NCBI GenBank assembly: GCA_964388845.1
Contig: CAYMCD010000001.1
Span: forward strand, 36,556 to 98,312
Origin: an uncultured Verrucomicrobiota bacterium
Lineage (GTDB): Bacteria > Verrucomicrobiota > Kiritimatiellia > CAIVKH01
Length of the DNA stretch: 61,757 nt
Direction: 5' to 3'
Positions 1-61,757 of the stretch are shown piece by piece; within the stretch, counting starts at the first letter, position 1, and every line of letters starts with the position of its first letter. The notes beneath the pieces were generated by a model. The model saw only the letters and a program-made list of their open reading frames with translations. It was not told the origin of the DNA and made no database searches. The translations under genes and the position numbers were made by a program.

Positions 1-172
1 CGAATCCGTCCCCGTCGGTATCCTCCTGCCCGGGATTGTAGGCATAGGGGCAGTTGTCCGCCGAATCCTCCACACCATCCCCATCCGAGTCGACGGCGGA
101 TGCGGCTGGAACCTGCATGAAGCAAACAATCGTCAGAATCAAAGCCAGGCGATGAAAATCAATTCCTCTCAT
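1..172 (-). CDS. Partial CDS (N-terminus only, continues past left edge): secreted thrombospondin-type-3 (Ca-binding) repeat protein
   Basis: Own translation of the minus strand from ATG at 172: MRGIDFHRLALILTIVCFMQVPAASAVDSDGDGVEDSADNCPYAYNPGQEDTDGDGF. This is a signal peptide followed by DxDxDGxxDxxDNCP-type repeats. It is absent from the ORF track because the window edge truncates it. Confidence 0.6.
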   Translation of the reverse strand, partial: MRGIDFHRLALILTIVCFMQVPAASAVDSDGDGVEDSADNCPYAYNPGQEDTDGDGF

Positions 173-321
173 AATTATGCGCCGCCGCGGGCTATTTCAG
201 CGCGGCAGGGAGCAGGGCTATTCGCGGCCTCAAGGACTCCCCTCCCGTCGTGACGCATTGTACCCATATCACAAAAAGTGGGGTCATATTATTCCGTGGC
301 AACCGCTTCGGATGTCCACGA

Positions 322-1461
322 TTAACGCGCTTTTCCCAATTGCTTATCCAGCTCCAGCGCAATCGCGGGCAGCGAGATTGTATTGATACAATCCTTGCCC
401 CAAGGGCAATCGCGGTTGTAGCCGCAGAAGCAGGCGCAGTCGTCGGGGCGCAGCTTTGCCAGAAGCCCGTCGTACGCGTGGATCTCCGCGATGCTGGTGG
501 GGCAGAACACGACCACGGTAGGGACGCCCCTGGCCGTGGCGATGTGCAGCGCCAGGGTATCGCCGCAAATCAGCGCGTCGCATTGATCCACCCGCGCGGC
601 GAAATCCAGCAGGCTGTGCTCGCAGCCGGCATCCCGCACCCGCTCTGACACGAGCGCGGCCGCCAGCCGTTCGTTCCGTTCGCCTTCGCCCGGACCTCCC
701 AACAGCAGGATCTTCCGCCCCGGGTCTTCCAACAGGCGGTGCACCAGCTCCACCTGGCGCGCCTCGCTCATCATCTTGAGCGGCCAGCGTCCACCCGCGC
801 CCGTATTGAGTCCCACGAGGACTTCGCCCGGCTGGATCCAACCTTCCCGCACCGCGGCCCGGGCTGCGGCGCGCCGTTTTTCCTCGAGGACCAGCACCGG
901 GCGCTCAATCGGTTCGTGGAATCCGCAGATGGCGTACATGTGCTCCTGGTAGGAACGCGTATTCGCTTTCTTGCGCTGATCGAACGATGCGAGCGTGATC
1001 CACGCCTCCGCGGCCTCGTTGGTGGGCGTGATGGCGCCCTGGGGCGAGAGCACATACCCGATCTTGCGCGGCGCGCGGGCCTGCGCCGCCAGCGCGCTGC
1101 TGGTGAATGCATTGTCGAGGTTGATGACCAGGTCCCACTCCTGGACGGCCAGGCGCGCCTGCGTCCCGGCGTCATCCAGCAACCAGACCTCATCCACGTG
1201 CGGGTTGCCGGAGAGCAGCGGCGCGGAGGCGGCGCGGGTCAGCCATGTGATGTGGCTGTCGGGGTGCGCCGACTTCAATTTGGGCAGGATGACGGTGCTG
1301 CGCAAGACATCGCCGATCGCATCGAGCTTCACGATCAGGACGCGCAGCCCGATCGGCTCGGCGTGGGCGCAGGAGGGGCATTGCGATCCATCGGCCTTGT
1401 TCCACCGGCAGGGCCGGTCGCCGCGATAGTGCCGGCACGCGATGTTGCGATCAGGCGACAT
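322..1461 (-). CDS. Glycosyltransferase family 9 (heptosyltransferase-like), 379 aa, with Cys-rich N- and C-terminal extensions
   Basis: ORF 322..1614 trimmed to the ATG at 1461 (MSPDRNIACRHY...), which overlaps the upstream stop (1451-1453) by 11 nt. GT9-type motifs: LRVLIVKLDAIGDVLRSTVILPKLK, GLNTGAGGRWPLK, LICGDTLALHIATARGVPTVVVF. Confidence 0.8.
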   Translation of the reverse strand: MSPDRNIACRHYRGDRPCRWNKADGSQCPSCAHAEPIGLRVLIVKLDAIGDVLRSTVILPKLKSAHPDSHITWLTRAASAPLLSGNPHVDEVWLLDDAGTQARLAVQEWDLVINLDNAFTSSALAAQARAPRKIGYVLSPQGAITPTNEAAEAWITLASFDQRKKANTRSYQEHMYAICGFHEPIERPVLVLEEKRRAAARAAVREGWIQPGEVLVGLNTGAGGRWPLKMMSEARQVELVHRLLEDPGRKILLLGGPGEGERNERLAAALVSERVRDAGCEHSLLDFAARVDQCDALICGDTLALHIATARGVPTVVVFCPTSIAEIHAYDGLLAKLRPDDCACFCGYNRDCPWGKDCINTISLPAIALELDKQLGKAR

Positions 1462-2485
1462 CCAGTAGTTCCCGGTACACAGTGGATACCATCCGGGCCA
1501 CGTTGCGCCAGTCGAATTTTCTTCCCTCCTCGCGCGTGACCGCGCGGGCCTGGGCCCGCTGCGCCGGGGACCATGCGGCGCGCTCCACGAGGGATGCGAG
1601 CGCCGACTCCGCATCCCGGAACGTCCGCGTGGTGCTGACCGCGTAATCGTGGATGGCCGGCAGGTCGCTGCACAGGGTGGGGGTCCCGACGCTGTAGGCC
1701 TCCAGCACGGCGGTGTTGTTCGTGGCGAAATTCAGCGGCAGCAACAGCGTCCGGCAGCGCGCGATCAAAGCGAAATACGCGGCCTCGTCGAGTCGCGGTT
1801 CGATCACGACATTCGGCCGCGCCGCGTAGGACTCGCGGCGGCGCGCGGGCAGCCCCACCAGGTGAAAGCGCCAGGCGGGATGCCGCGCGGCGGCCTGGTC
1901 CAGAATGGCCTCGGTCATCGGCCAGTCGCGGTAGTTGCTGCCGATGGTGACCACCCGGAAGACGCCGTCGTCCGGGACCGCGGCCGGGCGGAATTCGTGG
2001 TCCATGTCGAACCCGCAGGGGACCCACCAGGCCTTGACCTCGGGCAGCAGCGACTGGACCTGCTCCACCTGCCAGCGCGCGAGCGCAATGATGCCGTGCA
2101 GCTCGCGATAGGCGCGCAGCGTATTCTCCAGCGAATAATAATCGAGCGGGAGGTGGATGGTGGCCAGCAGGCGCGTTCGCGGCGCGAGCCGGCGCAGCAG
2201 ATGGAAGGTGGTGCGCGGATGGAACTCGGCATGGATGAAGTGGATCAGGCGGTAGGCGTTCGCGCGCGCGAGGATGCCCAGATCGAAGATCCGGCGCCCG
2301 GCCTTCCAGCGCCGCGATCCCTCGGGCGCCGCGCCCCAGGGCCAGTCGTCCGCGCGCATTTCCACGCCTTTGAGGTAGTCGCACAGGACCCCCGAACCGC
2401 CTAGTCTGGAGTGATGGGCGAAGACGTGCCGGATCATCAGCACCTCGCGCAGCCCGGCGGGGTCGGATGGGCGTTTCGTTGTCAT
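1451..2485 (-). CDS. GT-B fold glycosyltransferase (GT4-like), 344 aa
   Basis: Complete ORF. The C-terminal half resembles retaining GT4 enzymes (RFHLVGLP..., CRTLLLPLNFATNNTAVLEAYSVGTPTLCSD). An alternative start M17 at 2437 (MIRHVFAHHSRLGGSG) is possible. Confidence 0.7.
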   Translation of the reverse strand: MTTKRPSDPAGLREVLMIRHVFAHHSRLGGSGVLCDYLKGVEMRADDWPWGAAPEGSRRWKAGRRIFDLGILARANAYRLIHFIHAEFHPRTTFHLLRRLAPRTRLLATIHLPLDYYSLENTLRAYRELHGIIALARWQVEQVQSLLPEVKAWWVPCGFDMDHEFRPAAVPDDGVFRVVTIGSNYRDWPMTEAILDQAAARHPAWRFHLVGLPARRRESYAARPNVVIEPRLDEAAYFALIARCRTLLLPLNFATNNTAVLEAYSVGTPTLCSDLPAIHDYAVSTTRTFRDAESALASLVERAAWSPAQRAQARAVTREEGRKFDWRNVARMVSTVYRELLDVA

Positions 2486-2494
2486 CCGGCGCGG

Positions 2495-4039
2495 CTAGTC
2501 GTGTGCGCCCCGGGTCACGGCCTCGAGAATATCCACCGTGTGCACCTTGTTCCGCGGGGTGGCATGGGGCCGGGCCGGATTCCACCGATCGTGCCAGTGG
2601 AGCGTATCGCCCTCCCATCGCGCGCCGGATTCCATATCCAGGATGCCGAACGGCGCGCGTGGATTTCCCGAGGCCATCCGCACCATGATGCCGGGCGCGG
2701 TGCCTCGGATGAGATCCGCGCTTCCGTATTTGCTCCACGCGTGCGCGGCGACGGCGTCGGGCGCGAGGATGCCCGGCGTGAGCCGGCGCCGCAGCGAATC
2801 AGACGTGAAAAGGACGACTTCGGCGTCGTGCCAGAGGGGTCGGGTGTCCTGGATTGCCCGGTACAGCCGCCGGTGGAATCGCCCGCAGTCCTGCCAGAGC
2901 TGGGCGGAACCGAGATTCGCCAGCAGCAACAGCGCCGTTGCGAGGGAAAAGGCGGGGACCCACGCGCGCGGATCCCGATCGGCCAGGAGCACCCCCGCGG
3001 CCATGGCGACGGCCATGCCGGGGAGAAAATGAAGCCGGCCCGCCTGCCAGGAAACAATGCAGGGCAGCGCAGTCGCCAGGAACCACAGACCGGCGAAGCG
3101 CAGCGCGGTGTGCTTCGCGCCCCGCGGGATTGGGGTCGCCGGCGGTTTCCGGGCGAGTGTCCACCCGACGAGCAGGGCCGCCCCGAGCGCCGCGACAAAT
3201 AAACCGCGCCACTCCCACTTCGGCAGCGTCGCGAACCCGGAAAGCCCCTGTGTGATCGTGGTCAACAAATTCTCGCCCATCCAGCCGCTGAAAAACTCCT
3301 TGGCATTCCAGGCCAGGTAGGAGAGGTCCACGGACGGCGCACGCGATTCATACAGCACGCCCGGCGCGGCGCCGAATCCCCGCGTGAACCGCCAGGCCAG
3401 ATACAGGCCCGCGCCGGCGCAGGGGAAGGCCAGCGCGCCCAAATCCCGCGCCGGCCGGTCGCGGCGCACCAGCGCCAGGAAGGCGAGCGGCAGCGCGAAC
3501 CCGGCCTCGAACGTCGCCGATCCCAGGAGCATCAGGATGCCGGAAAGCGGCGCCCAGCCGAAGGCGCCGCCCCGCGCGTACCGGATCCAGGCCGCCGCCG
3601 CGCCCACATAGGCGATAAACGCCGGAAGGTAGATCGCCACGGTCGCCCAGTTGTAGAGGTCGGCCGGATGCGGGAGCAGCGCAAACACCACTCCGGCGAT
3701 CGCCGTGGCCCGGCGGTTTCCCGTCAACTGGTTCACGCAGAGGAGGAACAGGAGGAGGATGACGGCGTGGTGGACGATGTTGTGCAGCGTGAAGAGCGCC
3801 GGCCGGTCGCCGATCGCGCGGAAGACCGAGAAGAGAAGGCTCGCGCCGAGCGGCCGGTCGGGCTCGCCCCGGGCGGTGGCGGCGGAGGCGGCGAACGATT
3901 CGAACGTGCGGGATCGGTCGAGGATCGGCCAGTCGTCGCCGAGGAAATCCGTGACCGGCGCCGCGGCGTAGCGCGAAAACAGGAGGAGGACGAGACACGG
4001 CAGGTACAGCGCGAGGCCGGCGCGGCGGGCGGCGCTCAT
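2495..4039 (-). CDS. Polytopic membrane protein, GT-C-like (ArnT/PMT-type) glycosyltransferase candidate, 514 aa
   Basis: ORF 2495..4738 trimmed to the ATG at 4039 (MSAARRAGLALYLPCLVLLLF...), an ATGA overlap with the upstream methyltransferase stop. It has many hydrophobic segments and an acidic DD motif in the first loop (FLGDDWPILD). The C-terminal ~130 aa look like a soluble domain. Confidence 0.6.
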   Translation of the reverse strand: MSAARRAGLALYLPCLVLLLFSRYAAAPVTDFLGDDWPILDRSRTFESFAASAATARGEPDRPLGASLLFSVFRAIGDRPALFTLHNIVHHAVILLLFLLCVNQLTGNRRATAIAGVVFALLPHPADLYNWATVAIYLPAFIAYVGAAAAWIRYARGGAFGWAPLSGILMLLGSATFEAGFALPLAFLALVRRDRPARDLGALAFPCAGAGLYLAWRFTRGFGAAPGVLYESRAPSVDLSYLAWNAKEFFSGWMGENLLTTITQGLSGFATLPKWEWRGLFVAALGAALLVGWTLARKPPATPIPRGAKHTALRFAGLWFLATALPCIVSWQAGRLHFLPGMAVAMAAGVLLADRDPRAWVPAFSLATALLLLANLGSAQLWQDCGRFHRRLYRAIQDTRPLWHDAEVVLFTSDSLRRRLTPGILAPDAVAAHAWSKYGSADLIRGTAPGIMVRMASGNPRAPFGILDMESGARWEGDTLHWHDRWNPARPHATPRNKVHTVDILEAVTRGAHD

Positions 4040-4788
4040 GGCGATCCCCTCCAGCGCGCCTCGGCATACACCGAAATGCCGAACGGCAGGTTGAACAGGC
4101 GCAGCAGGTGGCGTTCGAACGCGAACAGGTGATACATCACGCGATTGACGGGGCCGGCGCTGTATTCGAAATCGCTCCCGGACCCGAGCTTCTTCGGCGG
4201 GCGCAGCCGGGCGAGCAGGCGGAAGCCCGCGATGGCGGGGAAGAGCAGCGTGTTGAAGTAGCAGCAGCGCACGATCTCGAACCCGCTTTCGCGCAGCGCG
4301 GCGCGCAGCGTCGGGCGCGTGTACCGGCGGAAATGCAGGCTCACCTCGTCCTGCTGCCCCCACAGGAACATGTAGGCCGGGACCGAGAGGACCAGCCGCG
4401 CGCCGGGCTTGAGTTTGCGCGCCACGTTGGCCAGCGCGACGCGGTCGTCGCGCGTGTGTTCGAGCACGTCGAACATAGTGATGCCGTCCAGCGCGCCGTC
4501 GGGGATGTCCGCCGGGAGCGATTCGACCGTCGCGATATGAACCGGCACGGGGCCCTTGCCGCGCGCGCGCTCCGCCGAGACGGGATCCGGCTCGATGCCG
4601 ACCAGGCGGGCATCCGGCGGATAGAGCGCGTAGAGATTCTCCCCGCTGCCGACGCCGATTTCGAGGATCGCCGGCGCGGTCGGCCAGTCCATGCGCCGGA
4701 TCAGCGAGCGAAGGATCAGGCGCCGCGCGAGAAACCACCAGTGCTCCCGCTCGAAGCGCTCGTAATCGTTCGCGAAATCCTGTTTCAC
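4036..4788 (-). CDS. Class I SAM-dependent methyltransferase, 250 aa
   Basis: ORF 4036..5043 trimmed to the GTG at 4788 (VKQDFANDYERFEREHWWF...), a GTGA overlap with the stop of the upstream GT2. Motif I is ILEIGVGSGEN; also ITMFDVLEH and KPGARLVLSVP. Confidence 0.8.
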   Translation of the reverse strand: MKQDFANDYERFEREHWWFLARRLILRSLIRRMDWPTAPAILEIGVGSGENLYALYPPDARLVGIEPDPVSAERARGKGPVPVHIATVESLPADIPDGALDGITMFDVLEHTRDDRVALANVARKLKPGARLVLSVPAYMFLWGQQDEVSLHFRRYTRPTLRAALRESGFEIVRCCYFNTLLFPAIAGFRLLARLRPPKKLGSGSDFEYSAGPVNRVMYHLFAFERHLLRLFNLPFGISVYAEARWRGSP

Positions 4789-5747
4789 GCCTGGTGCACG
4801 CCTGTTTGAACCCAGCCGGACGAACCGGCGACCAGGTAGTGGGGCCGGTTCTTCACTTCCTCGAAAATGCGGCCGACGTATTCGCCGATGATGCCCAGCA
4901 CGATCAGCTGGATGCCGCCGAAGAAGAGCAGCATCACGGCGAGGGAGGCCCAGCCCGGCGGCACCTTCTGCAGGAAAAACGCGCTGCCGACGGCCCATAG
5001 CGCGAGCAGGAAGCCGAGGCCGGAGGTCAGCACCCCGATCCATGTCGCCAGGCGCAGGGGGACGGTCGAAAAAGAAATGAAGCCATCCAGCGCCAGTTTC
5101 ATGAGCCGCCGCAAATTGTACTTCGGTTCGCCGGCCTGGCGGGCGGCCCGTTCGTAGGGCAGGCCCGTCTGCCGGAACCCGACCCAGCCGCGCAATCCGC
5201 GCACGAAGCGGTTGTGTTCCGGCATCGCGTTGATGAAATCAACCACGCGCCGGTCCATCAGTGAAAAATCGCCGGCATCCAGCGGGATATCAATATTGGC
5301 CATCCGCTTGAGCAAGCGGTAGAACAGCGCGTAGGCGCCGCGCAGCAGCCGGCCTTCCTTGCGGTTGGTCCGAACGCCGTACACCACGTCGAAACCGGCG
5401 CGCCACTGGTCAATCATCCGCAGGACGACGGCCGGGGGATCCTGCAGGTCGGCATCCAGCACCGCGACGAGGTCGCCCCGGATGTAGCGCAGGCCCGCGC
5501 TCACCGCGGTCTGGTGGCCGAAGTTCCGGGAAAACGAGAGGCAGGCGAACGCGGGCTGCCGGGCACAGGCTTCATCCAGCATCCGGCGCGTGTCGTCCCG
5601 GCTCCCATCGTCCACGAAGAGCACCCGGCAGGGCACTTCCGAGAGGGCGATAAACGACTCCAACTCGGCAACCAGGCGGGGGAGCACCTGGGCCTCGTTG
5701 AAGCAGGGAATGACCAATCCGAGCTCGGGTTTGGCGGGGCGGTTCAT
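4785..5747 (-). CDS. GT2 polyprenyl-phosphate glycosyltransferase (ArnC/GtrB-like), 320 aa
   Basis: Motifs LVIPCFNEAQVL, FVDDGSRDDT, LDADLQDPP and NRFVRGLRGWVGF, plus two C-terminal TM helices (WIGVLTSGLGFLLALWAV, LAVMLLFFGGIQLIVLGIIGEYVGR). This is the architecture of Und-P-sugar synthases. Confidence 0.85.
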   Translation of the reverse strand: MNRPAKPELGLVIPCFNEAQVLPRLVAELESFIALSEVPCRVLFVDDGSRDDTRRMLDEACARQPAFACLSFSRNFGHQTAVSAGLRYIRGDLVAVLDADLQDPPAVVLRMIDQWRAGFDVVYGVRTNRKEGRLLRGAYALFYRLLKRMANIDIPLDAGDFSLMDRRVVDFINAMPEHNRFVRGLRGWVGFRQTGLPYERAARQAGEPKYNLRRLMKLALDGFISFSTVPLRLATWIGVLTSGLGFLLALWAVGSAFFLQKVPPGWASLAVMLLFFGGIQLIVLGIIGEYVGRIFEEVKNRPHYLVAGSSGWVQTGVHQA

Positions 5748-5789
5748 GCAGGGCGCATTTCATCGGCGCAACCCCGTCCGGGTCAAGCC

Positions 5790-6761
5790 TTATGCGGGGC
5801 CTCCTGCGGCGGGCTTGCGCAGGCGCACGGCGATGGATCCGCGCAGATATTCGTAAACGCGCGGCCAGCGCCGCAACACGGGCGCGCATGCCAGCAGGGC
5901 CTTCTCGTCGCCGTACGCGGCCCGCGCGGCCACCTCGAACGGCGAGGCCCGCACCTGGCGTTCGACCTCGGCCACCGTCAACTTGTTCAGGCTGTGCAAC
6001 CCGCCGGCCAACAGGTCGAGCTCGCCGGCCTCCGGGCCCATCCGGCGCCGGGCCAGGTAGCGGCGGCGCTCCCGCTCCCAGAACGCCTCGACTCCTGCTT
6101 CGCTGAAAAACAGGCAGGGCCAGGGGACCCGGACGAAGTGGCCGACATGCGCGCCATACCGGCTGCGGAAAGAATCGTGGGTGATGTACGCCTCCCCGCC
6201 GGGTTTGAGCACCCGATACATTTCCGCGAGGGCCCCGGGGAGATCCGGCAGGTGCTCAAACACCGTGTGGGAAATGACGCGATCGTAGGAATCCGCCGGA
6301 AACCGCAGGTCGTACACCGACATGATCTCAAAGCGTGCGTGGGCGAGACCCTGACGGGCCGCCTCGCGCCGTGCATACGGGATGCGCGGTTCATCAATGT
6401 CAATGCCGTCCACCCCGGCCGCGCCACGCGCCGCCACCGCCAGCGCGAACGTGCCGGATCCGCAGCCCACGTCGAGGATGCGCCGCCCCGCGAACCAGTC
6501 GTCGTAGATGCCGAGCCGCCGGGCCAGGGTGAAGAAATCGCTGATGTCCTGGCCGCGCGAAAAGTTTTCCACGGAAAGGAACTGGCGCGGATCGAATACC
6601 GGGCGGAACAGCGGGTTGCATAGCGCCAGGCCGGCCTTGTCCGCCGCGCGGCGCGCGCGCGCGCCAAAGAGACCGGCGATCCGCGCGAGCAGACCCGCCG
6701 CGGCCGGCGCGAGCAGGCGCGCATAGAATCCCGTGAAGGAAAGCGCGGTCCGGAAATTCAT
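5790..6761 (-). CDS. Class I SAM-dependent methyltransferase, 323 aa
   Basis: Motif I is RILDVGCGSGTFA; also YDRVISHTVFEHL and LKPGGEAYI. ATGA overlap with the stop of the upstream GT2 at 6758-6761. Confidence 0.8.
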   Translation of the reverse strand: MNFRTALSFTGFYARLLAPAAAGLLARIAGLFGARARRAADKAGLALCNPLFRPVFDPRQFLSVENFSRGQDISDFFTLARRLGIYDDWFAGRRILDVGCGSGTFALAVAARGAAGVDGIDIDEPRIPYARREAARQGLAHARFEIMSVYDLRFPADSYDRVISHTVFEHLPDLPGALAEMYRVLKPGGEAYITHDSFRSRYGAHVGHFVRVPWPCLFFSEAGVEAFWERERRRYLARRRMGPEAGELDLLAGGLHSLNKLTVAEVERQVRASPFEVAARAAYGDEKALLACAPVLRRWPRVYEYLRGSIAVRLRKPAAGGPA

Positions 6762-7822
6762 TTACGCATCTCCGTCTTGTCGGCCCGGATCAAGGCGCGC
6801 AGCCGCCGCCAGGCGGGGCGGGGCAGCGGATGTCTCCGGCGCCAGCGGAATCCGGCCAGCGCGTCTCGCAATCCTTCCCGGCAGGCCCGGCCCTGGCCCT
6901 GCTCGCGGCCCTCCCGCCAGAGCTGCCAGCCCTGGACCCCCGCGCGCAGCAGCGCGTCCGGAAAAGGGAAAAGCTCGAGCGGCATCCAGAGCATGTTGCG
7001 AACGTGCATCGCGAATTGGCGGCCCTGGCGGGCGCGCGGGGTGAAGGCGTGGACGATTTTCACCTCCGGAAAGTACACGACGCGGAATCCCGCCCCGACG
7101 ACCTGATAGGCGTAGTACTGGTCTTCCGCGCCGTAGGGGGAAAAATGTTCGGCGAATCCCCCGATGCGTTCGAACAGGTCGCGCCGGGTGGCGAAGGAAC
7201 AGCCGTCCACGCGGATTGTGTCGAAGCGGCGCTCCCGCCACGCGGCGGCCGGCCGCGAAAAGGGCCACATCAGGTGCCCGTCAGGCCTGCGGACTTCGAA
7301 GGAAATGGCCCCGATGTCGGGTTCCGCATCGAGTACGTGCGCCATGCGCGCCAGCCCGTCCGGTGTTTCAATCGCCGCGTCACTGTCCAGCGAGAAGAGG
7401 ATGTCGCCGCGCGCCTCGCGGAAGGCGCGATTCCGGCCGCCCGCGACGCCGTAATTCGCGTCGGCCCACAACAGGCGCACGCGGGCATCCGATCCGAAGG
7501 CGGCGGTCAGCCTTGTCCGTGAGTCGTCCGAGGACGCATTGTCCCAGACCAGAACCTCCAGGCCGGGGTGGTCTTGCCGAAGCGTGGTCCGCACCGCCTG
7601 TTCGGTGTCTTCCGGACGGTTCCAATTCAAGATGACAACGCTGATCCGCACAGGCCGGGGAGCATAACGAAACCCGCCGGGACGCCAAAGGACATTTCGG
7701 GACGGCTCCGGCGGCGCGTCAGGGGTGTCGCGCACTGCCAACAATGGGTCGGCAACATATTCCGCTTGTCTGGCATGCCCGAAGCGCGTTCCATGACCGT
7801 TCTGGGTTTCGTATGCAACCAT
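6758..7822 (-). CDS. GT2 family glycosyltransferase, up to 354 aa
   Basis: Motifs ISVVILNWNRPEDT, VWDNASSDDS, LDSDA and YGAEDQYYAY. The start is uncertain. ATG 7822 overlaps the divergent start at 7821. An in-frame GTG at 7735 would leave an 85-bp lower-GC divergent spacer. Confidence 0.75.
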   Translation of the reverse strand: MVAYETQNGHGTRFGHARQAEYVADPLLAVRDTPDAPPEPSRNVLWRPGGFRYAPRPVRISVVILNWNRPEDTEQAVRTTLRQDHPGLEVLVWDNASSDDSRTRLTAAFGSDARVRLLWADANYGVAGGRNRAFREARGDILFSLDSDAAIETPDGLARMAHVLDAEPDIGAISFEVRRPDGHLMWPFSRPAAAWRERRFDTIRVDGCSFATRRDLFERIGGFAEHFSPYGAEDQYYAYQVVGAGFRVVYFPEVKIVHAFTPRARQGRQFAMHVRNMLWMPLELFPFPDALLRAGVQGWQLWREGREQGQGRACREGLRDALAGFRWRRRHPLPRPAWRRLRALIRADKTEMRK

Positions 7823-8753
7823 GTTGAAGCATCTGGTCATCGCGGGATTGCATGGCAGCGGCTGGGTCGCGCTGCGTCGCCTTCGCACCCGGCGGCGCTT
7901 CCGTGTTGTCACCTATCATGGCGTGGATGAGCGGGACGACCCGGTTCTGAATTTCGATCGGCTGCAGACGCCGCCGTCCCGGTTCCGCGCCCAGTTGGAA
8001 CGGCTGGCCCGCGAGTACCGGATGGTGGATCTACAGGCCGCCGTGCGCCAATGGCAGGACGGCGGCGAATGGCCGGATCGGGGATTGGCCATCACGTTTG
8101 ATGACGGGTACCTGAACAATGTGGAGGTGGCGGCCCCGATCCTGCGCCACATGGGTTTGCCGGCGACTTTTTTTGTCACCGCCGGTTATGTCGAGGGGCG
8201 CGTCGAGCCCTGGTGGTACCAATTGCGCCGCTTCCTGGCCGGATCAACGGGCCGGGCGATGCCGCCCGCGCTGGAGGCCCGGCGGCTGGAATCCGAATGG
8301 CGCTTGCTGCCGGATTCGGAACGCCGGCGGCGTTTCCAATCGTTGGGCGCGTCCAATCCGCCCCCGGCGCCGTGCTATCCATTCATGCGGGAGTCCGATT
8401 TGCGGCGGCTGGTGGAGTGGGGCTTCGATGTTCAGCCCCACGGCGACCTGCACCTCTCGTTCCTGGCTGAAACCGCGTCGCGGCTGGCGGAAGAAGTCGC
8501 GGAGTCGGCGGCGTTCATCCGGCGCGCGACCGGCCGGGCGCCATGGGGGTATGCCTATCCCTACGGCCACGAACCGTCCGATCCGGCGGTCGCGGACCGC
8601 CTCTTTGCGGATCACGGCCTGCGGGTCGCCGTCGGCACCCGCGAGGGCTGCAACGGACCGGGCGCGCCGCGGTGGGCGCTCCGGCGCTGGGACCTGCACG
8701 GCGGATATACGCCGGCGGCGGCCTCCCTGCGCGTCGCGGGAGGGGCCGCATGA
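7821..8753 (+). CDS. Polysaccharide deacetylase (NodB homology / CE4), 310 aa
   Basis: Motifs RVVTYHGV, AITFDDGYLNN, ATFFV and QPHGDLHLSF, matching the NodB Asp-Asp and His-x-x-x-His metal motifs. Confidence 0.8.
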   Translation: MLKHLVIAGLHGSGWVALRRLRTRRRFRVVTYHGVDERDDPVLNFDRLQTPPSRFRAQLERLAREYRMVDLQAAVRQWQDGGEWPDRGLAITFDDGYLNNVEVAAPILRHMGLPATFFVTAGYVEGRVEPWWYQLRRFLAGSTGRAMPPALEARRLESEWRLLPDSERRRRFQSLGASNPPPAPCYPFMRESDLRRLVEWGFDVQPHGDLHLSFLAETASRLAEEVAESAAFIRRATGRAPWGYAYPYGHEPSDPAVADRLFADHGLRVAVGTREGCNGPGAPRWALRRWDLHGGYTPAAASLRVAGGAA

Positions 8754-10219
8754 TCTTCTGCAGTTACGAGTTCCTGTTCCTCTTCCTCCCCATCGTCCTC
8801 GCGGGCTACTACCTCGTCTTCGCGCGGGCCGGCCGCACCGCGTTCCTGACGGTCGTGAGCTACCTGTTCTACGGCTGGTGGGACTACCGCTTCTGCGGGC
8901 TGCTGCTGGCCTCCACGTTTATTGACTATTATGCCGGACAAAGGATTGCCGCGGCGTCCGACCGTCGCCAGGCCCGCCGATGGCTGGTCCTTTCGATGTG
9001 CAGCAATCTCTCGATGCTGGGATTCTTCAAGTATTTCGACCTCGGCGCATCCACCATTAATGCGCTTGCCGGCCGGCTGGGCGCGGATGCGCCGGTAATT
9101 CCCCTGTTGCGCCTCGTTCTTCCCGTGGGCATATCGTTCTACACCTTCCAGACCATGAGCTATTCGATTGATCTCTACCAGGGCCGGGCGAAAGTGGCGC
9201 GCGGCTGGTGGTCCTTCGCCTGCTATGTGGCGCTGTTCCCGCAATTGGTGGCCGGCCCCATCGTGCGCTACCACGAACTGGCCGGGCAGCTGGTCCGTCG
9301 CGACCACACGCTCGACAAGGTCGCGCGGGGCGTCGCGCTGTTCATCGCGGGGCTCTCAAAAAAAGTGCTCGTCGCGGACGGCGTGGCGCCGCTGACGCCG
9401 ATGGCATTCGGCCCGGAGGCGCCGGGCCTGCTCGATGCGTGGGTGGGCGTGCTCGCCTATGCGATGCAGATCTATTTTGATTTCAGCGGGTATTCCGACA
9501 TGGCGGTCGGGCTCGGGTTGATGTTCGGGTTCGGATTCCCCATCAATTTCAATTCGCCCTACAAGGCCGACAGCATCACCGATTTCTGGCGGCGCTGGCA
9601 CATCTCGCTCTCGAACTGGCTGCGCGACTATCTCTACATCCCGCTCGGCGGGAACCGCGTCGGCCCGCGCCGCACCTATGTGAACCTGTTCCTCGTCATG
9701 CTGCTCGGCGGCTTGTGGCACGGCGCGAACTGGACGTTCGTGGTCTGGGGCGGTTTCCACGGCCTGATGCTGGGTTGGGAGCGCCTGCGGCGCGCGGCGC
9801 GTCCGGAGGCCGCGCCCTACCCGGTGAAAGATGGGGTGGGGCGGCGAACCGTGGCCCGGCTGCGCACCTTCATTCTGGTGTGTCTCGCCTGGGTGGTCTT
9901 CCGCGCCGCCGACATGGAACAGGCGTACGGCGTCTGGGCCGGCCTGCTCGGCGCCAACGGCCCCGGCGCGCTGTCCTCCGCGTTGCCGCTCCCGCTGCCC
10001 GCGGCGCTGGGCGTCCTGGGCGGGGCCCTGGCGCTGGCGTTCTGCGGCCGCAATTCGTGGGAGTGGATCCGACCGCTGGACGAAGCGGCGCCCCCCGTCT
10101 GGGGGCCGTCGTGGGGCGCCGCCGCGTGGCGCGCCGCGCTGTTCGGAATTCTCTTCGCGGCCAGCGTCGGCGTGATGCTGGTCAATACCAGTTCCCCGTT
10201 CCTCTATTTCCAATTCTGA
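8750..10219 (+). CDS. MBOAT family membrane O-acyltransferase (AlgI/DltB-like), 489 aa
   Basis: ORF 8543..10219 trimmed to the ATG at 8750 (MIFCSYEFLFLFLPIVL...), an ATGA overlap with the deacetylase stop. MBOAT hallmarks: ISFYTFQTMSYSIDLY, FWRRWHISLSNWLRDYLYIPLGGNR, LGGLWHGANW. Confidence 0.9.
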   Translation: MIFCSYEFLFLFLPIVLAGYYLVFARAGRTAFLTVVSYLFYGWWDYRFCGLLLASTFIDYYAGQRIAAASDRRQARRWLVLSMCSNLSMLGFFKYFDLGASTINALAGRLGADAPVIPLLRLVLPVGISFYTFQTMSYSIDLYQGRAKVARGWWSFACYVALFPQLVAGPIVRYHELAGQLVRRDHTLDKVARGVALFIAGLSKKVLVADGVAPLTPMAFGPEAPGLLDAWVGVLAYAMQIYFDFSGYSDMAVGLGLMFGFGFPINFNSPYKADSITDFWRRWHISLSNWLRDYLYIPLGGNRVGPRRTYVNLFLVMLLGGLWHGANWTFVVWGGFHGLMLGWERLRRAARPEAAPYPVKDGVGRRTVARLRTFILVCLAWVVFRAADMEQAYGVWAGLLGANGPGALSSALPLPLPAALGVLGGALALAFCGRNSWEWIRPLDEAAPPVWGPSWGAAAWRAALFGILFAASVGVMLVNTSSPFLYFQF

Positions 10220-10220
10220 C

Positions 10221-11456
10221 ATGCACCGCACCCCCTCCATCGCCGGATCCCGCCTGAAGCTGCTCCTGCCCCTGCTGGCGCTCGCGGGCCTCTGGCTCGT
10301 GGCCACGGGACTGGATTGGGCGATGCGATTTCGCTGGTTCCAGTGGCACCGCACGTTCGTCGTCAGCGCGTTCAAGCCGCGCTACATCGGGGACTGGCCC
10401 CCGCTCACCCGGGTGCCGTTCCCCCCGGCGCGGGGCGGCGACCTGAGCCGCCTGCTCGGGGTGCCCGAGGCGATAGAGAAGTACGGGGTTGACCGCGCCG
10501 ACCAGGGAGTTGTGCACACGGACGAGTTCGGATTTCCCAACGTTCCGCCGACGACCAACCGGCCGTATACCGTGGCGTTGGTGGGCGACAGTTTCCTGCT
10601 GCAGGGCCGATCGGACAGCAACCTCATGGGCGGCCGCATCGCGCGGTTGCTCGGCACGTCCGTGTACACGGTCGCTCACGCCGGCCGCGGCTCGGCCTTC
10701 GCCATGTCGGGCTACCTGGATCACCCGAATTTCAGACGGTCGCCCCCGCGCGCGGTCGTCTGGTGCCTTTCCGAGCGCGATGCCACCGGTTTCTTCTTTG
10801 ACAGCGTCGCGGTGCAGGCCATGGGCCGCGTGTATCAATCGAATTACGTGGCGTACGCCGATGCGGCGAGCCGGCGGGATTGGGACTGGCTCCAGTTGAC
10901 GCCCGCCCGCCTGCGCGCCTCGCTTCCTAACACTTCCGTGCTGGCCCAGGGCGCCCGGCGCGCCTGGACCTGGATCCGGTTCCAGGGCTTCCGGCGCCTG
11001 AACGAGGAAATCGTGATCGCGACCAACGCGTTCGCGGGGCGGACCATGCTGTTCTACAGCGAAAATCTCAAATCGCTCAGCTGGGGCCCGGAGGTCCGGG
11101 ACATCCCGAAAATCAAGCGCGCCGCGTATTATGTCCAGCGCGATTACTTCCTGGCGCGCGGCATCCGATGGATCGTCGTGTTGATCCCCGAAAAGGAGCA
11201 GGTGTACCGGAATTGGGTTCCGCCCTCGCGCTGGATCGGGGGGAAGGCGCTCCCGCCGTCCAGCCTGGACGACATCGCGGCGGCGCTGAAATCCGCCGGG
11301 GTGGAGGCGCTCAACCTGTTGCCGGTCTACCGACAGGCCGTCGCGCGCGGCGAGTTGGTTTTCTGGCCGGACGACACCCACTGGAACCCGCTCGGCATGG
11401 ATTACGCCGCGACGCAAATCGCGAAAGTGCTTCATTCTCCTCCGGAATCACAATAA
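10221..11456 (+). CDS. AlgX/AlgJ-like SGNH-type O-acetyltransferase partner, 411 aa
   Basis: N-terminal TM anchor (LKLLLPLLALAGLWLVATGL), SGNH block I (ALVGDSFLL) and the DxxH block (WPDDTHWNPLG). It starts 2 nt after the MBOAT stop. Confidence 0.75.
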   Translation: MHRTPSIAGSRLKLLLPLLALAGLWLVATGLDWAMRFRWFQWHRTFVVSAFKPRYIGDWPPLTRVPFPPARGGDLSRLLGVPEAIEKYGVDRADQGVVHTDEFGFPNVPPTTNRPYTVALVGDSFLLQGRSDSNLMGGRIARLLGTSVYTVAHAGRGSAFAMSGYLDHPNFRRSPPRAVVWCLSERDATGFFFDSVAVQAMGRVYQSNYVAYADAASRRDWDWLQLTPARLRASLPNTSVLAQGARRAWTWIRFQGFRRLNEEIVIATNAFAGRTMLFYSENLKSLSWGPEVRDIPKIKRAAYYVQRDYFLARGIRWIVVLIPEKEQVYRNWVPPSRWIGGKALPPSSLDDIAAALKSAGVEALNLLPVYRQAVARGELVFWPDDTHWNPLGMDYAATQIAKVLHSPPESQ

Positions 11457-11465
11457 AATCACGGC

Positions 11466-11738
11466 ATGAAAAGAGGGTTGATCCATTTCATTCCGCCCGC
11501 CCTCCTCGCGATCGCGCTGCTCGCCTCCTGCGGGCCGCGGACCCAGGACGAATGGTACGAGCACTCCAGCGCGGTGGACCAGCGCGAACGGGATTACGTG
11601 GACCAGCAGATGCGGCACGGCATGACCGAGATCGAAGCCAAGCGCGCCTTCGGACTCCAGTATTCAATTGAGCTGACCGGGCGCCGGGACGACACGGATG
11701 TCGGCGGCCAGCAGTTGCAGGACAAGGTCCAACCCTGA
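11466..11738 (+). CDS. Small lipoprotein, 90 aa, unknown function
   Basis: Signal peptide plus lipobox (LLASC), then a charged soluble tail. The TGATG junction couples it to the next GT4. Confidence 0.55.
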   Translation: MKRGLIHFIPPALLAIALLASCGPRTQDEWYEHSSAVDQRERDYVDQQMRHGMTEIEAKRAFGLQYSIELTGRRDDTDVGGQQLQDKVQP

Positions 11739-12862
11739 TGACCGACTCGCCCCCGGCACCCGTCCTGCACCTGGTCTGGAACTTGATCCGCGGCGGGACG
11801 GAGGGGCAGTGCGCCCGCACGGCGATCGCCCTGCGGGCCGCCGGATGGCCGCAACGGGTCGGGGTGTCGCGGCGCGAAGGCTTCTTCCTCGAGGACGTCG
11901 AACGGGCCTGCGGGCCGGTTCACGAGATGCGCATCCGCGCGATGCTGCGGCCCGGCACCCCGCTGGAAATCCGCCGGCTCGCCCGCTTCATCGGCCGCGA
12001 AGGCATCGCGCTCGTCCATGCGTGGGACGCGGACGCCGCGATCTTCGGCGCGGCGGCGTCGGCCCTCGCCGGCGTGCCGCTGATCACCAGCCGCCGCGAT
12101 CTCGGCGAGATCTATGCGCCGCGCAAGCTCGCGCTGATGCGCTGGGCGGACCGCCGCGCCCGCGCCGTGGTGGTGAATGCCCGCGCGATCGCCGGGGCTC
12201 CCGCCTGCGCGCATGTGACGCCGGCGAAGGTGCGCGTGATCCCGAATCTGCTGGATGTCCAGGAGTTCGACGCCCGCGCGGGGACGCCGCGCCATCCGGC
12301 GCCGGCGCTGCCGGCCGGGCGCCGCATCGCGATGGTGGCCCGGCTCGATCCGGAAAAGGACGTGGCGACGCTGCTGCGCGCCGCGCCCGCCGTGCTGACC
12401 CGCGTCCCGGACGCGCGTTTCGTCATCGTGGGCGCCGGCCGCGAGCGCGCCGCGCTGGAATCGCTGGCCGGCCGGCTCGGCGTGGCGGCGGCCGTTTCGT
12501 TCGTGGGCGAGTGCAACGAGGTGTCCGCCCTGTTGCGTCAGTGCGATCTGGGCGTGTTGACGCCGAACCGGAACGAGGGGCTTTCCAACACGATCCTGGA
12601 ATACATGGCCGCCGGATTGCCCGTGGTGGCGACCGATTGCGGCGGCAACCGCGAACTGGTGGAGGACGGTCGCACCGGCTTTGTCGTTCCCGTGGGCGAT
12701 GCCGATGCGCTCGCGGATCGGTTGGCCGGATTGTTGCGCGATCCCGCGCGGATCCGTGAAATGGGCGCCGCCGGCCGCGCCGTTATCGAGACGCGCCACC
12801 AACCCGCCGCCATCGCCGCCCAGTTCGCCGACGTCTATCGCGCCCTGGCGGGTGAACGGTAG
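11738..12862 (+). CDS. GT4 family glycosyltransferase, 374 aa
   Basis: Motifs VLHLVWNLIRGGTEGQ, MVARLDPEKD, NEGLSNTILEYMAAGLPVVATDCGGNRELVEDGRTGFVV (E-x7-E type motif). Confidence 0.85.
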   Translation: MTDSPPAPVLHLVWNLIRGGTEGQCARTAIALRAAGWPQRVGVSRREGFFLEDVERACGPVHEMRIRAMLRPGTPLEIRRLARFIGREGIALVHAWDADAAIFGAAASALAGVPLITSRRDLGEIYAPRKLALMRWADRRARAVVVNARAIAGAPACAHVTPAKVRVIPNLLDVQEFDARAGTPRHPAPALPAGRRIAMVARLDPEKDVATLLRAAPAVLTRVPDARFVIVGAGRERAALESLAGRLGVAAAVSFVGECNEVSALLRQCDLGVLTPNRNEGLSNTILEYMAAGLPVVATDCGGNRELVEDGRTGFVVPVGDADALADRLAGLLRDPARIREMGAAGRAVIETRHQPAAIAAQFADVYRALAGER

Positions 12863-12887
12863 GGCGGGGCGTCTCCGATCCGCCGGC

Positions 12888-13056
12888 GCTGGAAAAGCGG
12901 CGCGTCAAGGATGCCGCGCCCTGCCGGGTGAATGGTGGGACGGGGCTTTCCGCCTTCGCCAAGGCTTCCGCCGTCGCACTTCGCGCTATGGCGGACAAGT
13001 CGGCGGACGAACGGTACCCACCGCTTTTCCAATTTCCAATCACCCGCTTTTCCAGC
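12888..13056. repeat. ~169-bp element bounded by perfect 13-bp inverted repeats, with an internal REP-like GC hairpin
   Basis: GCTGGAAAAGCGG at 12888-12900 and its exact reverse complement CCGCTTTTCCAGC at 13044-13056. An internal imperfect palindrome (tccgccg...cggcgga) lies around 12968-13008. The element sits between convergent GT genes, and its right arm supplies the last codons of the 13040..14050 gene. Confidence 0.5.
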
Positions 13057-14050
13057 TCGGTTTCGCGCGATGAAATCCGAGCAGGTCAATGGTGCGCGCG
13101 AGTCCATAGGCGGCGTAGAGGAGGCACAGCGAAGCAAAGAAGCGCGCCGTCCGCCCGCGGAGGCTCAACAGCGCGGCGGGTCCCGCGATCAGGGCAAGCC
13201 AGGGGAGGGTTCCGGTCATCAGTGACCAGTGATCGGTGATCAGTGAAGCAGCGACCGAGAGCAGGGCGAGGGCGAGCGCGGCGGCGTAGAGCGCGGTGAA
13301 ACGCGGCGCGTTGCCGCCGACCTTGCCCCCGCTGAGCCGCGCGATGTGGGCGTAGCTCTTCCGGTTCGCGTGCCAGAGCTGCTGCTTGAACCACGCGCGC
13401 AGCGTGGCGGGTTCGCCGTGGTGGACTACGCGCAGGCCGGGCACGCCCAGGACGGGTATGCCCGCCCGGTCGGCGCGAAACGCGAAGTCGGTGTCTTCGC
13501 CGGTTGTCAGCTCTTCGTTGAAACCGCCCAGTTGATCGGCGACGGAGCGGTGCAACAGCATGTTGCGGGTGGTGACGAGACGAAATCCCTCGCGCTCCGC
13601 CACCGGGCGTCCGTGGCGTTCGGATCGCGCCGGGTTCTTCTGCTCCCAATGGAAGCGCCACGCCGCCTGCACCCAGGTCATCGGCGCGGGCGGCGCGGCG
13701 GGCCAGCCCAGGATCGCCGCCGGTTCGCGCTCCAGGAAATGCGCGGCGTGATCGAGCCAATCCGCGGCCGGTTCACAGTCGCCGTCGAGGAACGCGATCC
13801 AGTCCCCGGTCGCCGCGCGCAGGCCCGCGTTCCGACACACCGGGATGCTGGCGTCGGGCAGGACCTCGATCCTTGTGAAACCCGCCGCGCGCGCCGCCTC
13901 GACCGTCCCATCCCGGCTGCCGCCGTCCACGAGAAGGGTCTCCACCTCGACGCCGGGCGGGCGCGCGAGGCGGTTGACCGCCGCCTGCAGGCCGCCGACA
14001 CGGCGTACTTCATTGAATGTGACGGCGATGATGGATAGCCTGTGGGGCAT
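13040..14050 (-). CDS. GT2 family glycosyltransferase with C-terminal TM segments, 336 aa
   Basis: ORF 13040..14140 trimmed to the ATG at 14050 (MPHRLSIIAVTFNE...), leaving a 70-bp divergent spacer. Motifs LVDGGSRDGT, FLDGDCEP and TGEDTDFAFR; hydrophobic tail ALYAAALALALLSVAASLI. Confidence 0.8.
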   Translation of the reverse strand: MPHRLSIIAVTFNEVRRVGGLQAAVNRLARPPGVEVETLLVDGGSRDGTVEAARAAGFTRIEVLPDASIPVCRNAGLRAATGDWIAFLDGDCEPAADWLDHAAHFLEREPAAILGWPAAPPAPMTWVQAAWRFHWEQKNPARSERHGRPVAEREGFRLVTTRNMLLHRSVADQLGGFNEELTTGEDTDFAFRADRAGIPVLGVPGLRVVHHGEPATLRAWFKQQLWHANRKSYAHIARLSGGKVGGNAPRFTALYAAALALALLSVAASLITDHWSLMTGTLPWLALIAGPAALLSLRGRTARFFASLCLLYAAYGLARTIDLLGFHRAKPSWKSG

Positions 14051-14120
14051 CCGCGTAAAGTGGCGGAACTCAGGCGCGGTTGGGAAGCGCAATTTGATCG
14101 CCGCGCGCCGCGAAACCGAC

Positions 14121-15224
14121 ATGGACCTGGTGTATCTCATGCAGGATGTGCCGCGCCTCTACGGCGCGGAGCGCGTGACCGTGGAGCTGGCGGAGGCCCT
14201 CGGGCGGCGCCTGCCGGTGCGGTTCTGGTTGATCGGCGAACGGCGTCTCGGCGAACACCCGGGCGCGCTGCACGGGGCCGTCGTCCGCGCCGGATTGCCG
14301 GTCGAGCGCTTTCCGGTGGCCGGCCGTCTTTCCTGGCCGCTGGTGCGCGAACTCCGCGCACGGTTGGGGGGACTGGATGCGCCGATCCTGCACACCGTCG
14401 GCTACAAGGCACACCTGCACGCCCTCGCCGCGGCGCGCGGCGTCGCGCCGACGGTGACGACGATCCACGGGTGGCTCGTACGCCCCGAATGGAAGGAGCG
14501 GATATATGAATGGCTCGAGGTGCGCGCGCTCCGCCACGACCGCGCCGTCGTCTGTCTCACGGCGTTTTATGAACAATGTCTGCTGGACGCGGGTGTGCGG
14601 CGGGAGCGGCTGCACCGCATCTCCACGGGCTTCGCGCCGGAGCAACTGCCCGACGCCGGCCGCGCGCAAGCCTGGCCGGAGGGCCCCTTCACCGTCGCGC
14701 TGGTGGGCCGGCTGAGCTGGGAAAAGAACCACGACCTGCTGCTGCGCGCCGCGGCGCGCCTCCGAGACAGCGGCCTGTCTCTGCGGGTCATCCTGGCGGG
14801 CGAGGGGCCGGAGCGGCCGGCGATCGAGGCGCGCATCCGCTCGCTCCACCTGTCCGATGTCGTCCGCGTCGCCGGCTACGTCGCCATGGCGGACCTGATG
14901 CCCGGCGTCCACGCCGTTGCGCTGTGCTCGCGCATCGAAAACATGCCGCTGAGCCTGTTGGAGGCGATGGCCTGGGCGAGGCCCGTGGTGGCGACCGCCG
15001 TCGGCGGCGTTCCCGACGTGGTGCGGGACGGCGAGACCGGCTGGCTCGCGCCTTCGGACGACGAAGCCGCGCTGGCGGATCGCCTGGCGAGACTGGCGGG
15101 CGACGCCGACGCCGCGCGGCGGATGGGCCGGGCCGGCCGCCGCCGGCTGGAGCAGGAGTTTACGCTGGAACGCTGTGTGACGCGGCACGTGGAATTGTAT
15201 AGCATGCTGGCGCAACCTCATTGA
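14121..15224 (+). CDS. GT4 family glycosyltransferase, 367 aa
   Basis: ORF 13845..15224 trimmed to the ATG at 14121 (MDLVYLMQDVPRLYGAERV...). Motifs VGRLSWEKNHDLLL and ENMPLSLLEAMAWARPVVATAVGGVPDVVRDGETGWL. Confidence 0.85.
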   Translation: MDLVYLMQDVPRLYGAERVTVELAEALGRRLPVRFWLIGERRLGEHPGALHGAVVRAGLPVERFPVAGRLSWPLVRELRARLGGLDAPILHTVGYKAHLHALAAARGVAPTVTTIHGWLVRPEWKERIYEWLEVRALRHDRAVVCLTAFYEQCLLDAGVRRERLHRISTGFAPEQLPDAGRAQAWPEGPFTVALVGRLSWEKNHDLLLRAAARLRDSGLSLRVILAGEGPERPAIEARIRSLHLSDVVRVAGYVAMADLMPGVHAVALCSRIENMPLSLLEAMAWARPVVATAVGGVPDVVRDGETGWLAPSDDEAALADRLARLAGDADAARRMGRAGRRRLEQEFTLERCVTRHVELYSMLAQPH

Positions 15225-15237
15225 CCGGCCCCGTGTA

Positions 15238-16671
15238 ATGCAACGTCTCCAACAGCTGGCGGCCTTCGCGATCCGCGGATTCGCGGTCCTCGTGTTCGGG
15301 CTGGTTCTTTTTTTTCCGGCCTACAAGGACCTCCAGATCGCCTACGGACCCGTGTTGCTCGCGCTCGGCGCGGCGCTGGCGTTGCACCGGCGCCTGCAGG
15401 GCCCGTGGAATCCGCCCGCCGGCTGGTCGCGCGCGGCGTTCCTCGCGCTCGCCTTTTTCGCGCCCGCCATCGTGCAGACCGGCCTGCTGCTCGTGTTGCG
15501 GCCCGAGCCGCTGTACGACGGCCGGTTCGTCTTTGACGAAGCGGTGGCCTTCGCGCAGGCCGGGCGCATGCCCCCGCTGACCTATTATCCGCCCGCCCAG
15601 ACCTGGTGGTATGCCGCGTGGTTTAAGGTTTTCGGCGCCGCGCCGCTTGTCGCGCAGCTCTCGCACGTGCCGCTGCACGCGCTGGTCACGGCGCTGACCT
15701 ACGGGCTGGCCCGGCGCGCCGTCCCGGACCGCGCGCGGCTCGCCGCCCTCGCGGTGGCCTGGTATCCGAGCTTCGCCGGCTACGTGCTGACCACGCCCTA
15801 CTACCACTATCTTTACACGGCGATGGTGGTCGCCACCGCGTGGGGCTGGCTCGCCGCGATGGAACGGCCGCGCGCCGCTTTGTGGCCGGGCCTCGCGTCC
15901 GGCCTCGGCGCGCTGACCAAGGCCACCCAGCTCATCGCGCCCGCCCAGGCGCTGCTGTTCTGGTTCCTGGCCCCGCGCATGGACGAACAACCGGCGCCGG
16001 ACGACCGGCGACGGACGACCGGTCGCCGGTCACGGGTCACTTCTTTCCTTCTCTTCCTCCTCGGCATGGCCCTTGTGATCGCCCCGTGGACGTTTCGCAA
16101 CTGGCGCGTTTTTGATGCGATTGTGCCCGTCTGCACCTCGGGCGGACTGGTGTTGTGGAGCGCGAACAATCCCGAATCGAACGGCCTGTACAGCGGCCTG
16201 CCGGACACGGCGGACATCAAGACGCCCGCCGAGATGCTCGCGCACAGCCGGGACGCGTCCGCGGCCGCCAGGCGGTTCATCCTGGAGAACCCCGTGCGGT
16301 TTCTCCAGCTGGTGGGGACCAAACTGCTGCACACCTGGGGCGGTGAGGCGACATTCGCCGAATTGATCAACCGGCGCGGGCGGTCGCTCGGAAAGCCGGA
16401 GGATGCCGTGAGCCTCGTCTTCTTCATGGGGTGGACGCTGGCGGGCGGGCTCTGGGCGGCCGCATCCCTGGACGCGATGCGGCGGCGGCTGCCGCTGGGC
16501 GGGGTGGAGTGGGCAACCGCGGTGATCGTGATTTCCAATGCCGCGGTGTACGCCGTTTTCGAGGGGGGCGACCGGCACCATCTTCCGTATGTCCCGCTGG
16601 TGATCGTCGCGACCCTCGGGGTGGCGGCGGAGATTCGGCGGGCTTGTGATCGCGCCGCGCCTTCGCCATAA
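15238..16671 (+). CDS. GT-C fold membrane glycosyltransferase (ArnT/PMT_2-like), 477 aa
   Basis: About 10 or more hydrophobic helices and a first-loop acidic motif (YDGRFVFDEAVAFAQAG). The C-terminal periplasmic-type region follows (APWTFRNWRVFDAIVPVCTSGGLVLWSANN). Confidence 0.7.
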   Translation: MQRLQQLAAFAIRGFAVLVFGLVLFFPAYKDLQIAYGPVLLALGAALALHRRLQGPWNPPAGWSRAAFLALAFFAPAIVQTGLLLVLRPEPLYDGRFVFDEAVAFAQAGRMPPLTYYPPAQTWWYAAWFKVFGAAPLVAQLSHVPLHALVTALTYGLARRAVPDRARLAALAVAWYPSFAGYVLTTPYYHYLYTAMVVATAWGWLAAMERPRAALWPGLASGLGALTKATQLIAPAQALLFWFLAPRMDEQPAPDDRRRTTGRRSRVTSFLLFLLGMALVIAPWTFRNWRVFDAIVPVCTSGGLVLWSANNPESNGLYSGLPDTADIKTPAEMLAHSRDASAAARRFILENPVRFLQLVGTKLLHTWGGEATFAELINRRGRSLGKPEDAVSLVFFMGWTLAGGLWAAASLDAMRRRLPLGGVEWATAVIVISNAAVYAVFEGGDRHHLPYVPLVIVATLGVAAEIRRACDRAAPSP

Positions 16672-16693
16672 TCGCCGGTTTCACAACCGCTTC

Positions 16694-18361
16694 ATGGACC
16701 CCATCCCCCCAAGTCACCCGCGGCTGGCTCGCGACCGGCTGCTCGGGCTGCTCCTGGTGCTGGCCGCGCTGTTCGCGGCCGGTTTCTTCACCCTGACGTG
16801 GCGCACCGGGGACGATGCGCGGTATATCGGCCTTGCGCGCTCGCTGCTCGAGGGGCGGGGATACACCTCGGCCTATCTGCCCCACGATCCGCCGGAGACG
16901 ATCACCCCGCCCGCGCAGCCGGTCATGATCGCGGCGGCCATGGCGCTGTTTGGCCGGGGCGTTCTGCCCGGACAGTTGTTCAGCGTCGCGATGTTCATCC
17001 TCTCGGCGATCCCGGTCTACGCCTGGGCGCGGAACCGGCTCGGCGACCGGCCCCTGGCGTTCTGCGTCGCCGCGATGGGTTTGTTCGCCTTTCCGACGCT
17101 GACGATGACGAGCTGGTACATGGTGGAGGTCCACTTCATCGCCGCCTCCTTCCTTGCACTTGCCCTCGCGGACCACCGTCCGTTCCCCGTCCGGCCGGGC
17201 TTCGTCTTCGCGCTCGGGCTCGCCTGCGGTTATGCGTACCTGATCCGCGCGACGGGTCTCGCCTTCGCTGCGGCGGGCGGACTCTATTTTCTCGCGCGCC
17301 GCGAATGGAGGTTCCTGTTCGCGTTCGCCGCGGGCTTCCTCCTCCTCGCGGCGCCGTGGATGGTCCGGACCTACCTGGTGACCGGCGCGACCGAGGGCTA
17401 TCTGTCCTTCCAGAAGGAAATGGTGGGCGCCCGGCAGGGCTACCCGTGGGCGCGGATTCCCGGCGACATCGCAAACGCCTTCCCGGTGTACTTCATCCAG
17501 GCGCTGCCCGACGCGCTCTTCTACCGGCTGACGGGCGAATACGGGCTGTTGCGAAAAATTGGATTGGGCGCGTTCGACCCGGTCGTCCGTTGGGCGATCC
17601 TTGGCCTGGTGAGCGCCGGCTTCCTGCGCCGGCTGCGCCGCCCGGGCATTGGCGAGCTCTATTGGGTCTTCTTCTGGCTCCTCATCACCGCCCCGCCATT
17701 CCCGCCGCAGGGCCACTGGTACGTGTATCCGCTGCTCCCAATGGCGGCGCTCTATCTCGTCGAGTCCCTGCGGCTGCTGGCCGGAATGGCCGCCCGCGCG
17801 CAGGCGCGGATCGCGGCGCCGCGGTGGGCCTTCGGGTTCGCGGCCCTGTTCACCGCGTACTCGCTGGCGATCGCCGCAACGGGCGCCGCGGTGCACTTCA
17901 ACAAGGAACGGCAACGGTGGGGGCTCGCCCCCTGGGCGCCCGAGCGCTACGCGACGTACCAGAACGAATACATGGAGGCCTGGGGCCGCATGGTCGAGGC
18001 CGGCCTCTGGATCGCGTCGAATCTGCCGCCCGACACGCTGGTCGCCAGCCGGCAGCCGGCGCACCTCTACCTCATCACCGGGCGCGAGGGGTGGCGCTAC
18101 GACCTGCCCGAAGTGCCGGGCGCGAGCCTGCACGAGCGTATGGACCTCCAGGCCGGGCGGCGTCCTGTTGTGCTGGTGGAGGACGCGTTCATCCGGTATG
18201 CTGGCGCTTCGTTTTCGTATGGGACCGGGCATTGGGCCTTGCGCGATCTTTTTGAATCGCGCCCCGCCTCGATGGAGTTGATCCACGAATGCGGGCCGCC
18301 GGCCACTCGGGTTTGGCGGTTCCGGCGGGACCCGGCAGAGGGAGACCATTCGTATGAGTGA
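16694..18361 (+). CDS. GT-C-like membrane glycosyltransferase (ArnT/PMT_2-like), 555 aa
   Basis: ORF 16646..18361 trimmed to the ATG at 16694 (MDPIPPSHPRLARDRLLGLLLVLAALF...). First-loop motif TGDDARYIGLARSLLEGRGY, multiple TM helices and a ~150-aa C-terminal soluble domain. Confidence 0.7.
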   Translation: MDPIPPSHPRLARDRLLGLLLVLAALFAAGFFTLTWRTGDDARYIGLARSLLEGRGYTSAYLPHDPPETITPPAQPVMIAAAMALFGRGVLPGQLFSVAMFILSAIPVYAWARNRLGDRPLAFCVAAMGLFAFPTLTMTSWYMVEVHFIAASFLALALADHRPFPVRPGFVFALGLACGYAYLIRATGLAFAAAGGLYFLARREWRFLFAFAAGFLLLAAPWMVRTYLVTGATEGYLSFQKEMVGARQGYPWARIPGDIANAFPVYFIQALPDALFYRLTGEYGLLRKIGLGAFDPVVRWAILGLVSAGFLRRLRRPGIGELYWVFFWLLITAPPFPPQGHWYVYPLLPMAALYLVESLRLLAGMAARAQARIAAPRWAFGFAALFTAYSLAIAATGAAVHFNKERQRWGLAPWAPERYATYQNEYMEAWGRMVEAGLWIASNLPPDTLVASRQPAHLYLITGREGWRYDLPEVPGASLHERMDLQAGRRPVVLVEDAFIRYAGASFSYGTGHWALRDLFESRPASMELIHECGPPATRVWRFRRDPAEGDHSYE

Positions 18362-20015
18362 ACGCGCGTCCGTAAAGGTGGCCGTCGTCGGCGCGGGCTA
18401 TTGGGGCAAGAACCTGGTCCGCAACATGCACGCGCACGGGGCGTTGGCGTGCATCTGCGATCCCGACGCGGATCAGCTGGAGGCGATGGGGCGCCAGGTT
18501 CCCGGCGTGCGCGTTTCGGCGTCGTTCGCGGAAACGCTCGCGATGCCCGGCATCGGGGGCGTCGTGATCGCCGCGCCCGCCGAGCTGCATGCCGGCATGG
18601 TGCGGGAGGCCCTCCTCGCCGGGAAAGACGTCTATGTCGAGAAACCGCTCTGCCTCGACGCGGCCGAGGGCCGCGCGCTGGTGGAGCTGGCCGCCGCGCG
18701 CGGGCGCATCCTGATGGTCGGCCACCTGCTGTGGTACCACCCGGCGGTCCTCAAACTCGACGAGATGATCAAGGCCGGGGAGCTCGGCCGCATCCAATAC
18801 ATCTACTCGAACCGGCTCAATCTCGGAAAGATCCGGCGTGAGGAAAACATCCTCTGGTCCTTCGCGCCCCACGACATCTCGGTGATTCTCGGGCTGCTGG
18901 GCGAAATGCCGGCGGAAATCCAGGCCCAGGGTGGGCACTATCTGCACCAGTCCATTGACGACGTCACCGTGACGCTGCTCTCGTTCGCGAGCGGGGTGAA
19001 GGCGCATATCTTCGTCTCGTGGCTGCACCCCTTCAAGGAACAGAAACTCGTTGTCGTGGGCGACAAGCGGATGGCGGTGTTCAACGACCTCGAGAAAGAG
19101 GCGAAGTTGGTCACCTACGCGCATTCCATTGAATGGAAAAACCAGGCGCCCGTTCCGCAGAAAGCGGAGGCCCAGGTCGTCCCGCTCGAAGCGATCGAGC
19201 CGCTCCACGCCGAATGCGGCCACTTTCTGGACTGCATCCGGACGCGCCGGAAACCGCGTACCGACGGCGAAGAGGGACTCCGGGTGCTCACCGTCCTCCA
19301 GCAGGCCCAATCGGCCCTCTGGAAGCCGGGGCAGCCGGTTCGGGTTGAGGGCGCGCCCGCCGCTGCGCCCTTCTTCCGGCACGAGACCGCGGTGGTGGCC
19401 GGGGACGCGGAGATCGGGGAGGGCACCAGAATCTGGCACTTCAGCCACGTCATGAAGGGCGCACGCATCGGGCGCCGCTGCAACTTCGGCCAGAACTGCC
19501 ATGTCGCGGCCGGCGCGGTCGTCGGCGACAACGTCAAGGTGCAGAACAATGTCTCGATCTACGCCGGCACGACCGTGGAGGACGATGTCTTCCTGGGGCC
19601 GTCCTGCGTCCTGACCAACGTGACGAATCCGCGGTCAGAAGTGAACCGCCACGCCCTGTACGAAAAAACCCTGATCCGCAGAGGGGCGACGATCGGCGCC
19701 AACGCGACCATCGTGTGCGGCGTGACCATCGGTCGCTACGCCTTTATCGGCGCCGGCGCCATTGTCGCGCGCGACGTGCCGGACTACGGGCTCGTGGTCG
19801 GGAATCCCGGCCGGCGCGTCGGGTGGATGAGCCGGCACGGCCAGCGCCTGGCCGCCCCCGGCCCGGACGGCATCACGGTCTGCCCCGAAAGCGGGTTCCG
19901 CTATCGGGAGGAAAAGCCGGGCGAACTGAAATGCCTCGACCTGGACGAAAATCAACCGCTGCCCGACCACCTGCGCAAAGGCGCCCGTCTCTACGACTCC
20001 TTCAAGACGCCCTGA
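18354..20015 (+). CDS. Fusion protein: Gfo/Idh/MocA NAD-dependent sugar 3-dehydrogenase (WbpB/WlbA-like) + left-handed beta-helix N-acetyltransferase (WbpD/WlbB-like), 553 aa
   Basis: N-terminal part: VAVVGAGYWGKNLVRN (Rossmann) and EKPLCLDAAEG. From ~19380 come hexapeptide repeats (IGEGTRIWHFSHV, IGRRCNFGQNCHV, VGDNVKVQNNVSIY, IGANATIVCGVTIG, IGAGAIVARDVPDYGLVVGNPGRRVGW). Confidence 0.85.
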   Translation: MSERASVKVAVVGAGYWGKNLVRNMHAHGALACICDPDADQLEAMGRQVPGVRVSASFAETLAMPGIGGVVIAAPAELHAGMVREALLAGKDVYVEKPLCLDAAEGRALVELAAARGRILMVGHLLWYHPAVLKLDEMIKAGELGRIQYIYSNRLNLGKIRREENILWSFAPHDISVILGLLGEMPAEIQAQGGHYLHQSIDDVTVTLLSFASGVKAHIFVSWLHPFKEQKLVVVGDKRMAVFNDLEKEAKLVTYAHSIEWKNQAPVPQKAEAQVVPLEAIEPLHAECGHFLDCIRTRRKPRTDGEEGLRVLTVLQQAQSALWKPGQPVRVEGAPAAAPFFRHETAVVAGDAEIGEGTRIWHFSHVMKGARIGRRCNFGQNCHVAAGAVVGDNVKVQNNVSIYAGTTVEDDVFLGPSCVLTNVTNPRSEVNRHALYEKTLIRRGATIGANATIVCGVTIGRYAFIGAGAIVARDVPDYGLVVGNPGRRVGWMSRHGQRLAAPGPDGITVCPESGFRYREEKPGELKCLDLDENQPLPDHLRKGARLYDSFKTP

Positions 20016-20044
20016 GCACCGCCAACCCCACCCCCTGATCCCTT

Positions 20045-21190
20045 ATGAAAGTTCCTCTTCTTGATCTCAAGGCCCAATACCGCACCGTCCGGGCCGATGT
20101 TGAAAAGGCCGTTGCCCAGGTCTTCGAAGACCAGAATTTCATCATGGGCAAGCAGGTGCAGGACTGCGAAGAGGCGGTCGCCGCATATTCCGGGGCCCGA
20201 TTCGGCGTCGGCGTATCGTCCGGGACCGATGCGCTGCTGCTGGCGCTGATGGCCGAGGGCATCGGCCCCGGCGACGAGGTGATCACCTGTCCCTACACCT
20301 TTTTCGCGACGGCCGGCAGCATCTGGCGGTTGGGCGCCAGGCCGGTTTTCGTGGACATGGATCCCGCCACCTTCAACATCCGCCCCGACTCAATCGAGGC
20401 GGCGATCACGCCTCGCACGAAGGTGTTGATGCCGGTGCACCTGTTCGGACAGATGGCGGACATGCAGGTCGTGATGGACCTGGCCCGGAAGCACAATCTG
20501 GTGGTGATTGAGGACGCGGCCCAGGCGATCGGGACGACGCACCCAATGGGCCGGGCCGGTAGCATTGGTCATTATGGTTGTTTTTCCTTCTTCCCCTCCA
20601 AAAATCTAGGGGGGGCGGGGGACGGCGGCATGGTGGTGACCAACGACGAGGCGCGCGCCGAGCGCATGCGCCTGTTGCGCAACCACGGGGCGAAGCCAAA
20701 GTACTTCCACAAGGTTGTGGGGGGGAATTTCCGCCTCGATACGCTGCAGGCCGCCGTGGTGCTGGCCAAATTGCCGCACCTCGATTCGTGGATTCGCGGC
20801 CGCCAGCAAAACGCGTTGCGGTACGATCGCCTATTCACGGAGGCCGGATTGCGCGACAAGCGAATCCGAACACCGGCGCATGCCATCACGGCGGCTTCGA
20901 TGGCCGCGGGCGACCACTCGCACATCTTCAACCAGTACGTCATCCGTGCCGAGCGGCGCGACGAGCTGATCGACCACCTGCGAAAACACGATGTCGGCAC
21001 CGAAATCTACTACCCCGTTCCGCTCCACCGGCAGGAATGCTTCGCCTCCCTCGGCTATGGGGAAGGCGCCCTGCCCGACAGCGAGCAGGCGGCCCGTTCC
21101 TCGCTCGCCCTTCCGATCTTTCCGGAATTGACCGACGAGCAGGCGGCGCACGTGGTGTCCACCATTGCCGCGTTCTACAGCCGCGGATGA
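20045..21190 (+). CDS. DegT/DnrJ/EryC1/StrS family PLP-dependent sugar aminotransferase (WbpE/WlbC-like), 381 aa
   Basis: Motifs DLKAQYRTVRADVEKAV, GVSSGTDALLLAL, VITCPYTFFAT, FSFFPSKNLGGAGDGG (PLP lysine context) and LRNHG. Confidence 0.9.
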   Translation: MKVPLLDLKAQYRTVRADVEKAVAQVFEDQNFIMGKQVQDCEEAVAAYSGARFGVGVSSGTDALLLALMAEGIGPGDEVITCPYTFFATAGSIWRLGARPVFVDMDPATFNIRPDSIEAAITPRTKVLMPVHLFGQMADMQVVMDLARKHNLVVIEDAAQAIGTTHPMGRAGSIGHYGCFSFFPSKNLGGAGDGGMVVTNDEARAERMRLLRNHGAKPKYFHKVVGGNFRLDTLQAAVVLAKLPHLDSWIRGRQQNALRYDRLFTEAGLRDKRIRTPAHAITAASMAAGDHSHIFNQYVIRAERRDELIDHLRKHDVGTEIYYPVPLHRQECFASLGYGEGALPDSEQAARSSLALPIFPELTDEQAAHVVSTIAAFYSRG

Positions 21191-22257
21191 CAAAAGTTGT
21201 CACCATCGTCGGGGCCCGCCCGCAGTTCATCAAGGCCGCCGCCGTCAGCCGGCACCTCCGCGCGCGCGCGGCCGAGGTGCTGGTCCACACCGGCCAGCAT
21301 TACGACGAAAAAATGTCGGCGGTGTTCTTCGATGAACTCGGCATCCCGGCGCCGGACTACAACCTGGAGGTGGGTTCGGGCGGGCATGGGGCGCAGACCG
21401 GCGCGATGCTGGCGCGGATCGAGGAACTGTTGCTGCGCGAGAAGCCGGATGGGGTGCTGGTCTATGGCGACACGAACTCCACCCTGGCCGGCGCATTGGC
21501 CGCATGCAAGATGGGCGTGCCGGTTGCACATGTCGAGGCCGGGTTGCGATCCTTCAACCGTTCGATGCCGGAGGAGCACAACCGCGTGCTGACCGATCAT
21601 TGCTCCGACCTGCTGCTCTGCCCGACGCAGACGGCCGTGGATAACCTCGCGAAGGAGAGCATCACGCGCGGCGTGCACAACGTCGGCGATACGATGCTCG
21701 ACATGGTGCTCGATTTTTCCGCCCGCGCAAAGGCGACGTCGCGCATCCTCGACGCGCTGGGGCTTGCGGAAAAACGCTTCCTGCTCGTGACGTTGCACCG
21801 GCCCTACAATGTCGACGACATCGCCATCCTGCGCGGCATCCTGGAGACATTGATCGCGCTGGGTGAGACGGTGGTGTTCCCGGTCCACCCGCGCACACGG
21901 AAAAACCTGCAGGAACAGGCCCCCGAATTGCGGGCGCGACTGGACCGGTCCCGGGTCCGGTTGGTGGATCCGGTGGGATATCTCGACATGTTGCGCCTCG
22001 AGCAATCCGCCCGCGTAATCCTGACGGACTCCGGCGGCGTGCAAAAGGAGGCTTTTTTTCTGGGGGCGCCCTGCGTTACCCTTCGTCCGGAAACGGAGTG
22101 GGTGGAGACCGCCCAATCCGGTTGGAATCGTGTGGTGGGTTCGGATCCGGAGCGCATCCGGGCCGCCGTGCAGGCCGTAGATTGGCCGTCGAGTGAGCCA
22201 CCGCCATTGTTCGGGGACGGCCGCGCCGGAGCCCATATCGCCGATCTATTGGCCTGA
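21187..22257 (+). CDS. UDP-N-acetylglucosamine-type 2-epimerase, non-hydrolysing (WecB/WbpI-like), 356 aa
   Basis: ORF 20578..22257 trimmed to the ATG at 21187 (MTKVVTIVGARPQFIKAA...), an ATGA overlap with the aminotransferase stop. Motifs VHTGQHYD, YGDTNSTLAGALAA, HVEAGLRSFNRSMPEEHNR. Confidence 0.9.
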   Translation: MTKVVTIVGARPQFIKAAAVSRHLRARAAEVLVHTGQHYDEKMSAVFFDELGIPAPDYNLEVGSGGHGAQTGAMLARIEELLLREKPDGVLVYGDTNSTLAGALAACKMGVPVAHVEAGLRSFNRSMPEEHNRVLTDHCSDLLLCPTQTAVDNLAKESITRGVHNVGDTMLDMVLDFSARAKATSRILDALGLAEKRFLLVTLHRPYNVDDIAILRGILETLIALGETVVFPVHPRTRKNLQEQAPELRARLDRSRVRLVDPVGYLDMLRLEQSARVILTDSGGVQKEAFFLGAPCVTLRPETEWVETAQSGWNRVVGSDPERIRAAVQAVDWPSSEPPPLFGDGRAGAHIADLLA

Positions 22258-22353
22258 TCCCGGTCTCGCCTCATCGTCCGATCGGGGACGAATTGGATTT
22301 ACGGGTTCCCCTATCTTTTGTATGAAAAGTATAATGCGCTGGAGTCGCTTCAT

Positions 22354-24030
22354 ATGTTTATAAACATGACAAGATTCTTGGCCGTACTTGCATTCATGTT
22401 CACGTTCGAAGCGGCCGGGGCCGTCACCACGAATCCCGCGGTCATTCTCACCGGGCCCGCGACGGAAGATCCGATACGGTCATACTTCATCGAGACAGCG
22501 ATCGGAGCGGCGGGAGACGTCAACGGAGACGGAATTGACGACTTGGTAGTGGGCGATCCCCATGCCTCAACCACGGCAGGCGGTACCCATAGCGGCGCGC
22601 TTTACCTGTACTACGGATCGCCCAGCGGTCTGTCCAACCACGTCAATTGGGCCTATCAGGGAACCAGGGCGTTTCATTTCCTTGGAACGCAGGTCGGTTG
22701 CGCGGGCGACGTGAACGGCGACGGCTTCGACGACCTTTTCGCCAGCGCGAGCGAAGTGTTCAGCGGTATGACAAAAACCGGTTATGTGGCGGTCATTCAC
22801 GGGTCCGCATCCGGCCCGCTCGGCGCACCCGCGGTCGAGCTCATGCCTGACATCAATCAGATCGGATGGGCTTGGCGAGCCGGCGGCATCGGAGACGTCA
22901 ACAACGACGGCTTTGACGATTTTGCCTTGGCGGCCCTCGATTCGCGCAAGACAACGTTCCCGAGCGGGCTTTACACGAACCCAAGCGGTCGTGTGCATGT
23001 CTTCTACGGTTCGAGCACCGGACTGTCTCCGGTAGCGGATGTCGTTCTGCTCGGCACCGACTACGGTCACGAATGGATGACGATCGGCCACGACCTCGGC
23101 CCCGCCGGTGACGTGAACGGCGACGGGTTCCAGGATCTGCTCTTAAGCGAAATGGCCGTCGGTTCGATGACCGACATCGGCTACCTGAACGTGTTCTTCG
23201 GTTCGCCTTCCGGCGTGGCGGTGACCGGCGCAAATTGCCGCGTGAACTACGAGTCAGTCCTGTCCGTCTTCGGAACTAACCCCGCCCCGTGGGTGTATGG
23301 ATTCGGCTTTTCCGCCTGTGCCGCCGGCGACATCAACAACGACGAGTATGACGATATCGCCGTAAGCGCCGTTACCGCCTTCACGAACTGGGCAGATAAT
23401 GAGCGCCCGGGATTTGTGACCGTCCTGGCCGGCTGCTCCAATGGCATCTCATCGAACGTGCTTTGGTATACCGCGGGAACGACTCCGTACACGGACTTTG
23501 AGCGGTGGGGCTATACCATGAGTCCCGCTGGCGACGTCAACGGCGACGGACTTGGCGACCTGCTGCTCGGCACACGCGCGATTGATGACGGCGACAAGCG
23601 CCGCGCGCATATCTTCCTGGGAAGCACCAATGGAGGCTACGAGACGACCGCGGCGTGGACCTCGCTGGCCCCGTTGGCACATGTTGATATCATGCGCAAT
23701 GCGCAGGCCGCGATCGGCGACGTAAACGCAGACGGATTCGACGATATCGCCATCGGCCGCGACGATGACTCGCGCGATGACATCCGCGTGCACTACGGTT
23801 CCCCGGACAACGCCGCCGCCGCCGCCATGGTTTTCGACGAAGAAGGCGGTGAAGTGTTGTCTTCGTGGCAGGTGCCGGTGCTGAAGCCTTACTTCCTCGA
23901 GGAAGCGTCGGGTCCAGGCATGGCCTGGTCGGCGGCATCGCCCGTGCAAACGTCCATCGCAGGCCGTGTTTCGGTTCCCCTTTCGACCACGAACGCGACG
24001 GCGATCTTCCGCATCCAATACGCGGAATAG
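22354..24030 (+). CDS. Secreted FG-GAP / integrin-alpha-like seven-repeat beta-propeller protein, ~558 aa
   Basis: Signal peptide MFINMTRFLAVLAFMFTFEAAGA. The start could be ATG 22354, ATG 22366 or TTG 22318. Seven Ca-loop repeats: GDVNGDGIDD, GDVNGDGFDD, GDVNNDGFDD, GDVNGDGFQD, GDINNDEYDD, GDVNGDGLGD, GDVNADGFDD. GC is lower than in its neighbours. Confidence 0.8.
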   Translation: MFINMTRFLAVLAFMFTFEAAGAVTTNPAVILTGPATEDPIRSYFIETAIGAAGDVNGDGIDDLVVGDPHASTTAGGTHSGALYLYYGSPSGLSNHVNWAYQGTRAFHFLGTQVGCAGDVNGDGFDDLFASASEVFSGMTKTGYVAVIHGSASGPLGAPAVELMPDINQIGWAWRAGGIGDVNNDGFDDFALAALDSRKTTFPSGLYTNPSGRVHVFYGSSTGLSPVADVVLLGTDYGHEWMTIGHDLGPAGDVNGDGFQDLLLSEMAVGSMTDIGYLNVFFGSPSGVAVTGANCRVNYESVLSVFGTNPAPWVYGFGFSACAAGDINNDEYDDIAVSAVTAFTNWADNERPGFVTVLAGCSNGISSNVLWYTAGTTPYTDFERWGYTMSPAGDVNGDGLGDLLLGTRAIDDGDKRRAHIFLGSTNGGYETTAAWTSLAPLAHVDIMRNAQAAIGDVNADGFDDIAIGRDDDSRDDIRVHYGSPDNAAAAAMVFDEEGGEVLSSWQVPVLKPYFLEEASGPGMAWSAASPVQTSIAGRVSVPLSTTNATAIFRIQYAE

Positions 24031-24132
24031 CCCTGCCGGATCCGTTCACCGCGCCCCCGCAAAAAGAAGCTTTTTTTCATCACGCGGCTTGCGATACCTT
24101 CGCCGCAACAACATGAAGGACGCAGGGTCTAC

Positions 24133-25119
24133 GTGAATCGTGTACTGATCACCGGTGCGGCCGGCTTCATCGGCTCGAACCTGGCGGAGGCGCTGCTGGC
24201 CGCCGGCCACAATGTCACCGGTCTGGACAACCTGTCGCAGGGGCAGCCGCGCAATCTGGCCCGATGCCGGGCGCATGCCGGGTTCAACTTCGTTGAGGGT
24301 GACATCCGGGACCCGGCGGTTGTGGACCGGCTGGTCGGGGCTTCCGATACGGTGTATCACCTCGCGGCGTACAAGATTCCCCGCTACAGCAGCGCGTTGA
24401 ACACCCTGCGCATCAATGCCCACGGCACCCGGACGGTGCTCGATGCCGCGGCGCGGCATGGCGTGCACGCGATCATTGCGTCCACGTCGGACTGCTACGG
24501 GCGGAATCCCGCCGTTCCGTTCCACGAGCAGAGCGACATGTGGATGGGCGCAAGCTCGGTCAAGCGCTGGGCCTACGCGGTTTCCAAGATGTACGACGAG
24601 CACCTGTGCTATGCGTTGCAGGACCATGCGAAGTTGCGGTTCACGGTGGTGCGTTTCTTCGGCGGATACGGGCCCCACCAGAACCTCACGTGGTGGGGCG
24701 GACCGCAATCCGTCTTCATCGCGGCGGCCTTGCGCGACCAGGAACTGGAATTGCACGGCGACGGCCAGCAGACCCGAAGCTTCACCTTCATCGGGGACCA
24801 TGTGAACGGGCTCGCGCGCTGTTTGAACAATGAAAAGGCGATTGGCCAGGCGTTTAACCTCGGCAATACGCGTGAAATCACCATCGAGGGCCTGGCTCGC
24901 ATGATCTGGGAAATGGCCGGAACAGGTGATCCCAAGATCAAGCGGGTCTCCTACCGCACCTTCGGCAAGTACGAGGACGTGATGCGTCGCGTGCCCGACA
25001 TCAGCAAGGCGCGGGAGCTGCTGGGGTTTGAGCCGAGGACCGCCCTGGAACAGGGATTGCCGATCACCATCGAGTGGCAGCGCCGGGTCATGGCGGAAGA
25101 GGCCGGGGGCCCCGCATGA
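24133..25119 (+). CDS. Extended-SDR NAD-dependent epimerase/dehydratase, 328 aa
   Basis: GTG start. Motifs ITGAAGFIGSNL (GxxGxxG), STSDCYG and an intact catalytic YAVSK (YxxxK). Confidence 0.85.
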   Translation: MNRVLITGAAGFIGSNLAEALLAAGHNVTGLDNLSQGQPRNLARCRAHAGFNFVEGDIRDPAVVDRLVGASDTVYHLAAYKIPRYSSALNTLRINAHGTRTVLDAAARHGVHAIIASTSDCYGRNPAVPFHEQSDMWMGASSVKRWAYAVSKMYDEHLCYALQDHAKLRFTVVRFFGGYGPHQNLTWWGGPQSVFIAAALRDQELELHGDGQQTRSFTFIGDHVNGLARCLNNEKAIGQAFNLGNTREITIEGLARMIWEMAGTGDPKIKRVSYRTFGKYEDVMRRVPDISKARELLGFEPRTALEQGLPITIEWQRRVMAEEAGGPA

Positions 25120-26114
25120 GCGCGCGCGCGGTCTGCATCACCGGCGTGGCCGGATTCCTGGGTTCATCGTTGGCCCGCCGCCTGATGGGCGAAGGATGGT
25201 CCGTCAGCGGACTCGATAATTTCAGCCATGGCGGCCCGCCGCGTGTGGCCGAACTGGCGAAGCAGGGCGACTTCCGTTTTCTCGAGGGCGATGTCCGGGA
25301 TGCCGGCGCGATGGCGAAAGCCGTATCCGGCTGCCGGCACGTCGTCCATCTCGCGGAGGTCAAGATCCCTCGGTACGGGCACGCGCTCGAAACCCTGGAA
25401 GTGAACGTGTCGGGGGTTGAAGTGGCGCTGGAGGCGGCGCGCGCCGCGGGCGCCGCCTTCGTCCTGGGCTCCACGGATGAGGTGTATGGCAAAAACCCGG
25501 ACGCGACCCTGAACGAGGAGGGCGCCCTCGTGATGGGGCGAACGGACTCGAGCCGGTGGAGCCTCGGCGTCTCGAAACTGATGGCCGAACAACTGGCGCT
25601 CGCCTTTCGCGACGAATACCAGGTGCCCGTCACGATCCTGCGCTTTTTCGGCTTGTACGGGCCGGGCCAGGCCACGGACTGGACCGGCGGCCCGCAGGCG
25701 GTTTTCGTCACCAACGCCTTGCAGGGGAAGCCGCTGCCGATCCACGGCGACGGGCTGCAAGTCCGCACGTTCACGCATATTGACGATGCGGTGCGCGGCG
25801 CCATGCTGGCGCTCGAGACGCCCTACGCCCGCGGGGAAATCGTCAACCTGGCCGGCCGCGACCATGTCAACATCATCAACCTCGCCTATATGATCTGGCG
25901 GTTGAGCCGGAATCCGGCGAAACCGGCGCTGGAATTCACGCCCTATTCTGATTTCACGCGGAATTACGAGGACGTGCCGCATCGGATCGCCGACGTCACC
26001 AAGGCGCGCTACCTCCTGGGGTTCGAACCGCAGGTCCCGCTGGAGGCCGGATTCGCGGCCACGGTCGAATGGCAATCCAGGGCCCTGGCACTTCCGTTGG
26101 GTCCCCTCGTGTGA
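25116..26114 (+). CDS. Extended-SDR epimerase/dehydratase paralogue lacking the canonical catalytic Tyr, 332 aa
   Basis: ORF 25074..26114 trimmed to the ATG at 25116 (ATGA overlap). Motifs ITGVAGFLGSSL and GSTDEVYG. The YxxxK position reads LGVSK (nt 25563-25577: ctc ggc gtc tcg aaa). Confidence 0.8.
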   Translation: MSARAVCITGVAGFLGSSLARRLMGEGWSVSGLDNFSHGGPPRVAELAKQGDFRFLEGDVRDAGAMAKAVSGCRHVVHLAEVKIPRYGHALETLEVNVSGVEVALEAARAAGAAFVLGSTDEVYGKNPDATLNEEGALVMGRTDSSRWSLGVSKLMAEQLALAFRDEYQVPVTILRFFGLYGPGQATDWTGGPQAVFVTNALQGKPLPIHGDGLQVRTFTHIDDAVRGAMLALETPYARGEIVNLAGRDHVNIINLAYMIWRLSRNPAKPALEFTPYSDFTRNYEDVPHRIADVTKARYLLGFEPQVPLEAGFAATVEWQSRALALPLGPLV

Positions 26115-26857
26115 ATTCGGAACGGCAACTGCTCTTTGTCGTGCCGGCCTATAACGAGGAGCGCAATGTCGCGCGGCTCCTGGATTCCATTTGCTCGCTC
26201 CGGATCGAGGGGTTTCGGCCCTCGCTGTTGCTGGTGAATGACGGCAGCACAGACCGGACCCGCGAGGTAATCCTGGGCTATGCGGACCGCCTGCCGGTCG
26301 CGGTCGTTGATCACCCGACCAATCTCGGCGTGGGGCAGGGGTTCCGCACCGGTTTTGCCGCGGCGCTGGAACGGTTGTCCGATGGCGATGTGATCGTCAC
26401 GATCGAGGCCGACAACACCAGCGATCTCGGGATCCTGCCCGCGATGCTCCGGCAGCTCGACGACGGGAGCGATGTATCCCTCGCCTCCTGCTACGCGCCG
26501 GGGGGCGGGGTCAGGGGAACGACCTTCATCCGGGTCGTGTTGAGCAAGGTGGCCAACGGGATTATCCGCGTCTTGTGCGGCGTGTCGGAGGTCCACACCT
26601 ACAGTTCGTTCTATCGCGCCTACCGCGTGGGATCCCTGCGCCGCGTGATGGCGCACTACGGCAACCAATTCATCGAGGAGCCGGGCTTTGTCTGCATGGT
26701 GGAAGTGGTGGCGAAACTGCACCGCCGCAAACTGCGGCTGACGGAAGTCCCGATGGTGCTCGACGGGGCGCAGCGCAAGGGCGCGAGCAAGATGAAGATT
26801 CTCCGCACCATCCGGGGCTACCTGACGTTCGCCTTACGGCACCTGTTCAGCCGCTGA
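26111..26857 (+). CDS. GT2 glycosyltransferase, DPM1/polyprenyl-phosphate-sugar-synthase-like, soluble, 248 aa
   Basis: The GTG at 26111 gives a GTGA overlap with the SDR stop; the in-frame ATG at 26069 is the alternative. Motifs FVVPAYNEERNV, LVNDGSTDRT, IEADNTSD and a C-terminal amphipathic KILRTIRGYLTFALRHLF. Confidence 0.8.
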   Translation: MNSERQLLFVVPAYNEERNVARLLDSICSLRIEGFRPSLLLVNDGSTDRTREVILGYADRLPVAVVDHPTNLGVGQGFRTGFAAALERLSDGDVIVTIEADNTSDLGILPAMLRQLDDGSDVSLASCYAPGGGVRGTTFIRVVLSKVANGIIRVLCGVSEVHTYSSFYRAYRVGSLRRVMAHYGNQFIEEPGFVCMVEVVAKLHRRKLRLTEVPMVLDGAQRKGASKMKILRTIRGYLTFALRHLFSR

Positions 26858-27847
26858 ACGCGCCAGCGCGGCGACGGCTTCGAGCTTCAGCCGCGCATGG
26901 CGTTCCGCGGATCCGCTTTCGCGCATGGCGTGGACGGCCGCCGTCCCGATTCGATGTCGGTCCCCGGCCTCGCGCCAAAGACGCGCGATTTCCCCCGCAA
27001 GGCCCGCGGCATCGCCCGGTTCAACCAGCAGGCCGGTTTCACCGTGGACGATGTGATCCACTGTGCCGGGCGATCGCGTGGTGATCACGGCTTTGCCCAT
27101 CGCCATCGCCTCCAACATCACCACCTGGCCGGTCGCGCGTTCGGTGTCGAGCAGGGGCAGGGCGACCAGTCGGCATCGGCGGAGATAGTCCAGATACTGT
27201 TCGCGCGAAATCTCGCGCAGAATTTTTACAGAGGGTGGAATTTCCAGACCTTGGAAGTCGCCCGACCCACAAATTACAACGATTGGAATTTCGGGGATGC
27301 GGCGCGCCGCTTCCAGCAGGGTGGGGTAGTCGCGCAGGGTGCGGCCGGCGGACAGGACGTAACCGTCGTCGGCGGTTTCCATGCGCGGTTCGGCGATGTT
27401 GGTGTTCAGCGGCACGTAGCGCACGCGGGCGCGGTCCAGGCGATAGCGGTGCGCCACGGTTTCCACTTCGGCCGAGCTGTTGGTGAGCATCCCCATGGCC
27501 CGCCGCGCGACCATGCCGTACAACCGGTTCTTGATCCGCCAGCCGGGACCGGCGCGCGGGGCATCAATAAACACTTCGCACATGATTTGATTCGCCGCGC
27601 GCCCGGTGAAGAGGCAGAGCAATCCGTACGCCATTGATTCGCGTACCCCCATCGTGACGACCACCTCGTAGCGCGGGGCGCGCCGCCACAGGGCGAGGGC
27701 CTCGCGCCACCAGGGCATGAAATCGGGATCGCGCCGTCCGGACAGGTCATAGATGGAATCCACGGCCCGCATCCACGTCTCGCTCTGCCAGAAGGCCATG
27801 TTGGTGAGGATGCGCATGGCCCGAGAGATTCCAAAATTGCGGGACAT
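26834..27847 (-). CDS. GT4-like glycosyltransferase, 337 aa
   Basis: ORF 26834..28072 trimmed to the ATG at 27847 (MSRNFGISRAMRILTNM...; alternative M11 at 27817). C-terminal motif ATGQVVMLEAMAMGKAVITTRSPGTVDHIVHGETGLLV. The 3' end overlaps the convergent GT2 by 24 nt. Confidence 0.75.
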   Translation of the reverse strand: MSRNFGISRAMRILTNMAFWQSETWMRAVDSIYDLSGRRDPDFMPWWREALALWRRAPRYEVVVTMGVRESMAYGLLCLFTGRAANQIMCEVFIDAPRAGPGWRIKNRLYGMVARRAMGMLTNSSAEVETVAHRYRLDRARVRYVPLNTNIAEPRMETADDGYVLSAGRTLRDYPTLLEAARRIPEIPIVVICGSGDFQGLEIPPSVKILREISREQYLDYLRRCRLVALPLLDTERATGQVVMLEAMAMGKAVITTRSPGTVDHIVHGETGLLVEPGDAAGLAGEIARLWREAGDRHRIGTAAVHAMRESGSAERHARLKLEAVAALARSAAEQVP

Positions 27848-27874
27848 CCGGCAAGCCGCTAAACTGACGCAACG

Positions 27875-28765
27875 ATGACAACCGCTCTCTCCATTGCCGT
27901 TCCCACGTACGGTCGCGACGCGGTGTTGATTGATACGATCGAGCAGGTTGTGGCCGCGCGACCCCCGTCGGCCGAGGTGTTGGTAGTGGACCAGACCGCC
28001 GACCATGCGCCGGCCGCGCAGCAACGTTTGCGGGCATGGAACGACGCCGGGGAGATCCGTTGGTTGATGCACCAGCCGCCCTCCCTGACCGGGGCCCGCA
28101 ACCGGGCGCTGGGCGAGGCGCGCGGCGACGTGGTGCTTTTCCTGGACGACGACATCCGCGTGTCGCCCCAGCTATTTCACGAACACCTTCGCTGGTATGA
28201 CGACTCCACGGTGGCCGCCGTCACCGGGCAGGTCTGGAATTGCCTCGATCCCGACCGGGCGCCGCCGCTCGACCATCCCGAACAGGGCACGCGACCCCAC
28301 TCGGACGTGCGGGTCGTCTGCGACGCGCGGAACATCAGCGGCGGCAATCACAGCGTCCGGCGTTCCGTGGCGCTGGGCATCGGCGGGTATGATCCGGCGT
28401 TTCGCGGCTCGGCCCTGGGCGAGGACCTGGACTTTTCCCAACGCCTGCTGCTGGCGGGCCATCGCATCGTTTACAACCCCGCCGCGTGGATCATTCACCT
28501 CGGCGTTGAAAGCGGCGGCTGCGCGGTGGGGCGGGGCAGTCCCTGGCCGGAATGGAACCATTCCTCCGGCCTGCTGCTCTGCGCGTTTCGCCACGGCCGC
28601 CGCCAGGGTAATTTCCGACGGCTGTTCTGGATGGCCCTGCGGAATGGCCCGCTGCGCCGCGAGGCTGTGGTGAATCCCTTGTCTTGGCCCGGGGCATGGG
28701 CCGGTTTCATTCGCGCCGTCGTCCATGCCGTGCGCCATAGGAAGTATGTGGCGGGAGGAAAGTAG
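27875..28765 (+). CDS. GT2 family glycosyltransferase, 296 aa
   Basis: Motifs LSIAVPTYGRDAVL, VVDQTADH, FLDDDIRV and LGEDLDFSQRL. Confidence 0.8.
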   Translation: MTTALSIAVPTYGRDAVLIDTIEQVVAARPPSAEVLVVDQTADHAPAAQQRLRAWNDAGEIRWLMHQPPSLTGARNRALGEARGDVVLFLDDDIRVSPQLFHEHLRWYDDSTVAAVTGQVWNCLDPDRAPPLDHPEQGTRPHSDVRVVCDARNISGGNHSVRRSVALGIGGYDPAFRGSALGEDLDFSQRLLLAGHRIVYNPAAWIIHLGVESGGCAVGRGSPWPEWNHSSGLLLCAFRHGRRQGNFRRLFWMALRNGPLRREAVVNPLSWPGAWAGFIRAVVHAVRHRKYVAGGK

Positions 28766-28833
28766 ACCGAAGACCATAGACTGTAGGATGTAGACTCGAA
28801 TCAACCAATCAACGAATAAACCAATCCCCAATC
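28763..28833 (+). promoter_or_regulatory. AT-rich intergenic region with phased short direct repeats (candidate operator/promoter for the GT2-synthase/giant-gene unit)
   Basis: TAGAC occurs at 28763, 28777 and 28791, an exact 14-nt phasing. AACCAATC occurs at 28803 and 28819, and CCAATC again at 28828. GC is much lower than in the flanks. Confidence 0.3.
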
Positions 28834-28842
28834 GCCACCCCC

Positions 28843-30003
28843 ATGCTCCACGCCCTGTTCTGGCTGTCTCTGGCCGGTCTCTTCTACATCTACCTCGGTT
28901 ATCCAGCCCTGGTGGTGCTGCGGGCCCGCCTGTCGCCCCGTCCGGTTCGCAAGGCTCCGTTCCGGGCGCCGGTGAGCGTGGTCATCTCGGTGTACGGCGA
29001 GGCCGCCAAACTGGGGCCCAAGTTGCGTTCCCTGCTCGACGGGGCCGACGCGGATCTTATCCACGAGATCCTCGTGGGCTCCGATGGATCGCCGGACGAC
29101 GTGGCTTCGGCTGTGGCGGACGCGGGGGATGCGCGGATACGTCTCTTCGCCTTTCCGCAGCGCCGCGGGAAGCCCAGTGTATTGAATGACCTCATGGCCC
29201 TTTGCGCCGGCGAGATTGTCGTTTTCACCGACGCCCGGCAACCGGTCGACCCGGGGGCCTTGCGCGCCCTGCTTTCCAATTGCGCGGACCCATCGGTCGG
29301 CGTTGTGTCAGGCGAGCTGGTGTTCGTTGAAGAGGAGGGTTCGACCGCCGCCGCGCGCGGGATAGACGCGTACTGGCGGTATGAAAAAATGATCCGGGAC
29401 GCCGAGGGCCGGATCGGGTCGGTGCCCGGCGCCACCGGCGCGCTTTATGCGATCCGGCGCGAATGCCTTCGCGCGCTTCCCGCGGGCGTCCTCCTGGACG
29501 ACGTGGCGATCCCTTTCATGGCCATTTTCCAGGGGAAGCGGTGCGTGTTTGAAGCCGAAGCAAAAGTTTATGACGTCATTGTGCGGGATGCGGGGCGCGA
29601 GGCGGTGCGCAAACGCAGGACGATTGCCGGCAACGTGCAACTTCTTCAATATTGGCCGTCCCTATTGAACCCGTTCAGGAATCCCGCATGGTTCGCTTTT
29701 GTGTCGCACAAAATCGCGCGGTTGATTTCGCCGTTCCTCCTTTTCGCAATACTGATCGCAAACGCGGCTCTGCTCGCATCCGTGAAACCGTTTTACTTGA
29801 TAGCCTTCGCGCTTCAGATTTCATTTTGGTCGGCTGCATTGATCGGTTGGGTGGCCCACCGCATGGAAAAGTCATTCGGATTTGTGGGTGTACCATTCAT
29901 GTTCATCGCGTTGAACATCAGCACATTGCTGGCCCTGTCCGACGCCCTTCGTGGGCGTTATTCGGTCAAGTGGACCCGCTCGGACGGAGAAGTCGCCGCA
30001 TAG
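28843..30003 (+). CDS. Membrane-embedded GT2 (COG1215 / PgaC-BcsA-like synthase architecture), 386 aa
   Basis: N-terminal TM helix, then the GT2 core (VSVVISVYGE, VGSDGSPDD, VFTDARQ, LLDDVAIP). An R-K-R-R-T-x-x-G motif (RKRRTIAGN) sits where processive synthases carry Q-x-x-R-W. Three or more C-terminal TM helices follow. Confidence 0.75.
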   Translation: MLHALFWLSLAGLFYIYLGYPALVVLRARLSPRPVRKAPFRAPVSVVISVYGEAAKLGPKLRSLLDGADADLIHEILVGSDGSPDDVASAVADAGDARIRLFAFPQRRGKPSVLNDLMALCAGEIVVFTDARQPVDPGALRALLSNCADPSVGVVSGELVFVEEEGSTAAARGIDAYWRYEKMIRDAEGRIGSVPGATGALYAIRRECLRALPAGVLLDDVAIPFMAIFQGKRCVFEAEAKVYDVIVRDAGREAVRKRRTIAGNVQLLQYWPSLLNPFRNPAWFAFVSHKIARLISPFLLFAILIANAALLASVKPFYLIAFALQISFWSAALIGWVAHRMEKSFGFVGVPFMFIALNISTLLALSDALRGRYSVKWTRSDGEVAA

Positions 30004-30027
30004 GTTCGGGGCCGTTTATATAGTTTA

Positions 30028-30056
30028 TTGCTGGCGAGGCGATTAGGCGCGAAAAT
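30028..30056 (+). promoter_or_regulatory. Candidate sigma70-like promoter upstream of the giant ORF
   Basis: TTGCTG (30028-30033), a 17-nt spacer, then GAAAAT (30051-30056), within an AT-rich ~100-bp gap. This is sequence resemblance only. Confidence 0.2.
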
Positions 30057-30106
30057 GGCCTGCAATATGCTGTTGAATCAGGTATACGAGCGGACGCCGC
30101 AATGGT

Positions 30107-33100
30107 ATGAATAGAGCTGGTGACATTTTGAAAGGTTCCGCAATGAAGTTCAGCCGTCCTTTCCCGTCCAGACGGTTCGTTTTTTTCAACCCGGCGATCC
30201 TGCTGGCGGCGGCGTTCTTCGGCTTCCTGATGCCCGCGCACGGGACGTTGTATTACCTCAACGATCTCAGCATGAGTGGCGACGTGTACGCCGGAGCGGT
30301 CGGCAGCGATGCGAACGACGGATTGGCCCCCGCGACGCCGAAACTGACGTTCACGAATTTGCTGGCGACTTACAATCTCGTGGCGGGCGACGTGGTCTAC
30401 ATTGACACCGGCACGTACACGAACTACAGCACGACCATCACGAATGCCGGCACGGGCGGCAGCCCGATCATTATCCAGGGGAGTACGAACTATCCCGCGG
30501 GAGGGACGGTCTTCGACCGGCGCAGCAGCTCGTTCAACGTGATCACGCTGTTGTCGGCGCGCAACATCAACCTCCACGACCTGACGCTGCGCGGCGGCCA
30601 GAACGGGTTTGGCGCGAATGCGATCACCAACGTGATCCTGGACCGCGTTCTGTCGGTCAGCAATTCGAGCGGATTCTTTCTCGGCAATTCGTCGGTGGTG
30701 TTCCTGCGTCGGTGCGCGTCGGCGCGCAATTCGGTGGGGCTGGACGTGCCGAGCGGCGGCCCTATTTACTGGGATCAAGGGGTGATGTGGAGCAACACCA
30801 CCTCGATCAACATCCCGGGAACGGTCAGCGTCAGCAACAGCGTGATCGTGGGCGGCATATTGTACTCCTCGCTGAGCGCGCGCCCGCTCGATTATACGAT
30901 TCTCTGGAATGTGACATATCCGGGCGGGGCCGATTACCTGTCGGATTTTATCGCGGCGACGACCAACGACGGCCGCATCGCGGTGGTGGATCCGCTGTTC
31001 GCGAATCCGGCCGGATTTGATTTTCACGTGAGCAGCGTCGTAGGGCGCCACAACCCGGCCACGGGCCTCCGGGTGACGGACCTTGTGCATTCGGTAGCCA
31101 TTGATTTCGGCAATCCGGCCCTCGCGTATACGAACGAACCGGAGCCGCGCGGCGAGGCCATCAACGTGGGGCTCTTCGGTCATCACCCGGAAGCGAGCCA
31201 GAGCCCGACGAATCCCTGGTATTTCGCCTATTCCTACAACGATGGCGGCACGTTGACCGGGACCGGTTCCCTGCGCTGGACGTATGGCGCGGTATCGAAC
31301 GGGACCACGGTGCGTCTGCAGTATTCCACCGACAGCGGGACGTCCTGGTCCAACATCGCGTCCGGCCTGTCCGTGACAAACCGGCAGCACACCTGGGTCG
31401 CCACCGGCACGGTGTCTTCGCTCAACATGATCTGGAGGGTGCAGGACGAAACGCTGACCAATGTGTGGGACCGCTCCGACAGCAACTTCACGCTCAAAGC
31501 CTCGGCCGGCGTCACCTTCACGGCCTATGTCAACGATACGACCACGGCGGGTGATGTGTACTGTTCGGCGGCCGGGTCCGCGGGTAATGACGGGTTGAGT
31601 CCCGCGACGCCGCGGACCGACCTGCCGGGCGTGCTCGATGCCTACGATTTCGGGCCGGGCGACGTGATTTATGTGGACACGGGCCTGTACACCACGCGTG
31701 TTGCCATCGCGGCGGCGGATCGCGGGTCGGGCGGGCTGCCCCTGATGATCATCGGGAGCACGAATCTGCCGGCGGGAGGCAGCAACATTGACCGCGGCGG
31801 CGGCTCGGTGGATGGCATTTCCATCGGTTCGAGCGCCAATTTTATCCACCTGTACAACCTCACGGTGCGCAACAGCCGGTACGCCATTGACCAGTTCCAG
31901 AGCCAGGCCTGCGAGTTTCATGACATGCGGATGTACAGCAATCTGAACGGCTATCGCGGGGTCACCGTGTTCAGCAACCGGTTGCTGCGATGCCTCGCGG
32001 TGGGGAATGGCGTCGGTTTCGAGTGGTCGGGCGGCGGGGCCAACCTGCTCGATCTCTGCGTGTCGTGGAGCAACACGTCCCACCTCGGTTTCGGTGGTTC
32101 CGGGGTCGGCGCCGTGAGCAACACGATCATCGGCGGCGGCGGCACCGCGTTCGGCGGCGCCGCGGCGCCGAGCAACTCGAACCATCTGCTCTTCTGGAAT
32201 GTCTCCCTCGGCGGCGGTTTCATCAGCCTGTACGATTTTCAGAAGAGCCGGAACGGTTCCTGGCAGAGTTCATTCGGCGATCCCGCCTTCGCCGGGCCGA
32301 CCAACCTGCCCTATTACCTGTCGAGCACGGCGGGCCGTTACGATCCGCTGACGGATTCCTTCGTGACGGACGCCGTGTATTCGGCGGCGATTGATTTCGC
32401 CGATCCGCTGCGTCCGGTCGGCGATGAAACCGCGCCGAACGGGAGCCGGGTGAATGCGGGCATCCACGGCGGCACGGTGTTTGCGAGCCGGAGCGCGACT
32501 TCCTTTGTGCTCCGCGCGCTTTCGCTCCAGGACGGCGGCCAGCTGTCGGTCGGCGACAGCGTCTACTGGAGCGCGGTCAACGCGCCCACCGGCGCGACGG
32601 TGCGGATCGAGTTCTCCGGCGACGGCGGATTCTCGTGGAACACCGTGGCGACCAATCTGGCGGCCACGAATGGCGTCTATGCGTGGACCTCGACCAATCA
32701 TCCTTCGTCCACGCTGGCGCGGTGGCGCGTCGTGTACGAGAGCGATCCCCTGGTGCTGAGCGTGCTCGGAACGAACTTCACGTTCCGGAACGGCCCGTTT
32801 CTCTATTACCTGAACGACAGCAGCACGACGGGGGACCTCTACACGACGGCCGCCGGCAGCGACGCCAACGCGGGTTCTACGCCGGCCTCGCCCAAGGCCA
32901 CGTTCACCAATCTGCTGGCCACGGTGGACCTGGAACCGGGCGACGTCGTTTACATTGACACCGGCCGGTACCGGTCCTCTGTGACCCCGGTGATCACCGT
33001 CTCGGACTCGGGCGTGGCGACGAACCTGGTGATTTTCCAGTTCAGCACGAATTGGGTCGCCGGCGGCGCGATCCAGGACCGGTTGGCCGCGGGGATCGGG

Positions 33101-36100
33101 TTGGATTTCGCGTCGGGCTCCGGCCATGTGGATATCCGCAACGCGGTGATGACCAACTGCACGGTCGGCGTGCGGGTGACGTCGGCCACCGGCGTCCGTT
33201 TGACGGGCGCGCGCTTCGCCCACATGAAGGAAAACGGAATCGTGCTGGTCGGGGCGGTTTCGGCCACGGTCGAGCGGTGCGCGGTCTATCTGAACGCCAC
33301 CAACGGCTTGTCCGTCAGCGGGACCTCCTCGGCGCATATCCGTCATTCGGTGTTCTGGCGGAACCGGGGCGCGCAGGTGGCGGTGGACGGCGGCGTGGTC
33401 TCGATCACGAACAGCATCCTCGTCACGGCGGGCTCGGGCGCGCCGGTCTACCGGGTGGCGACCGCGACCAACATCCAGGCCAACTACAACGGCGTATTCG
33501 CGGAATCGAACGCGGCGATCGCCGCCGTGGGCACGCTGGCGGAGGGCCTGGACACGCTTTCCGCCTGGCAGCACTGGACGGGGCAGGACCGGTTGAGTCT
33601 CGACGCCGACCCGTATTTCGCCGATCCCGTCAACGGGGATTTCCACCTGAAGACGCAGACGGCCGAGGGGCGCTACGACCCGCTCTCGGGGCTGTTCTTA
33701 AGCGACCCCGTGACGTCGCCGATGATTGACGCCGCCGATCCGGGCTCAGGGTTCTCCAACGAACCCGCCCCTAACGGATCGAGGGCCAATATCGGGATGT
33801 TCGGGAACACCTCCGAGGCGAGCCGCGGCCGGACGGCCGCGTGGCTGCTGGCGGCCTCGCTCCGCCAGGGCGGCTGGGTCAAGGGCACGGCCACGCTGCA
33901 CTGGGTGGCGGGCAATTTGGCCACCGACAGCCATGTCCGCGTGGATATCTCCCTCAATGGCGGCCACTCCTGGCAGACGCTGTCCACGGGCGTCGTACTC
34001 GCGGCCGAATCCGTCGCATGGGACACCACGGCCACCAACAATACGCCCGCCGGATTGTGGCGCGTGGTCAGCCTGGCCGACACAAATGTGTCCGATTCGA
34101 CCACCAATTTCTTTGCCGTCCGCAACGCGACCCTGGCGCTCTACCTGAATGACGCCGCCACCAGCAACGATACGTACACCTCGGCGGCCGGCGCCGCCAC
34201 CAACTGGGTGGCCACCGCGGCGCAGCCCCTCAACTCGCTCGCGCTGGCGGTCTCCCGCTTTGACCTGGAGCCCGGCGATGTCCTCTATGTGGATGCAGGA
34301 ACCTACGCCGAAAATGCGAACATCGAATTCACCCGCCTGGATGGCGGGCTGACGAACCAGCCTGTTTTGATCCTGGGTCCGACCAATGGCTTCCGGGCCA
34401 TCCATCAGCGCGGGTCCACCGCCGTGGGATCGGTCGGCGTCTCTTTCTCGGGTACTCGCGCCGTGGCGCTGTCCAACCTCGTGTTCCATGGCGCGCGGGT
34501 GGGGGTGCAGGTGGATTCATCCGCCCATCTTTCGCTCGGCATCGGCGCCACGGCCAACAGCTCGAACGGCTTCTCGATCATCACCTCGACCAACATCAGC
34601 CTCCGCCGCGTGTTCTCGTCCGCCAATGGCGGTCGCGGGCTCTTCCTGGGGACGAACACGACGGTCGTCCTCGAACACGCCGTCCTATGGAGCAACACCC
34701 TGGGCGGCCTGCAGCTCCGGTCGGGGACGGTGGAAATCAGCAACAGCGTGGTGCACGCGACGGGAACGGGGCGCTATGCGTACGAGCTGAACGCGACGAC
34801 AGACGTGCTCCGCGCCAATTTCAACAACGTCGTCATGGAGTCCTCCGCGCAGGCGATGTTGCGGGCCGGACAGGCGCTTCGCTTCCTGTCCAATGTGCGT
34901 TCCACTCTGGGCCAGGAACTCAACAGTTTGAGCCACCCGCCCGGCTTCGCGGATTCGGGCGCCCTCGATTTCTCGCTGGCGAGCGAGGCCGGCCGCTTCG
35001 CCCCGGGTTCAGGGATCGTGACGGACGGGGTGACTTCGGTGATGATTGATTCGGGGGATCCGGCCCGTTCCGCCGCGGTCGAACCGGCGCCGAACGGCGA
35101 ACGGGTGAATATCGGGCTCTACGGGCAGACGGACCGGGCGAGCTTCAGCCGCACGAATGCCTGGCTGCTGGCCGTGACCCTCAATGACGGGGGTGTTGTC
35201 CGGGGCACGAACGCCATCTACTGGGTGGCGGGCGGCGTCGCGACGGGGCACCTGGTGACCGTCCAGTTCTCCGCGGACGCCGGCGCGACGTGGACGAATG
35301 TTGCGACCAACCTGACGGCCGCCACGGGGATCTACACCAACTGGGATACCACGGTGCACGGATCAACCTTGCTCGGCTACTGGCGCGTGGTCAGCGAGAG
35401 CGACACGAATGTCCTGGACGTCACGGATGCGCCGTTTGTGTTGAACAACGGGGCGCTGACGTACTACGTCAACGACGGTTCGACGAACGGGGACGTATAT
35501 GCCACCGCGCCCGGAGCCTCCCTCAACGACGGATCGCTTCCCAGCGCGCCGGCGGCGTCCGTGGAGGAAATCCTATCCCGGTACGCTCTCAACGCCGGGG
35601 ACCGGATACTGATAGACACCGGGACTTACTCGCTGAACGCCACCTTCCTCGTGGACGGCACGATCGTCGGATCCGCCACCAATCCCATCGTCTTCCAGGG
35701 CAGCACGAATGTGGCGGCCGGCGGGACGGTGTTTGACCGGAACCAGGGCGACACCGCGATCGAACTGCGGGGCGCGGTGGGCCTGAGCCTGCGTGATCTC
35801 GTTGTCCGCCGGGCGCGCCGCCCCTTTTACGTCAACGGCGTGACCAATGTGTCCTTCGAACACGTGGGCGTCGAGGGCGGCAAGGATTTCCTGACCCAAC
35901 CCTTCGGCTATGAAATCCAGAATTCGTCAACGGTGCTGCTGAACCGCTGCGCCGTTTACGGGGTCACGAATGCCAATGGCGTGGCCATCCGGGCATCCAC
36001 GGTCGTCGGATTGCGCCTGCTCAACTGCGTTTCATGGTCGAACCAACTGGCCCTGGAGGTCATCTCCAGCCAGGCGGTGGTCTCCAATTCCACGTTTTCG

Positions 36101-39100
36101 GCGTTCGGCTCCGCCGCCTCGGCCTATCGCATTGCGCTGGGGGCGGCGGTGTCCGGCAACTACAACAACTTCGACCTTCGGAATGGGGCGGTGTTGGCGC
36201 GCGAGACGGTCAACATCCTGTCCCCCTCGTTGACCGGCGTGCAAACCTACGACAGCCTGACCTCCTGGCAGAGGGTGAAAGGCGTGGATCTGCGAAGCTT
36301 GAGCCACGAGCCGGACTTCGCGGACCCCGACACGTACGACTTTCATTTGCGCAGCCAGGGCGGGCGCTGGCAGCCGGGTGTCGGCGTTGTCACCGATCTG
36401 GTCAGCTCCGTCCTGCTGGACGCCGGCGATCCCGGCATCGCGCCCGCCGGCGAGCCGTCCCCCAACGGGGGCCGCATCAACATCGGGCGCTACGGCAACA
36501 CGGTGGACGCCAGCCGGACGCCGACCAATGGGCGGCTGACGGCCGTGGCTCTCAATGATGGCGGCATCGCCGCGGGGACCAATGTCACGCTGTACTGGAT
36601 CGCCGGCGGCGATGTGACGAATCATCAGTTGCGCGTGGATATTTCCTATGACGACGGCTTCGCCTGGGTCCTCCTGGCGTCCAACCTCGCCGGGACGGTC
36701 TCGACGCTCCAATGGGACACCACCAGCTGGCTGACGCAGCCCCTCGTGCGCTGGCGCGTGCAGAGCCAGGTGAACTCCAACATCGTTGACCTCAACGACC
36801 GGTGGTTCCAGATCCGGAACAGCAATGTCGTCTACTATGTCAACGACGGCAATTTGACCGGCGACGTCTACACCACGGCGGCCGGATACGAGTTCAATAA
36901 CGGGCTGGCGTCGAACATGCCGAAGCCCTTCATCAACGATGTCCTGGAGCAATACGACCTGGAGCCCGGCGACACGATCTACGTTGATACCGGCGTCTAC
37001 TCGCCGACGGGGGTTGTCACGTGGGGATATCAGGATTCCGGGAGCGCCGCGGAACGCGTCGCGTTGTACGGCAGCACCAACCGCGCGGCCGGCGGCAGCG
37101 ATCTCGTGCTCGGGATGCAGCTCGACAACGCGCGCTCGTTGATGATTCAGGACCTGGTGGTGTCGGCGACCGGCGCGGTCCGGAATTTCGGTCTGAACCT
37201 GCAGTCCGTCTCGAATCTTTGGGTGACGGATGTCGCCGTCCGGGGCGCGCCGGGCAACGGATTCGCGGTTCGCGAATCAACGGCGGTCCTGTTCGAGCGC
37301 TGCGCGGTCGCCGGCGCGGTCACCAACGGTCTGTTCGACACCGGCTCCTCGGGCACCCGCTGGCTTTCCGGCGTCCTGTGGTCGAATCGTACGGGGTTGC
37401 GGTCGCAGGCGCTCGCCGCGGGCCCCCTGGCGATGTCCAACACGCTGGTCGCCGCGCTGGCGGCGAACCAAATCGGCCTGATCGTGGCCAGCAACGCATG
37501 GTCGGACTACAACGCCTACTGGGTCACCAACGGCGCCCAGGTCGCCAACGAATTTGTGACGGGCCGGGAATTTCCGTTGCAATATCTCAGCGTGGGGCGC
37601 TGGGCGGCGGATACCCTGCGCGACACGCATACCCTCGCCGTTAATCCCGATGTGGTCCCGGACCCGGTCGGGTATTACCTCCGCAGCCAGGCGGGGCGCT
37701 TTGATCCGTCCACGGGCCTCTTTACCAACGACGCCACCACCTCTCCGCTCGTTGACGCCGGCGATCCCCTGGCCGTCGCCACCAACGAACCGGCGCCCAA
37801 CGGGGAGCGCCTGAATATCGGGCTGCAGGGCAACACCGATCGCGCCAGCAAGACACCGACCAACGCCAGTCTGCTCGTGGTGTCCTTGCGGGACGGCGGC
37901 GTGGCCCGGGCCGAGCAACTGCTCTACTGGGTGGCCCGCGGCGATGCCACGGGACACACGGTGCTCGTCGAGTATTCGCCCGACATGGGCCTGACCTGGA
38001 CGAATGTGGCGACCAATGTGCCGGCGTCCGGCGGCAGTTACACGTGGACGAGCACGAGTTTCCCCTCGACCGTCCTCGGCCTGTGGCGGGTGTCCTCGGA
38101 GAGCCAGCCCGCGGTGACGGATATCAGCCGGCAGCCGTTCGCGGTGCGCAACGGACCCGTGCTGTTCTACGTCAACGATGCCGCCACGGCCGGCGACGTC
38201 TACAGCCTGGTCGCGGGCAGCGAGACGAATCTCGGGGTCAGTCCCGCCAGCCCGTTGCTGGACCTGCAGGATTTGTTGGATCGCTATGACCTCGAGCCGG
38301 GCGACGTGGTGTACGTGGACACGGGCTCGTATTCCAATTCGGCGTCCATCTCGATCGGCCAGCAGGACTCGGGGTCCAGCTCCGGCCTGGGCGACGTCAT
38401 CATCCAGGGCAGCACCAATGAAGCCGCCGGCGGCTCGCGGATGGTCGCCGTTTCGGCGCAACCGGTGTTTGAGGTTTTCGACGGGCGCTACATCAGTTTT
38501 CGCGACGTGCGGTTGGATGCCGGCGCGGGATCGGGCTTCCTCCTGCAGAAGACGATTGCCATCCGGTTCGACCGGGTCGCGGTTCGGAACGGCCAGTACG
38601 CGTTCCAGACGATTGACTCCCAGCAGACCGTATGGCGCCAGTGCGTCGCGCAGGATTATCTGACCGCCGGCCTGGCCGGCCAATCGGCGGCCTCCCTGAA
38701 CTGGGAGGCGGGGGTCTTCTGGTCGGGCGGCACGTCCGCCGTCCAACTGGCCAATGCGTCGCTCTCGATGTCGAACAGCATTGTCGGCGCGTGGGGCGCC
38801 AACCGGTTCGTCTACCGCCTTGATTTTAACAGCACGTTGAATTCCGACTACAACGGCGTCTGGCTGGATGAGGGCGCCATGATGGGCTACCAGACCGTGC
38901 TTTCGCCGCTCAAGTATCCGATGATCTGGGAGACGCTCTCCCGATGGGCGCGCGACACCGGCCGGGACCGGTTCAGTGTGTTCGGCGACCCGCGGTTCCA
39001 TGACTCGACCAACGGATCGTTCTATCTCCGCAGCGAAGGCGGGCGTTTCGACCCGGTCGCCGCGGCGTTCACCAACGACACGGTGACCTCGCCCTTTATT

Positions 39101-42100
39101 GACGCGGGCGCGCCGCTGAGCGCGTTCGGCTCGGAAACCGCGCCCAACGGAGGGCGCCTCAATCTGGGGCCGCAGGGGAATACCGCGCGCGCCAGCCGGA
39201 CGCCCACCAACTCCGCGCTGTTGACGGTGTCGTTGAACGACGGCGGCCGCGCCGAGGGCTCGACCTGGCCGCTGTTCTGGCTCGCGCGCGGCAACGCGAC
39301 TGGGCACACCGTGCGCCTCGAATACTCCAGCAACACCGGCGTGAGCTGGTCCGTCATTGCGACCGGCCTGCCGGCCCGCGTCGTCTCGCCGTACTTCTGG
39401 GACTCCACCGCCTTTACGTCTACCGTGCACAGCCTGTGGCGGGTCGCGAGCGAGATCGAGTCCGGCGTGCAGGCGAGCAATGCGCGCCCCTTCGCCCTGC
39501 GGAACCAGGGCCTTCGCTTCTACGTGAACGACAGCGCCGTGACGGGCGATGTCTATACCGCCGCGCCGGGCGATTCGGGGGGGAACGGAACCGATCCCGC
39601 CCAGCCGCGCGATTCGCTTCAAAGCGTGCTGGACAGCTACGACATCGAGCCGGGCGACGTCATTTATCTGGATACCGGCGTGTACCAGTTGGCCGACACC
39701 CCGATCCGTTGGAGCCGTTTCGACGCCTGGAACAGCATGACGAATCTGGCGGCCTTGCAGGCCGGCGGCATCAGCGTACTGCTGCAGGGCAGCACGAATG
39801 TGATCGCCGGCGGCAGCCTGTTGACCGCGATTGACAGCCCTGTCGCGCTGGTGCTCACACAGGCCCTGGGCGTGGCCGTCAAGAATGTGGATATCCGGCG
39901 GGTGGTCGCCGGATCTGGCGTCGGTATCGAAGTGGTGGATTCCCAGTATGTGAGCCTGCAATGGATGCAGATCCGGAACGGCTCGGATGGATTCTACATC
40001 AACCAGAGTTCCTTCGTGGGCATCAGCAATGCGCTGGCCCAGGGCCATTCCATCGCCGGGCTGCGCACCCGGCTGTCCAGCGACACCCGGTGGCAGGGTG
40101 GTGTCCTGTGGTCCAATACCTACGGCGTCCTTCAGGATGACGGTGCGGCGGGATCCCTGACCGTCCTCAACACCGCGTTCGGCGCGGTGCGGACGGGCGC
40201 GTTTGCGATCATTCGCGTGCAGGGCGTTTTGAGCTCGGACTACAACGACATCTTCCGCACGAACGGGGGCTTCACGGCGGGATTGATCCAGGGCGGTTCC
40301 ATCGGCGGCGGCACCACCCGCTACGAAACCGTCACCAGCTGGTTCAACCAATCCGGCAACGACGGGCGCACGCTGGCCTCGGATCCCCGTTTTGCGAGTC
40401 TCTCGGACTTTCACCTGCAGAGCCCGGAGGGCCGGTACGTCACCGGAACGGGGTTCATCACCAACGTGTCGGACGCCTTCTCCCCGCTGATTGACGCCGG
40501 GAACCCGTCGTCGCCCTACGCGCTCGAGTCGGCGCCCAATGGCGGCCGGGTGAACATCGGAGTCTATGGCAACTCGCCGGAGGCGAGCCGGTCGCCCTCC
40601 AACGGCCTGCTGACGACCATCACGTTCAACGACGGGGGCAGCGCGGAGGGGACGATAGAGCTTCGCTGGAACGCCAGCGGCGTCGCGACCGGACAGTTCG
40701 TGACGATCCAGTTCTCCAACAATGGCGGGTTGACCTGGACGAATGTGGCGACCAATGTGCCGGGCAATCTCGGCAGCTACTCGTGGAACAGCGCGCCGTA
40801 TGGCCGCGCCGCCGCGGGGCTGTGGCGCCTCTTCAGCCAGACCGACACCAACGTGCAGGACGTCACGGACAGATTCTTCGCCCTGCGCAACGGCGGATCC
40901 ATCCCGTATTACGTAAATGACGGCGCCACGGCGGGCGACGTGTATTGCACTTCGGCGGGGAACGACGACTTTGACGGCTACCTGCCCTCCACGCCGAAGG
41001 CCACCCTGCAGGCCCTGCTGGCGGCGGTGGACCTGGAACCCGGCGATATCGTGTACGTTGACACCGGCACCTACCTGCTGTCGCAGACGTTGACCGTGGG
41101 CGACCTCGATGCCGGAACGGCGTCCAATCGAGTGGTGATCCAGGGAAGCACCAACCGGGTGGCGGGTGGGACGGTCTTCAACCGGCAGACGGGCGCCGGC
41201 ACGGGAATCGAAATCTTCCAGACCGCGGGCATTGAGCTGCGCGACCTGCGGGTCATCAATGCGGCTATCGGTGTTTCGCTGCGCGAGGCGGATCAGTGCA
41301 AGATCGTGAGGGTCCGCAGCGATCTTCACAACAGCGCCGCGTTCTCCTCGGATCTTGTCGGGACGAATCTCTTCGAGGGCTGCATCGCGGCCTTTTCCTC
41401 CAATGGCCTGATCGCCGCGAGCGGCTGGGTGCAATGGCACAATGGGATCATCTACGGAAATGGATCCCCGATCCTGCTGAATTCCTCCGGATCCCTCGAT
41501 ATACGGAATTCGTTCGTGTCCGCGGTCGGCTCGTCCCGCCGCATCTTCAGCGTGACGGAAAGCGGCGGTTCGATAACCGCCGATTACAACAGCTACCGCC
41601 GCCAGGAAAACGCCCTGCTTTATGAGCGGACCCGCTCGATCGGGGGCCCGGAGATTTACCCCAGTCTGACCGACTGGCAGTTGGCGTACGGACAGGACCT
41701 CCGTACCCTGACGATGGATCCGCTGATGGTGAATCCGGACGCCGGCGAATTCAATCTCCAGAGCGCCACCGGCCGGTTCCTCGAAAACGGCTCGCTGACC
41801 AACGATCCGGGCGTGTTCTCCCCGTTGATTGATACGGGAGATCCCGCCTTCGCCTACACCAATGAGACGGGCCCGAATGGGGGACGCATCAATATCGGCA
41901 ACTTCGGAAACACCCCCTTCGCCAGCCTGAGCCAGACCAATCCCTGGCTGCTGGCCTTGAGCTTCAACGACGGCGGCACGATCCGGGGCACCGTCACGGT
42001 ATACTGGGCGGCGGGCGGCATGAGCAGCACCAACCTCGTCCGTCTCGAGCAGGCGCTGGACGGCGTGGATTTCACCCCGTTCGCCAGCAATATCCCGGCG

Positions 42101-45100
42101 TTCGCCGGATCGTACACGTGGGACGTGTCCGCCCTCCCGCCGTCGCCGCTGGCGCGCTGGCGGGTGGTCTGCGAGGCCTGCTCCGCCTCGGATCAGAACG
42201 ATGCGTCGGTCTACATCCGCAACAGCGCGTTGACCATTTATATCAATGACGGCGACACCGCCGGCGATGTCTACACCTCGGCGGAAGGTCACCCGACGAA
42301 TTCCGGACTGTCGGCCGACAGCCCGCTGCACGATCCGGATTGGGCCTTCCAGAAATTCATCTTGGGCCCCGACGACGTTATCTACATTGATACCGGGTCC
42401 TACACCTTGACCAACAGCGCGGGCATGCAGATCGGCCTCGTCGGTTCCGTGCTCGAACAGGGGCTCAGCAACCAGCCGATCCGCATCCAGGGAAGCACCA
42501 ATACGCTGTCCGGGGGATCCCTGATCGCCGGTCTGGCCTCGTCCAATGCGTATGCCATGCAGATTCTCGACACCCGGAATGTCGAAGTGGCTGATGTGCG
42601 TTTGTCCGGATCGGGGAGGGGCCTGCAAATCACCCGCTCGACCGACATCTCCTTGCGCCGCATCGAGCTCTTCGAGCACTCTCTGGATGGGTTGTCGGTC
42701 TCTCTGAGCGCCCCGGTGATCGCGGATCGGCTGGTGAGCAGGGATAACGCCGGTTACGGAATCCAGGCTGACAGCGATGCCATGGTCCAGCTCGACCATG
42801 GCGTCCTCTGGGACAATACCAAGGGCGCCATCACGCTCTCGGCCTCGCAGCTGTGGATGACCAATTCGATTCTCCACTCCTCGGTGACGAACACCTATCT
42901 GGTCAGCGCGGCCGGGACGACGCTGTCGGCCTTCGGCGACTACAACATTTTCTGGGTCACCAACGGCGCCGAGATCGGGCGGGACCAGACCCGGCAGCTG
43001 TTCGCCCGCAACCTGAAGGCCTGGCAGGTCCTGGCCGGCGGTGACACCAACAGCGCGGTCCTGGATCCATTGCTGGCGCAGCCGGGCCTTGGCGATGTCC
43101 ACCTGATGAGCGAGGCCGGCCGTTTTAATCCGGCCACCACCTCCTTTGTGCTCGATGCCGCGACGTCCTGGGCGATTGACGCGGGGGAACCGGCCGCCGA
43201 TGCCTCCGAGGAGACGGCGCCCAACGGCGGGCGCGTCAATGCCGGCCGGTATGGCGGGACGGTGGAAGCGAGCCGGACCATGACCAATTCCGCGACGCGC
43301 GCCGTCCGTATCGTCAGCTTCAACGACGGCGGGCAGATGACCGAGGCGCAGCCGCTCAACTGGTATGCGCGCGGTTATACCGGGTTGCAGTCGCTTCGCC
43401 TGGAGTACTCCGCGAACAATGGCCTCACCTGGAGCACCGTGGCCACCAATATCCCGGCCACGAACCAGACCTATTTCTGGAGCCCGCATCCCACCAATTC
43501 CTCCCCCGTGGCCCTCTGGCGGCTGGTGGATGAATCTGATCCTGCGCGGGCGGTCACCAATCAAAGGACCTTTGCCCTGCGCCTGCAGCCCCTGGTCTTC
43601 TACGTAAACGATGCCTCCACCACGGGCGATATCTACGCCACCGCCGTCGGGAGCCCGACCAACAATGCGCTGACGCCGGGCTCGCCGATGGATTCCATCG
43701 CGGATGTGGTGGACCGATACGACCTGGAATCGTTCGATCAAATCCTCGTTGACACCGGGTATTATGTGATCACCAACGCCGTCCGCCTTCGCTCGGACGA
43801 TGGCGGCGTCAACACGAATTATGTGTACATTACCGGAAGCACCAACCGGCTCGCGGGCGGGACCCAGCTCGACCGCCAGAGCGCCAATCTCGGATCGTTG
43901 CTCGAGACGGATGAAATATTCAACATCCTCGATTCCAGCTTCTTCGACATATCGCATCTGACCCTGCTGAACGCCAACGCCGCGATTTCGCTGAACCTGG
44001 CGAGGTCCTGCGTGTTCAGCAATATCGTCATCACGAGCGGCGGGCGGACCGGCATCGAAAGCGCAGGTGGTGGGCCCAATTATTACCGCCGGATCCTCGT
44101 CACCGATCATCTGGGCTCCGGCCTGGTCCTGGCGGAGATCGCGTATATTGACAGCAGCGTCGTATGGTCGAACGGGGGCAGCGCCATCCTCGCCAATGCC
44201 GGCGCGCTGTACATTTCAAATTCGGTCCTCCACGCCACCGGCACCAACTACTGCTACCGCCTCGGCGAATCGGCGGTGGTGCGGGCGGATTTCAACGACT
44301 TGTATACCGTCGGCGGCTCGCGCCCGGCGCTGCTCGGAAACCTTGAACTGGAGGGGCTGCCCCAGTGGACCCTGCTGTCGGGAGAGGATGCGCGAAGCGT
44401 GTCCATAGATCCGCTGTTCTACGATCCGCTGAACATGGATTTCCATCCGCGGAGCCCGGCGGGCAGATTCGATCCCGTCAGCGGGGTCTATGTGGTCACG
44501 GATGCCGTCTACTCGTACCTGGTGGACACCGGCGCGACCAACCACCCCTACGCATCGGAACCCGCCCCGAACGGCGAGCGGCGGAATATCGGCCTGCACG
44601 GAGACACCTCCCAGGCCTCCAAGGGAAGGACCAACGAATGGCTGCTGGCCCTGACCGGTTCGTCCGGCGGCCGGTTGTCCGGCCAGTTCAACCTCCATTG
44701 GGCCTGGGGCCAGATGGACCCGACCAACACGGTGCACATTGACTTCTCCTACGATGACGGGACCAACTGGATCCGCGTCGCGACCAATCGCCCGGTGAGT
44801 TCCGGGCAGTTCTTCTGGGATACGACCACGGAGCCGCTGGCGGTCACGCCGATCGCCCGGTGGCGGCTGCTCAAAGTGGCCGACACCAATGTGTACGACG
44901 TCACCGACCTGTCGTTCGCCCTGAACGGGCCGTTCGGATTCTATGTGAACGACTCCAGCACGAATTGCGACGTCTTTACGACGGCGGTGGGGACCAACTC
45001 CAACCTGGGCATCTATCCCTCGATCCCGAAGGCCTCGCTGCGCGACGTCGTGGAAACCTGGGACATGGACGCGGGCGACACGGTGTACATTGACACCGGC

Positions 45101-47926
45101 TACTATCCCATGAGCACGAATGACCTCATCGTGATCGGGGATTCGGACGCCGGTCTGTCCGGCGAACCTGTCCGGTTTGTCGCGAGTACCAATTGCCTGG
45201 GCGCGCAATTCGAATGGATTGAAGTGGATGGATCGCCCTACCTGGTTCGCCTGCAGGGATCCCACTTCGATCTCGAAGGCTTCAGCTTCTACAAGTCGGG
45301 CGTGGAAGCGCTGGGAACCAACATCGCGCTGCGCAATGTGACGCTGAGCAATGCGGTGGCGTTCCTGGCGGGCGCGGACACGGTGGTCTCCAATATGAAT
45401 GTCATCGGGGGCACGGTGCAATCCGCGGGGCGCAACCAGAACCTGACCCGCATCATTGTGCGCGGCGGATTCATCCAGTTGAACGGCAGCGAGGTCACGC
45501 TGCAGAATTCGCTGGCCTATGGGACACAAACCGTTTCGGCGACGATCGGCGGAACCAATATCACGCTGATCAACAACTCGCTGGTGGCGCGCCGGACCGC
45601 GGTGATCGTGGATGGCGGCGACGCATCGGCGACGCTTCGCAACAACATCATCGTGGCGGACGGCGACCAGGGCGATGCGTTCGCGATCCAGATCAAGTCC
45701 GGCGCCATTAATTCGGATTACAACAACATCGTCGCGCGCAACCGCGCCTGGATCGGCAATGTGGACGGCTACTGGGAGCGGTTGCTGTACTGGCAGCGCG
45801 CGTCCGGCCAGGATCTCAACAGCATTTCGGTGGAGCCGCTGTTCGCCGATGAGTCGAACGGCGACCTGCATCCCCAATCCACCGCCGGACGCTGGACCCC
45901 GTTGGGATTTGTGATTGATCCGCAGCACGCGATGACGATTGACCTCGGTTCGCCCAGTTCCTCGTTCGCTCGGGAGACCGCGCCCAACGGAAGCCGCATC
46001 AATCTGGGCGCGTTCGGCAACACCGCCGAGGCCAGCCGCAGCCGTGTGGATCCGTGGTTGTTCGCCATCACCATGAACGACGGCGGGGTGCTGAAGGGCA
46101 CCAATACGCTGCGGTGGGCGTCCGGCAACCTGACCAATGGGGCCACGGTCACCATCCGGTATTCGCCGGACAATGGCGCCAGCTGGACGAGTGTGGCCGC
46201 GGGGGTCACGGCGTCCGCCGGCCAGTACGAATGGGATTCAACCGGCTTCACGTCCAGCCTGCATGCCCTGTGGGATGTGGTTTTGGAAACCGACACCAAT
46301 GTCCGAGACCAGGTGGATGGACCCTTCGCGCTCCGCAACACCCCCCTGAATTTCTATGTCAACGACGCGGCCACGGCCGGCGATGTGTACACCCTCGCGG
46401 TGGGCGCGACCACCAACGACGGATTGACGACTTCCACCCCCATGCGCTGGCTGTCCGACCTGCTCGACACCTACGACACCGAAGGCGGAGACGTGGTGTA
46501 TGTGGATACCGGTTCCTACAGCCTGACCCAGAACGTCGTGGTGATCTGGTCGCGGGGCGGGGACCCCACGAACGGCCCGCTTTGGATCTGGGGGAGCACG
46601 AACTTCCCGTCCGGCGGATCGGTCTTCTCGCGCAATCTCCTTTCGCCGGATTCCGCGGCGTTGGATATCAAGGCCTCGCACGTGCGCGTCCGCAACATGA
46701 CCATGAAAAATGCGGCCGCCGGCGTGCTGCTGGACTCGAATCGCTTCGTGGTGATCGAGCGTATGAACCTGGTCAGCAACATGCAGGGCGTCGTGATCCG
46801 GAAATCGTTCGAGCCCGCCCTGCGCAACAACGTGTTCCGCCACAACGTCACCGGCGGCGTGGAGATCGTCCAGTCCGTGAGCAATACGGTGGAAAACAAC
46901 ACGTTCCACGCGAACCCCTACTATGGCATCCGTCTGGATAGCGCCGCCCCGAATGTGCTGCAGAACAATATCTTCAGCCTGAATACCACCAACACCGCGG
47001 CCTATGCCGGTGTCCTTGACGAAGTGTTCATTGATTACAACGTCTACTACTTCACGACGAATAACGTCGCGATCTTCGGATCCCAGAGCAACCTGCTGGC
47101 CTGGCAGTTGGCGACGGCCCGCGACTACCGGAGCGCGGCGACCAACCCCCTGTTTGCCAACCTGGCCGGCGGCGATTTCCACCTGGAGTCCTTCGCCGGC
47201 AGGTGGGTGGATGGCGCCGGCTTCACGTCGGATGTCCAGACCTCGTGGGCGGTGGACCGCGGGGCGACGAATTCGGCGTATGACCTCGAAGCCGTGCCGA
47301 ACGGCGCGCGCATCAATATCGGCGCCTACGGGAACACCGAATACGCCAGCAAGGGGCTGGTCAGCACGCAGATCGTGGTGGAGACCCGGATCCTCAACAC
47401 CCCGACGTTCATCCGGGAGACCAACTCGATCTGGCCGCTGATCTGGAGCGTGATCAACGTGCCCACCACCGAGCTGTTCCATGTGCAGTTCTCCGGCGAT
47501 GGCGGCGACACCTGGTACACGATCTCGAATAATGTGCCGGCGTACCGGGAGGTGATCGTGTGGCAGGCGAGCCCGTTCTTCAACACCTACCGGGGCCTCT
47601 GGCGCGTGGTCGGCGTGGGCGATACGAACTACTGGGATGTGAACGACGCCCAGTTCCAGCTCTTCTTCGGCACCTTCCGCGTCACCCAAATCTACTACGA
47701 CCAAAACACCAACGGAATCGTCTTCCGCGGGGCGTGGGATGAGCAGTACCAGGTCCAATGGGCGACCAATGTGTCCGGCAGCAACTATGTCTGGTGGGAC
47801 GCGGTGGACGGCACCGGCGCGCAGGAGCTCGCCAGCTTCCTGTCCACCAACGGCGGGGACTTCATCTACAGGGACCGCGACAGCACGAATCAGCGGTTCC
47901 GCCTCTACCGGGTGCTCCAGGAATAG
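30107..47926 (+). CDS. Giant secreted protein (5,939 aa) of 13 tandem right-handed beta-helix (PbH1/CASH-like) + Asp-box beta-sandwich modules
   Basis: A single stop-free frame of 17,820 nt. The ATG at 30143 yields the signal peptide MKFSRPFPSRRFVFFNPAILLAAAFFGFLMPAHG. The entry motif [FY]Y[VL]ND..GD[VL]Y...DLEPGD.[VI]Y[VI]DTG.Y recurs 13 times. PbH1-like turns, the cap motif DP.F.D...GDFHL.S..GR...SP.IDAGDP...EP.PNG.R.N.G..GNT and the Asp-box S.D.G.[ST]W recur in nearly every module. Confidence 0.9.
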   Translation: MNRAGDILKGSAMKFSRPFPSRRFVFFNPAILLAAAFFGFLMPAHGTLYYLNDLSMSGDVYAGAVGSDANDGLAPATPKLTFTNLLATYNLVAGDVVYIDTGTYTNYSTTITNAGTGGSPIIIQGSTNYPAGGTVFDRRSSSFNVITLLSARNINLHDLTLRGGQNGFGANAITNVILDRVLSVSNSSGFFLGNSSVVFLRRCASARNSVGLDVPSGGPIYWDQGVMWSNTTSINIPGTVSVSNSVIVGGILYSSLSARPLDYTILWNVTYPGGADYLSDFIAATTNDGRIAVVDPLFANPAGFDFHVSSVVGRHNPATGLRVTDLVHSVAIDFGNPALAYTNEPEPRGEAINVGLFGHHPEASQSPTNPWYFAYSYNDGGTLTGTGSLRWTYGAVSNGTTVRLQYSTDSGTSWSNIASGLSVTNRQHTWVATGTVSSLNMIWRVQDETLTNVWDRSDSNFTLKASAGVTFTAYVNDTTTAGDVYCSAAGSAGNDGLSPATPRTDLPGVLDAYDFGPGDVIYVDTGLYTTRVAIAAADRGSGGLPLMIIGSTNLPAGGSNIDRGGGSVDGISIGSSANFIHLYNLTVRNSRYAIDQFQSQACEFHDMRMYSNLNGYRGVTVFSNRLLRCLAVGNGVGFEWSGGGANLLDLCVSWSNTSHLGFGGSGVGAVSNTIIGGGGTAFGGAAAPSNSNHLLFWNVSLGGGFISLYDFQKSRNGSWQSSFGDPAFAGPTNLPYYLSSTAGRYDPLTDSFVTDAVYSAAIDFADPLRPVGDETAPNGSRVNAGIHGGTVFASRSATSFVLRALSLQDGGQLSVGDSVYWSAVNAPTGATVRIEFSGDGGFSWNTVATNLAATNGVYAWTSTNHPSSTLARWRVVYESDPLVLSVLGTNFTFRNGPFLYYLNDSSTTGDLYTTAAGSDANAGSTPASPKATFTNLLATVDLEPGDVVYIDTGRYRSSVTPVITVSDSGVATNLVIFQFSTNWVAGGAIQDRLAAGIGLDFASGSGHVDIRNAVMTNCTVGVRVTSATGVRLTGARFAHMKENGIVLVGAVSATVERCAVYLNATNGLSVSGTSSAHIRHSVFWRNRGAQVAVDGGVVSITNSILVTAGSGAPVYRVATATNIQANYNGVFAESNAAIAAVGTLAEGLDTLSAWQHWTGQDRLSLDADPYFADPVNGDFHLKTQTAEGRYDPLSGLFLSDPVTSPMIDAADPGSGFSNEPAPNGSRANIGMFGNTSEASRGRTAAWLLAASLRQGGWVKGTATLHWVAGNLATDSHVRVDISLNGGHSWQTLSTGVVLAAESVAWDTTATNNTPAGLWRVVSLADTNVSDSTTNFFAVRNATLALYLNDAATSNDTYTSAAGAATNWVATAAQPLNSLALAVSRFDLEPGDVLYVDAGTYAENANIEFTRLDGGLTNQPVLILGPTNGFRAIHQRGSTAVGSVGVSFSGTRAVALSNLVFHGARVGVQVDSSAHLSLGIGATANSSNGFSIITSTNISLRRVFSSANGGRGLFLGTNTTVVLEHAVLWSNTLGGLQLRSGTVEISNSVVHATGTGRYAYELNATTDVLRANFNNVVMESSAQAMLRAGQALRFLSNVRSTLGQELNSLSHPPGFADSGALDFSLASEAGRFAPGSGIVTDGVTSVMIDSGDPARSAAVEPAPNGERVNIGLYGQTDRASFSRTNAWLLAVTLNDGGVVRGTNAIYWVAGGVATGHLVTVQFSADAGATWTNVATNLTAATGIYTNWDTTVHGSTLLGYWRVVSESDTNVLDVTDAPFVLNNGALTYYVNDGSTNGDVYATAPGASLNDGSLPSAPAASVEEILSRYALNAGDRILIDTGTYSLNATFLVDGTIVGSATNPIVFQGSTNVAAGGTVFDRNQGDTAIELRGAVGLSLRDLVVRRARRPFYVNGVTNVSFEHVGVEGGKDFLTQPFGYEIQNSSTVLLNRCAVYGVTNANGVAIRASTVVGLRLLNCVSWSNQLALEVISSQAVVSNSTFSAFGSAASAYRIALGAAVSGNYNNFDLRNGAVLARETVNILSPSLTGVQTYDSLTSWQRVKGVDLRSLSHEPDFADPDTYDFHLRSQGGRWQPGVGVVTDLVSSVLLDAGDPGIAPAGEPSPNGGRINIGRYGNTVDASRTPTNGRLTAVALNDGGIAAGTNVTLYWIAGGDVTNHQLRVDISYDDGFAWVLLASNLAGTVSTLQWDTTSWLTQPLVRWRVQSQVNSNIVDLNDRWFQIRNSNVVYYVNDGNLTGDVYTTAAGYEFNNGLASNMPKPFINDVLEQYDLEPGDTIYVDTGVYSPTGVVTWGYQDSGSAAERVALYGSTNRAAGGSDLVLGMQLDNARSLMIQDLVVSATGAVRNFGLNLQSVSNLWVTDVAVRGAPGNGFAVRESTAVLFERCAVAGAVTNGLFDTGSSGTRWLSGVLWSNRTGLRSQALAAGPLAMSNTLVAALAANQIGLIVASNAWSDYNAYWVTNGAQVANEFVTGREFPLQYLSVGRWAADTLRDTHTLAVNPDVVPDPVGYYLRSQAGRFDPSTGLFTNDATTSPLVDAGDPLAVATNEPAPNGERLNIGLQGNTDRASKTPTNASLLVVSLRDGGVARAEQLLYWVARGDATGHTVLVEYSPDMGLTWTNVATNVPASGGSYTWTSTSFPSTVLGLWRVSSESQPAVTDISRQPFAVRNGPVLFYVNDAATAGDVYSLVAGSETNLGVSPASPLLDLQDLLDRYDLEPGDVVYVDTGSYSNSASISIGQQDSGSSSGLGDVIIQGSTNEAAGGSRMVAVSAQPVFEVFDGRYISFRDVRLDAGAGSGFLLQKTIAIRFDRVAVRNGQYAFQTIDSQQTVWRQCVAQDYLTAGLAGQSAASLNWEAGVFWSGGTSAVQLANASLSMSNSIVGAWGANRFVYRLDFNSTLNSDYNGVWLDEGAMMGYQTVLSPLKYPMIWETLSRWARDTGRDRFSVFGDPRFHDSTNGSFYLRSEGGRFDPVAAAFTNDTVTSPFIDAGAPLSAFGSETAPNGGRLNLGPQGNTARASRTPTNSALLTVSLNDGGRAEGSTWPLFWLARGNATGHTVRLEYSSNTGVSWSVIATGLPARVVSPYFWDSTAFTSTVHSLWRVASEIESGVQASNARPFALRNQGLRFYVNDSAVTGDVYTAAPGDSGGNGTDPAQPRDSLQSVLDSYDIEPGDVIYLDTGVYQLADTPIRWSRFDAWNSMTNLAALQAGGISVLLQGSTNVIAGGSLLTAIDSPVALVLTQALGVAVKNVDIRRVVAGSGVGIEVVDSQYVSLQWMQIRNGSDGFYINQSSFVGISNALAQGHSIAGLRTRLSSDTRWQGGVLWSNTYGVLQDDGAAGSLTVLNTAFGAVRTGAFAIIRVQGVLSSDYNDIFRTNGGFTAGLIQGGSIGGGTTRYETVTSWFNQSGNDGRTLASDPRFASLSDFHLQSPEGRYVTGTGFITNVSDAFSPLIDAGNPSSPYALESAPNGGRVNIGVYGNSPEASRSPSNGLLTTITFNDGGSAEGTIELRWNASGVATGQFVTIQFSNNGGLTWTNVATNVPGNLGSYSWNSAPYGRAAAGLWRLFSQTDTNVQDVTDRFFALRNGGSIPYYVNDGATAGDVYCTSAGNDDFDGYLPSTPKATLQALLAAVDLEPGDIVYVDTGTYLLSQTLTVGDLDAGTASNRVVIQGSTNRVAGGTVFNRQTGAGTGIEIFQTAGIELRDLRVINAAIGVSLREADQCKIVRVRSDLHNSAAFSSDLVGTNLFEGCIAAFSSNGLIAASGWVQWHNGIIYGNGSPILLNSSGSLDIRNSFVSAVGSSRRIFSVTESGGSITADYNSYRRQENALLYERTRSIGGPEIYPSLTDWQLAYGQDLRTLTMDPLMVNPDAGEFNLQSATGRFLENGSLTNDPGVFSPLIDTGDPAFAYTNETGPNGGRINIGNFGNTPFASLSQTNPWLLALSFNDGGTIRGTVTVYWAAGGMSSTNLVRLEQALDGVDFTPFASNIPAFAGSYTWDVSALPPSPLARWRVVCEACSASDQNDASVYIRNSALTIYINDGDTAGDVYTSAEGHPTNSGLSADSPLHDPDWAFQKFILGPDDVIYIDTGSYTLTNSAGMQIGLVGSVLEQGLSNQPIRIQGSTNTLSGGSLIAGLASSNAYAMQILDTRNVEVADVRLSGSGRGLQITRSTDISLRRIELFEHSLDGLSVSLSAPVIADRLVSRDNAGYGIQADSDAMVQLDHGVLWDNTKGAITLSASQLWMTNSILHSSVTNTYLVSAAGTTLSAFGDYNIFWVTNGAEIGRDQTRQLFARNLKAWQVLAGGDTNSAVLDPLLAQPGLGDVHLMSEAGRFNPATTSFVLDAATSWAIDAGEPAADASEETAPNGGRVNAGRYGGTVEASRTMTNSATRAVRIVSFNDGGQMTEAQPLNWYARGYTGLQSLRLEYSANNGLTWSTVATNIPATNQTYFWSPHPTNSSPVALWRLVDESDPARAVTNQRTFALRLQPLVFYVNDASTTGDIYATAVGSPTNNALTPGSPMDSIADVVDRYDLESFDQILVDTGYYVITNAVRLRSDDGGVNTNYVYITGSTNRLAGGTQLDRQSANLGSLLETDEIFNILDSSFFDISHLTLLNANAAISLNLARSCVFSNIVITSGGRTGIESAGGGPNYYRRILVTDHLGSGLVLAEIAYIDSSVVWSNGGSAILANAGALYISNSVLHATGTNYCYRLGESAVVRADFNDLYTVGGSRPALLGNLELEGLPQWTLLSGEDARSVSIDPLFYDPLNMDFHPRSPAGRFDPVSGVYVVTDAVYSYLVDTGATNHPYASEPAPNGERRNIGLHGDTSQASKGRTNEWLLALTGSSGGRLSGQFNLHWAWGQMDPTNTVHIDFSYDDGTNWIRVATNRPVSSGQFFWDTTTEPLAVTPIARWRLLKVADTNVYDVTDLSFALNGPFGFYVNDSSTNCDVFTTAVGTNSNLGIYPSIPKASLRDVVETWDMDAGDTVYIDTGYYPMSTNDLIVIGDSDAGLSGEPVRFVASTNCLGAQFEWIEVDGSPYLVRLQGSHFDLEGFSFYKSGVEALGTNIALRNVTLSNAVAFLAGADTVVSNMNVIGGTVQSAGRNQNLTRIIVRGGFIQLNGSEVTLQNSLAYGTQTVSATIGGTNITLINNSLVARRTAVIVDGGDASATLRNNIIVADGDQGDAFAIQIKSGAINSDYNNIVARNRAWIGNVDGYWERLLYWQRASGQDLNSISVEPLFADESNGDLHPQSTAGRWTPLGFVIDPQHAMTIDLGSPSSSFARETAPNGSRINLGAFGNTAEASRSRVDPWLFAITMNDGGVLKGTNTLRWASGNLTNGATVTIRYSPDNGASWTSVAAGVTASAGQYEWDSTGFTSSLHALWDVVLETDTNVRDQVDGPFALRNTPLNFYVNDAATAGDVYTLAVGATTNDGLTTSTPMRWLSDLLDTYDTEGGDVVYVDTGSYSLTQNVVVIWSRGGDPTNGPLWIWGSTNFPSGGSVFSRNLLSPDSAALDIKASHVRVRNMTMKNAAAGVLLDSNRFVVIERMNLVSNMQGVVIRKSFEPALRNNVFRHNVTGGVEIVQSVSNTVENNTFHANPYYGIRLDSAAPNVLQNNIFSLNTTNTAAYAGVLDEVFIDYNVYYFTTNNVAIFGSQSNLLAWQLATARDYRSAATNPLFANLAGGDFHLESFAGRWVDGAGFTSDVQTSWAVDRGATNSAYDLEAVPNGARINIGAYGNTEYASKGLVSTQIVVETRILNTPTFIRETNSIWPLIWSVINVPTTELFHVQFSGDGGDTWYTISNNVPAYREVIVWQASPFFNTYRGLWRVVGVGDTNYWDVNDAQFQLFFGTFRVTQIYYDQNTNGIVFRGAWDEQYQVQWATNVSGSNYVWWDAVDGTGAQELASFLSTNGGDFIYRDRDSTNQRFRLYRVLQE
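30248..47653 (+). repeat. 13 diverged tandem coding repeats, period ~1.27-1.41 kb
   Basis: Module starts (Y-x-N-D motif) lie at approximately 30248, 31520, 32801, 34138, 35459, 36828, 38162, 39515, 40904, 42233, 43595, 44935 and 46349. The last module ends near 47653. Copies differ extensively at the nucleotide level. Confidence 0.85.
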
Positions 47927-47959
47927 ACGGGCCCCGGGAGGCGGGCATAGCCCCCGCGG

Positions 47960-49411
47960 TCAGCGCCGCCAGAAGCTGGGAATCAGTACCACCAGCATGG
48001 TGTAAAGCTCGAGCCGGCCCATTAGCATGCACAGGGTGAGGATCAGTTTCCCGCCCGCCGGCACAAACGCATAGTTCCCGCTGGGTCCCACCTGCCCGAG
48101 ACCCGGCCCGACATTCCCGAGCGCGGCGACCACGGAAGAGACGGCCGCGACCGGATCGGGGACGAAAGCCATCATCGCGGCGGAGGCGCCGGCGAAAACC
48201 AGAATAAAAATGATAAAAAACGCGCCGATCATCGAAACAATTTCCGCCTCCACCAGCTGGCGCCCGACTTTTACGTGATAGATGGCCTGGGGCTGGATGA
48301 AAAGCTTCAATTCGCGAGCGACCTGTTTGAGAAGGACGAGAACGCGGATCATCTTGATGCCCCCGGCGGTGGATCCGGCGCAGCCGCCGATAAACATCAG
48401 CAGCAACAGCACAAACTGCGACAGCGCCGGCCACAGGGCGAAGTCGTCCGTGCTGAAACCCGTGGTGGTCAGGATCGAGACGACGGTGAAGCAGATGCCT
48501 CGAAAGGCCGCGGACTGGTCGCCGGACGGGTTTCGCAAAGCGGTGTTGAGCGCAATGATCGCGATGGCGCCGATCGTAATGAGGGCGTAGAGCCTCCACT
48601 CCGGGTCGCGCACCCATGCGGCGAGTTCACCGCGGAGGATCCGCCAATGGAGCGCGAAGTTGATTCCGCTCATGAACATGAAGGCGATAAGAATCCACTC
48701 GATCGCGGGATTCTGGAACGCCGCGATGCTGATGGAACGCGTCGAAAATCCGCCCGTCGCGATGGTGGCAAAGGAGTGGCAGACGGCATCAAGCCAGGAC
48801 ATGCCCATGATCCACAACAGGAACGTAAGCGCGACCGCCAACCCGACGTAGACCCCCCAGAGGAGTTTTGCGGTGTTTGCGATCCGCGGAGTCAGGCGAT
48901 CCTTTGACGGGCCAGCCGCTTCAGCCCGGTAGATTTGCATGCCGCCGGATCCCAGCAACGGGAGGATGGCCACGCAGAGCACGAGAATGCCCATGCCGCC
49001 CAGAAAATGCGTGATGGCGCGCCAGAGGAGGATTGCGCGCGGAGCCTGTTCCAAGTCCTGGAGGACGGATGCGCCCGTGGTCGTGAAACCCGATACCGAC
49101 TCGAACCAGGCGCCCGCCGCGTCGGTTATGACGCCGGAAAGAAGGAAGGGGAGGGCTCCGACCACGGTACTGAGCAGCCATCCGAAGCTGACGATGCCGG
49201 CGCCATCGCGCCGGTTCAGGTCAATCGGTCCGCGGGTAAAGGTCCAGAGGGAGGCGCCCACGACCAGGGCGATCGTGGCGGATACGGCGAACGCCCATCG
49301 CGCCGCCCATGGATCGCCGAAGAACGTGCCGGCCGCCCAGCAGACCAGCATGCTCAGCCCGAGCACGATCGGCAGGAAGGAAACCAGGTGGAAAACGGCG
49401 CGATAATTCAC
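47960..49411 (-). CDS. trkH: TrkH/KtrB-family potassium uptake membrane subunit, 483 aa
   Basis: GTG start at 49411. Motifs FESVSGFTTTGASV, FLGGMGILV, FATIATGGFS, ILTTTGFST and GCAGSTAGGIK, which are the pore-loop repeats typical of TrkH. Confidence 0.9.
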   Translation of the reverse strand: MNYRAVFHLVSFLPIVLGLSMLVCWAAGTFFGDPWAARWAFAVSATIALVVGASLWTFTRGPIDLNRRDGAGIVSFGWLLSTVVGALPFLLSGVITDAAGAWFESVSGFTTTGASVLQDLEQAPRAILLWRAITHFLGGMGILVLCVAILPLLGSGGMQIYRAEAAGPSKDRLTPRIANTAKLLWGVYVGLAVALTFLLWIMGMSWLDAVCHSFATIATGGFSTRSISIAAFQNPAIEWILIAFMFMSGINFALHWRILRGELAAWVRDPEWRLYALITIGAIAIIALNTALRNPSGDQSAAFRGICFTVVSILTTTGFSTDDFALWPALSQFVLLLLMFIGGCAGSTAGGIKMIRVLVLLKQVARELKLFIQPQAIYHVKVGRQLVEAEIVSMIGAFFIIFILVFAGASAAMMAFVPDPVAAVSSVVAALGNVGPGLGQVGPSGNYAFVPAGGKLILTLCMLMGRLELYTMLVVLIPSFWRR

Positions 49412-49418
49412 GTCGTGG

Positions 49419-50768
49419 CTAGCCCCCGAACAAGTCCTCGATCCGGCTGACCGCCGCGGGCAGCGAAAACAGGATCAGGCGGTCGTCCGCGCGGAGGACC
49501 AGATCGCCGGTCGGCGCGGTCACGGCCGGGCCGCGCAGGACGGTGGCGATCATGACCCCCGCCGGGATGCGGATGGATCGGATCGGCTTGTCCACCCACC
49601 GGTGCCCCGAAGGCAACGCGACATCCAGCAACTCTCCGGGCAGCTTGTGCAGCAGCGCGGCGGCCTTGACGTTCTTGCCGCGTACGAAGTGCAGGATGGC
49701 GTTGATCATGGACATGTGCGAGCTGACAGCCCGGTCCAGGAGGCTCAAACTGCCGATGATCGGCACGTACTCGGGACGCGTCACCTGAGCCAGCGTGAAG
49801 GTGGCGCCCGCCTTTTCCGCCAGCAGGCAGATCATGATGTTGTTTTCATCGCTGCCCGTGACCGCCGCAAATGCGCAGCCGCGTACCACGCCCGCGTTCT
49901 CGAGGGTCTCCTGGTCGAGCGCGTCGCCCTTGATCACGAGCGTGCGGTCCAGCAGCAGGGAGCAGGCCTCCGCGCGCTCCGTGTTGCGCTCGATGAGCAC
50001 AACCGGCGTCCCGGTCTTTTCCATTCGAAGGGCCAATTGCAGCCCCAGGTCGCCGCCTCCGGCGATGATGACCTTCTCAAAGCGCTCGTGCTCCGGGCTG
50101 GACCACTCGAGGAACGCGGTCACGTCCGCGGGCTCTCCGCAGAAATAGAGGTCGTCCCCAATCATCAATTGGGTGTCGCCCTTTGGAATCAGCAGCTCGT
50201 CCGCGCGCACGAGGCCGATGAACCGGATGCGCTGGAGCAACTCGGGGCGGGGAAATTCCTTCAGCGTCTGCATGACCAGCGGGCTGTCCATGTGCACCTT
50301 GATCCCGACGGCCAGGACCCGCCCCTCCAGCATGTCTACGGCTTCGATCGTCCCGGGCATCCGGAGAATGGTGAAAATCTCGTCAGCGCATTCCTCCTTC
50401 TGGCTTATGATGAGGTCTATGCCCATCTTGCGCAGGTCGAACTTCGCATGCGCATGGATGAAGTCGGGATTGGAAACGCGCGCGACCTTGTGCGGCACGC
50501 CGGCGGCATTGGCGAACGCGCAGGCCAGGATGTTGACCTCGTCCTTGTCGGTGACGGCCACCAGGAGATCGGTCTTCATCAGCTCGGCCTTTTCAAGGAC
50601 CTTGGGGCTTGAGCCCTCTCCGGCAATGGTCTGGATGTCCAACTGGGCGGCGACTTCGTTCAGGGCCGCTTCGTCGCGGTCCACAATCACGATGTCGTGC
50701 CGTTCTTCGCCCAGTTTGGCCGCCAAATATCGCCCCGCATTGCCCGCGCCAACGATGAGTATTCGCAT
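49419..50768 (-). CDS. trkA: TrkA potassium uptake NAD-binding (tandem RCK) subunit, 449 aa
   Basis: ORF trimmed to the ATG at 50768 (MRILIVGAGNAGRYLAAKL), preceded by GAGGGGGA. The second Rossmann is KVIIAGGGDLGLQLALRM. It lies 8 nt upstream of trkH. Confidence 0.9.
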   Translation of the reverse strand: MRILIVGAGNAGRYLAAKLGEERHDIVIVDRDEAALNEVAAQLDIQTIAGEGSSPKVLEKAELMKTDLLVAVTDKDEVNILACAFANAAGVPHKVARVSNPDFIHAHAKFDLRKMGIDLIISQKEECADEIFTILRMPGTIEAVDMLEGRVLAVGIKVHMDSPLVMQTLKEFPRPELLQRIRFIGLVRADELLIPKGDTQLMIGDDLYFCGEPADVTAFLEWSSPEHERFEKVIIAGGGDLGLQLALRMEKTGTPVVLIERNTERAEACSLLLDRTLVIKGDALDQETLENAGVVRGCAFAAVTGSDENNIMICLLAEKAGATFTLAQVTRPEYVPIIGSLSLLDRAVSSHMSMINAILHFVRGKNVKAAALLHKLPGELLDVALPSGHRWVDKPIRSIRIPAGVMIATVLRGPAVTAPTGDLVLRADDRLILFSLPAAVSRIEDLFGG

Positions 50769-51039
50769 AACAAGTCCCCCTCTCGCGAAGGGAATCCGCA
50801 ACCCGACCATGCTGCGCTATGTGCGTCCGGCGTTCAACAAGTAAGACAAAATGTTGATAAAGAATGTCGCTACATAATGATAGAGAACATGATACGCATA
50901 TTATCACAATGCGAACGATTCGTTGTATGCGCCCCATTTCGGGATGGAGGAGTCGCGGTTCGTGCGGGGATGGAACCTTCGCTTGCCTGATGGCGGGGAC
51001 ATGCCAGACTTATCGGATTGTCGGGGAGCCGCAATATTC

Positions 51040-51948
51040 ATGGATGTGATTCATGGCCGGGAGGTGCGGGAGGCGCGTCATCGGGGTCTGCCGATGGTGG
51101 CGTTGGAGAGCACCTTGATCACGCACGGTTTGCCCCGCCCGATCAACCTGGAGATGGCGCGCCGTATGGAGCGGGTGGTGCGTGAGGGGGGCGCGGTTCC
51201 CGCCACCATCGCGATCCTGGCAGGAATGGTCCATGTCGGGCTGGAGCCGGAGCAATTGGAACAGCTCGCGGCAGCCGAAGGGGTACGAAAGTGCAGTCCG
51301 CGGGATTTGCCTCTGGCGCTCGCGCGCGGAGAGCATGGGGCCACCACTGTTGCCTCGACCATGTGTCTGGCGCACCGGTCCGGCATACGGGTCTTCGCCA
51401 CCGGCGGAATTGGCGGGGTGCATCGCGGACATCCGTTCGACGTGAGCGCCGATTTGGAGGAGATGGGCCGGACGCCGGTCACGGTCGTTTGCTCCGGCGC
51501 GAAAGCCATCCTCGACCTCCCGCTTACGGTCGAGGCGCTTGAAACGCGGGGTGTGCCCGTTATCGGGTACCAATGCGACGAGTTTCCGGCCTTCTATTCG
51601 CGATCGTCCGGGCTCCCGGTGGATGCGCGTTGCGATCGGCCGGAAGACATCGCTGAAATCATGCGGGCCCGCAATCGCCTGGAATTGAATGCAGGGCTCT
51701 TGGTCTGCGCGCCCGTCCCCCCCGATGCGGAGTTACCCGCGGCCGAACTGGAACCCGTGATTCAGCGCGCGCTGGACGAGGCGGAGGCGGCCGGCATCCG
51801 TGGGCGCGCGGTGACTCCCTTTCTGCTGGCGCGCGTGAGCCGGCACACCGATGCCCGCAGCCAGGCCGCGAATCTGGCGCTGCTGGAAAATAACGCGCGG
51901 CTGGCCGCCGCCATCGCATGCGCCTGCGGGCGCATGGGCATTCAGTGA
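51040..51948 (+). CDS. psuG: Pseudouridine-5'-phosphate glycosidase, 302 aa
   Basis: Strong collinearity with the YeiN/PsuG family: VALESTLITHGLPRP, GAVPATIAILAGMVHVGL, GATTVASTMCLAHRSGIRVFATGGIGGVHRG, DVSADLEEMGRTPVTVVCSGAKAILDL. Start chosen at M40 of ORF 50923..51948; 51001 is possible. Confidence 0.85.
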   Translation: MDVIHGREVREARHRGLPMVALESTLITHGLPRPINLEMARRMERVVREGGAVPATIAILAGMVHVGLEPEQLEQLAAAEGVRKCSPRDLPLALARGEHGATTVASTMCLAHRSGIRVFATGGIGGVHRGHPFDVSADLEEMGRTPVTVVCSGAKAILDLPLTVEALETRGVPVIGYQCDEFPAFYSRSSGLPVDARCDRPEDIAEIMRARNRLELNAGLLVCAPVPPDAELPAAELEPVIQRALDEAEAAGIRGRAVTPFLLARVSRHTDARSQAANLALLENNARLAAAIACACGRMGIQ

Positions 51949-53051
51949 AGAAAGAGCCCGAGCCAGTTTTCGCCGGCGGCGCCCATTTCCCATCGGCCAT
52001 CTCGCTTCACGACAAGGCGGCGCCCGTTGCGTCCGATTTCCATCTCGTCCACCCGGTGGACTGCCGCGCGCGAGGGGCCCAGGGCGGCGGATTCCCCTTC
52101 GCCGGCCGGACGCCCCGACAGGGCGACGCCGCCTTCGGAAATGGAAATTACGGCGACACCTGAAAATCGGGAATCGCCCTGCCAGAGCGACGGATACCGC
52201 GCGAAAAAATCGGGGAGCCGCTGCACGCGAACAAGAATTTCAGCCGCAACGGGGACGCGGCGCAGGTGGTCCAGCAGGCTGATTTGCCCCCCGGCTGCGT
52301 CGTGGTCGCGATAGATCAGAACCGGATTCAATCCCCACAGGTTCTGGCCGTTGAATTTGCCGCCGGGCGTGTGCTTCTTGGGGAGGCCCGGCCAGGAAAG
52401 GAACCGCTCGTTCGCAATCAAGCCCACTTCGAAATGCAGGTGAGCCCGGCTCATCGGAATCGGCTCCAGCGCGGTGTTCCCCATGCGTCCGATCCGCGCG
52501 CCGGCCTCGATGGGCCGGCCCGCCCGCAAACCCGCGTCCGCCTCCGCGAGATGGGCGTACAGCGTGTAGAACGTGCCGACGGGATCCTCGTGCAGGAGGA
52601 CCACATAGATTCCGTAGTCCGAATTGCCTGCGGTCCGGCTCACCATGGCCACGCGGCCGCGAAGCGCCGCGCACACGTCGTCCATCGGGCGCCCGCGCCG
52701 GTCGCGCTCAATCGCCGCGATATCCAGGCCTTCGTGGAAACGTGGCAGAATCAATTTCCCGTATCGGCCGAGCCGGACGGAGCCGTAGGAGCCTGAGTCC
52801 GGATTGCCGGAGGCCGTGGGTTGGAAGACGCCGGCGGAATTGGTTCCGGCCAGCCCGGTCTGGCGCGTCGGGAAGGAGAGGGTCTGCAGGTCGGAGACCG
52901 GCGCCATCAGCGCGCCTTCCGGTTGCGGAGGGGGAATGACGACTTGCCGCGCGTCGCGCTCGCCGCACCCACAGGCCGAAAGAAGAAACACGGCCACCAG
53001 CATATTCCGGCCGCGTCGCTGCGCGGAGGACGACACCACGCGGCGGCCCAT
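51942..53051 (-). CDS. M23 family metallopeptidase lipoprotein, 369 aa
   Basis: Lipobox LLSAC in the N-terminal signal. M23 motifs: FHEGLDIAA (HxxxD), YTLYAHL and AHLHFEV (HxH). TGATG junction with the upstream OMP gene. Confidence 0.85.
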   Translation of the reverse strand: MGRRVVSSSAQRRGRNMLVAVFLLSACGCGERDARQVVIPPPQPEGALMAPVSDLQTLSFPTRQTGLAGTNSAGVFQPTASGNPDSGSYGSVRLGRYGKLILPRFHEGLDIAAIERDRRGRPMDDVCAALRGRVAMVSRTAGNSDYGIYVVLLHEDPVGTFYTLYAHLAEADAGLRAGRPIEAGARIGRMGNTALEPIPMSRAHLHFEVGLIANERFLSWPGLPKKHTPGGKFNGQNLWGLNPVLIYRDHDAAGGQISLLDHLRRVPVAAEILVRVQRLPDFFARYPSLWQGDSRFSGVAVISISEGGVALSGRPAGEGESAALGPSRAAVHRVDEMEIGRNGRRLVVKRDGRWEMGAAGENWLGLFLH

Positions 53052-53800
53052 CAGAAGACCAATCCCGCTTCGATATAGGGGCCCTTAAATTGAAGGTCGG
53101 CCTCGATGGGCAGCCCGCCATCCTTGGCGTCCATGGAAACCTGGCGATATCCGATGCCGACCAGGAAAGGGCTGATCGTGACGCGAAGGGCCGCCGTGGC
53201 ATCCCAGAACGCGATGTCGGTGTCGTCCCAATCCCATACGCCGCCGATCAGCCCCGCATCTATACGGATATACGAAGTCGGATCAATCCGGAGGTTGACC
53301 CCGACCACGGGTGCCGTTGCGCTGGCGTCGCCGGCGCCGGATCCGGATCGGAACGACTTGACCGCGGCCTCCATGGTGACCTGTTGGATGCCCGCCAAGA
53401 AGCCGGCGCGGAAACCTTGTGAACCGCCCTGTTGGCGGTACGCCAGGCGGAACAACTTCGCATCCAATTCTCCGCGGACTTGCGCGGCCGGCGAAAAGGA
53501 AGTTCCGCCGAACGCGATCGGCCTGTCGAAACGGCTTTTGGCCGAAAGTTCGGCGTCGAGGTAGGACAAGACAATCTCACTGCCGGCGCCGAGCGTCAGG
53601 TCGAATCCCAGCACATTCTCTTCGGTTTGGAATCCCAGGTCGCGTCCCAGGTTGATGCGTGTTCCGGCCCTTCCGTCCCGCCCGACCGAAAGGCTTCCGG
53701 ACGGTTTCATCTCCCAGTAAGAAGCCCCCAGGTGGAGGCCCTCGCCCCGGGCCGATATACAGGCGATGGCGAACAGACCGGCCAGGATAAAGTCGCGCAT
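53051..53800 (-). CDS. Small outer-membrane beta-barrel protein, 249 aa
   Basis: ORF 53051..54250 trimmed to the ATG at 53800 (MRDFILAGLFAIACISARG, signal peptide). Alternating amphipathic beta-strands and a terminal aromatic residue (YIEAGLVF). Confidence 0.7.
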   Translation of the reverse strand: MRDFILAGLFAIACISARGEGLHLGASYWEMKPSGSLSVGRDGRAGTRINLGRDLGFQTEENVLGFDLTLGAGSEIVLSYLDAELSAKSRFDRPIAFGGTSFSPAAQVRGELDAKLFRLAYRQQGGSQGFRAGFLAGIQQVTMEAAVKSFRSGSGAGDASATAPVVGVNLRIDPTSYIRIDAGLIGGVWDWDDTDIAFWDATAALRVTISPFLVGIGYRQVSMDAKDGGLPIEADLQFKGPYIEAGLVF

Positions 53801-53998
53801 GGACAGCTTGTATAGGGCGATTAAAGCCAGCGTCAATCGCCAAGTGCCTCTACGGCCTCGCCCGGTGGAGCCGTCGGCTCGAGGCGAGAACCTATCCCAA
53901 ATCCGCTTGGCCTCCGGCGGGCTTGACCCGCCGGTGGCAACGTTCGCGGCGCTGCTGCGCAGCAACCCAACTGGGGAGAGACGGCGCGCGCCCGCAAG

Positions 53999-54049
53999 AC
54001 TTCCAACGCCTGGAAAATGGCATCCCGGACACTTCCAACGCCTGGAAAA
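53999..54049. repeat. Two direct copies of a 19-nt hairpin unit ACTTCCAACGCCTGGAAAA
   Basis: Identical copies at 53999-54017 and 54031-54049. Each contains the TTCCA/TGGAA stem with a 5-nt loop. Confidence 0.7.
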
Positions 54050-54380
54050 ATCGCCGACCGCGCGCGGGGAAGGCCCGGCAACGGCCCTTTCGGGGCGAGG
54101 GAGTACGCTGGGCGCGGCCTGGTCAACCGGCGCTTGCACGGCCCGTGCAAGCGCATTGCATCGGCCTTGCCGATCCAAGGCGAGCGCCGCGCGGCGGGGC
54201 GGCGCGCCAGCCGCCGACGGCCCGCGCCGCCTGCCCGAATGCCAAAGCAACCCGAATCAGCCCGCAGAATCCCGAAGTACGCGGGAGATGGCGGGAAGAT
54301 GCGGAAGAATCCGAAAGCACCGGCACTTGCACAACGTCGGCGAATCACCCGGCACTTTGTCGGCGCTGTTGTATGTATTG

Positions 54381-54410
54381 TTGTAAACCAGACCTTTCAG
54401 CTTTCATAAC
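54381..54410 (+). promoter_or_regulatory. Candidate promoter in an isolated AT-rich islet inside the ORF-poor region
   Basis: TTGTAA (54381-54386), an 18-nt spacer, then CATAAC (54405-54410). The surrounding ~60 nt are the only AT-rich patch in the 1.9-kb region. Confidence 0.2.
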
Positions 54411-55708
54411 ACCTTGCAAATCAAGGTGGTGGAGCCACTACCGCGTAGCTCGAACCTATTTCGCCAAGAAGCTAGGCGGTGAAGTCCGGTAACGCAATCA
54501 CCCAATGCCTGGGCCGGGCGTACCTCGCGGCGCTGGCGCGCCGCTCGGAGTACCGCAAGAACCGCGCCGCCGGAGGCGTCACGGTTCTTGCTGCCCCCGG
54601 CTCGTCGCTGCTGCTCCTCGCCCCCACGCAAGGCGCGACGACGCGCCTTGCTACAGACTCCGCGCCCGGCTGGACGCCGGGCTTGGCAAGGTGCGGCGCT
54701 GGGCCGCGCCGCTCATGCTCGGCACGCTGGCCGCGTGCCTGCGCTTCCGCCGCCCGCGTGGGCGCGGTCGTCGGTCGCCCCTCCTGAACGTCGGGGCGAG
54801 GCTGGCTGCCGGATCGCCGGTTGACACCGTCGAGGCGGCTGACGCCGCCCGGTTCGGCCCGCCCGTCTTCCCTTTCCTCTTGGGGGGCGCGCGCATTCGG
54901 AAGGAGCTGCGGATTGACGGGCCGACCTCACCGTAAGACATGCCGCCTGCGGCGGCAGCAGCCAGCCAAGAGAAGAACGCAAGCTGCGCGGTCTGGACGA
55001 CCGCACCGCTTGCTACGTGCGCCGCTTTGCTCCGGCTGAACGCCGGAGCTTGTCGCGGCTTGGCCGCTGTCGCGTCATTCCGTGTACCAAAACGGGCCAC
55101 GGTTGCCCCTTTCACCACGCGCATTGTGTTATGCGGTCTCGCCGCTTTTCGTGCTGCCGGTTCTTGCGCCTGCATTCGCTCACGCGGGCTTCCCGGCTCG
55201 ACAAGCTCGCCGCCGCGCCCGCACCGCTCATTCCGGCGCAAGCCCCGTCACACCAAAATCGGCTGCGTCGAATTCCAGGCCGCGGACTCAAATCGCCCCG
55301 GCTGTCGTCGCTACGCGCCTCACCGGGGCCATTTTCGGCGCGGCCTATTCAACCCCGGCGCGTTCTTTGGCGGCGTCCCCCACGCCGCACGCGCCGACCG
55401 CTGCGGCTGCGCCCCGCCGAAGCCGCCGGGGCTTGTCCTCGCTGGGGGCACCCGCAAAATGCGGGGGCCGCGGATTCGTACGAAACCCAAGACGAAGCGG
55501 CTCTTATGGGTTTGTGCAAAAAGCTTCGCTTTCCTGCACAAACCGAGAGCCGTCATTATACCGCGACGGCACCCCGGCAAGGACACTTCGCCCCGAAACC
55601 GGGGCGATCCTCCTTGCCTGGGACCCCGCCGTCGCAGTGAGTATTTTGCTCGGGCAGTAGAAACCGCGACACTCCTCAAGCATCAGACTCAATCACCATT
55701 GAAATCCG

Positions 55709-55939
55709 CTATTGCTCGGGAAGCAGCGCTTTCCACGGGCAATTCAGGGCCTTCTGAATACGGATCATCGTGGTTATCAGTATATTGATCTTGCCCGCCT
55801 CAATCTTCTGAATCGTCCGCAGGTTCAGCTCGGTTTTTTCCGCAAGTTTTTCCTGCGTGGTCGAACAGGCCATGCGTTCGCGCCGGATACTGGCACCCAG
55901 AAGTTTCAGCAACTCGCGATTTGGTGAATCCAATGACAC
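55709..55939 (-). CDS. XRE-family helix-turn-helix transcriptional regulator, 76 aa
   Basis: GTG start. IRRERMACSTTQEKLAEKTELNLRTIQKIEAGKINILITTMIRIQKAL is a classic Cro/C1-type HTH. It is divergent from the downstream plus-strand block. Confidence 0.8.
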   Translation of the reverse strand: MSLDSPNRELLKLLGASIRRERMACSTTQEKLAEKTELNLRTIQKIEAGKINILITTMIRIQKALNCPWKALLPEQ

Positions 55940-55948
55940 GCCTCATTA

Positions 55949-55993
55949 GGGCGTAATCTGCTCTTGACCGGTACGGCCCAATGGGGCGTAATC
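55949..55993. promoter_or_regulatory. 10-bp direct repeat pair in the XRE/OMP divergent spacer (candidate operator)
   Basis: GGGCGTAATC at 55949-55958 and 55984-55993, a 35-bp spacing, immediately upstream of the XRE start. Confidence 0.3.
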
Positions 55994-56133
55994 GTGCGAT
56001 GAATCACCGGTGCTCACAATTCAACACAGACGCAAGTATCCCCTCTGATTCGATACCGATACCGAGCGGTGGCACATCACAATCCGCCATTCATTTGAAA
56101 GACAAACCGCAAACAACAAGAAAAGGAAGATCC

Positions 56134-56778
56134 ATGAAGAAAGTTCATTCGTCATTGATGATGCTTGCTGCTGTCGTGAGCATCTCTTCGGTCCACTGCT
56201 ACGGTGAGAGCCTGCGGAACACTGACTACATCAGCGTCGAAGCTGGGGCATTCACCTACGGTGACAAGGTCATGGACGACATATTCGGAACCCATATCGA
56301 TCTCTTTGGTTCGGTAAACAAGAGGCTCAATCAAAACGTCGCCGCACTCGGCAAACTTGAAGGCATCTACGGAGAAGGTTCCAGTGCCGGGATTGACCTA
56401 ACCCATTACGGACTCAAAGGCGGACTCAGCCTCGTCTACTTGGTCTCACCAGAAAAAAGTGCAGCCGATCCATATATTCTGGCCGGTGGCTTGGTTGAGT
56501 ATAACAAGGTCGAAGGCTCGGCCGGTGGCGAATCAGCTAGCAAGGATGAAACGGAAGTTGGATTTGAAATCGGCGGCGGCATCGAGTTTGACTTAGGGTC
56601 AAAGACCTTTGGCGACGTGGGGCTGCTCTATCAGAACATTGGGGAATTTGACTCACTCACGCCAAACGCCAGGCTCGGCTATGCGTTCAGCGAAAAACTT
56701 ACCGGTCTCCTTACGGTAGGCTATGCGCTTGACGAAGAGGACTACTGGCTCCGGCTCGGGCTCGGCGTGAAACTGTAA
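56134..56778 (+). CDS. Small outer-membrane beta-barrel protein (OmpW/OmpA-barrel-like), 214 aa
   Basis: ATG at 56134 after AAGGAAG. Signal peptide MKKVHSSLMMLAAVVSISSVHC, alternating strands, and the C-terminus WLRLGLGVKL. Confidence 0.7.
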   Translation: MKKVHSSLMMLAAVVSISSVHCYGESLRNTDYISVEAGAFTYGDKVMDDIFGTHIDLFGSVNKRLNQNVAALGKLEGIYGEGSSAGIDLTHYGLKGGLSLVYLVSPEKSAADPYILAGGLVEYNKVEGSAGGESASKDETEVGFEIGGGIEFDLGSKTFGDVGLLYQNIGEFDSLTPNARLGYAFSEKLTGLLTVGYALDEEDYWLRLGLGVKL

Positions 56779-56800
56779 ACCGGACACCAATAGGAACCAT

Positions 56801-57217
56801 ATGAACGTCTCTGCATCACAAGTCTCGTGGTTGTCGCGCATGGCGCTTCTCGCCGCATTTATGTGTGTTTGCCTAACCGTCGGCTGCGAACAAGACAACG
56901 CGGATTCCGGTGGCAATGGCGGGGGAGGCGGAGGCGGTGAAATCACACTGGCTGACTATAACGCCATCACGGCTCATATGACATATGACGCCGTTATTGG
57001 AATACTTGGGCGTAAGGCAGACCAAGACATAGCCATGCCTGGCACTGGGTCACTTTACGTTCCGGAAAATGATCGTACATGGCGCAACTCTGACGGCTCG
57101 TACATCATCGTGTTCTTCGACGCGCGGAACGACAGCGTATTTGAGAAACAATGTGCGGGGCTTAAGGATGCATCCGGCGCACAGGTGTTCCTAGTTGATA
57201 GCTTCTATTCGCCATAG
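56801..57217 (+). CDS. Lipoprotein, 138 aa, Gly-rich linker + small alpha/beta domain
   Basis: Lipobox LTVGC, a GGNGGGGGGG linker, then ITLADYNAITAHMTYDAVIGILG..., reminiscent of BamE/BLIP-like small lipoprotein domains (weak). Confidence 0.6.
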   Translation: MNVSASQVSWLSRMALLAAFMCVCLTVGCEQDNADSGGNGGGGGGGEITLADYNAITAHMTYDAVIGILGRKADQDIAMPGTGSLYVPENDRTWRNSDGSYIIVFFDARNDSVFEKQCAGLKDASGAQVFLVDSFYSP

Positions 57218-57251
57218 TGCGCAACGGTGCCAGAGACAAAGGGGATACAGC

Positions 57252-57608
57252 ATGAAAATGAAACTTTTGCAAATTGGTCTCGTGATATCCATGTGCGCAG
57301 GGTGCACTGCGCCCACAGTGATGGTAACCGGCAGGACATTTCCGGCAACGAAACCCGAAGATGTGAAGATATTTCAAGCCGACAAACCCACGGCCCCATA
57401 CGAGGAGGTCGGGCGAGTGTCGGTCACGAAATGGAACAGCAGCGCTTTCGTTCCACTCGTTGGAATGGCCACCGGAAACCGCTCGGGAACAGATGTTAGC
57501 AACTTGCTCAAGCAGAAAGCCTCCGAATTGGGCGGTGATGCCGTCATCAGCATCTCAGAGGATCTCGGGGGGTTCTCCGGGGTTGTAATCAAGTTCACCA
57601 CAAAATAG
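57252..57608 (+). CDS. Lipoprotein, 118 aa, unknown function
   Basis: ATG at 57252 after AAAGGGGA. MKMKLLQIGLVISMCAGC carries a lipobox. The C-terminal ASELGGDAVISI-type motif is seen in small YbjQ/DUF4156-like lipoproteins (weak). Confidence 0.6.
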   Translation: MKMKLLQIGLVISMCAGCTAPTVMVTGRTFPATKPEDVKIFQADKPTAPYEEVGRVSVTKWNSSAFVPLVGMATGNRSGTDVSNLLKQKASELGGDAVISISEDLGGFSGVVIKFTTK

Positions 57609-57750
57609 CCCTGCCCGTCCAAAGCTGCGCCTATCCCAAGGATCTCAAAATAGCGAAACAGAATTCTCACCAAAGCTCGAATGACCTTGGCGGCGGCAAG
57701 CGTGCGGCATAAACTGCGGCACGATGACCGCTTTCCTTAAGGGAGGTAGC

Positions 57751-60700
57751 ATGAAGAAGGTTACGCGTTCTCTGCTCATCACCTGGTCTTGTCTTGCCGT
57801 TGCTGCGCCGACAAGAGCCGCGAACGAGACCGCCACTTGGTCTGAACTGGTAGGACATTACCAAGGCTGGCGCGGGGTTTACTCGATCATGGTCCCGCCG
57901 CTCACGGCGTCTCTCTCCGAAATTGAAAAGGGCATTGCGTCCGGCAGCTACGCATTCACAACCCAATCAGGCTACTACTGGGATTTGACGGGCGGAGATT
58001 TCTATGTTGATCCGGCGTGCGAGATTGCCGAGACCGTGGCGGACGGCACCTGGGTTTACATGATCGAAGACCTTGCCACAGCGAAGGTCTACGTCATGCA
58101 GGACGGGCACGCTTCTGCTCTCGCCACGTTTGCAGCCGAGCCATGGCCGGTCTACGACCCGAACACATACGAAGTGACGCTGCTGGACCAACTCGCCAAG
58201 CGCCGCGTGGTGTGGTGGTTGAAAGTGCGCGTGGTCGCGGATTCGGAACCCCAGGCGATAGCAACGAGCACCGCGACTACTTCCGCCCTTGCCACCGACG
58301 AAGATGAAGGCGGAGGCTTTGCCATGATGATGGGCGAAGGAGACGGGACCAACTGCCCCTGCATGCTCGACCTCGACGGCGACGGCGTTCCCAATTGGGA
58401 AGAGACCATCGCGGGCACCGATCCGAACGACCCGGACAGCTACTTTGCGCTTACGGCCTTCGCGCTCACCAACGACGCCGGGCTTGTCTACACGTGGTAC
58501 GGCGTGACCAACCGCGAGTACGCCGTGCAGACCGGACCTACCGGCGGCTATGCGAACGCGTACGCGTTCAGCAACGTGACTTCGTGGCTCTTGGGCAATA
58601 ATGCCGAGCTTTTCCAATCGGACACCACCACCGGCACAAATCAGGACTTCGCCGCGTCGCGGCTGTTGGTCCGCGAGCGAGACAGCAACACGAACGGGAC
58701 TCCCGATTGGTGGGAGCTTCAGCACTACGGGACGTTGACGAACATCGCGGCCAATGCCGACCCGGACGGGGACGGCTTGGAAAATCAGGAGGAATACTAT
58801 TTCGGGTACAGCCCGACCAATTCAGACCGCGCGGCCTACCACAGCATTTTTCACCGTGTGACTGTCAACGACAATGACCCGGCGGGCGAGGATGACGACA
58901 CCGAGCTTTTCGATTTCCACGGAGGCGGACGGACACTTTCCCTGGCCAGCAATGCCGCCCCCAACGGCTTCGGGTCAATTGAGGGCGAGGGGAAATTCAG
59001 CACAGGCATTTACTTCAACAACGACATGACAAATCTGTATATCGGCATTTCCGGTGTCCGGCTGGAAGGCGACAATGGGTTTTTCCTGTTCCTTGACACA
59101 GACAGCGGAGGGGTAACGAACCTTCGCCATTTGAGTCAGACGGCCCAGCCTTTTGGAATCACACAATTCCGCAACCTGAATTTTGACGCGACAAATTTCA
59201 CGCCCAATGTCGGGTTGATCCTCGGCGGGCGCTATGCTGACGGACACAATTTCGACAGCTACAACTTCGGCAACAATGATTTCGGGCAGGGCGTGTACCG
59301 GTTGAGCGACGGCGCGGATTTCCCCGGCTTCTCTGACTCCGGCCCGTCGAAGATTTCCCAATGGGCGCGTGGGTACAACGGCGACTCCGTCAGCGCCCAG
59401 GCGGGCATCGAAATCGCGATTGCCCTGTCAGACCTGAACATCATTCCGGGCAGCACGATCAAGGTTGCCGCGTTGTTTGCGGGCGGTACCAACTCGGCTA
59501 ACGAACGTTATGCATCTGGCGAGGTGTACGGCAAGAAGGTGTCCGGAACGCTCTCGGGCGACAACTACGGCACGGCCTCAATGACCGTGCTTGGCTCCGA
59601 CGTGATCTTGACCGGACCGGAGAACGGATTGCGCTACTGTTCCTATCCGAAGCCCGACCCTGATGCCGTTATTTTCCAGGCATTCTATTGGAATGTTGAT
59701 CCGCCTGGCACGTGGTGGACAAACCTTGCGGGCAAGGTTCCCGAACTTGCGCAGGCAGGCTTTACCCATTTTTGGCTTCCGCCCCCCTATAAGTCAGCCA
59801 ATGCAGGATTTTCAGTCGGGTACGATCCCTTCGACCACTATGATTTAGGAGAATTCTTTCAGAAGGGGTCCACCCCGACTCGATACGGAGCCAAGTCAAA
59901 CCTGACCATCCTTGTCTCATCGTTGCTGGCAACCGGAATCACGCCAATTTGTGACATCATTTTGAACCACATGGCAGGGGGAACAGGCGCGGCACACAAG
60001 GTGTATAACTACCCGCACGACACATTCGAGAAGTCTGCCACGGACTTCCATCCTTCATCTGAGGGCCACAACGACGAGATGAAGCCCTATCATGACAACT
60101 GGAGTTTCGGCACCTATCCGCCGCTTGACATTGTTGGCCTCGACACGGCCTTCCTCGCCCCGAACATGCGGCTTGGATTCAAGCGGTGGGGAAGCTGGCT
60201 GGTGAACAGCAACAATATCCCCGCCTTCCGTTTCGATTTCACCGAAGCAGTCGAACCTTGGGTCATTTGGGAATGGATGAACTATCCGGCCATGCGCCAG
60301 CGGTTCGCCTTCATGGAGTATTGGAAGAATGCGGACGGAAAACAGATGCAGGAATGGTTGGAACTGACCGGGCATAGCGCCGCGATTTATGACTGGCACC
60401 TTCAGACCAACTTGGAAGCCATGTGCGAACAGACCGGCAGTTTTGACATGAACCTCCTGAAATCGCCCAGCCTTCTCGGGCTGGAACCCGATTACACGGT
60501 GACGTTTGTCGAGAACCACGACACGCTACAGCCAGACGGCACAAACACCCAGGTGAAGAACCAAGGCGTCGCGCGTCAGAAGGAATTGGGCTACGCATAT
60601 GTCATGCATTCTGAGGGCTATCCACTCGTTTTCTACCGCGATTACTATCTCGCGCCGTACTTCAACGTTACCAACGACACGCATTTCGGGACGCCGCTCA

Positions 60701-61023
60701 AGCCGAAGATTGACCGGCTCATGTTCATCCGCAGAAAGACTGTCGCGGGAAACGTGCAGTATTTGAGCACCAACACGGACGTTTTCGTCCAGCAGCGGGA
60801 CGGTGGCGGAACCAAGCCTGGGTCCATTCTCATCATCAACGACAACGAGTCCAGCACGCTCAACATCAGCGTACAGACGATGTATACTACGAATACGGTG
60901 TTGATGGACTTGGTGATGACGAACTCGCCGCATTCCGTAACGACCGACGTTAGCGGCATGGTTACGCTAACCTGCCCGAATCGGGACTATCGGATTTACG
61001 GTGTTACCAACGCGCTCGAATGA
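57751..61023 (+). CDS. Secreted multidomain alpha-amylase-family (GH13) protein with N-terminal TSP3-type repeats and a CBM9/DOMON-like module, 1,090 aa
   Basis: ATG at 57751 after GGGAGG; signal peptide MKKVTRSLLITWSCLAVAAPTRA. TSP3-like motifs: DLDGDGVPNWEE and ADPDGDGLENQEE. GH13 regions: I CDIILNH, II AFRFDFTEAV, III FMEYWKN, IV FVENHDT; FQAFYWN resembles plant/archaeal-type amylases. Confidence 0.85.
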   Translation: MKKVTRSLLITWSCLAVAAPTRAANETATWSELVGHYQGWRGVYSIMVPPLTASLSEIEKGIASGSYAFTTQSGYYWDLTGGDFYVDPACEIAETVADGTWVYMIEDLATAKVYVMQDGHASALATFAAEPWPVYDPNTYEVTLLDQLAKRRVVWWLKVRVVADSEPQAIATSTATTSALATDEDEGGGFAMMMGEGDGTNCPCMLDLDGDGVPNWEETIAGTDPNDPDSYFALTAFALTNDAGLVYTWYGVTNREYAVQTGPTGGYANAYAFSNVTSWLLGNNAELFQSDTTTGTNQDFAASRLLVRERDSNTNGTPDWWELQHYGTLTNIAANADPDGDGLENQEEYYFGYSPTNSDRAAYHSIFHRVTVNDNDPAGEDDDTELFDFHGGGRTLSLASNAAPNGFGSIEGEGKFSTGIYFNNDMTNLYIGISGVRLEGDNGFFLFLDTDSGGVTNLRHLSQTAQPFGITQFRNLNFDATNFTPNVGLILGGRYADGHNFDSYNFGNNDFGQGVYRLSDGADFPGFSDSGPSKISQWARGYNGDSVSAQAGIEIAIALSDLNIIPGSTIKVAALFAGGTNSANERYASGEVYGKKVSGTLSGDNYGTASMTVLGSDVILTGPENGLRYCSYPKPDPDAVIFQAFYWNVDPPGTWWTNLAGKVPELAQAGFTHFWLPPPYKSANAGFSVGYDPFDHYDLGEFFQKGSTPTRYGAKSNLTILVSSLLATGITPICDIILNHMAGGTGAAHKVYNYPHDTFEKSATDFHPSSEGHNDEMKPYHDNWSFGTYPPLDIVGLDTAFLAPNMRLGFKRWGSWLVNSNNIPAFRFDFTEAVEPWVIWEWMNYPAMRQRFAFMEYWKNADGKQMQEWLELTGHSAAIYDWHLQTNLEAMCEQTGSFDMNLLKSPSLLGLEPDYTVTFVENHDTLQPDGTNTQVKNQGVARQKELGYAYVMHSEGYPLVFYRDYYLAPYFNVTNDTHFGTPLKPKIDRLMFIRRKTVAGNVQYLSTNTDVFVQQRDGGGTKPGSILIINDNESSTLNISVQTMYTTNTVLMDLVMTNSPHSVTTDVSGMVTLTCPNRDYRIYGVTNALE

Positions 61024-61034
61024 GGAGGAAGAAA

Positions 61035-61754
61035 ATGAAAAGAACATTGATTTTCGTTGTCTTGGCCACCGTCATCGCGATTCCGCCGACTTCCGGTGAC
61101 ATGATCTACAATGTCACCTTTGAAGACCCAGTGCATATGCTCAACGCTGCCGTTGTTTCCGGGTCAGGAAGTGACCAGCCCACATGGGCTGTGGGCAGCG
61201 TCATTACGCGATCAGGAATAGCGGACTTTGCAACACAAGTCGCATCATTTGAACCTGCGGGACAACTGGGTTTCTTCTACGAGCCCGCGAGTTCATCCGG
61301 GCTTTTACTCCTAAGCTGGGATATGGCCATAACAGACTATGGCCCCGGTGGGCCAGATACGGCAGCTGTCCTGATTCAAACAAGTCCGAGCGGAAATGGA
61401 AGCATGTCCATGTTCTGGCAGACGGACAATGACTTCCGCATCGGTTCAACGGAAGTAGCTACGTTTACGCTTGGACAGCAAGACCATTACGAGTTCCTTT
61501 TTGACCTCGACAACAACCAATATGATTTTGCCTTCAACGGCGTTGCTGTGCTGACAAACCAGTCGTTGGATGCAAGTTTTAACGTTCAGAACGTACTTTT
61601 TGGGGCGGAGAATTTGCGTTCTCCCTCCTACGCGGTAGATAATTTCCGGTGGGAGGTAGTTCCGGAGCCTTCCACGTGGATACTGATTTCGACCGGCTGC
61701 TTGGCAGCCGTATATGGACGGCGGCTTTTGGAGACAAAAGCCGCCGGACAGTAA
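61035..61754 (+). CDS. PEP-CTERM sorting-domain protein, 239 aa
   Basis: ATG at 61035, 7 nt after GGAGG (alternative ATG 61020 overlaps the amylase stop). Signal peptide MKRTLIFVVLATVIAIPPTSG. The C-terminus VPEPSTWILISTGCLAAVYGRRLL matches PEP motif + TM + Arg cluster. Confidence 0.85.
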   Translation: MKRTLIFVVLATVIAIPPTSGDMIYNVTFEDPVHMLNAAVVSGSGSDQPTWAVGSVITRSGIADFATQVASFEPAGQLGFFYEPASSSGLLLLSWDMAITDYGPGGPDTAAVLIQTSPSGNGSMSMFWQTDNDFRIGSTEVATFTLGQQDHYEFLFDLDNNQYDFAFNGVAVLTNQSLDASFNVQNVLFGAENLRSPSYAVDNFRWEVVPEPSTWILISTGCLAAVYGRRLLETKAAGQ

Positions 61755-61757
61755 GAC

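Follow-up and report, generated by a model that had tools for sequence, protein, structure and literature searches.

A family of giant secreted proteins built from thirteen beta-helix/Ig-like modules and its possible link to the cell-envelope glycan in Verrucomicrobiota

An uncultured Verrucomicrobiota bacterium of the class Kiritimatiellia carries, next to a block of envelope-glycan genes, a single gene of 17.8 kb, and the locus raises the question of what so large a secreted protein does in such company. An initial annotation of the 61,757-nucleotide stretch of DNA analyzed here (the window) had offered two readings of the product, either a giant multivalent glycan-binding surface fiber or a 13-site polysaccharide-modifying machine. 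Our analysis favors a glycan-linked fiber, in which glycan binding would be the presumed activity, and does not support the 13-site enzyme.

The giant gene and its modules

The open reading frame (30107..47926, forward strand) is intact and comprises 5,939 codons plus the stop, in agreement with the single stop-free frame described initially, and we conclude that this 5,939-codon gene for a secreted 13-module protein is genuine. Its GC3 of 0.85 and GC2 of 0.50 are typical for genes of the window, which has a GC content of 65%. The probable true start is ATG 30143, where the leader MKFSRPFPSRRFVFFNPAILLAAAFFGFLMPAHG begins; a GAAAGG resembling an RBS precedes this ATG by 9 nt. A putative Sec-type signal peptide (30143..30244, forward strand) could be read directly off the sequence as MKFSRPFPSRR-FVFFNPAILLAAAFFGFLM-PAHG; the earlier assignment of this peptide is supported by the RBS-like site and by the leaders of orthologs, which are comparable, with AxA-like end sites and module 1 immediately after. 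The encoded protein has further traits of a secreted protein: 0.3% Cys, an acidic net charge, and little Lys (0.5% vs. 2.0% in neighboring genes). No terminator-like site was present in 29800-30300, i.e., between the upstream membrane glycosyltransferase gene and the giant gene. Promoter and terminator scans at both ends of the giant gene were uninformative, consensus promoters not being expected in this phylum, and a tRNA scan of the whole window returned none.

A 13-way alignment resolved 13 tandem modules of 425-471 aa with pairwise identities of 28-43%, close to the ~425-470 aa first estimated. Modules 2 (31526..32803, aa 474-899) and 7 (38165..39517, aa 2687-3137) rest on this alignment, and modules 3 (32804..34138, aa 900-1344), 4 (34139..35461, aa 1345-1785), 6 (36833..38164, aa 2243-2686), 8 (39518..40906, aa 3138-3600), and 10 (42236..43597, aa 4044-4497) on the alignment together with cross-species matching; these and all other modules lie on the forward strand. 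Module 1 (30251..31525, aa 49-473), a capped beta-helix with an Ig-like Asp-box domain, varies more between species than any other position, and the best match of module 11 (43598..44938, aa 4498-4944) was again a module 11 in 110 of 110 species pairs. The four-part build that had been proposed was seen in every module: an entry motif (consensus YYVND..GDVY...GD.VYVDTG.Y), an N/G/S-rich helix core, a cap (consensus DP.F...DFHL.S..GR...S..ID.G.P...E..PNG.R.N.G..G.T..AS), and an Asp-box segment. The Asp-box, S-x-[DN]-x-G-x-x-W, occupies the same alignment column in 12 of the 13 modules, as had been counted; the exception is module 9 (40907..42235, aa 3601-4043), whose segment reads 'LEQALDGVDFTPF', and not module 10, as had been stated. 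What the modules share in DNA sequence is limited to short recurring islands (30-114 nt, 60-90% identity) at a spacing of ~1.3 kb, so the description of the array as old and strongly diverged is correct, in line with the low amino acid identity and the positional orthology described below.

Module 13 is followed by a conserved, beta-rich C-terminal domain of ~80 aa (47687..47926 including the stop, aa 5861-5939, forward strand), which was absent from the initial annotation and was defined by an alignment of 10 ortholog tails. Some of these tails bear an Asp-box (e.g., YSDDFGKTW). The domain had no Pfam match and no transmembrane segment, LPXTG, PEP-CTERM, or RTX feature.

Fold of the module and extent of the family

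Pfam profiles, a single-module AlphaFold2 (AF2) model, and Foldseek agreed on the proposed architecture of a beta-helix plus a beta-sandwich. Profile searches matched Pfam Beta_helix PF13229 (E 4e-19 and 3e-23; 69.2 and 82.7 bits vs. a cut-off of 25.9) and Disaggr_assoc PF08480 (E 9e-19 and 6e-23; 68.7 and 82.2 bits vs. a cut-off of 22.6). The latter match covers only profile positions ~87-194, the C-terminal half, and on the protein it runs from the final turns of the helix into the C-terminal cap; it is longest in module 12 (44939..46351, aa 4945-5415). Module 13 (46352..47686, aa 5416-5860) gave the best matches to Beta_helix, to Pfam NosD (E 2e-6 and 2e-15 in the protein, generic beta-helix repeats only), and to TIGR03804 (27.4 bits vs. 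a cut-off of 19.45). The giant protein is not a member of the NosD subfamily TIGR04247, which it matched with 24.2 bits vs. a cut-off of 300. Over the Asp-box region, Pfam Reelin_subrepeat-B was matched (E 2e-11 and 5e-11).

When module 5 (35462..36832, aa 1786-2242) was modeled alone, the AF2 prediction (pLDDT 87.2, pTM 0.86) comprised a right-handed beta-helix with N- and C-terminal caps at residues 1-345, its short strands stacked over 48-310, and a beta-sandwich of ~95 aa and about seven strands at 358-451, which bears the Asp-box. Foldseek neighbors of the helix part were generic beta-helices (PL31 alginate lyase, tailspikes, GH87, and phage 'pectate lyase superfamily' proteins), and those of the small domain were Ig-like or Fn3-like sandwiches. 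Against the PDB, Foldseek returned nothing at E <= 1e-3, and an HMM search of PDB sequences matched only the cap region, at E 1e-4 or weaker; a viral library yielded generic phage beta-helices only, with E down to 3.5e-8. We rejected a sialidase/neuraminidase-type beta-propeller, as there is one Asp-box per ~95-aa Ig-like sandwich and not several in a six-bladed propeller. The Asp-box is a structural hairpin that occurs in several folds, and by itself, placed in an Ig-like sandwich rather than a sialidase propeller, it is not the sign of glycan binding for which it had been taken.

The initial annotation had implied that the protein is unique. Sequence comparison instead places it in a widespread orthologous family with fixed module number and order. 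Relatives of ~5,860-6,015 aa are numerous in public MAGs of Kiritimatiellia, Verrucomicrobiota, and Lentisphaerota, and full-length 13-module orthologs of 5,924-6,037 aa were found at loci L001, L002, L005, L007, L008, L012, and L013. In a library of 1.84 billion representative proteins, 31 relatives reach 5,600 aa or more, and 22 of them have exactly 13 full modules and measure 5,865-6,015 aa. In 1,186 of 1,410 comparisons (84%, vs. 8% by chance), the best cross-species match of a module was the module with the same index, and for modules of the window protein the figure was 108 of 130; the Asp-box is missing from module 9 in 10 of 11 species. Identity to the L001 ortholog climbs from 40% at the N-terminus to 71% at module 13, and we set this gradient aside as evidence, since it is weak over nine species (0.37 to 0.44). 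The family is defined by a leader, 13 positionally orthologous modules, and the ~80-aa C-terminal domain, with a total of ~5,900-6,000 aa, and the window protein has each of these.

In the Kiritimatiellia and Verrucomicrobiota sampled, the set of 13 two-domain modules predates the split of the lineages, and none of the modules has been lost, homogenized, or reshuffled since. Conservation of distinct, unshuffled modules implies that each is individually needed, which is unusual among repeat proteins. Giant genes of the PVC group are usually written off as repetitive adhesins or given speculative roles, and here a well-defined orthologous family is at hand. Database names of the relatives were generic only, with no characterized homolog among them, and we found no description of the 13-module family in the literature: a paper on Pontiella EPS does not mention such proteins, and a preprint on giant genes concerns others. 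The earlier statement that no characterized protein has this two-domain array thus still holds.

The neighboring glycan genes

The block upstream of the giant gene spans ~30 kb (322..30003; Pfam) and includes GT9, multiple GT4 and GT2 transferases, methyltransferases, and a deacetylase, along with an O-acetylation pair of MBOAT (AlgI-like) and AlgX-like proteins, a PMT_2-like GT-C protein, sugar-nucleotide enzymes, and an FG-GAP protein. Two of its glycosyltransferase genes are syntenic with the giant gene. One encodes a GT4-type enzyme (26834..28072, reverse strand; Pfam Glycos_transf_1/Glyco_trans_1_4) whose orthologs precede the giant gene in L001 (63% identity), L073 (71%), L075 (53%), and L106 (48%), and the other a GT2 (27875..28765, forward strand; Pfam Glycos_transf_2) with orthologs so placed in L001 (74%), L009 (54%), L073 (71%), and L072 (65%). 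Directly upstream of the giant gene, on the same strand, lies a membrane-embedded GT2 (28843..30003, forward strand; Pfam GT2 families) with one hydrophobic segment at its N-terminus and about four at its C-terminus. Its closest solved structure is 6YV7 (E 4e-13), that of PcManGT, a membrane mannosyltransferase of an archaeal N-glycan pathway. Orthologs of this membrane GT2 are immediate or near-immediate upstream neighbors of the giant gene in L001 (61%), L002 (46%), and L073 (62%), and occupy the same position in L085 (51%), L076 (49%), and L075 (45%). On its other side, the giant gene has a VanZ-like gene downstream.

The gene order GT4, GT2, membrane GT2, giant gene is common to the window and L001, and L075 and L076 retain orthologs of window genes 13040, 13845, 15238, 16646, and 26834. 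Among 20 further metagenome loci, the immediately upstream gene was a GT2 in seven and another sugar gene in several more; L005, L007, L010, L012, and L013 are flanked by GT2, GT8, TylF-type methyltransferase, or glycerophosphotransferase genes. In some loci the upstream gene is HipA-like or MotA/ExbB-like instead, and neighborhood conservation fades with evolutionary distance. The link to the adjacent glycan locus that had been suggested is therefore borne out, as close orthologs share the GT4, GT2, and membrane GT2 genes and distant ones are also flanked by glycosyltransferases.

Proposed role, alternatives, and known systems

We tentatively propose that the giant protein is a non-catalytic fiber or scaffold of fixed length that is tied to the cell-envelope glycan, a reading to which we give a probability of roughly 0.45. 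The protein would be exported by Sec and presumably passes beyond the inner membrane. Pfam, NCBIfam, and motif tests revealed no LPXTG, PEP-CTERM, RTX array, TPS, or autotransporter feature, and as neither an anchor nor an outer-membrane export signal was found, it could also remain periplasmic. The chain would be a series of thirteen units that cannot stand in for one another. In each, a capped right-handed beta-helix is followed by an Ig-like Asp-box sandwich; the units are joined without flexible linkers, and the small beta domain comes at the end. It would be produced together with the envelope glycan of the adjoining cluster (an EPS, capsule, or O-antigen-like polymer) and would act on or within that polymer, its likeliest role being the multivalent binding or organizing of the cell's own glycan, or of foreign glycans. 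Because the two-module AF2 model, whose input module-pair self-alignment was staggered (1,480 columns), was of low confidence (pLDDT 70.6, pTM 0.50), we infer the shape only, a rod that would extend over ~100 nm assuming ~5 nm per helix and ~4 nm per sandwich. The prospective ligand surfaces on the helices are poorly conserved, even among positional orthologs, which may reflect species-specific ligands and would equally fit a purely structural role.

The cluster's products might, conversely, act on the protein itself, its membrane GT2 and GT-C-type enzymes decorating the giant chain in the periplasm to give a heavily glycosylated, S-layer-like or sheath-like envelope coat. The relationship of the membrane GT2 to PcManGT agrees with this, as do the PMT_2-like GT-C protein and another large polytopic membrane protein (each with orthologs near the giant gene in other species), the Ser/Thr/Asn-rich modules (18% Ser + Thr and 7% Asn in the protein), and the constancy of the giant gene among surrounding glycosyltransferases that differ between species. 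N-x-S/T sequons, however, are not enriched (67 observed vs. ~73 expected), Ser/Thr-rich linker tracts of the usual O-glycosylated type are absent, no self-assembly or anchoring domain was recognized, and the ~30-kb locus resembles an ordinary polysaccharide or LPS locus in its GT9, AlgI/AlgX-like acetylation, and sugar-nucleotide enzymes. We regard such a coat as unlikely.

A multi-catalytic enzyme in the manner of AlgE, with 13 beta-helix sites acting processively on the polymer of the locus and the Ig-like domains as spacers or binders, is a poorer candidate still and in our judgment improbable. The beta-helix fold occurs in lyases, epimerases, and glycoside hydrolases alike, and profile or structure searches gave weak matches to rhamnogalacturonan lyase, GH110, PL31 alginate lyase, and GH87; the Disaggr_assoc homology leads to archaeal disaggregatase-type proteins, and the gene adjoins a locus with AlgI/AlgX-like genes. 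Yet when conservation was scored within positional ortholog groups of 10-11 species, no catalytic sites emerged: of the ~140 residues in a helix core, only 3-14 are conserved at 90% or more, with at most one charged residue among them per module core, and mean conservation is lower in the helix core (0.46) than in the Ig domain (0.57) or the caps (0.63-0.65). Regular-expression searches of the 5,939 aa found DPH[DE], YG[FI]DPH, W[IV]DH, RIK, and [GS]HG nowhere and NTD, [GQ]DD, and R.P..R once each, never recurring per module. We accordingly rejected an AlgE/AlgG mannuronan C5-epimerase, for which the catalytic DPH[DE] / YG[FI]DPH motif is absent; AlgE RTX-type Ca-binding R modules, there being a single GGxGxD in the protein and the small domain being an Ig-like sandwich; and a pectate/pectin lyase or GH28 polygalacturonase, whose signature motifs occur zero or one time and for which no ortholog group has a conserved charged cluster. 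The PDB and Pfam matches, moreover, cover caps and not active-site regions, and the Foldseek search of the PDB was empty at the threshold given above. Residue conservation thus argues against catalysis, degradation of a polysaccharide matrix included, and together with the missing AlgE/AlgG, GH28, and pectate-lyase motifs it disfavors the 13-site machine of the initial annotation.

With thirteen distinct modules and a strictly conserved total length (5,865-6,015 aa), the protein could also be a device of fixed geometry and not a generic sticky fiber. It might be a molecular ruler or scaffold controlling how thick a glycan layer is or how it is organized, or else an ordered extracellular 'assembly line' whose modules would each hold another partner, or another step of the polymer specified by the locus. 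We hold this to be an outside chance; if true, it would be a type of envelope organizer undescribed in bacteria. Very improbable is a polyprotein cut at the junctions F-x-[LV]-R-N / x-x-x-Y-Y-V-N-D into 13 paralogous subunits for a 1:1 hetero-oligomer; the fixed number and order of modules, the conserved identity of each, and the highly conserved junctions would suit it, but rigid inter-domain packing would conserve the junctions equally well, neither a protease domain nor a self-cleaving motif nor a precedent turned up, and the idea is pure conjecture. That the gene is a pseudogene, or an assembly artefact in which a repeat array was collapsed, expanded, or joined into a chimera, is very unlikely, for even though metagenome assemblies are error-prone at repeat arrays and the relative L017 is broken into four ORFs, the frame is unbroken across 17.8 kb, DNA identity among modules is too low for mis-assembly, and many independent assemblies of related species carry these 13 modules in identical order.

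The family offers a testable handle on how the cell envelope is built or used by these anaerobic polysaccharide specialists, which abound in the rumen, in digesters, and in sediments. Each genome also supplies at least 13 diverged natural versions of a single beta-helix/Ig unit, which could serve structural and glycan-binding studies.

Among known systems, phage tailspike and depolymerase beta-helices were the best structural neighbors in the viral library and were among the weak PDB matches. Tailspikes are trimeric single helices that recognize glycans and conserve catalytic acids, whereas TM-scores to the window protein were low (0.13-0.40) and the latter shows no sign of trimerization or a head-binding domain. 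The mannuronan C5-epimerases include the secreted AlgE1-7 of Azotobacter vinelandii, which have one or two A modules, and the periplasmic AlgG. AlgE alternates a right-handed beta-helix module of ~385 aa with a smaller Ca-binding RTX beta-roll and carries the catalytic motif YG(F/I)DPH(D/E) / DPHD. The likeness lies in a modular secreted beta-helix with a small beta module, encoded with or acting on an exopolysaccharide, and in the AlgI-like MBOAT and AlgX-like genes that the window locus also has; the window protein differs in its 13 modules, its Ig-like small domains, and its lack of the DPHD motif or an alternative conserved catalytic set.

The best specific Pfam match besides Beta_helix is to the disaggregatase-related PbH1 proteins of Methanosarcina (PF08480), extracellular beta-helices that are tied to cell-envelope polysaccharide. 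These archaeal proteins have a single domain or few, without a 13-fold array or an Ig-like Asp-box partner, and their enzymology is not transferable. CdrA, LapA, SiiE, and MpIBP are very large, acidic, Cys-poor secreted beta-repeat proteins that serve as long rods on the surface or cross-link the matrix; some of this group bind the EPS of their own cell. Such giant adhesins use T1SS or two-partner secretion and consist of near-identical Ig-like repeats in variable copy number; the window protein, in contrast, lacks RTX and TPS signals and has 13 diverged two-domain modules in fixed number with positional orthology.

Similar in its published description is a ~6,000-aa protein of Ca. Menyafoubacter, also of the PVC superphylum, for which a function in algal degradation or predation is its authors' speculation (PMC12057145). 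Like the window protein it is a tandem beta-helix (CASH) protein with a Sec/SPI leader; it has a 'disaggregase' region and no transmembrane helix, and it occurs in related MAGs (PMC12057145).

The giant gene and its modules

The giant gene lies in a window of ~65% G+C and occupies a single uninterrupted frame of 5,939 codons (30107-47926, forward strand), with third- and second-position G+C contents (0.85 and 0.50) the same as those of the window's other genes. The likely start is ATG 30143, nine bases downstream of a GAAAGG sequence, and the leader that follows comprises a basic N-region, a hydrophobic core and a small-residue cleavage region ahead of module 1, a layout also present in orthologues. 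Drawing the module borders from regular-expression landmarks and a MAFFT alignment, we obtained 13 modules of 425-471 aa each that cover aa 49-5860. The frame and module count of the initial annotation were thus borne out, although it did not list a beta-rich domain of ~80 aa (aa 5861-5939) that follows module 13 and is kept in all orthologues examined. Modules of the giant protein are 28-43% identical to one another and DNA-level repeats consist only of 30-114-nt islands (60-90% identity) at ~1.3-kb spacing; because of this strong divergence the array must be old, as had been proposed, rather than recently amplified. The Asp-box motif S-x-[DN]-x-G-x-x-W is present at one common alignment position in 12 of the 13 modules, also as annotated, but the module that lacks it is the ninth and not the tenth.

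Lysine is strongly depleted in the giant protein (0.5%, 31 of 5,939 residues, vs. 2.0% in the window's other genes), as it is in low-GC orthologues (1.0-1.3% vs. 3.9-4.9% in flanking genes). The protein is also cysteine-poor (0.3%) and has an acidic net charge. Within the gene, a stop-free antisense ORF of 2,277 codons (37277-44110, reverse strand) failed the codon-position G+C filter for likely genes; further long antisense ORFs are present in the region, and we take this one to be a by-product of high G+C and codon bias.

Pfam matches in the giant protein were to Beta_helix, NosD and Disaggr_assoc, with Reelin_subrepeat-B over the Asp-box. The sole NCBIfam match was a generic parallel-beta-helix repeat, the score against the NCBIfam NosD subfamily model being far below its cut-off. 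An AlphaFold2 model of module 5 (aa 1786-2242), built from the 13-module alignment, had a pLDDT of 87.2 and a pTM of 0.86. It predicts a beta-helix capped at both ends (residues 1-345) and a sandwich of about seven strands (residues 358-451), in agreement with the two-part fold initially proposed. Confidence in a two-module model was low (pLDDT 70.6, pTM 0.50), and the inter-module geometry it shows is not reliable. When the module model was compared with the PDB using Foldseek, nothing matched at E ≤ 1e-3; the best matches, all weaker than this, were PL31 alginate lyase, tailspikes and GH87 for the helix part and Fab, sulfite-oxidase and Fn3-like Ig folds for the sandwich. A viral library returned generic phage "pectate lyase superfamily" and tail-fibre helices, and a profile search of PDB sequences matched a few beta-helix enzymes at E 1e-4 or weaker, in the cap regions only.

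Relatives and the linked glycan locus

Scanning one genome per species, we found 71 related loci. At L001, L002, L005, L007, L008, L012 and L013, in Kiritimatiellia, Opitutia and other Verrucomicrobiota MAGs, the ORF is complete (5,924-6,037 aa) and has 13 module matches; L009, L018 and L019 are cut by contig ends and still have 13 matches, and L003 has at least 14. The closest relative is at L001 (Kiritimatiellia MAG AMR_MDS_0145; protein P0021, 5,957 aa), with modules 40-71% identical to those of the window. The window is itself very likely of Kiritimatiellia origin. At L017 (3250-20241; Kiritimatiellae MAG FR_21, 1.4-Mb contig), the orthologue is split into four consecutive ORFs (785, 1,635, 1,176 and >2,180 aa), either through frameshifts introduced by sequencing or because the gene is a pseudogene. 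Searched exhaustively with HMMER, a set of 1.84 billion representative proteins gave 25,588 matches at E ≤ 1e-3 and 1,714 at E ≤ 1e-30. Of the 31 listed relatives that reach 5,600 aa or more, 22 contain 13 full modules, no more and no fewer (5,865-6,015 aa), and the remainder have 11, 12 or 14, so the giant protein is not unique to this genome, contrary to what was first implied. The initial remark that no characterised protein of this architecture is known stands: we found no characterised family member, and database names are all generic ("right-handed parallel beta-helix repeat-containing protein", "hypothetical protein", "NosD domain-containing"), every giant relative so named coming from MAGs or metagenomes. 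Smaller relatives with 3-10 modules, and others with larger ~950-aa modules, occur in Desulfobacterota, Planctomycetota, Proteobacteria and other groups, including the cultured strains Ferruginivarius sediminum, Aquabacterium soli and Rhodopirellula sp. SM50. In other proteins, of 4,100-5,400 aa (P0108, P0120, P0123, P0130, P0137, P0139, P0142, P0163 and P0167), the Ig-like Asp-box domain (profile positions ~345-437) appears alone in 41-49 tandem copies, indicating that it is an independent, widely used repeat unit.

The 30 kb upstream of the giant gene form a continuous envelope-glycan locus encoding a GT9, several GT4s and GT2s, methyltransferases, a GFO/hexapeptide protein, a DegT aminotransferase and two epimerase/dehydratases. 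A polysaccharide deacetylase gene (7821-8753) is adjoined by genes for an AlgI-like MBOAT protein and then an AlgX-type SGNH acetyltransferase (8543-11456, forward strand), which suggests that the locus polymer is O-acetylated and/or de-N-acetylated. Of two large polytopic membrane proteins encoded at 15238-18361 (forward strand), one is PMT_2-like (GT-C type, 477 aa) and the other, of 571 aa, has no Pfam match; neither has a solved relative by sequence. The gene for a secreted 570-aa FG-GAP repeat protein (22318-24030, forward strand) also lies within the locus, and no homologue was found in the short stretches upstream at the related loci. The last upstream gene (28843-30003, forward strand) encodes a membrane-embedded GT2 whose best relative of solved structure is PcManGT, an archaeal membrane mannosyltransferase; the end of this gene is separated by 103 nt from the giant ORF and by 139 nt from ATG 30143, with no terminator-like site in between. 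Downstream, TrkH and TrkA converge on the giant gene.

The order GT4, GT2, membrane GT2, giant gene is the same at L001, and the membrane GT2 also precedes the giant gene at L002, L073, L075, L076 and L085 (45-62% identity). L075 and L076 retain orthologues of five more window genes, including both polytopic membrane proteins, each of which has an orthologue near the giant gene at one or other locus. Among 20 more non-redundant loci from metagenomes, seven have a GT2 gene directly upstream; the genes in that place at the others include UDP-galactopyranose mutase, GDSL/AlgX-like, methyltransferase and EamA transporter genes, a few unrelated ones (HipA-like, MotA/ExbB-like) and seven without a Pfam match. 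Around more distant 13-module genes lie other GT2, GT8, TylF-type methyltransferase, cytidylyltransferase and glycerophosphotransferase genes. These conserved flanks indicate that the giant gene is a stable member of otherwise variable glycan loci, in keeping with the tie to an adjacent polysaccharide locus drawn in the initial annotation.

A conserved gene of ~300 aa begins 2-4 nt downstream of the giant gene's stop on the same strand at eight related loci: L007 (19908-20819), L012 (18448-19353), L020 (6655-7440), L085 (20006-20935), L092 (8613-9518), L096 (16007-16939), L100 (10352-11284) and L101 (17193-18107). Its product combines an N-terminal VanZ-like part of ~4 TM segments (Pfam VanZ below threshold, E 2e-4 to 4e-3) with a conserved C-terminal domain of ~170 aa (motifs PVLA, YPGxF, R.DD..GNPPY and GWN) and may be a membrane partner or anchor of the giant protein. 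No homologue was found in the window by tblastn, TrkH converging at the giant gene's end instead. Further along the window, G+C drops to 0.53-0.58 at 56000-61757, which may mark a horizontally acquired segment. Encoded there are a protein of 1,099 aa, which has a bacterial TSP3 repeat and weakly matches alpha-amylase, and after it a protein whose borderline PEP-CTERM motif hints at an exosortase system in the organism.

Function and module conservation

Our best reading, to which we give somewhat less than even odds (about 0.45), is that the giant protein is a non-catalytic fibre or scaffold. It would be exported via its Sec leader and would bind or organise either the glycan that the adjoining genes produce or foreign ones. 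Directly supported are the architecture, the age of the array and its fixed composition, the linkage to glycan genes and the absence of catalytic conservation. Glycan binding itself we infer; the variable helix surfaces would fit species-specific ligands but do not prove them. The protein would be extended, at roughly 100 nm, and presumably crosses the outer membrane. We found no TPS, autotransporter, RTX, LPXTG or PEP-CTERM features in it, so the protein may instead stay in the periplasm. The adjacent membrane GT2 and GT-C enzymes could instead have the giant protein as their substrate, making it a glycosylated structural coat protein, which we think rather unlikely; roles outside those discussed here also receive a small share of our credence.

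Residue conservation bears on whether the protein is an AlgE-like multi-enzyme. Over all 141 modules, the conserved pattern comprises an N-cap (YVND..D.Y..G..N.G..P…GD…DTG.Y…GSTN), a few Asn/Ser ladder positions (WSN, SN, DYN), the C-cap and sandwich junction (P…D.H..S..GR…S…D.G.P…E..PNG.R.N.G..G.T..AS) and the sandwich (GG…W…V…S…G..W…W…WR…F). Within positional orthologue groups, conservation averaged 0.63 in the N-cap, 0.46 in the helix core, 0.65 in the C-cap and 0.57 in the sandwich. When each group was aligned separately with MAFFT, only 3-14 residues of the ~140-residue core were kept at ≥ 90%, mostly Gly, Asn and Ser and never more than one charged. Signature motifs of AlgE/AlgG epimerases, pectate lyases and GH28 occur zero times or once in the whole giant protein. 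Such sparse core conservation without signature motifs is expected of a structural or binding helix and not of thirteen active sites. We therefore consider a multi-enzyme improbable and, of the two functions initially proposed, favour the glycan-binding fibre over the 13-site polysaccharide-modifying machine.

In an all-against-all BLAST of the modules of eleven species, the same-position module was the best match in the other species in 1,186 of 1,410 comparisons (84% vs. 7.7% by chance), and in 108 of 130 for the window's modules. Matching was almost perfect at positions 9, 11 and 12, and position 9 lacks the Asp-box in 10 of the 11 species. Together, positional orthology and this shared loss indicate that the 13-fold array was assembled before the lineages split and has been kept since without loss, gain, homogenisation or shuffling. 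That so fixed an array is a polyprotein yielding 13 stoichiometric subunits seems very improbable to us. Collapse or chimerism of the assembly, raised initially as a concern, is strongly opposed by the module order shared across species, and we give almost no credence to an artefact.

Comparison with known systems

Like the giant protein, AlgE epimerases combine a beta-helix and a small beta module and have a link to EPS; unlike it, they carry their defining motifs and have one or two helices rather than 13. The Methanosarcina disaggregatase-related domain is homologous, by Pfam, to the C-terminal helix and cap region of the modules. Giant Gram-negative adhesins resemble the giant protein in size and composition, but they have secretion signals and variable, near-identical repeats, both of which it lacks. 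A Sec-secreted tandem-CASH protein of ~6,000 aa with a "disaggregase" region was described in 2025 from another PVC lineage, its authors speculating on a role in algal degradation (PMC12057145); it may be related. The giant protein belongs to a known category, beta-helix repeat surface proteins, and is not categorically new; what makes it interesting is that exactly thirteen modules, none equivalent to another, are so deeply conserved.
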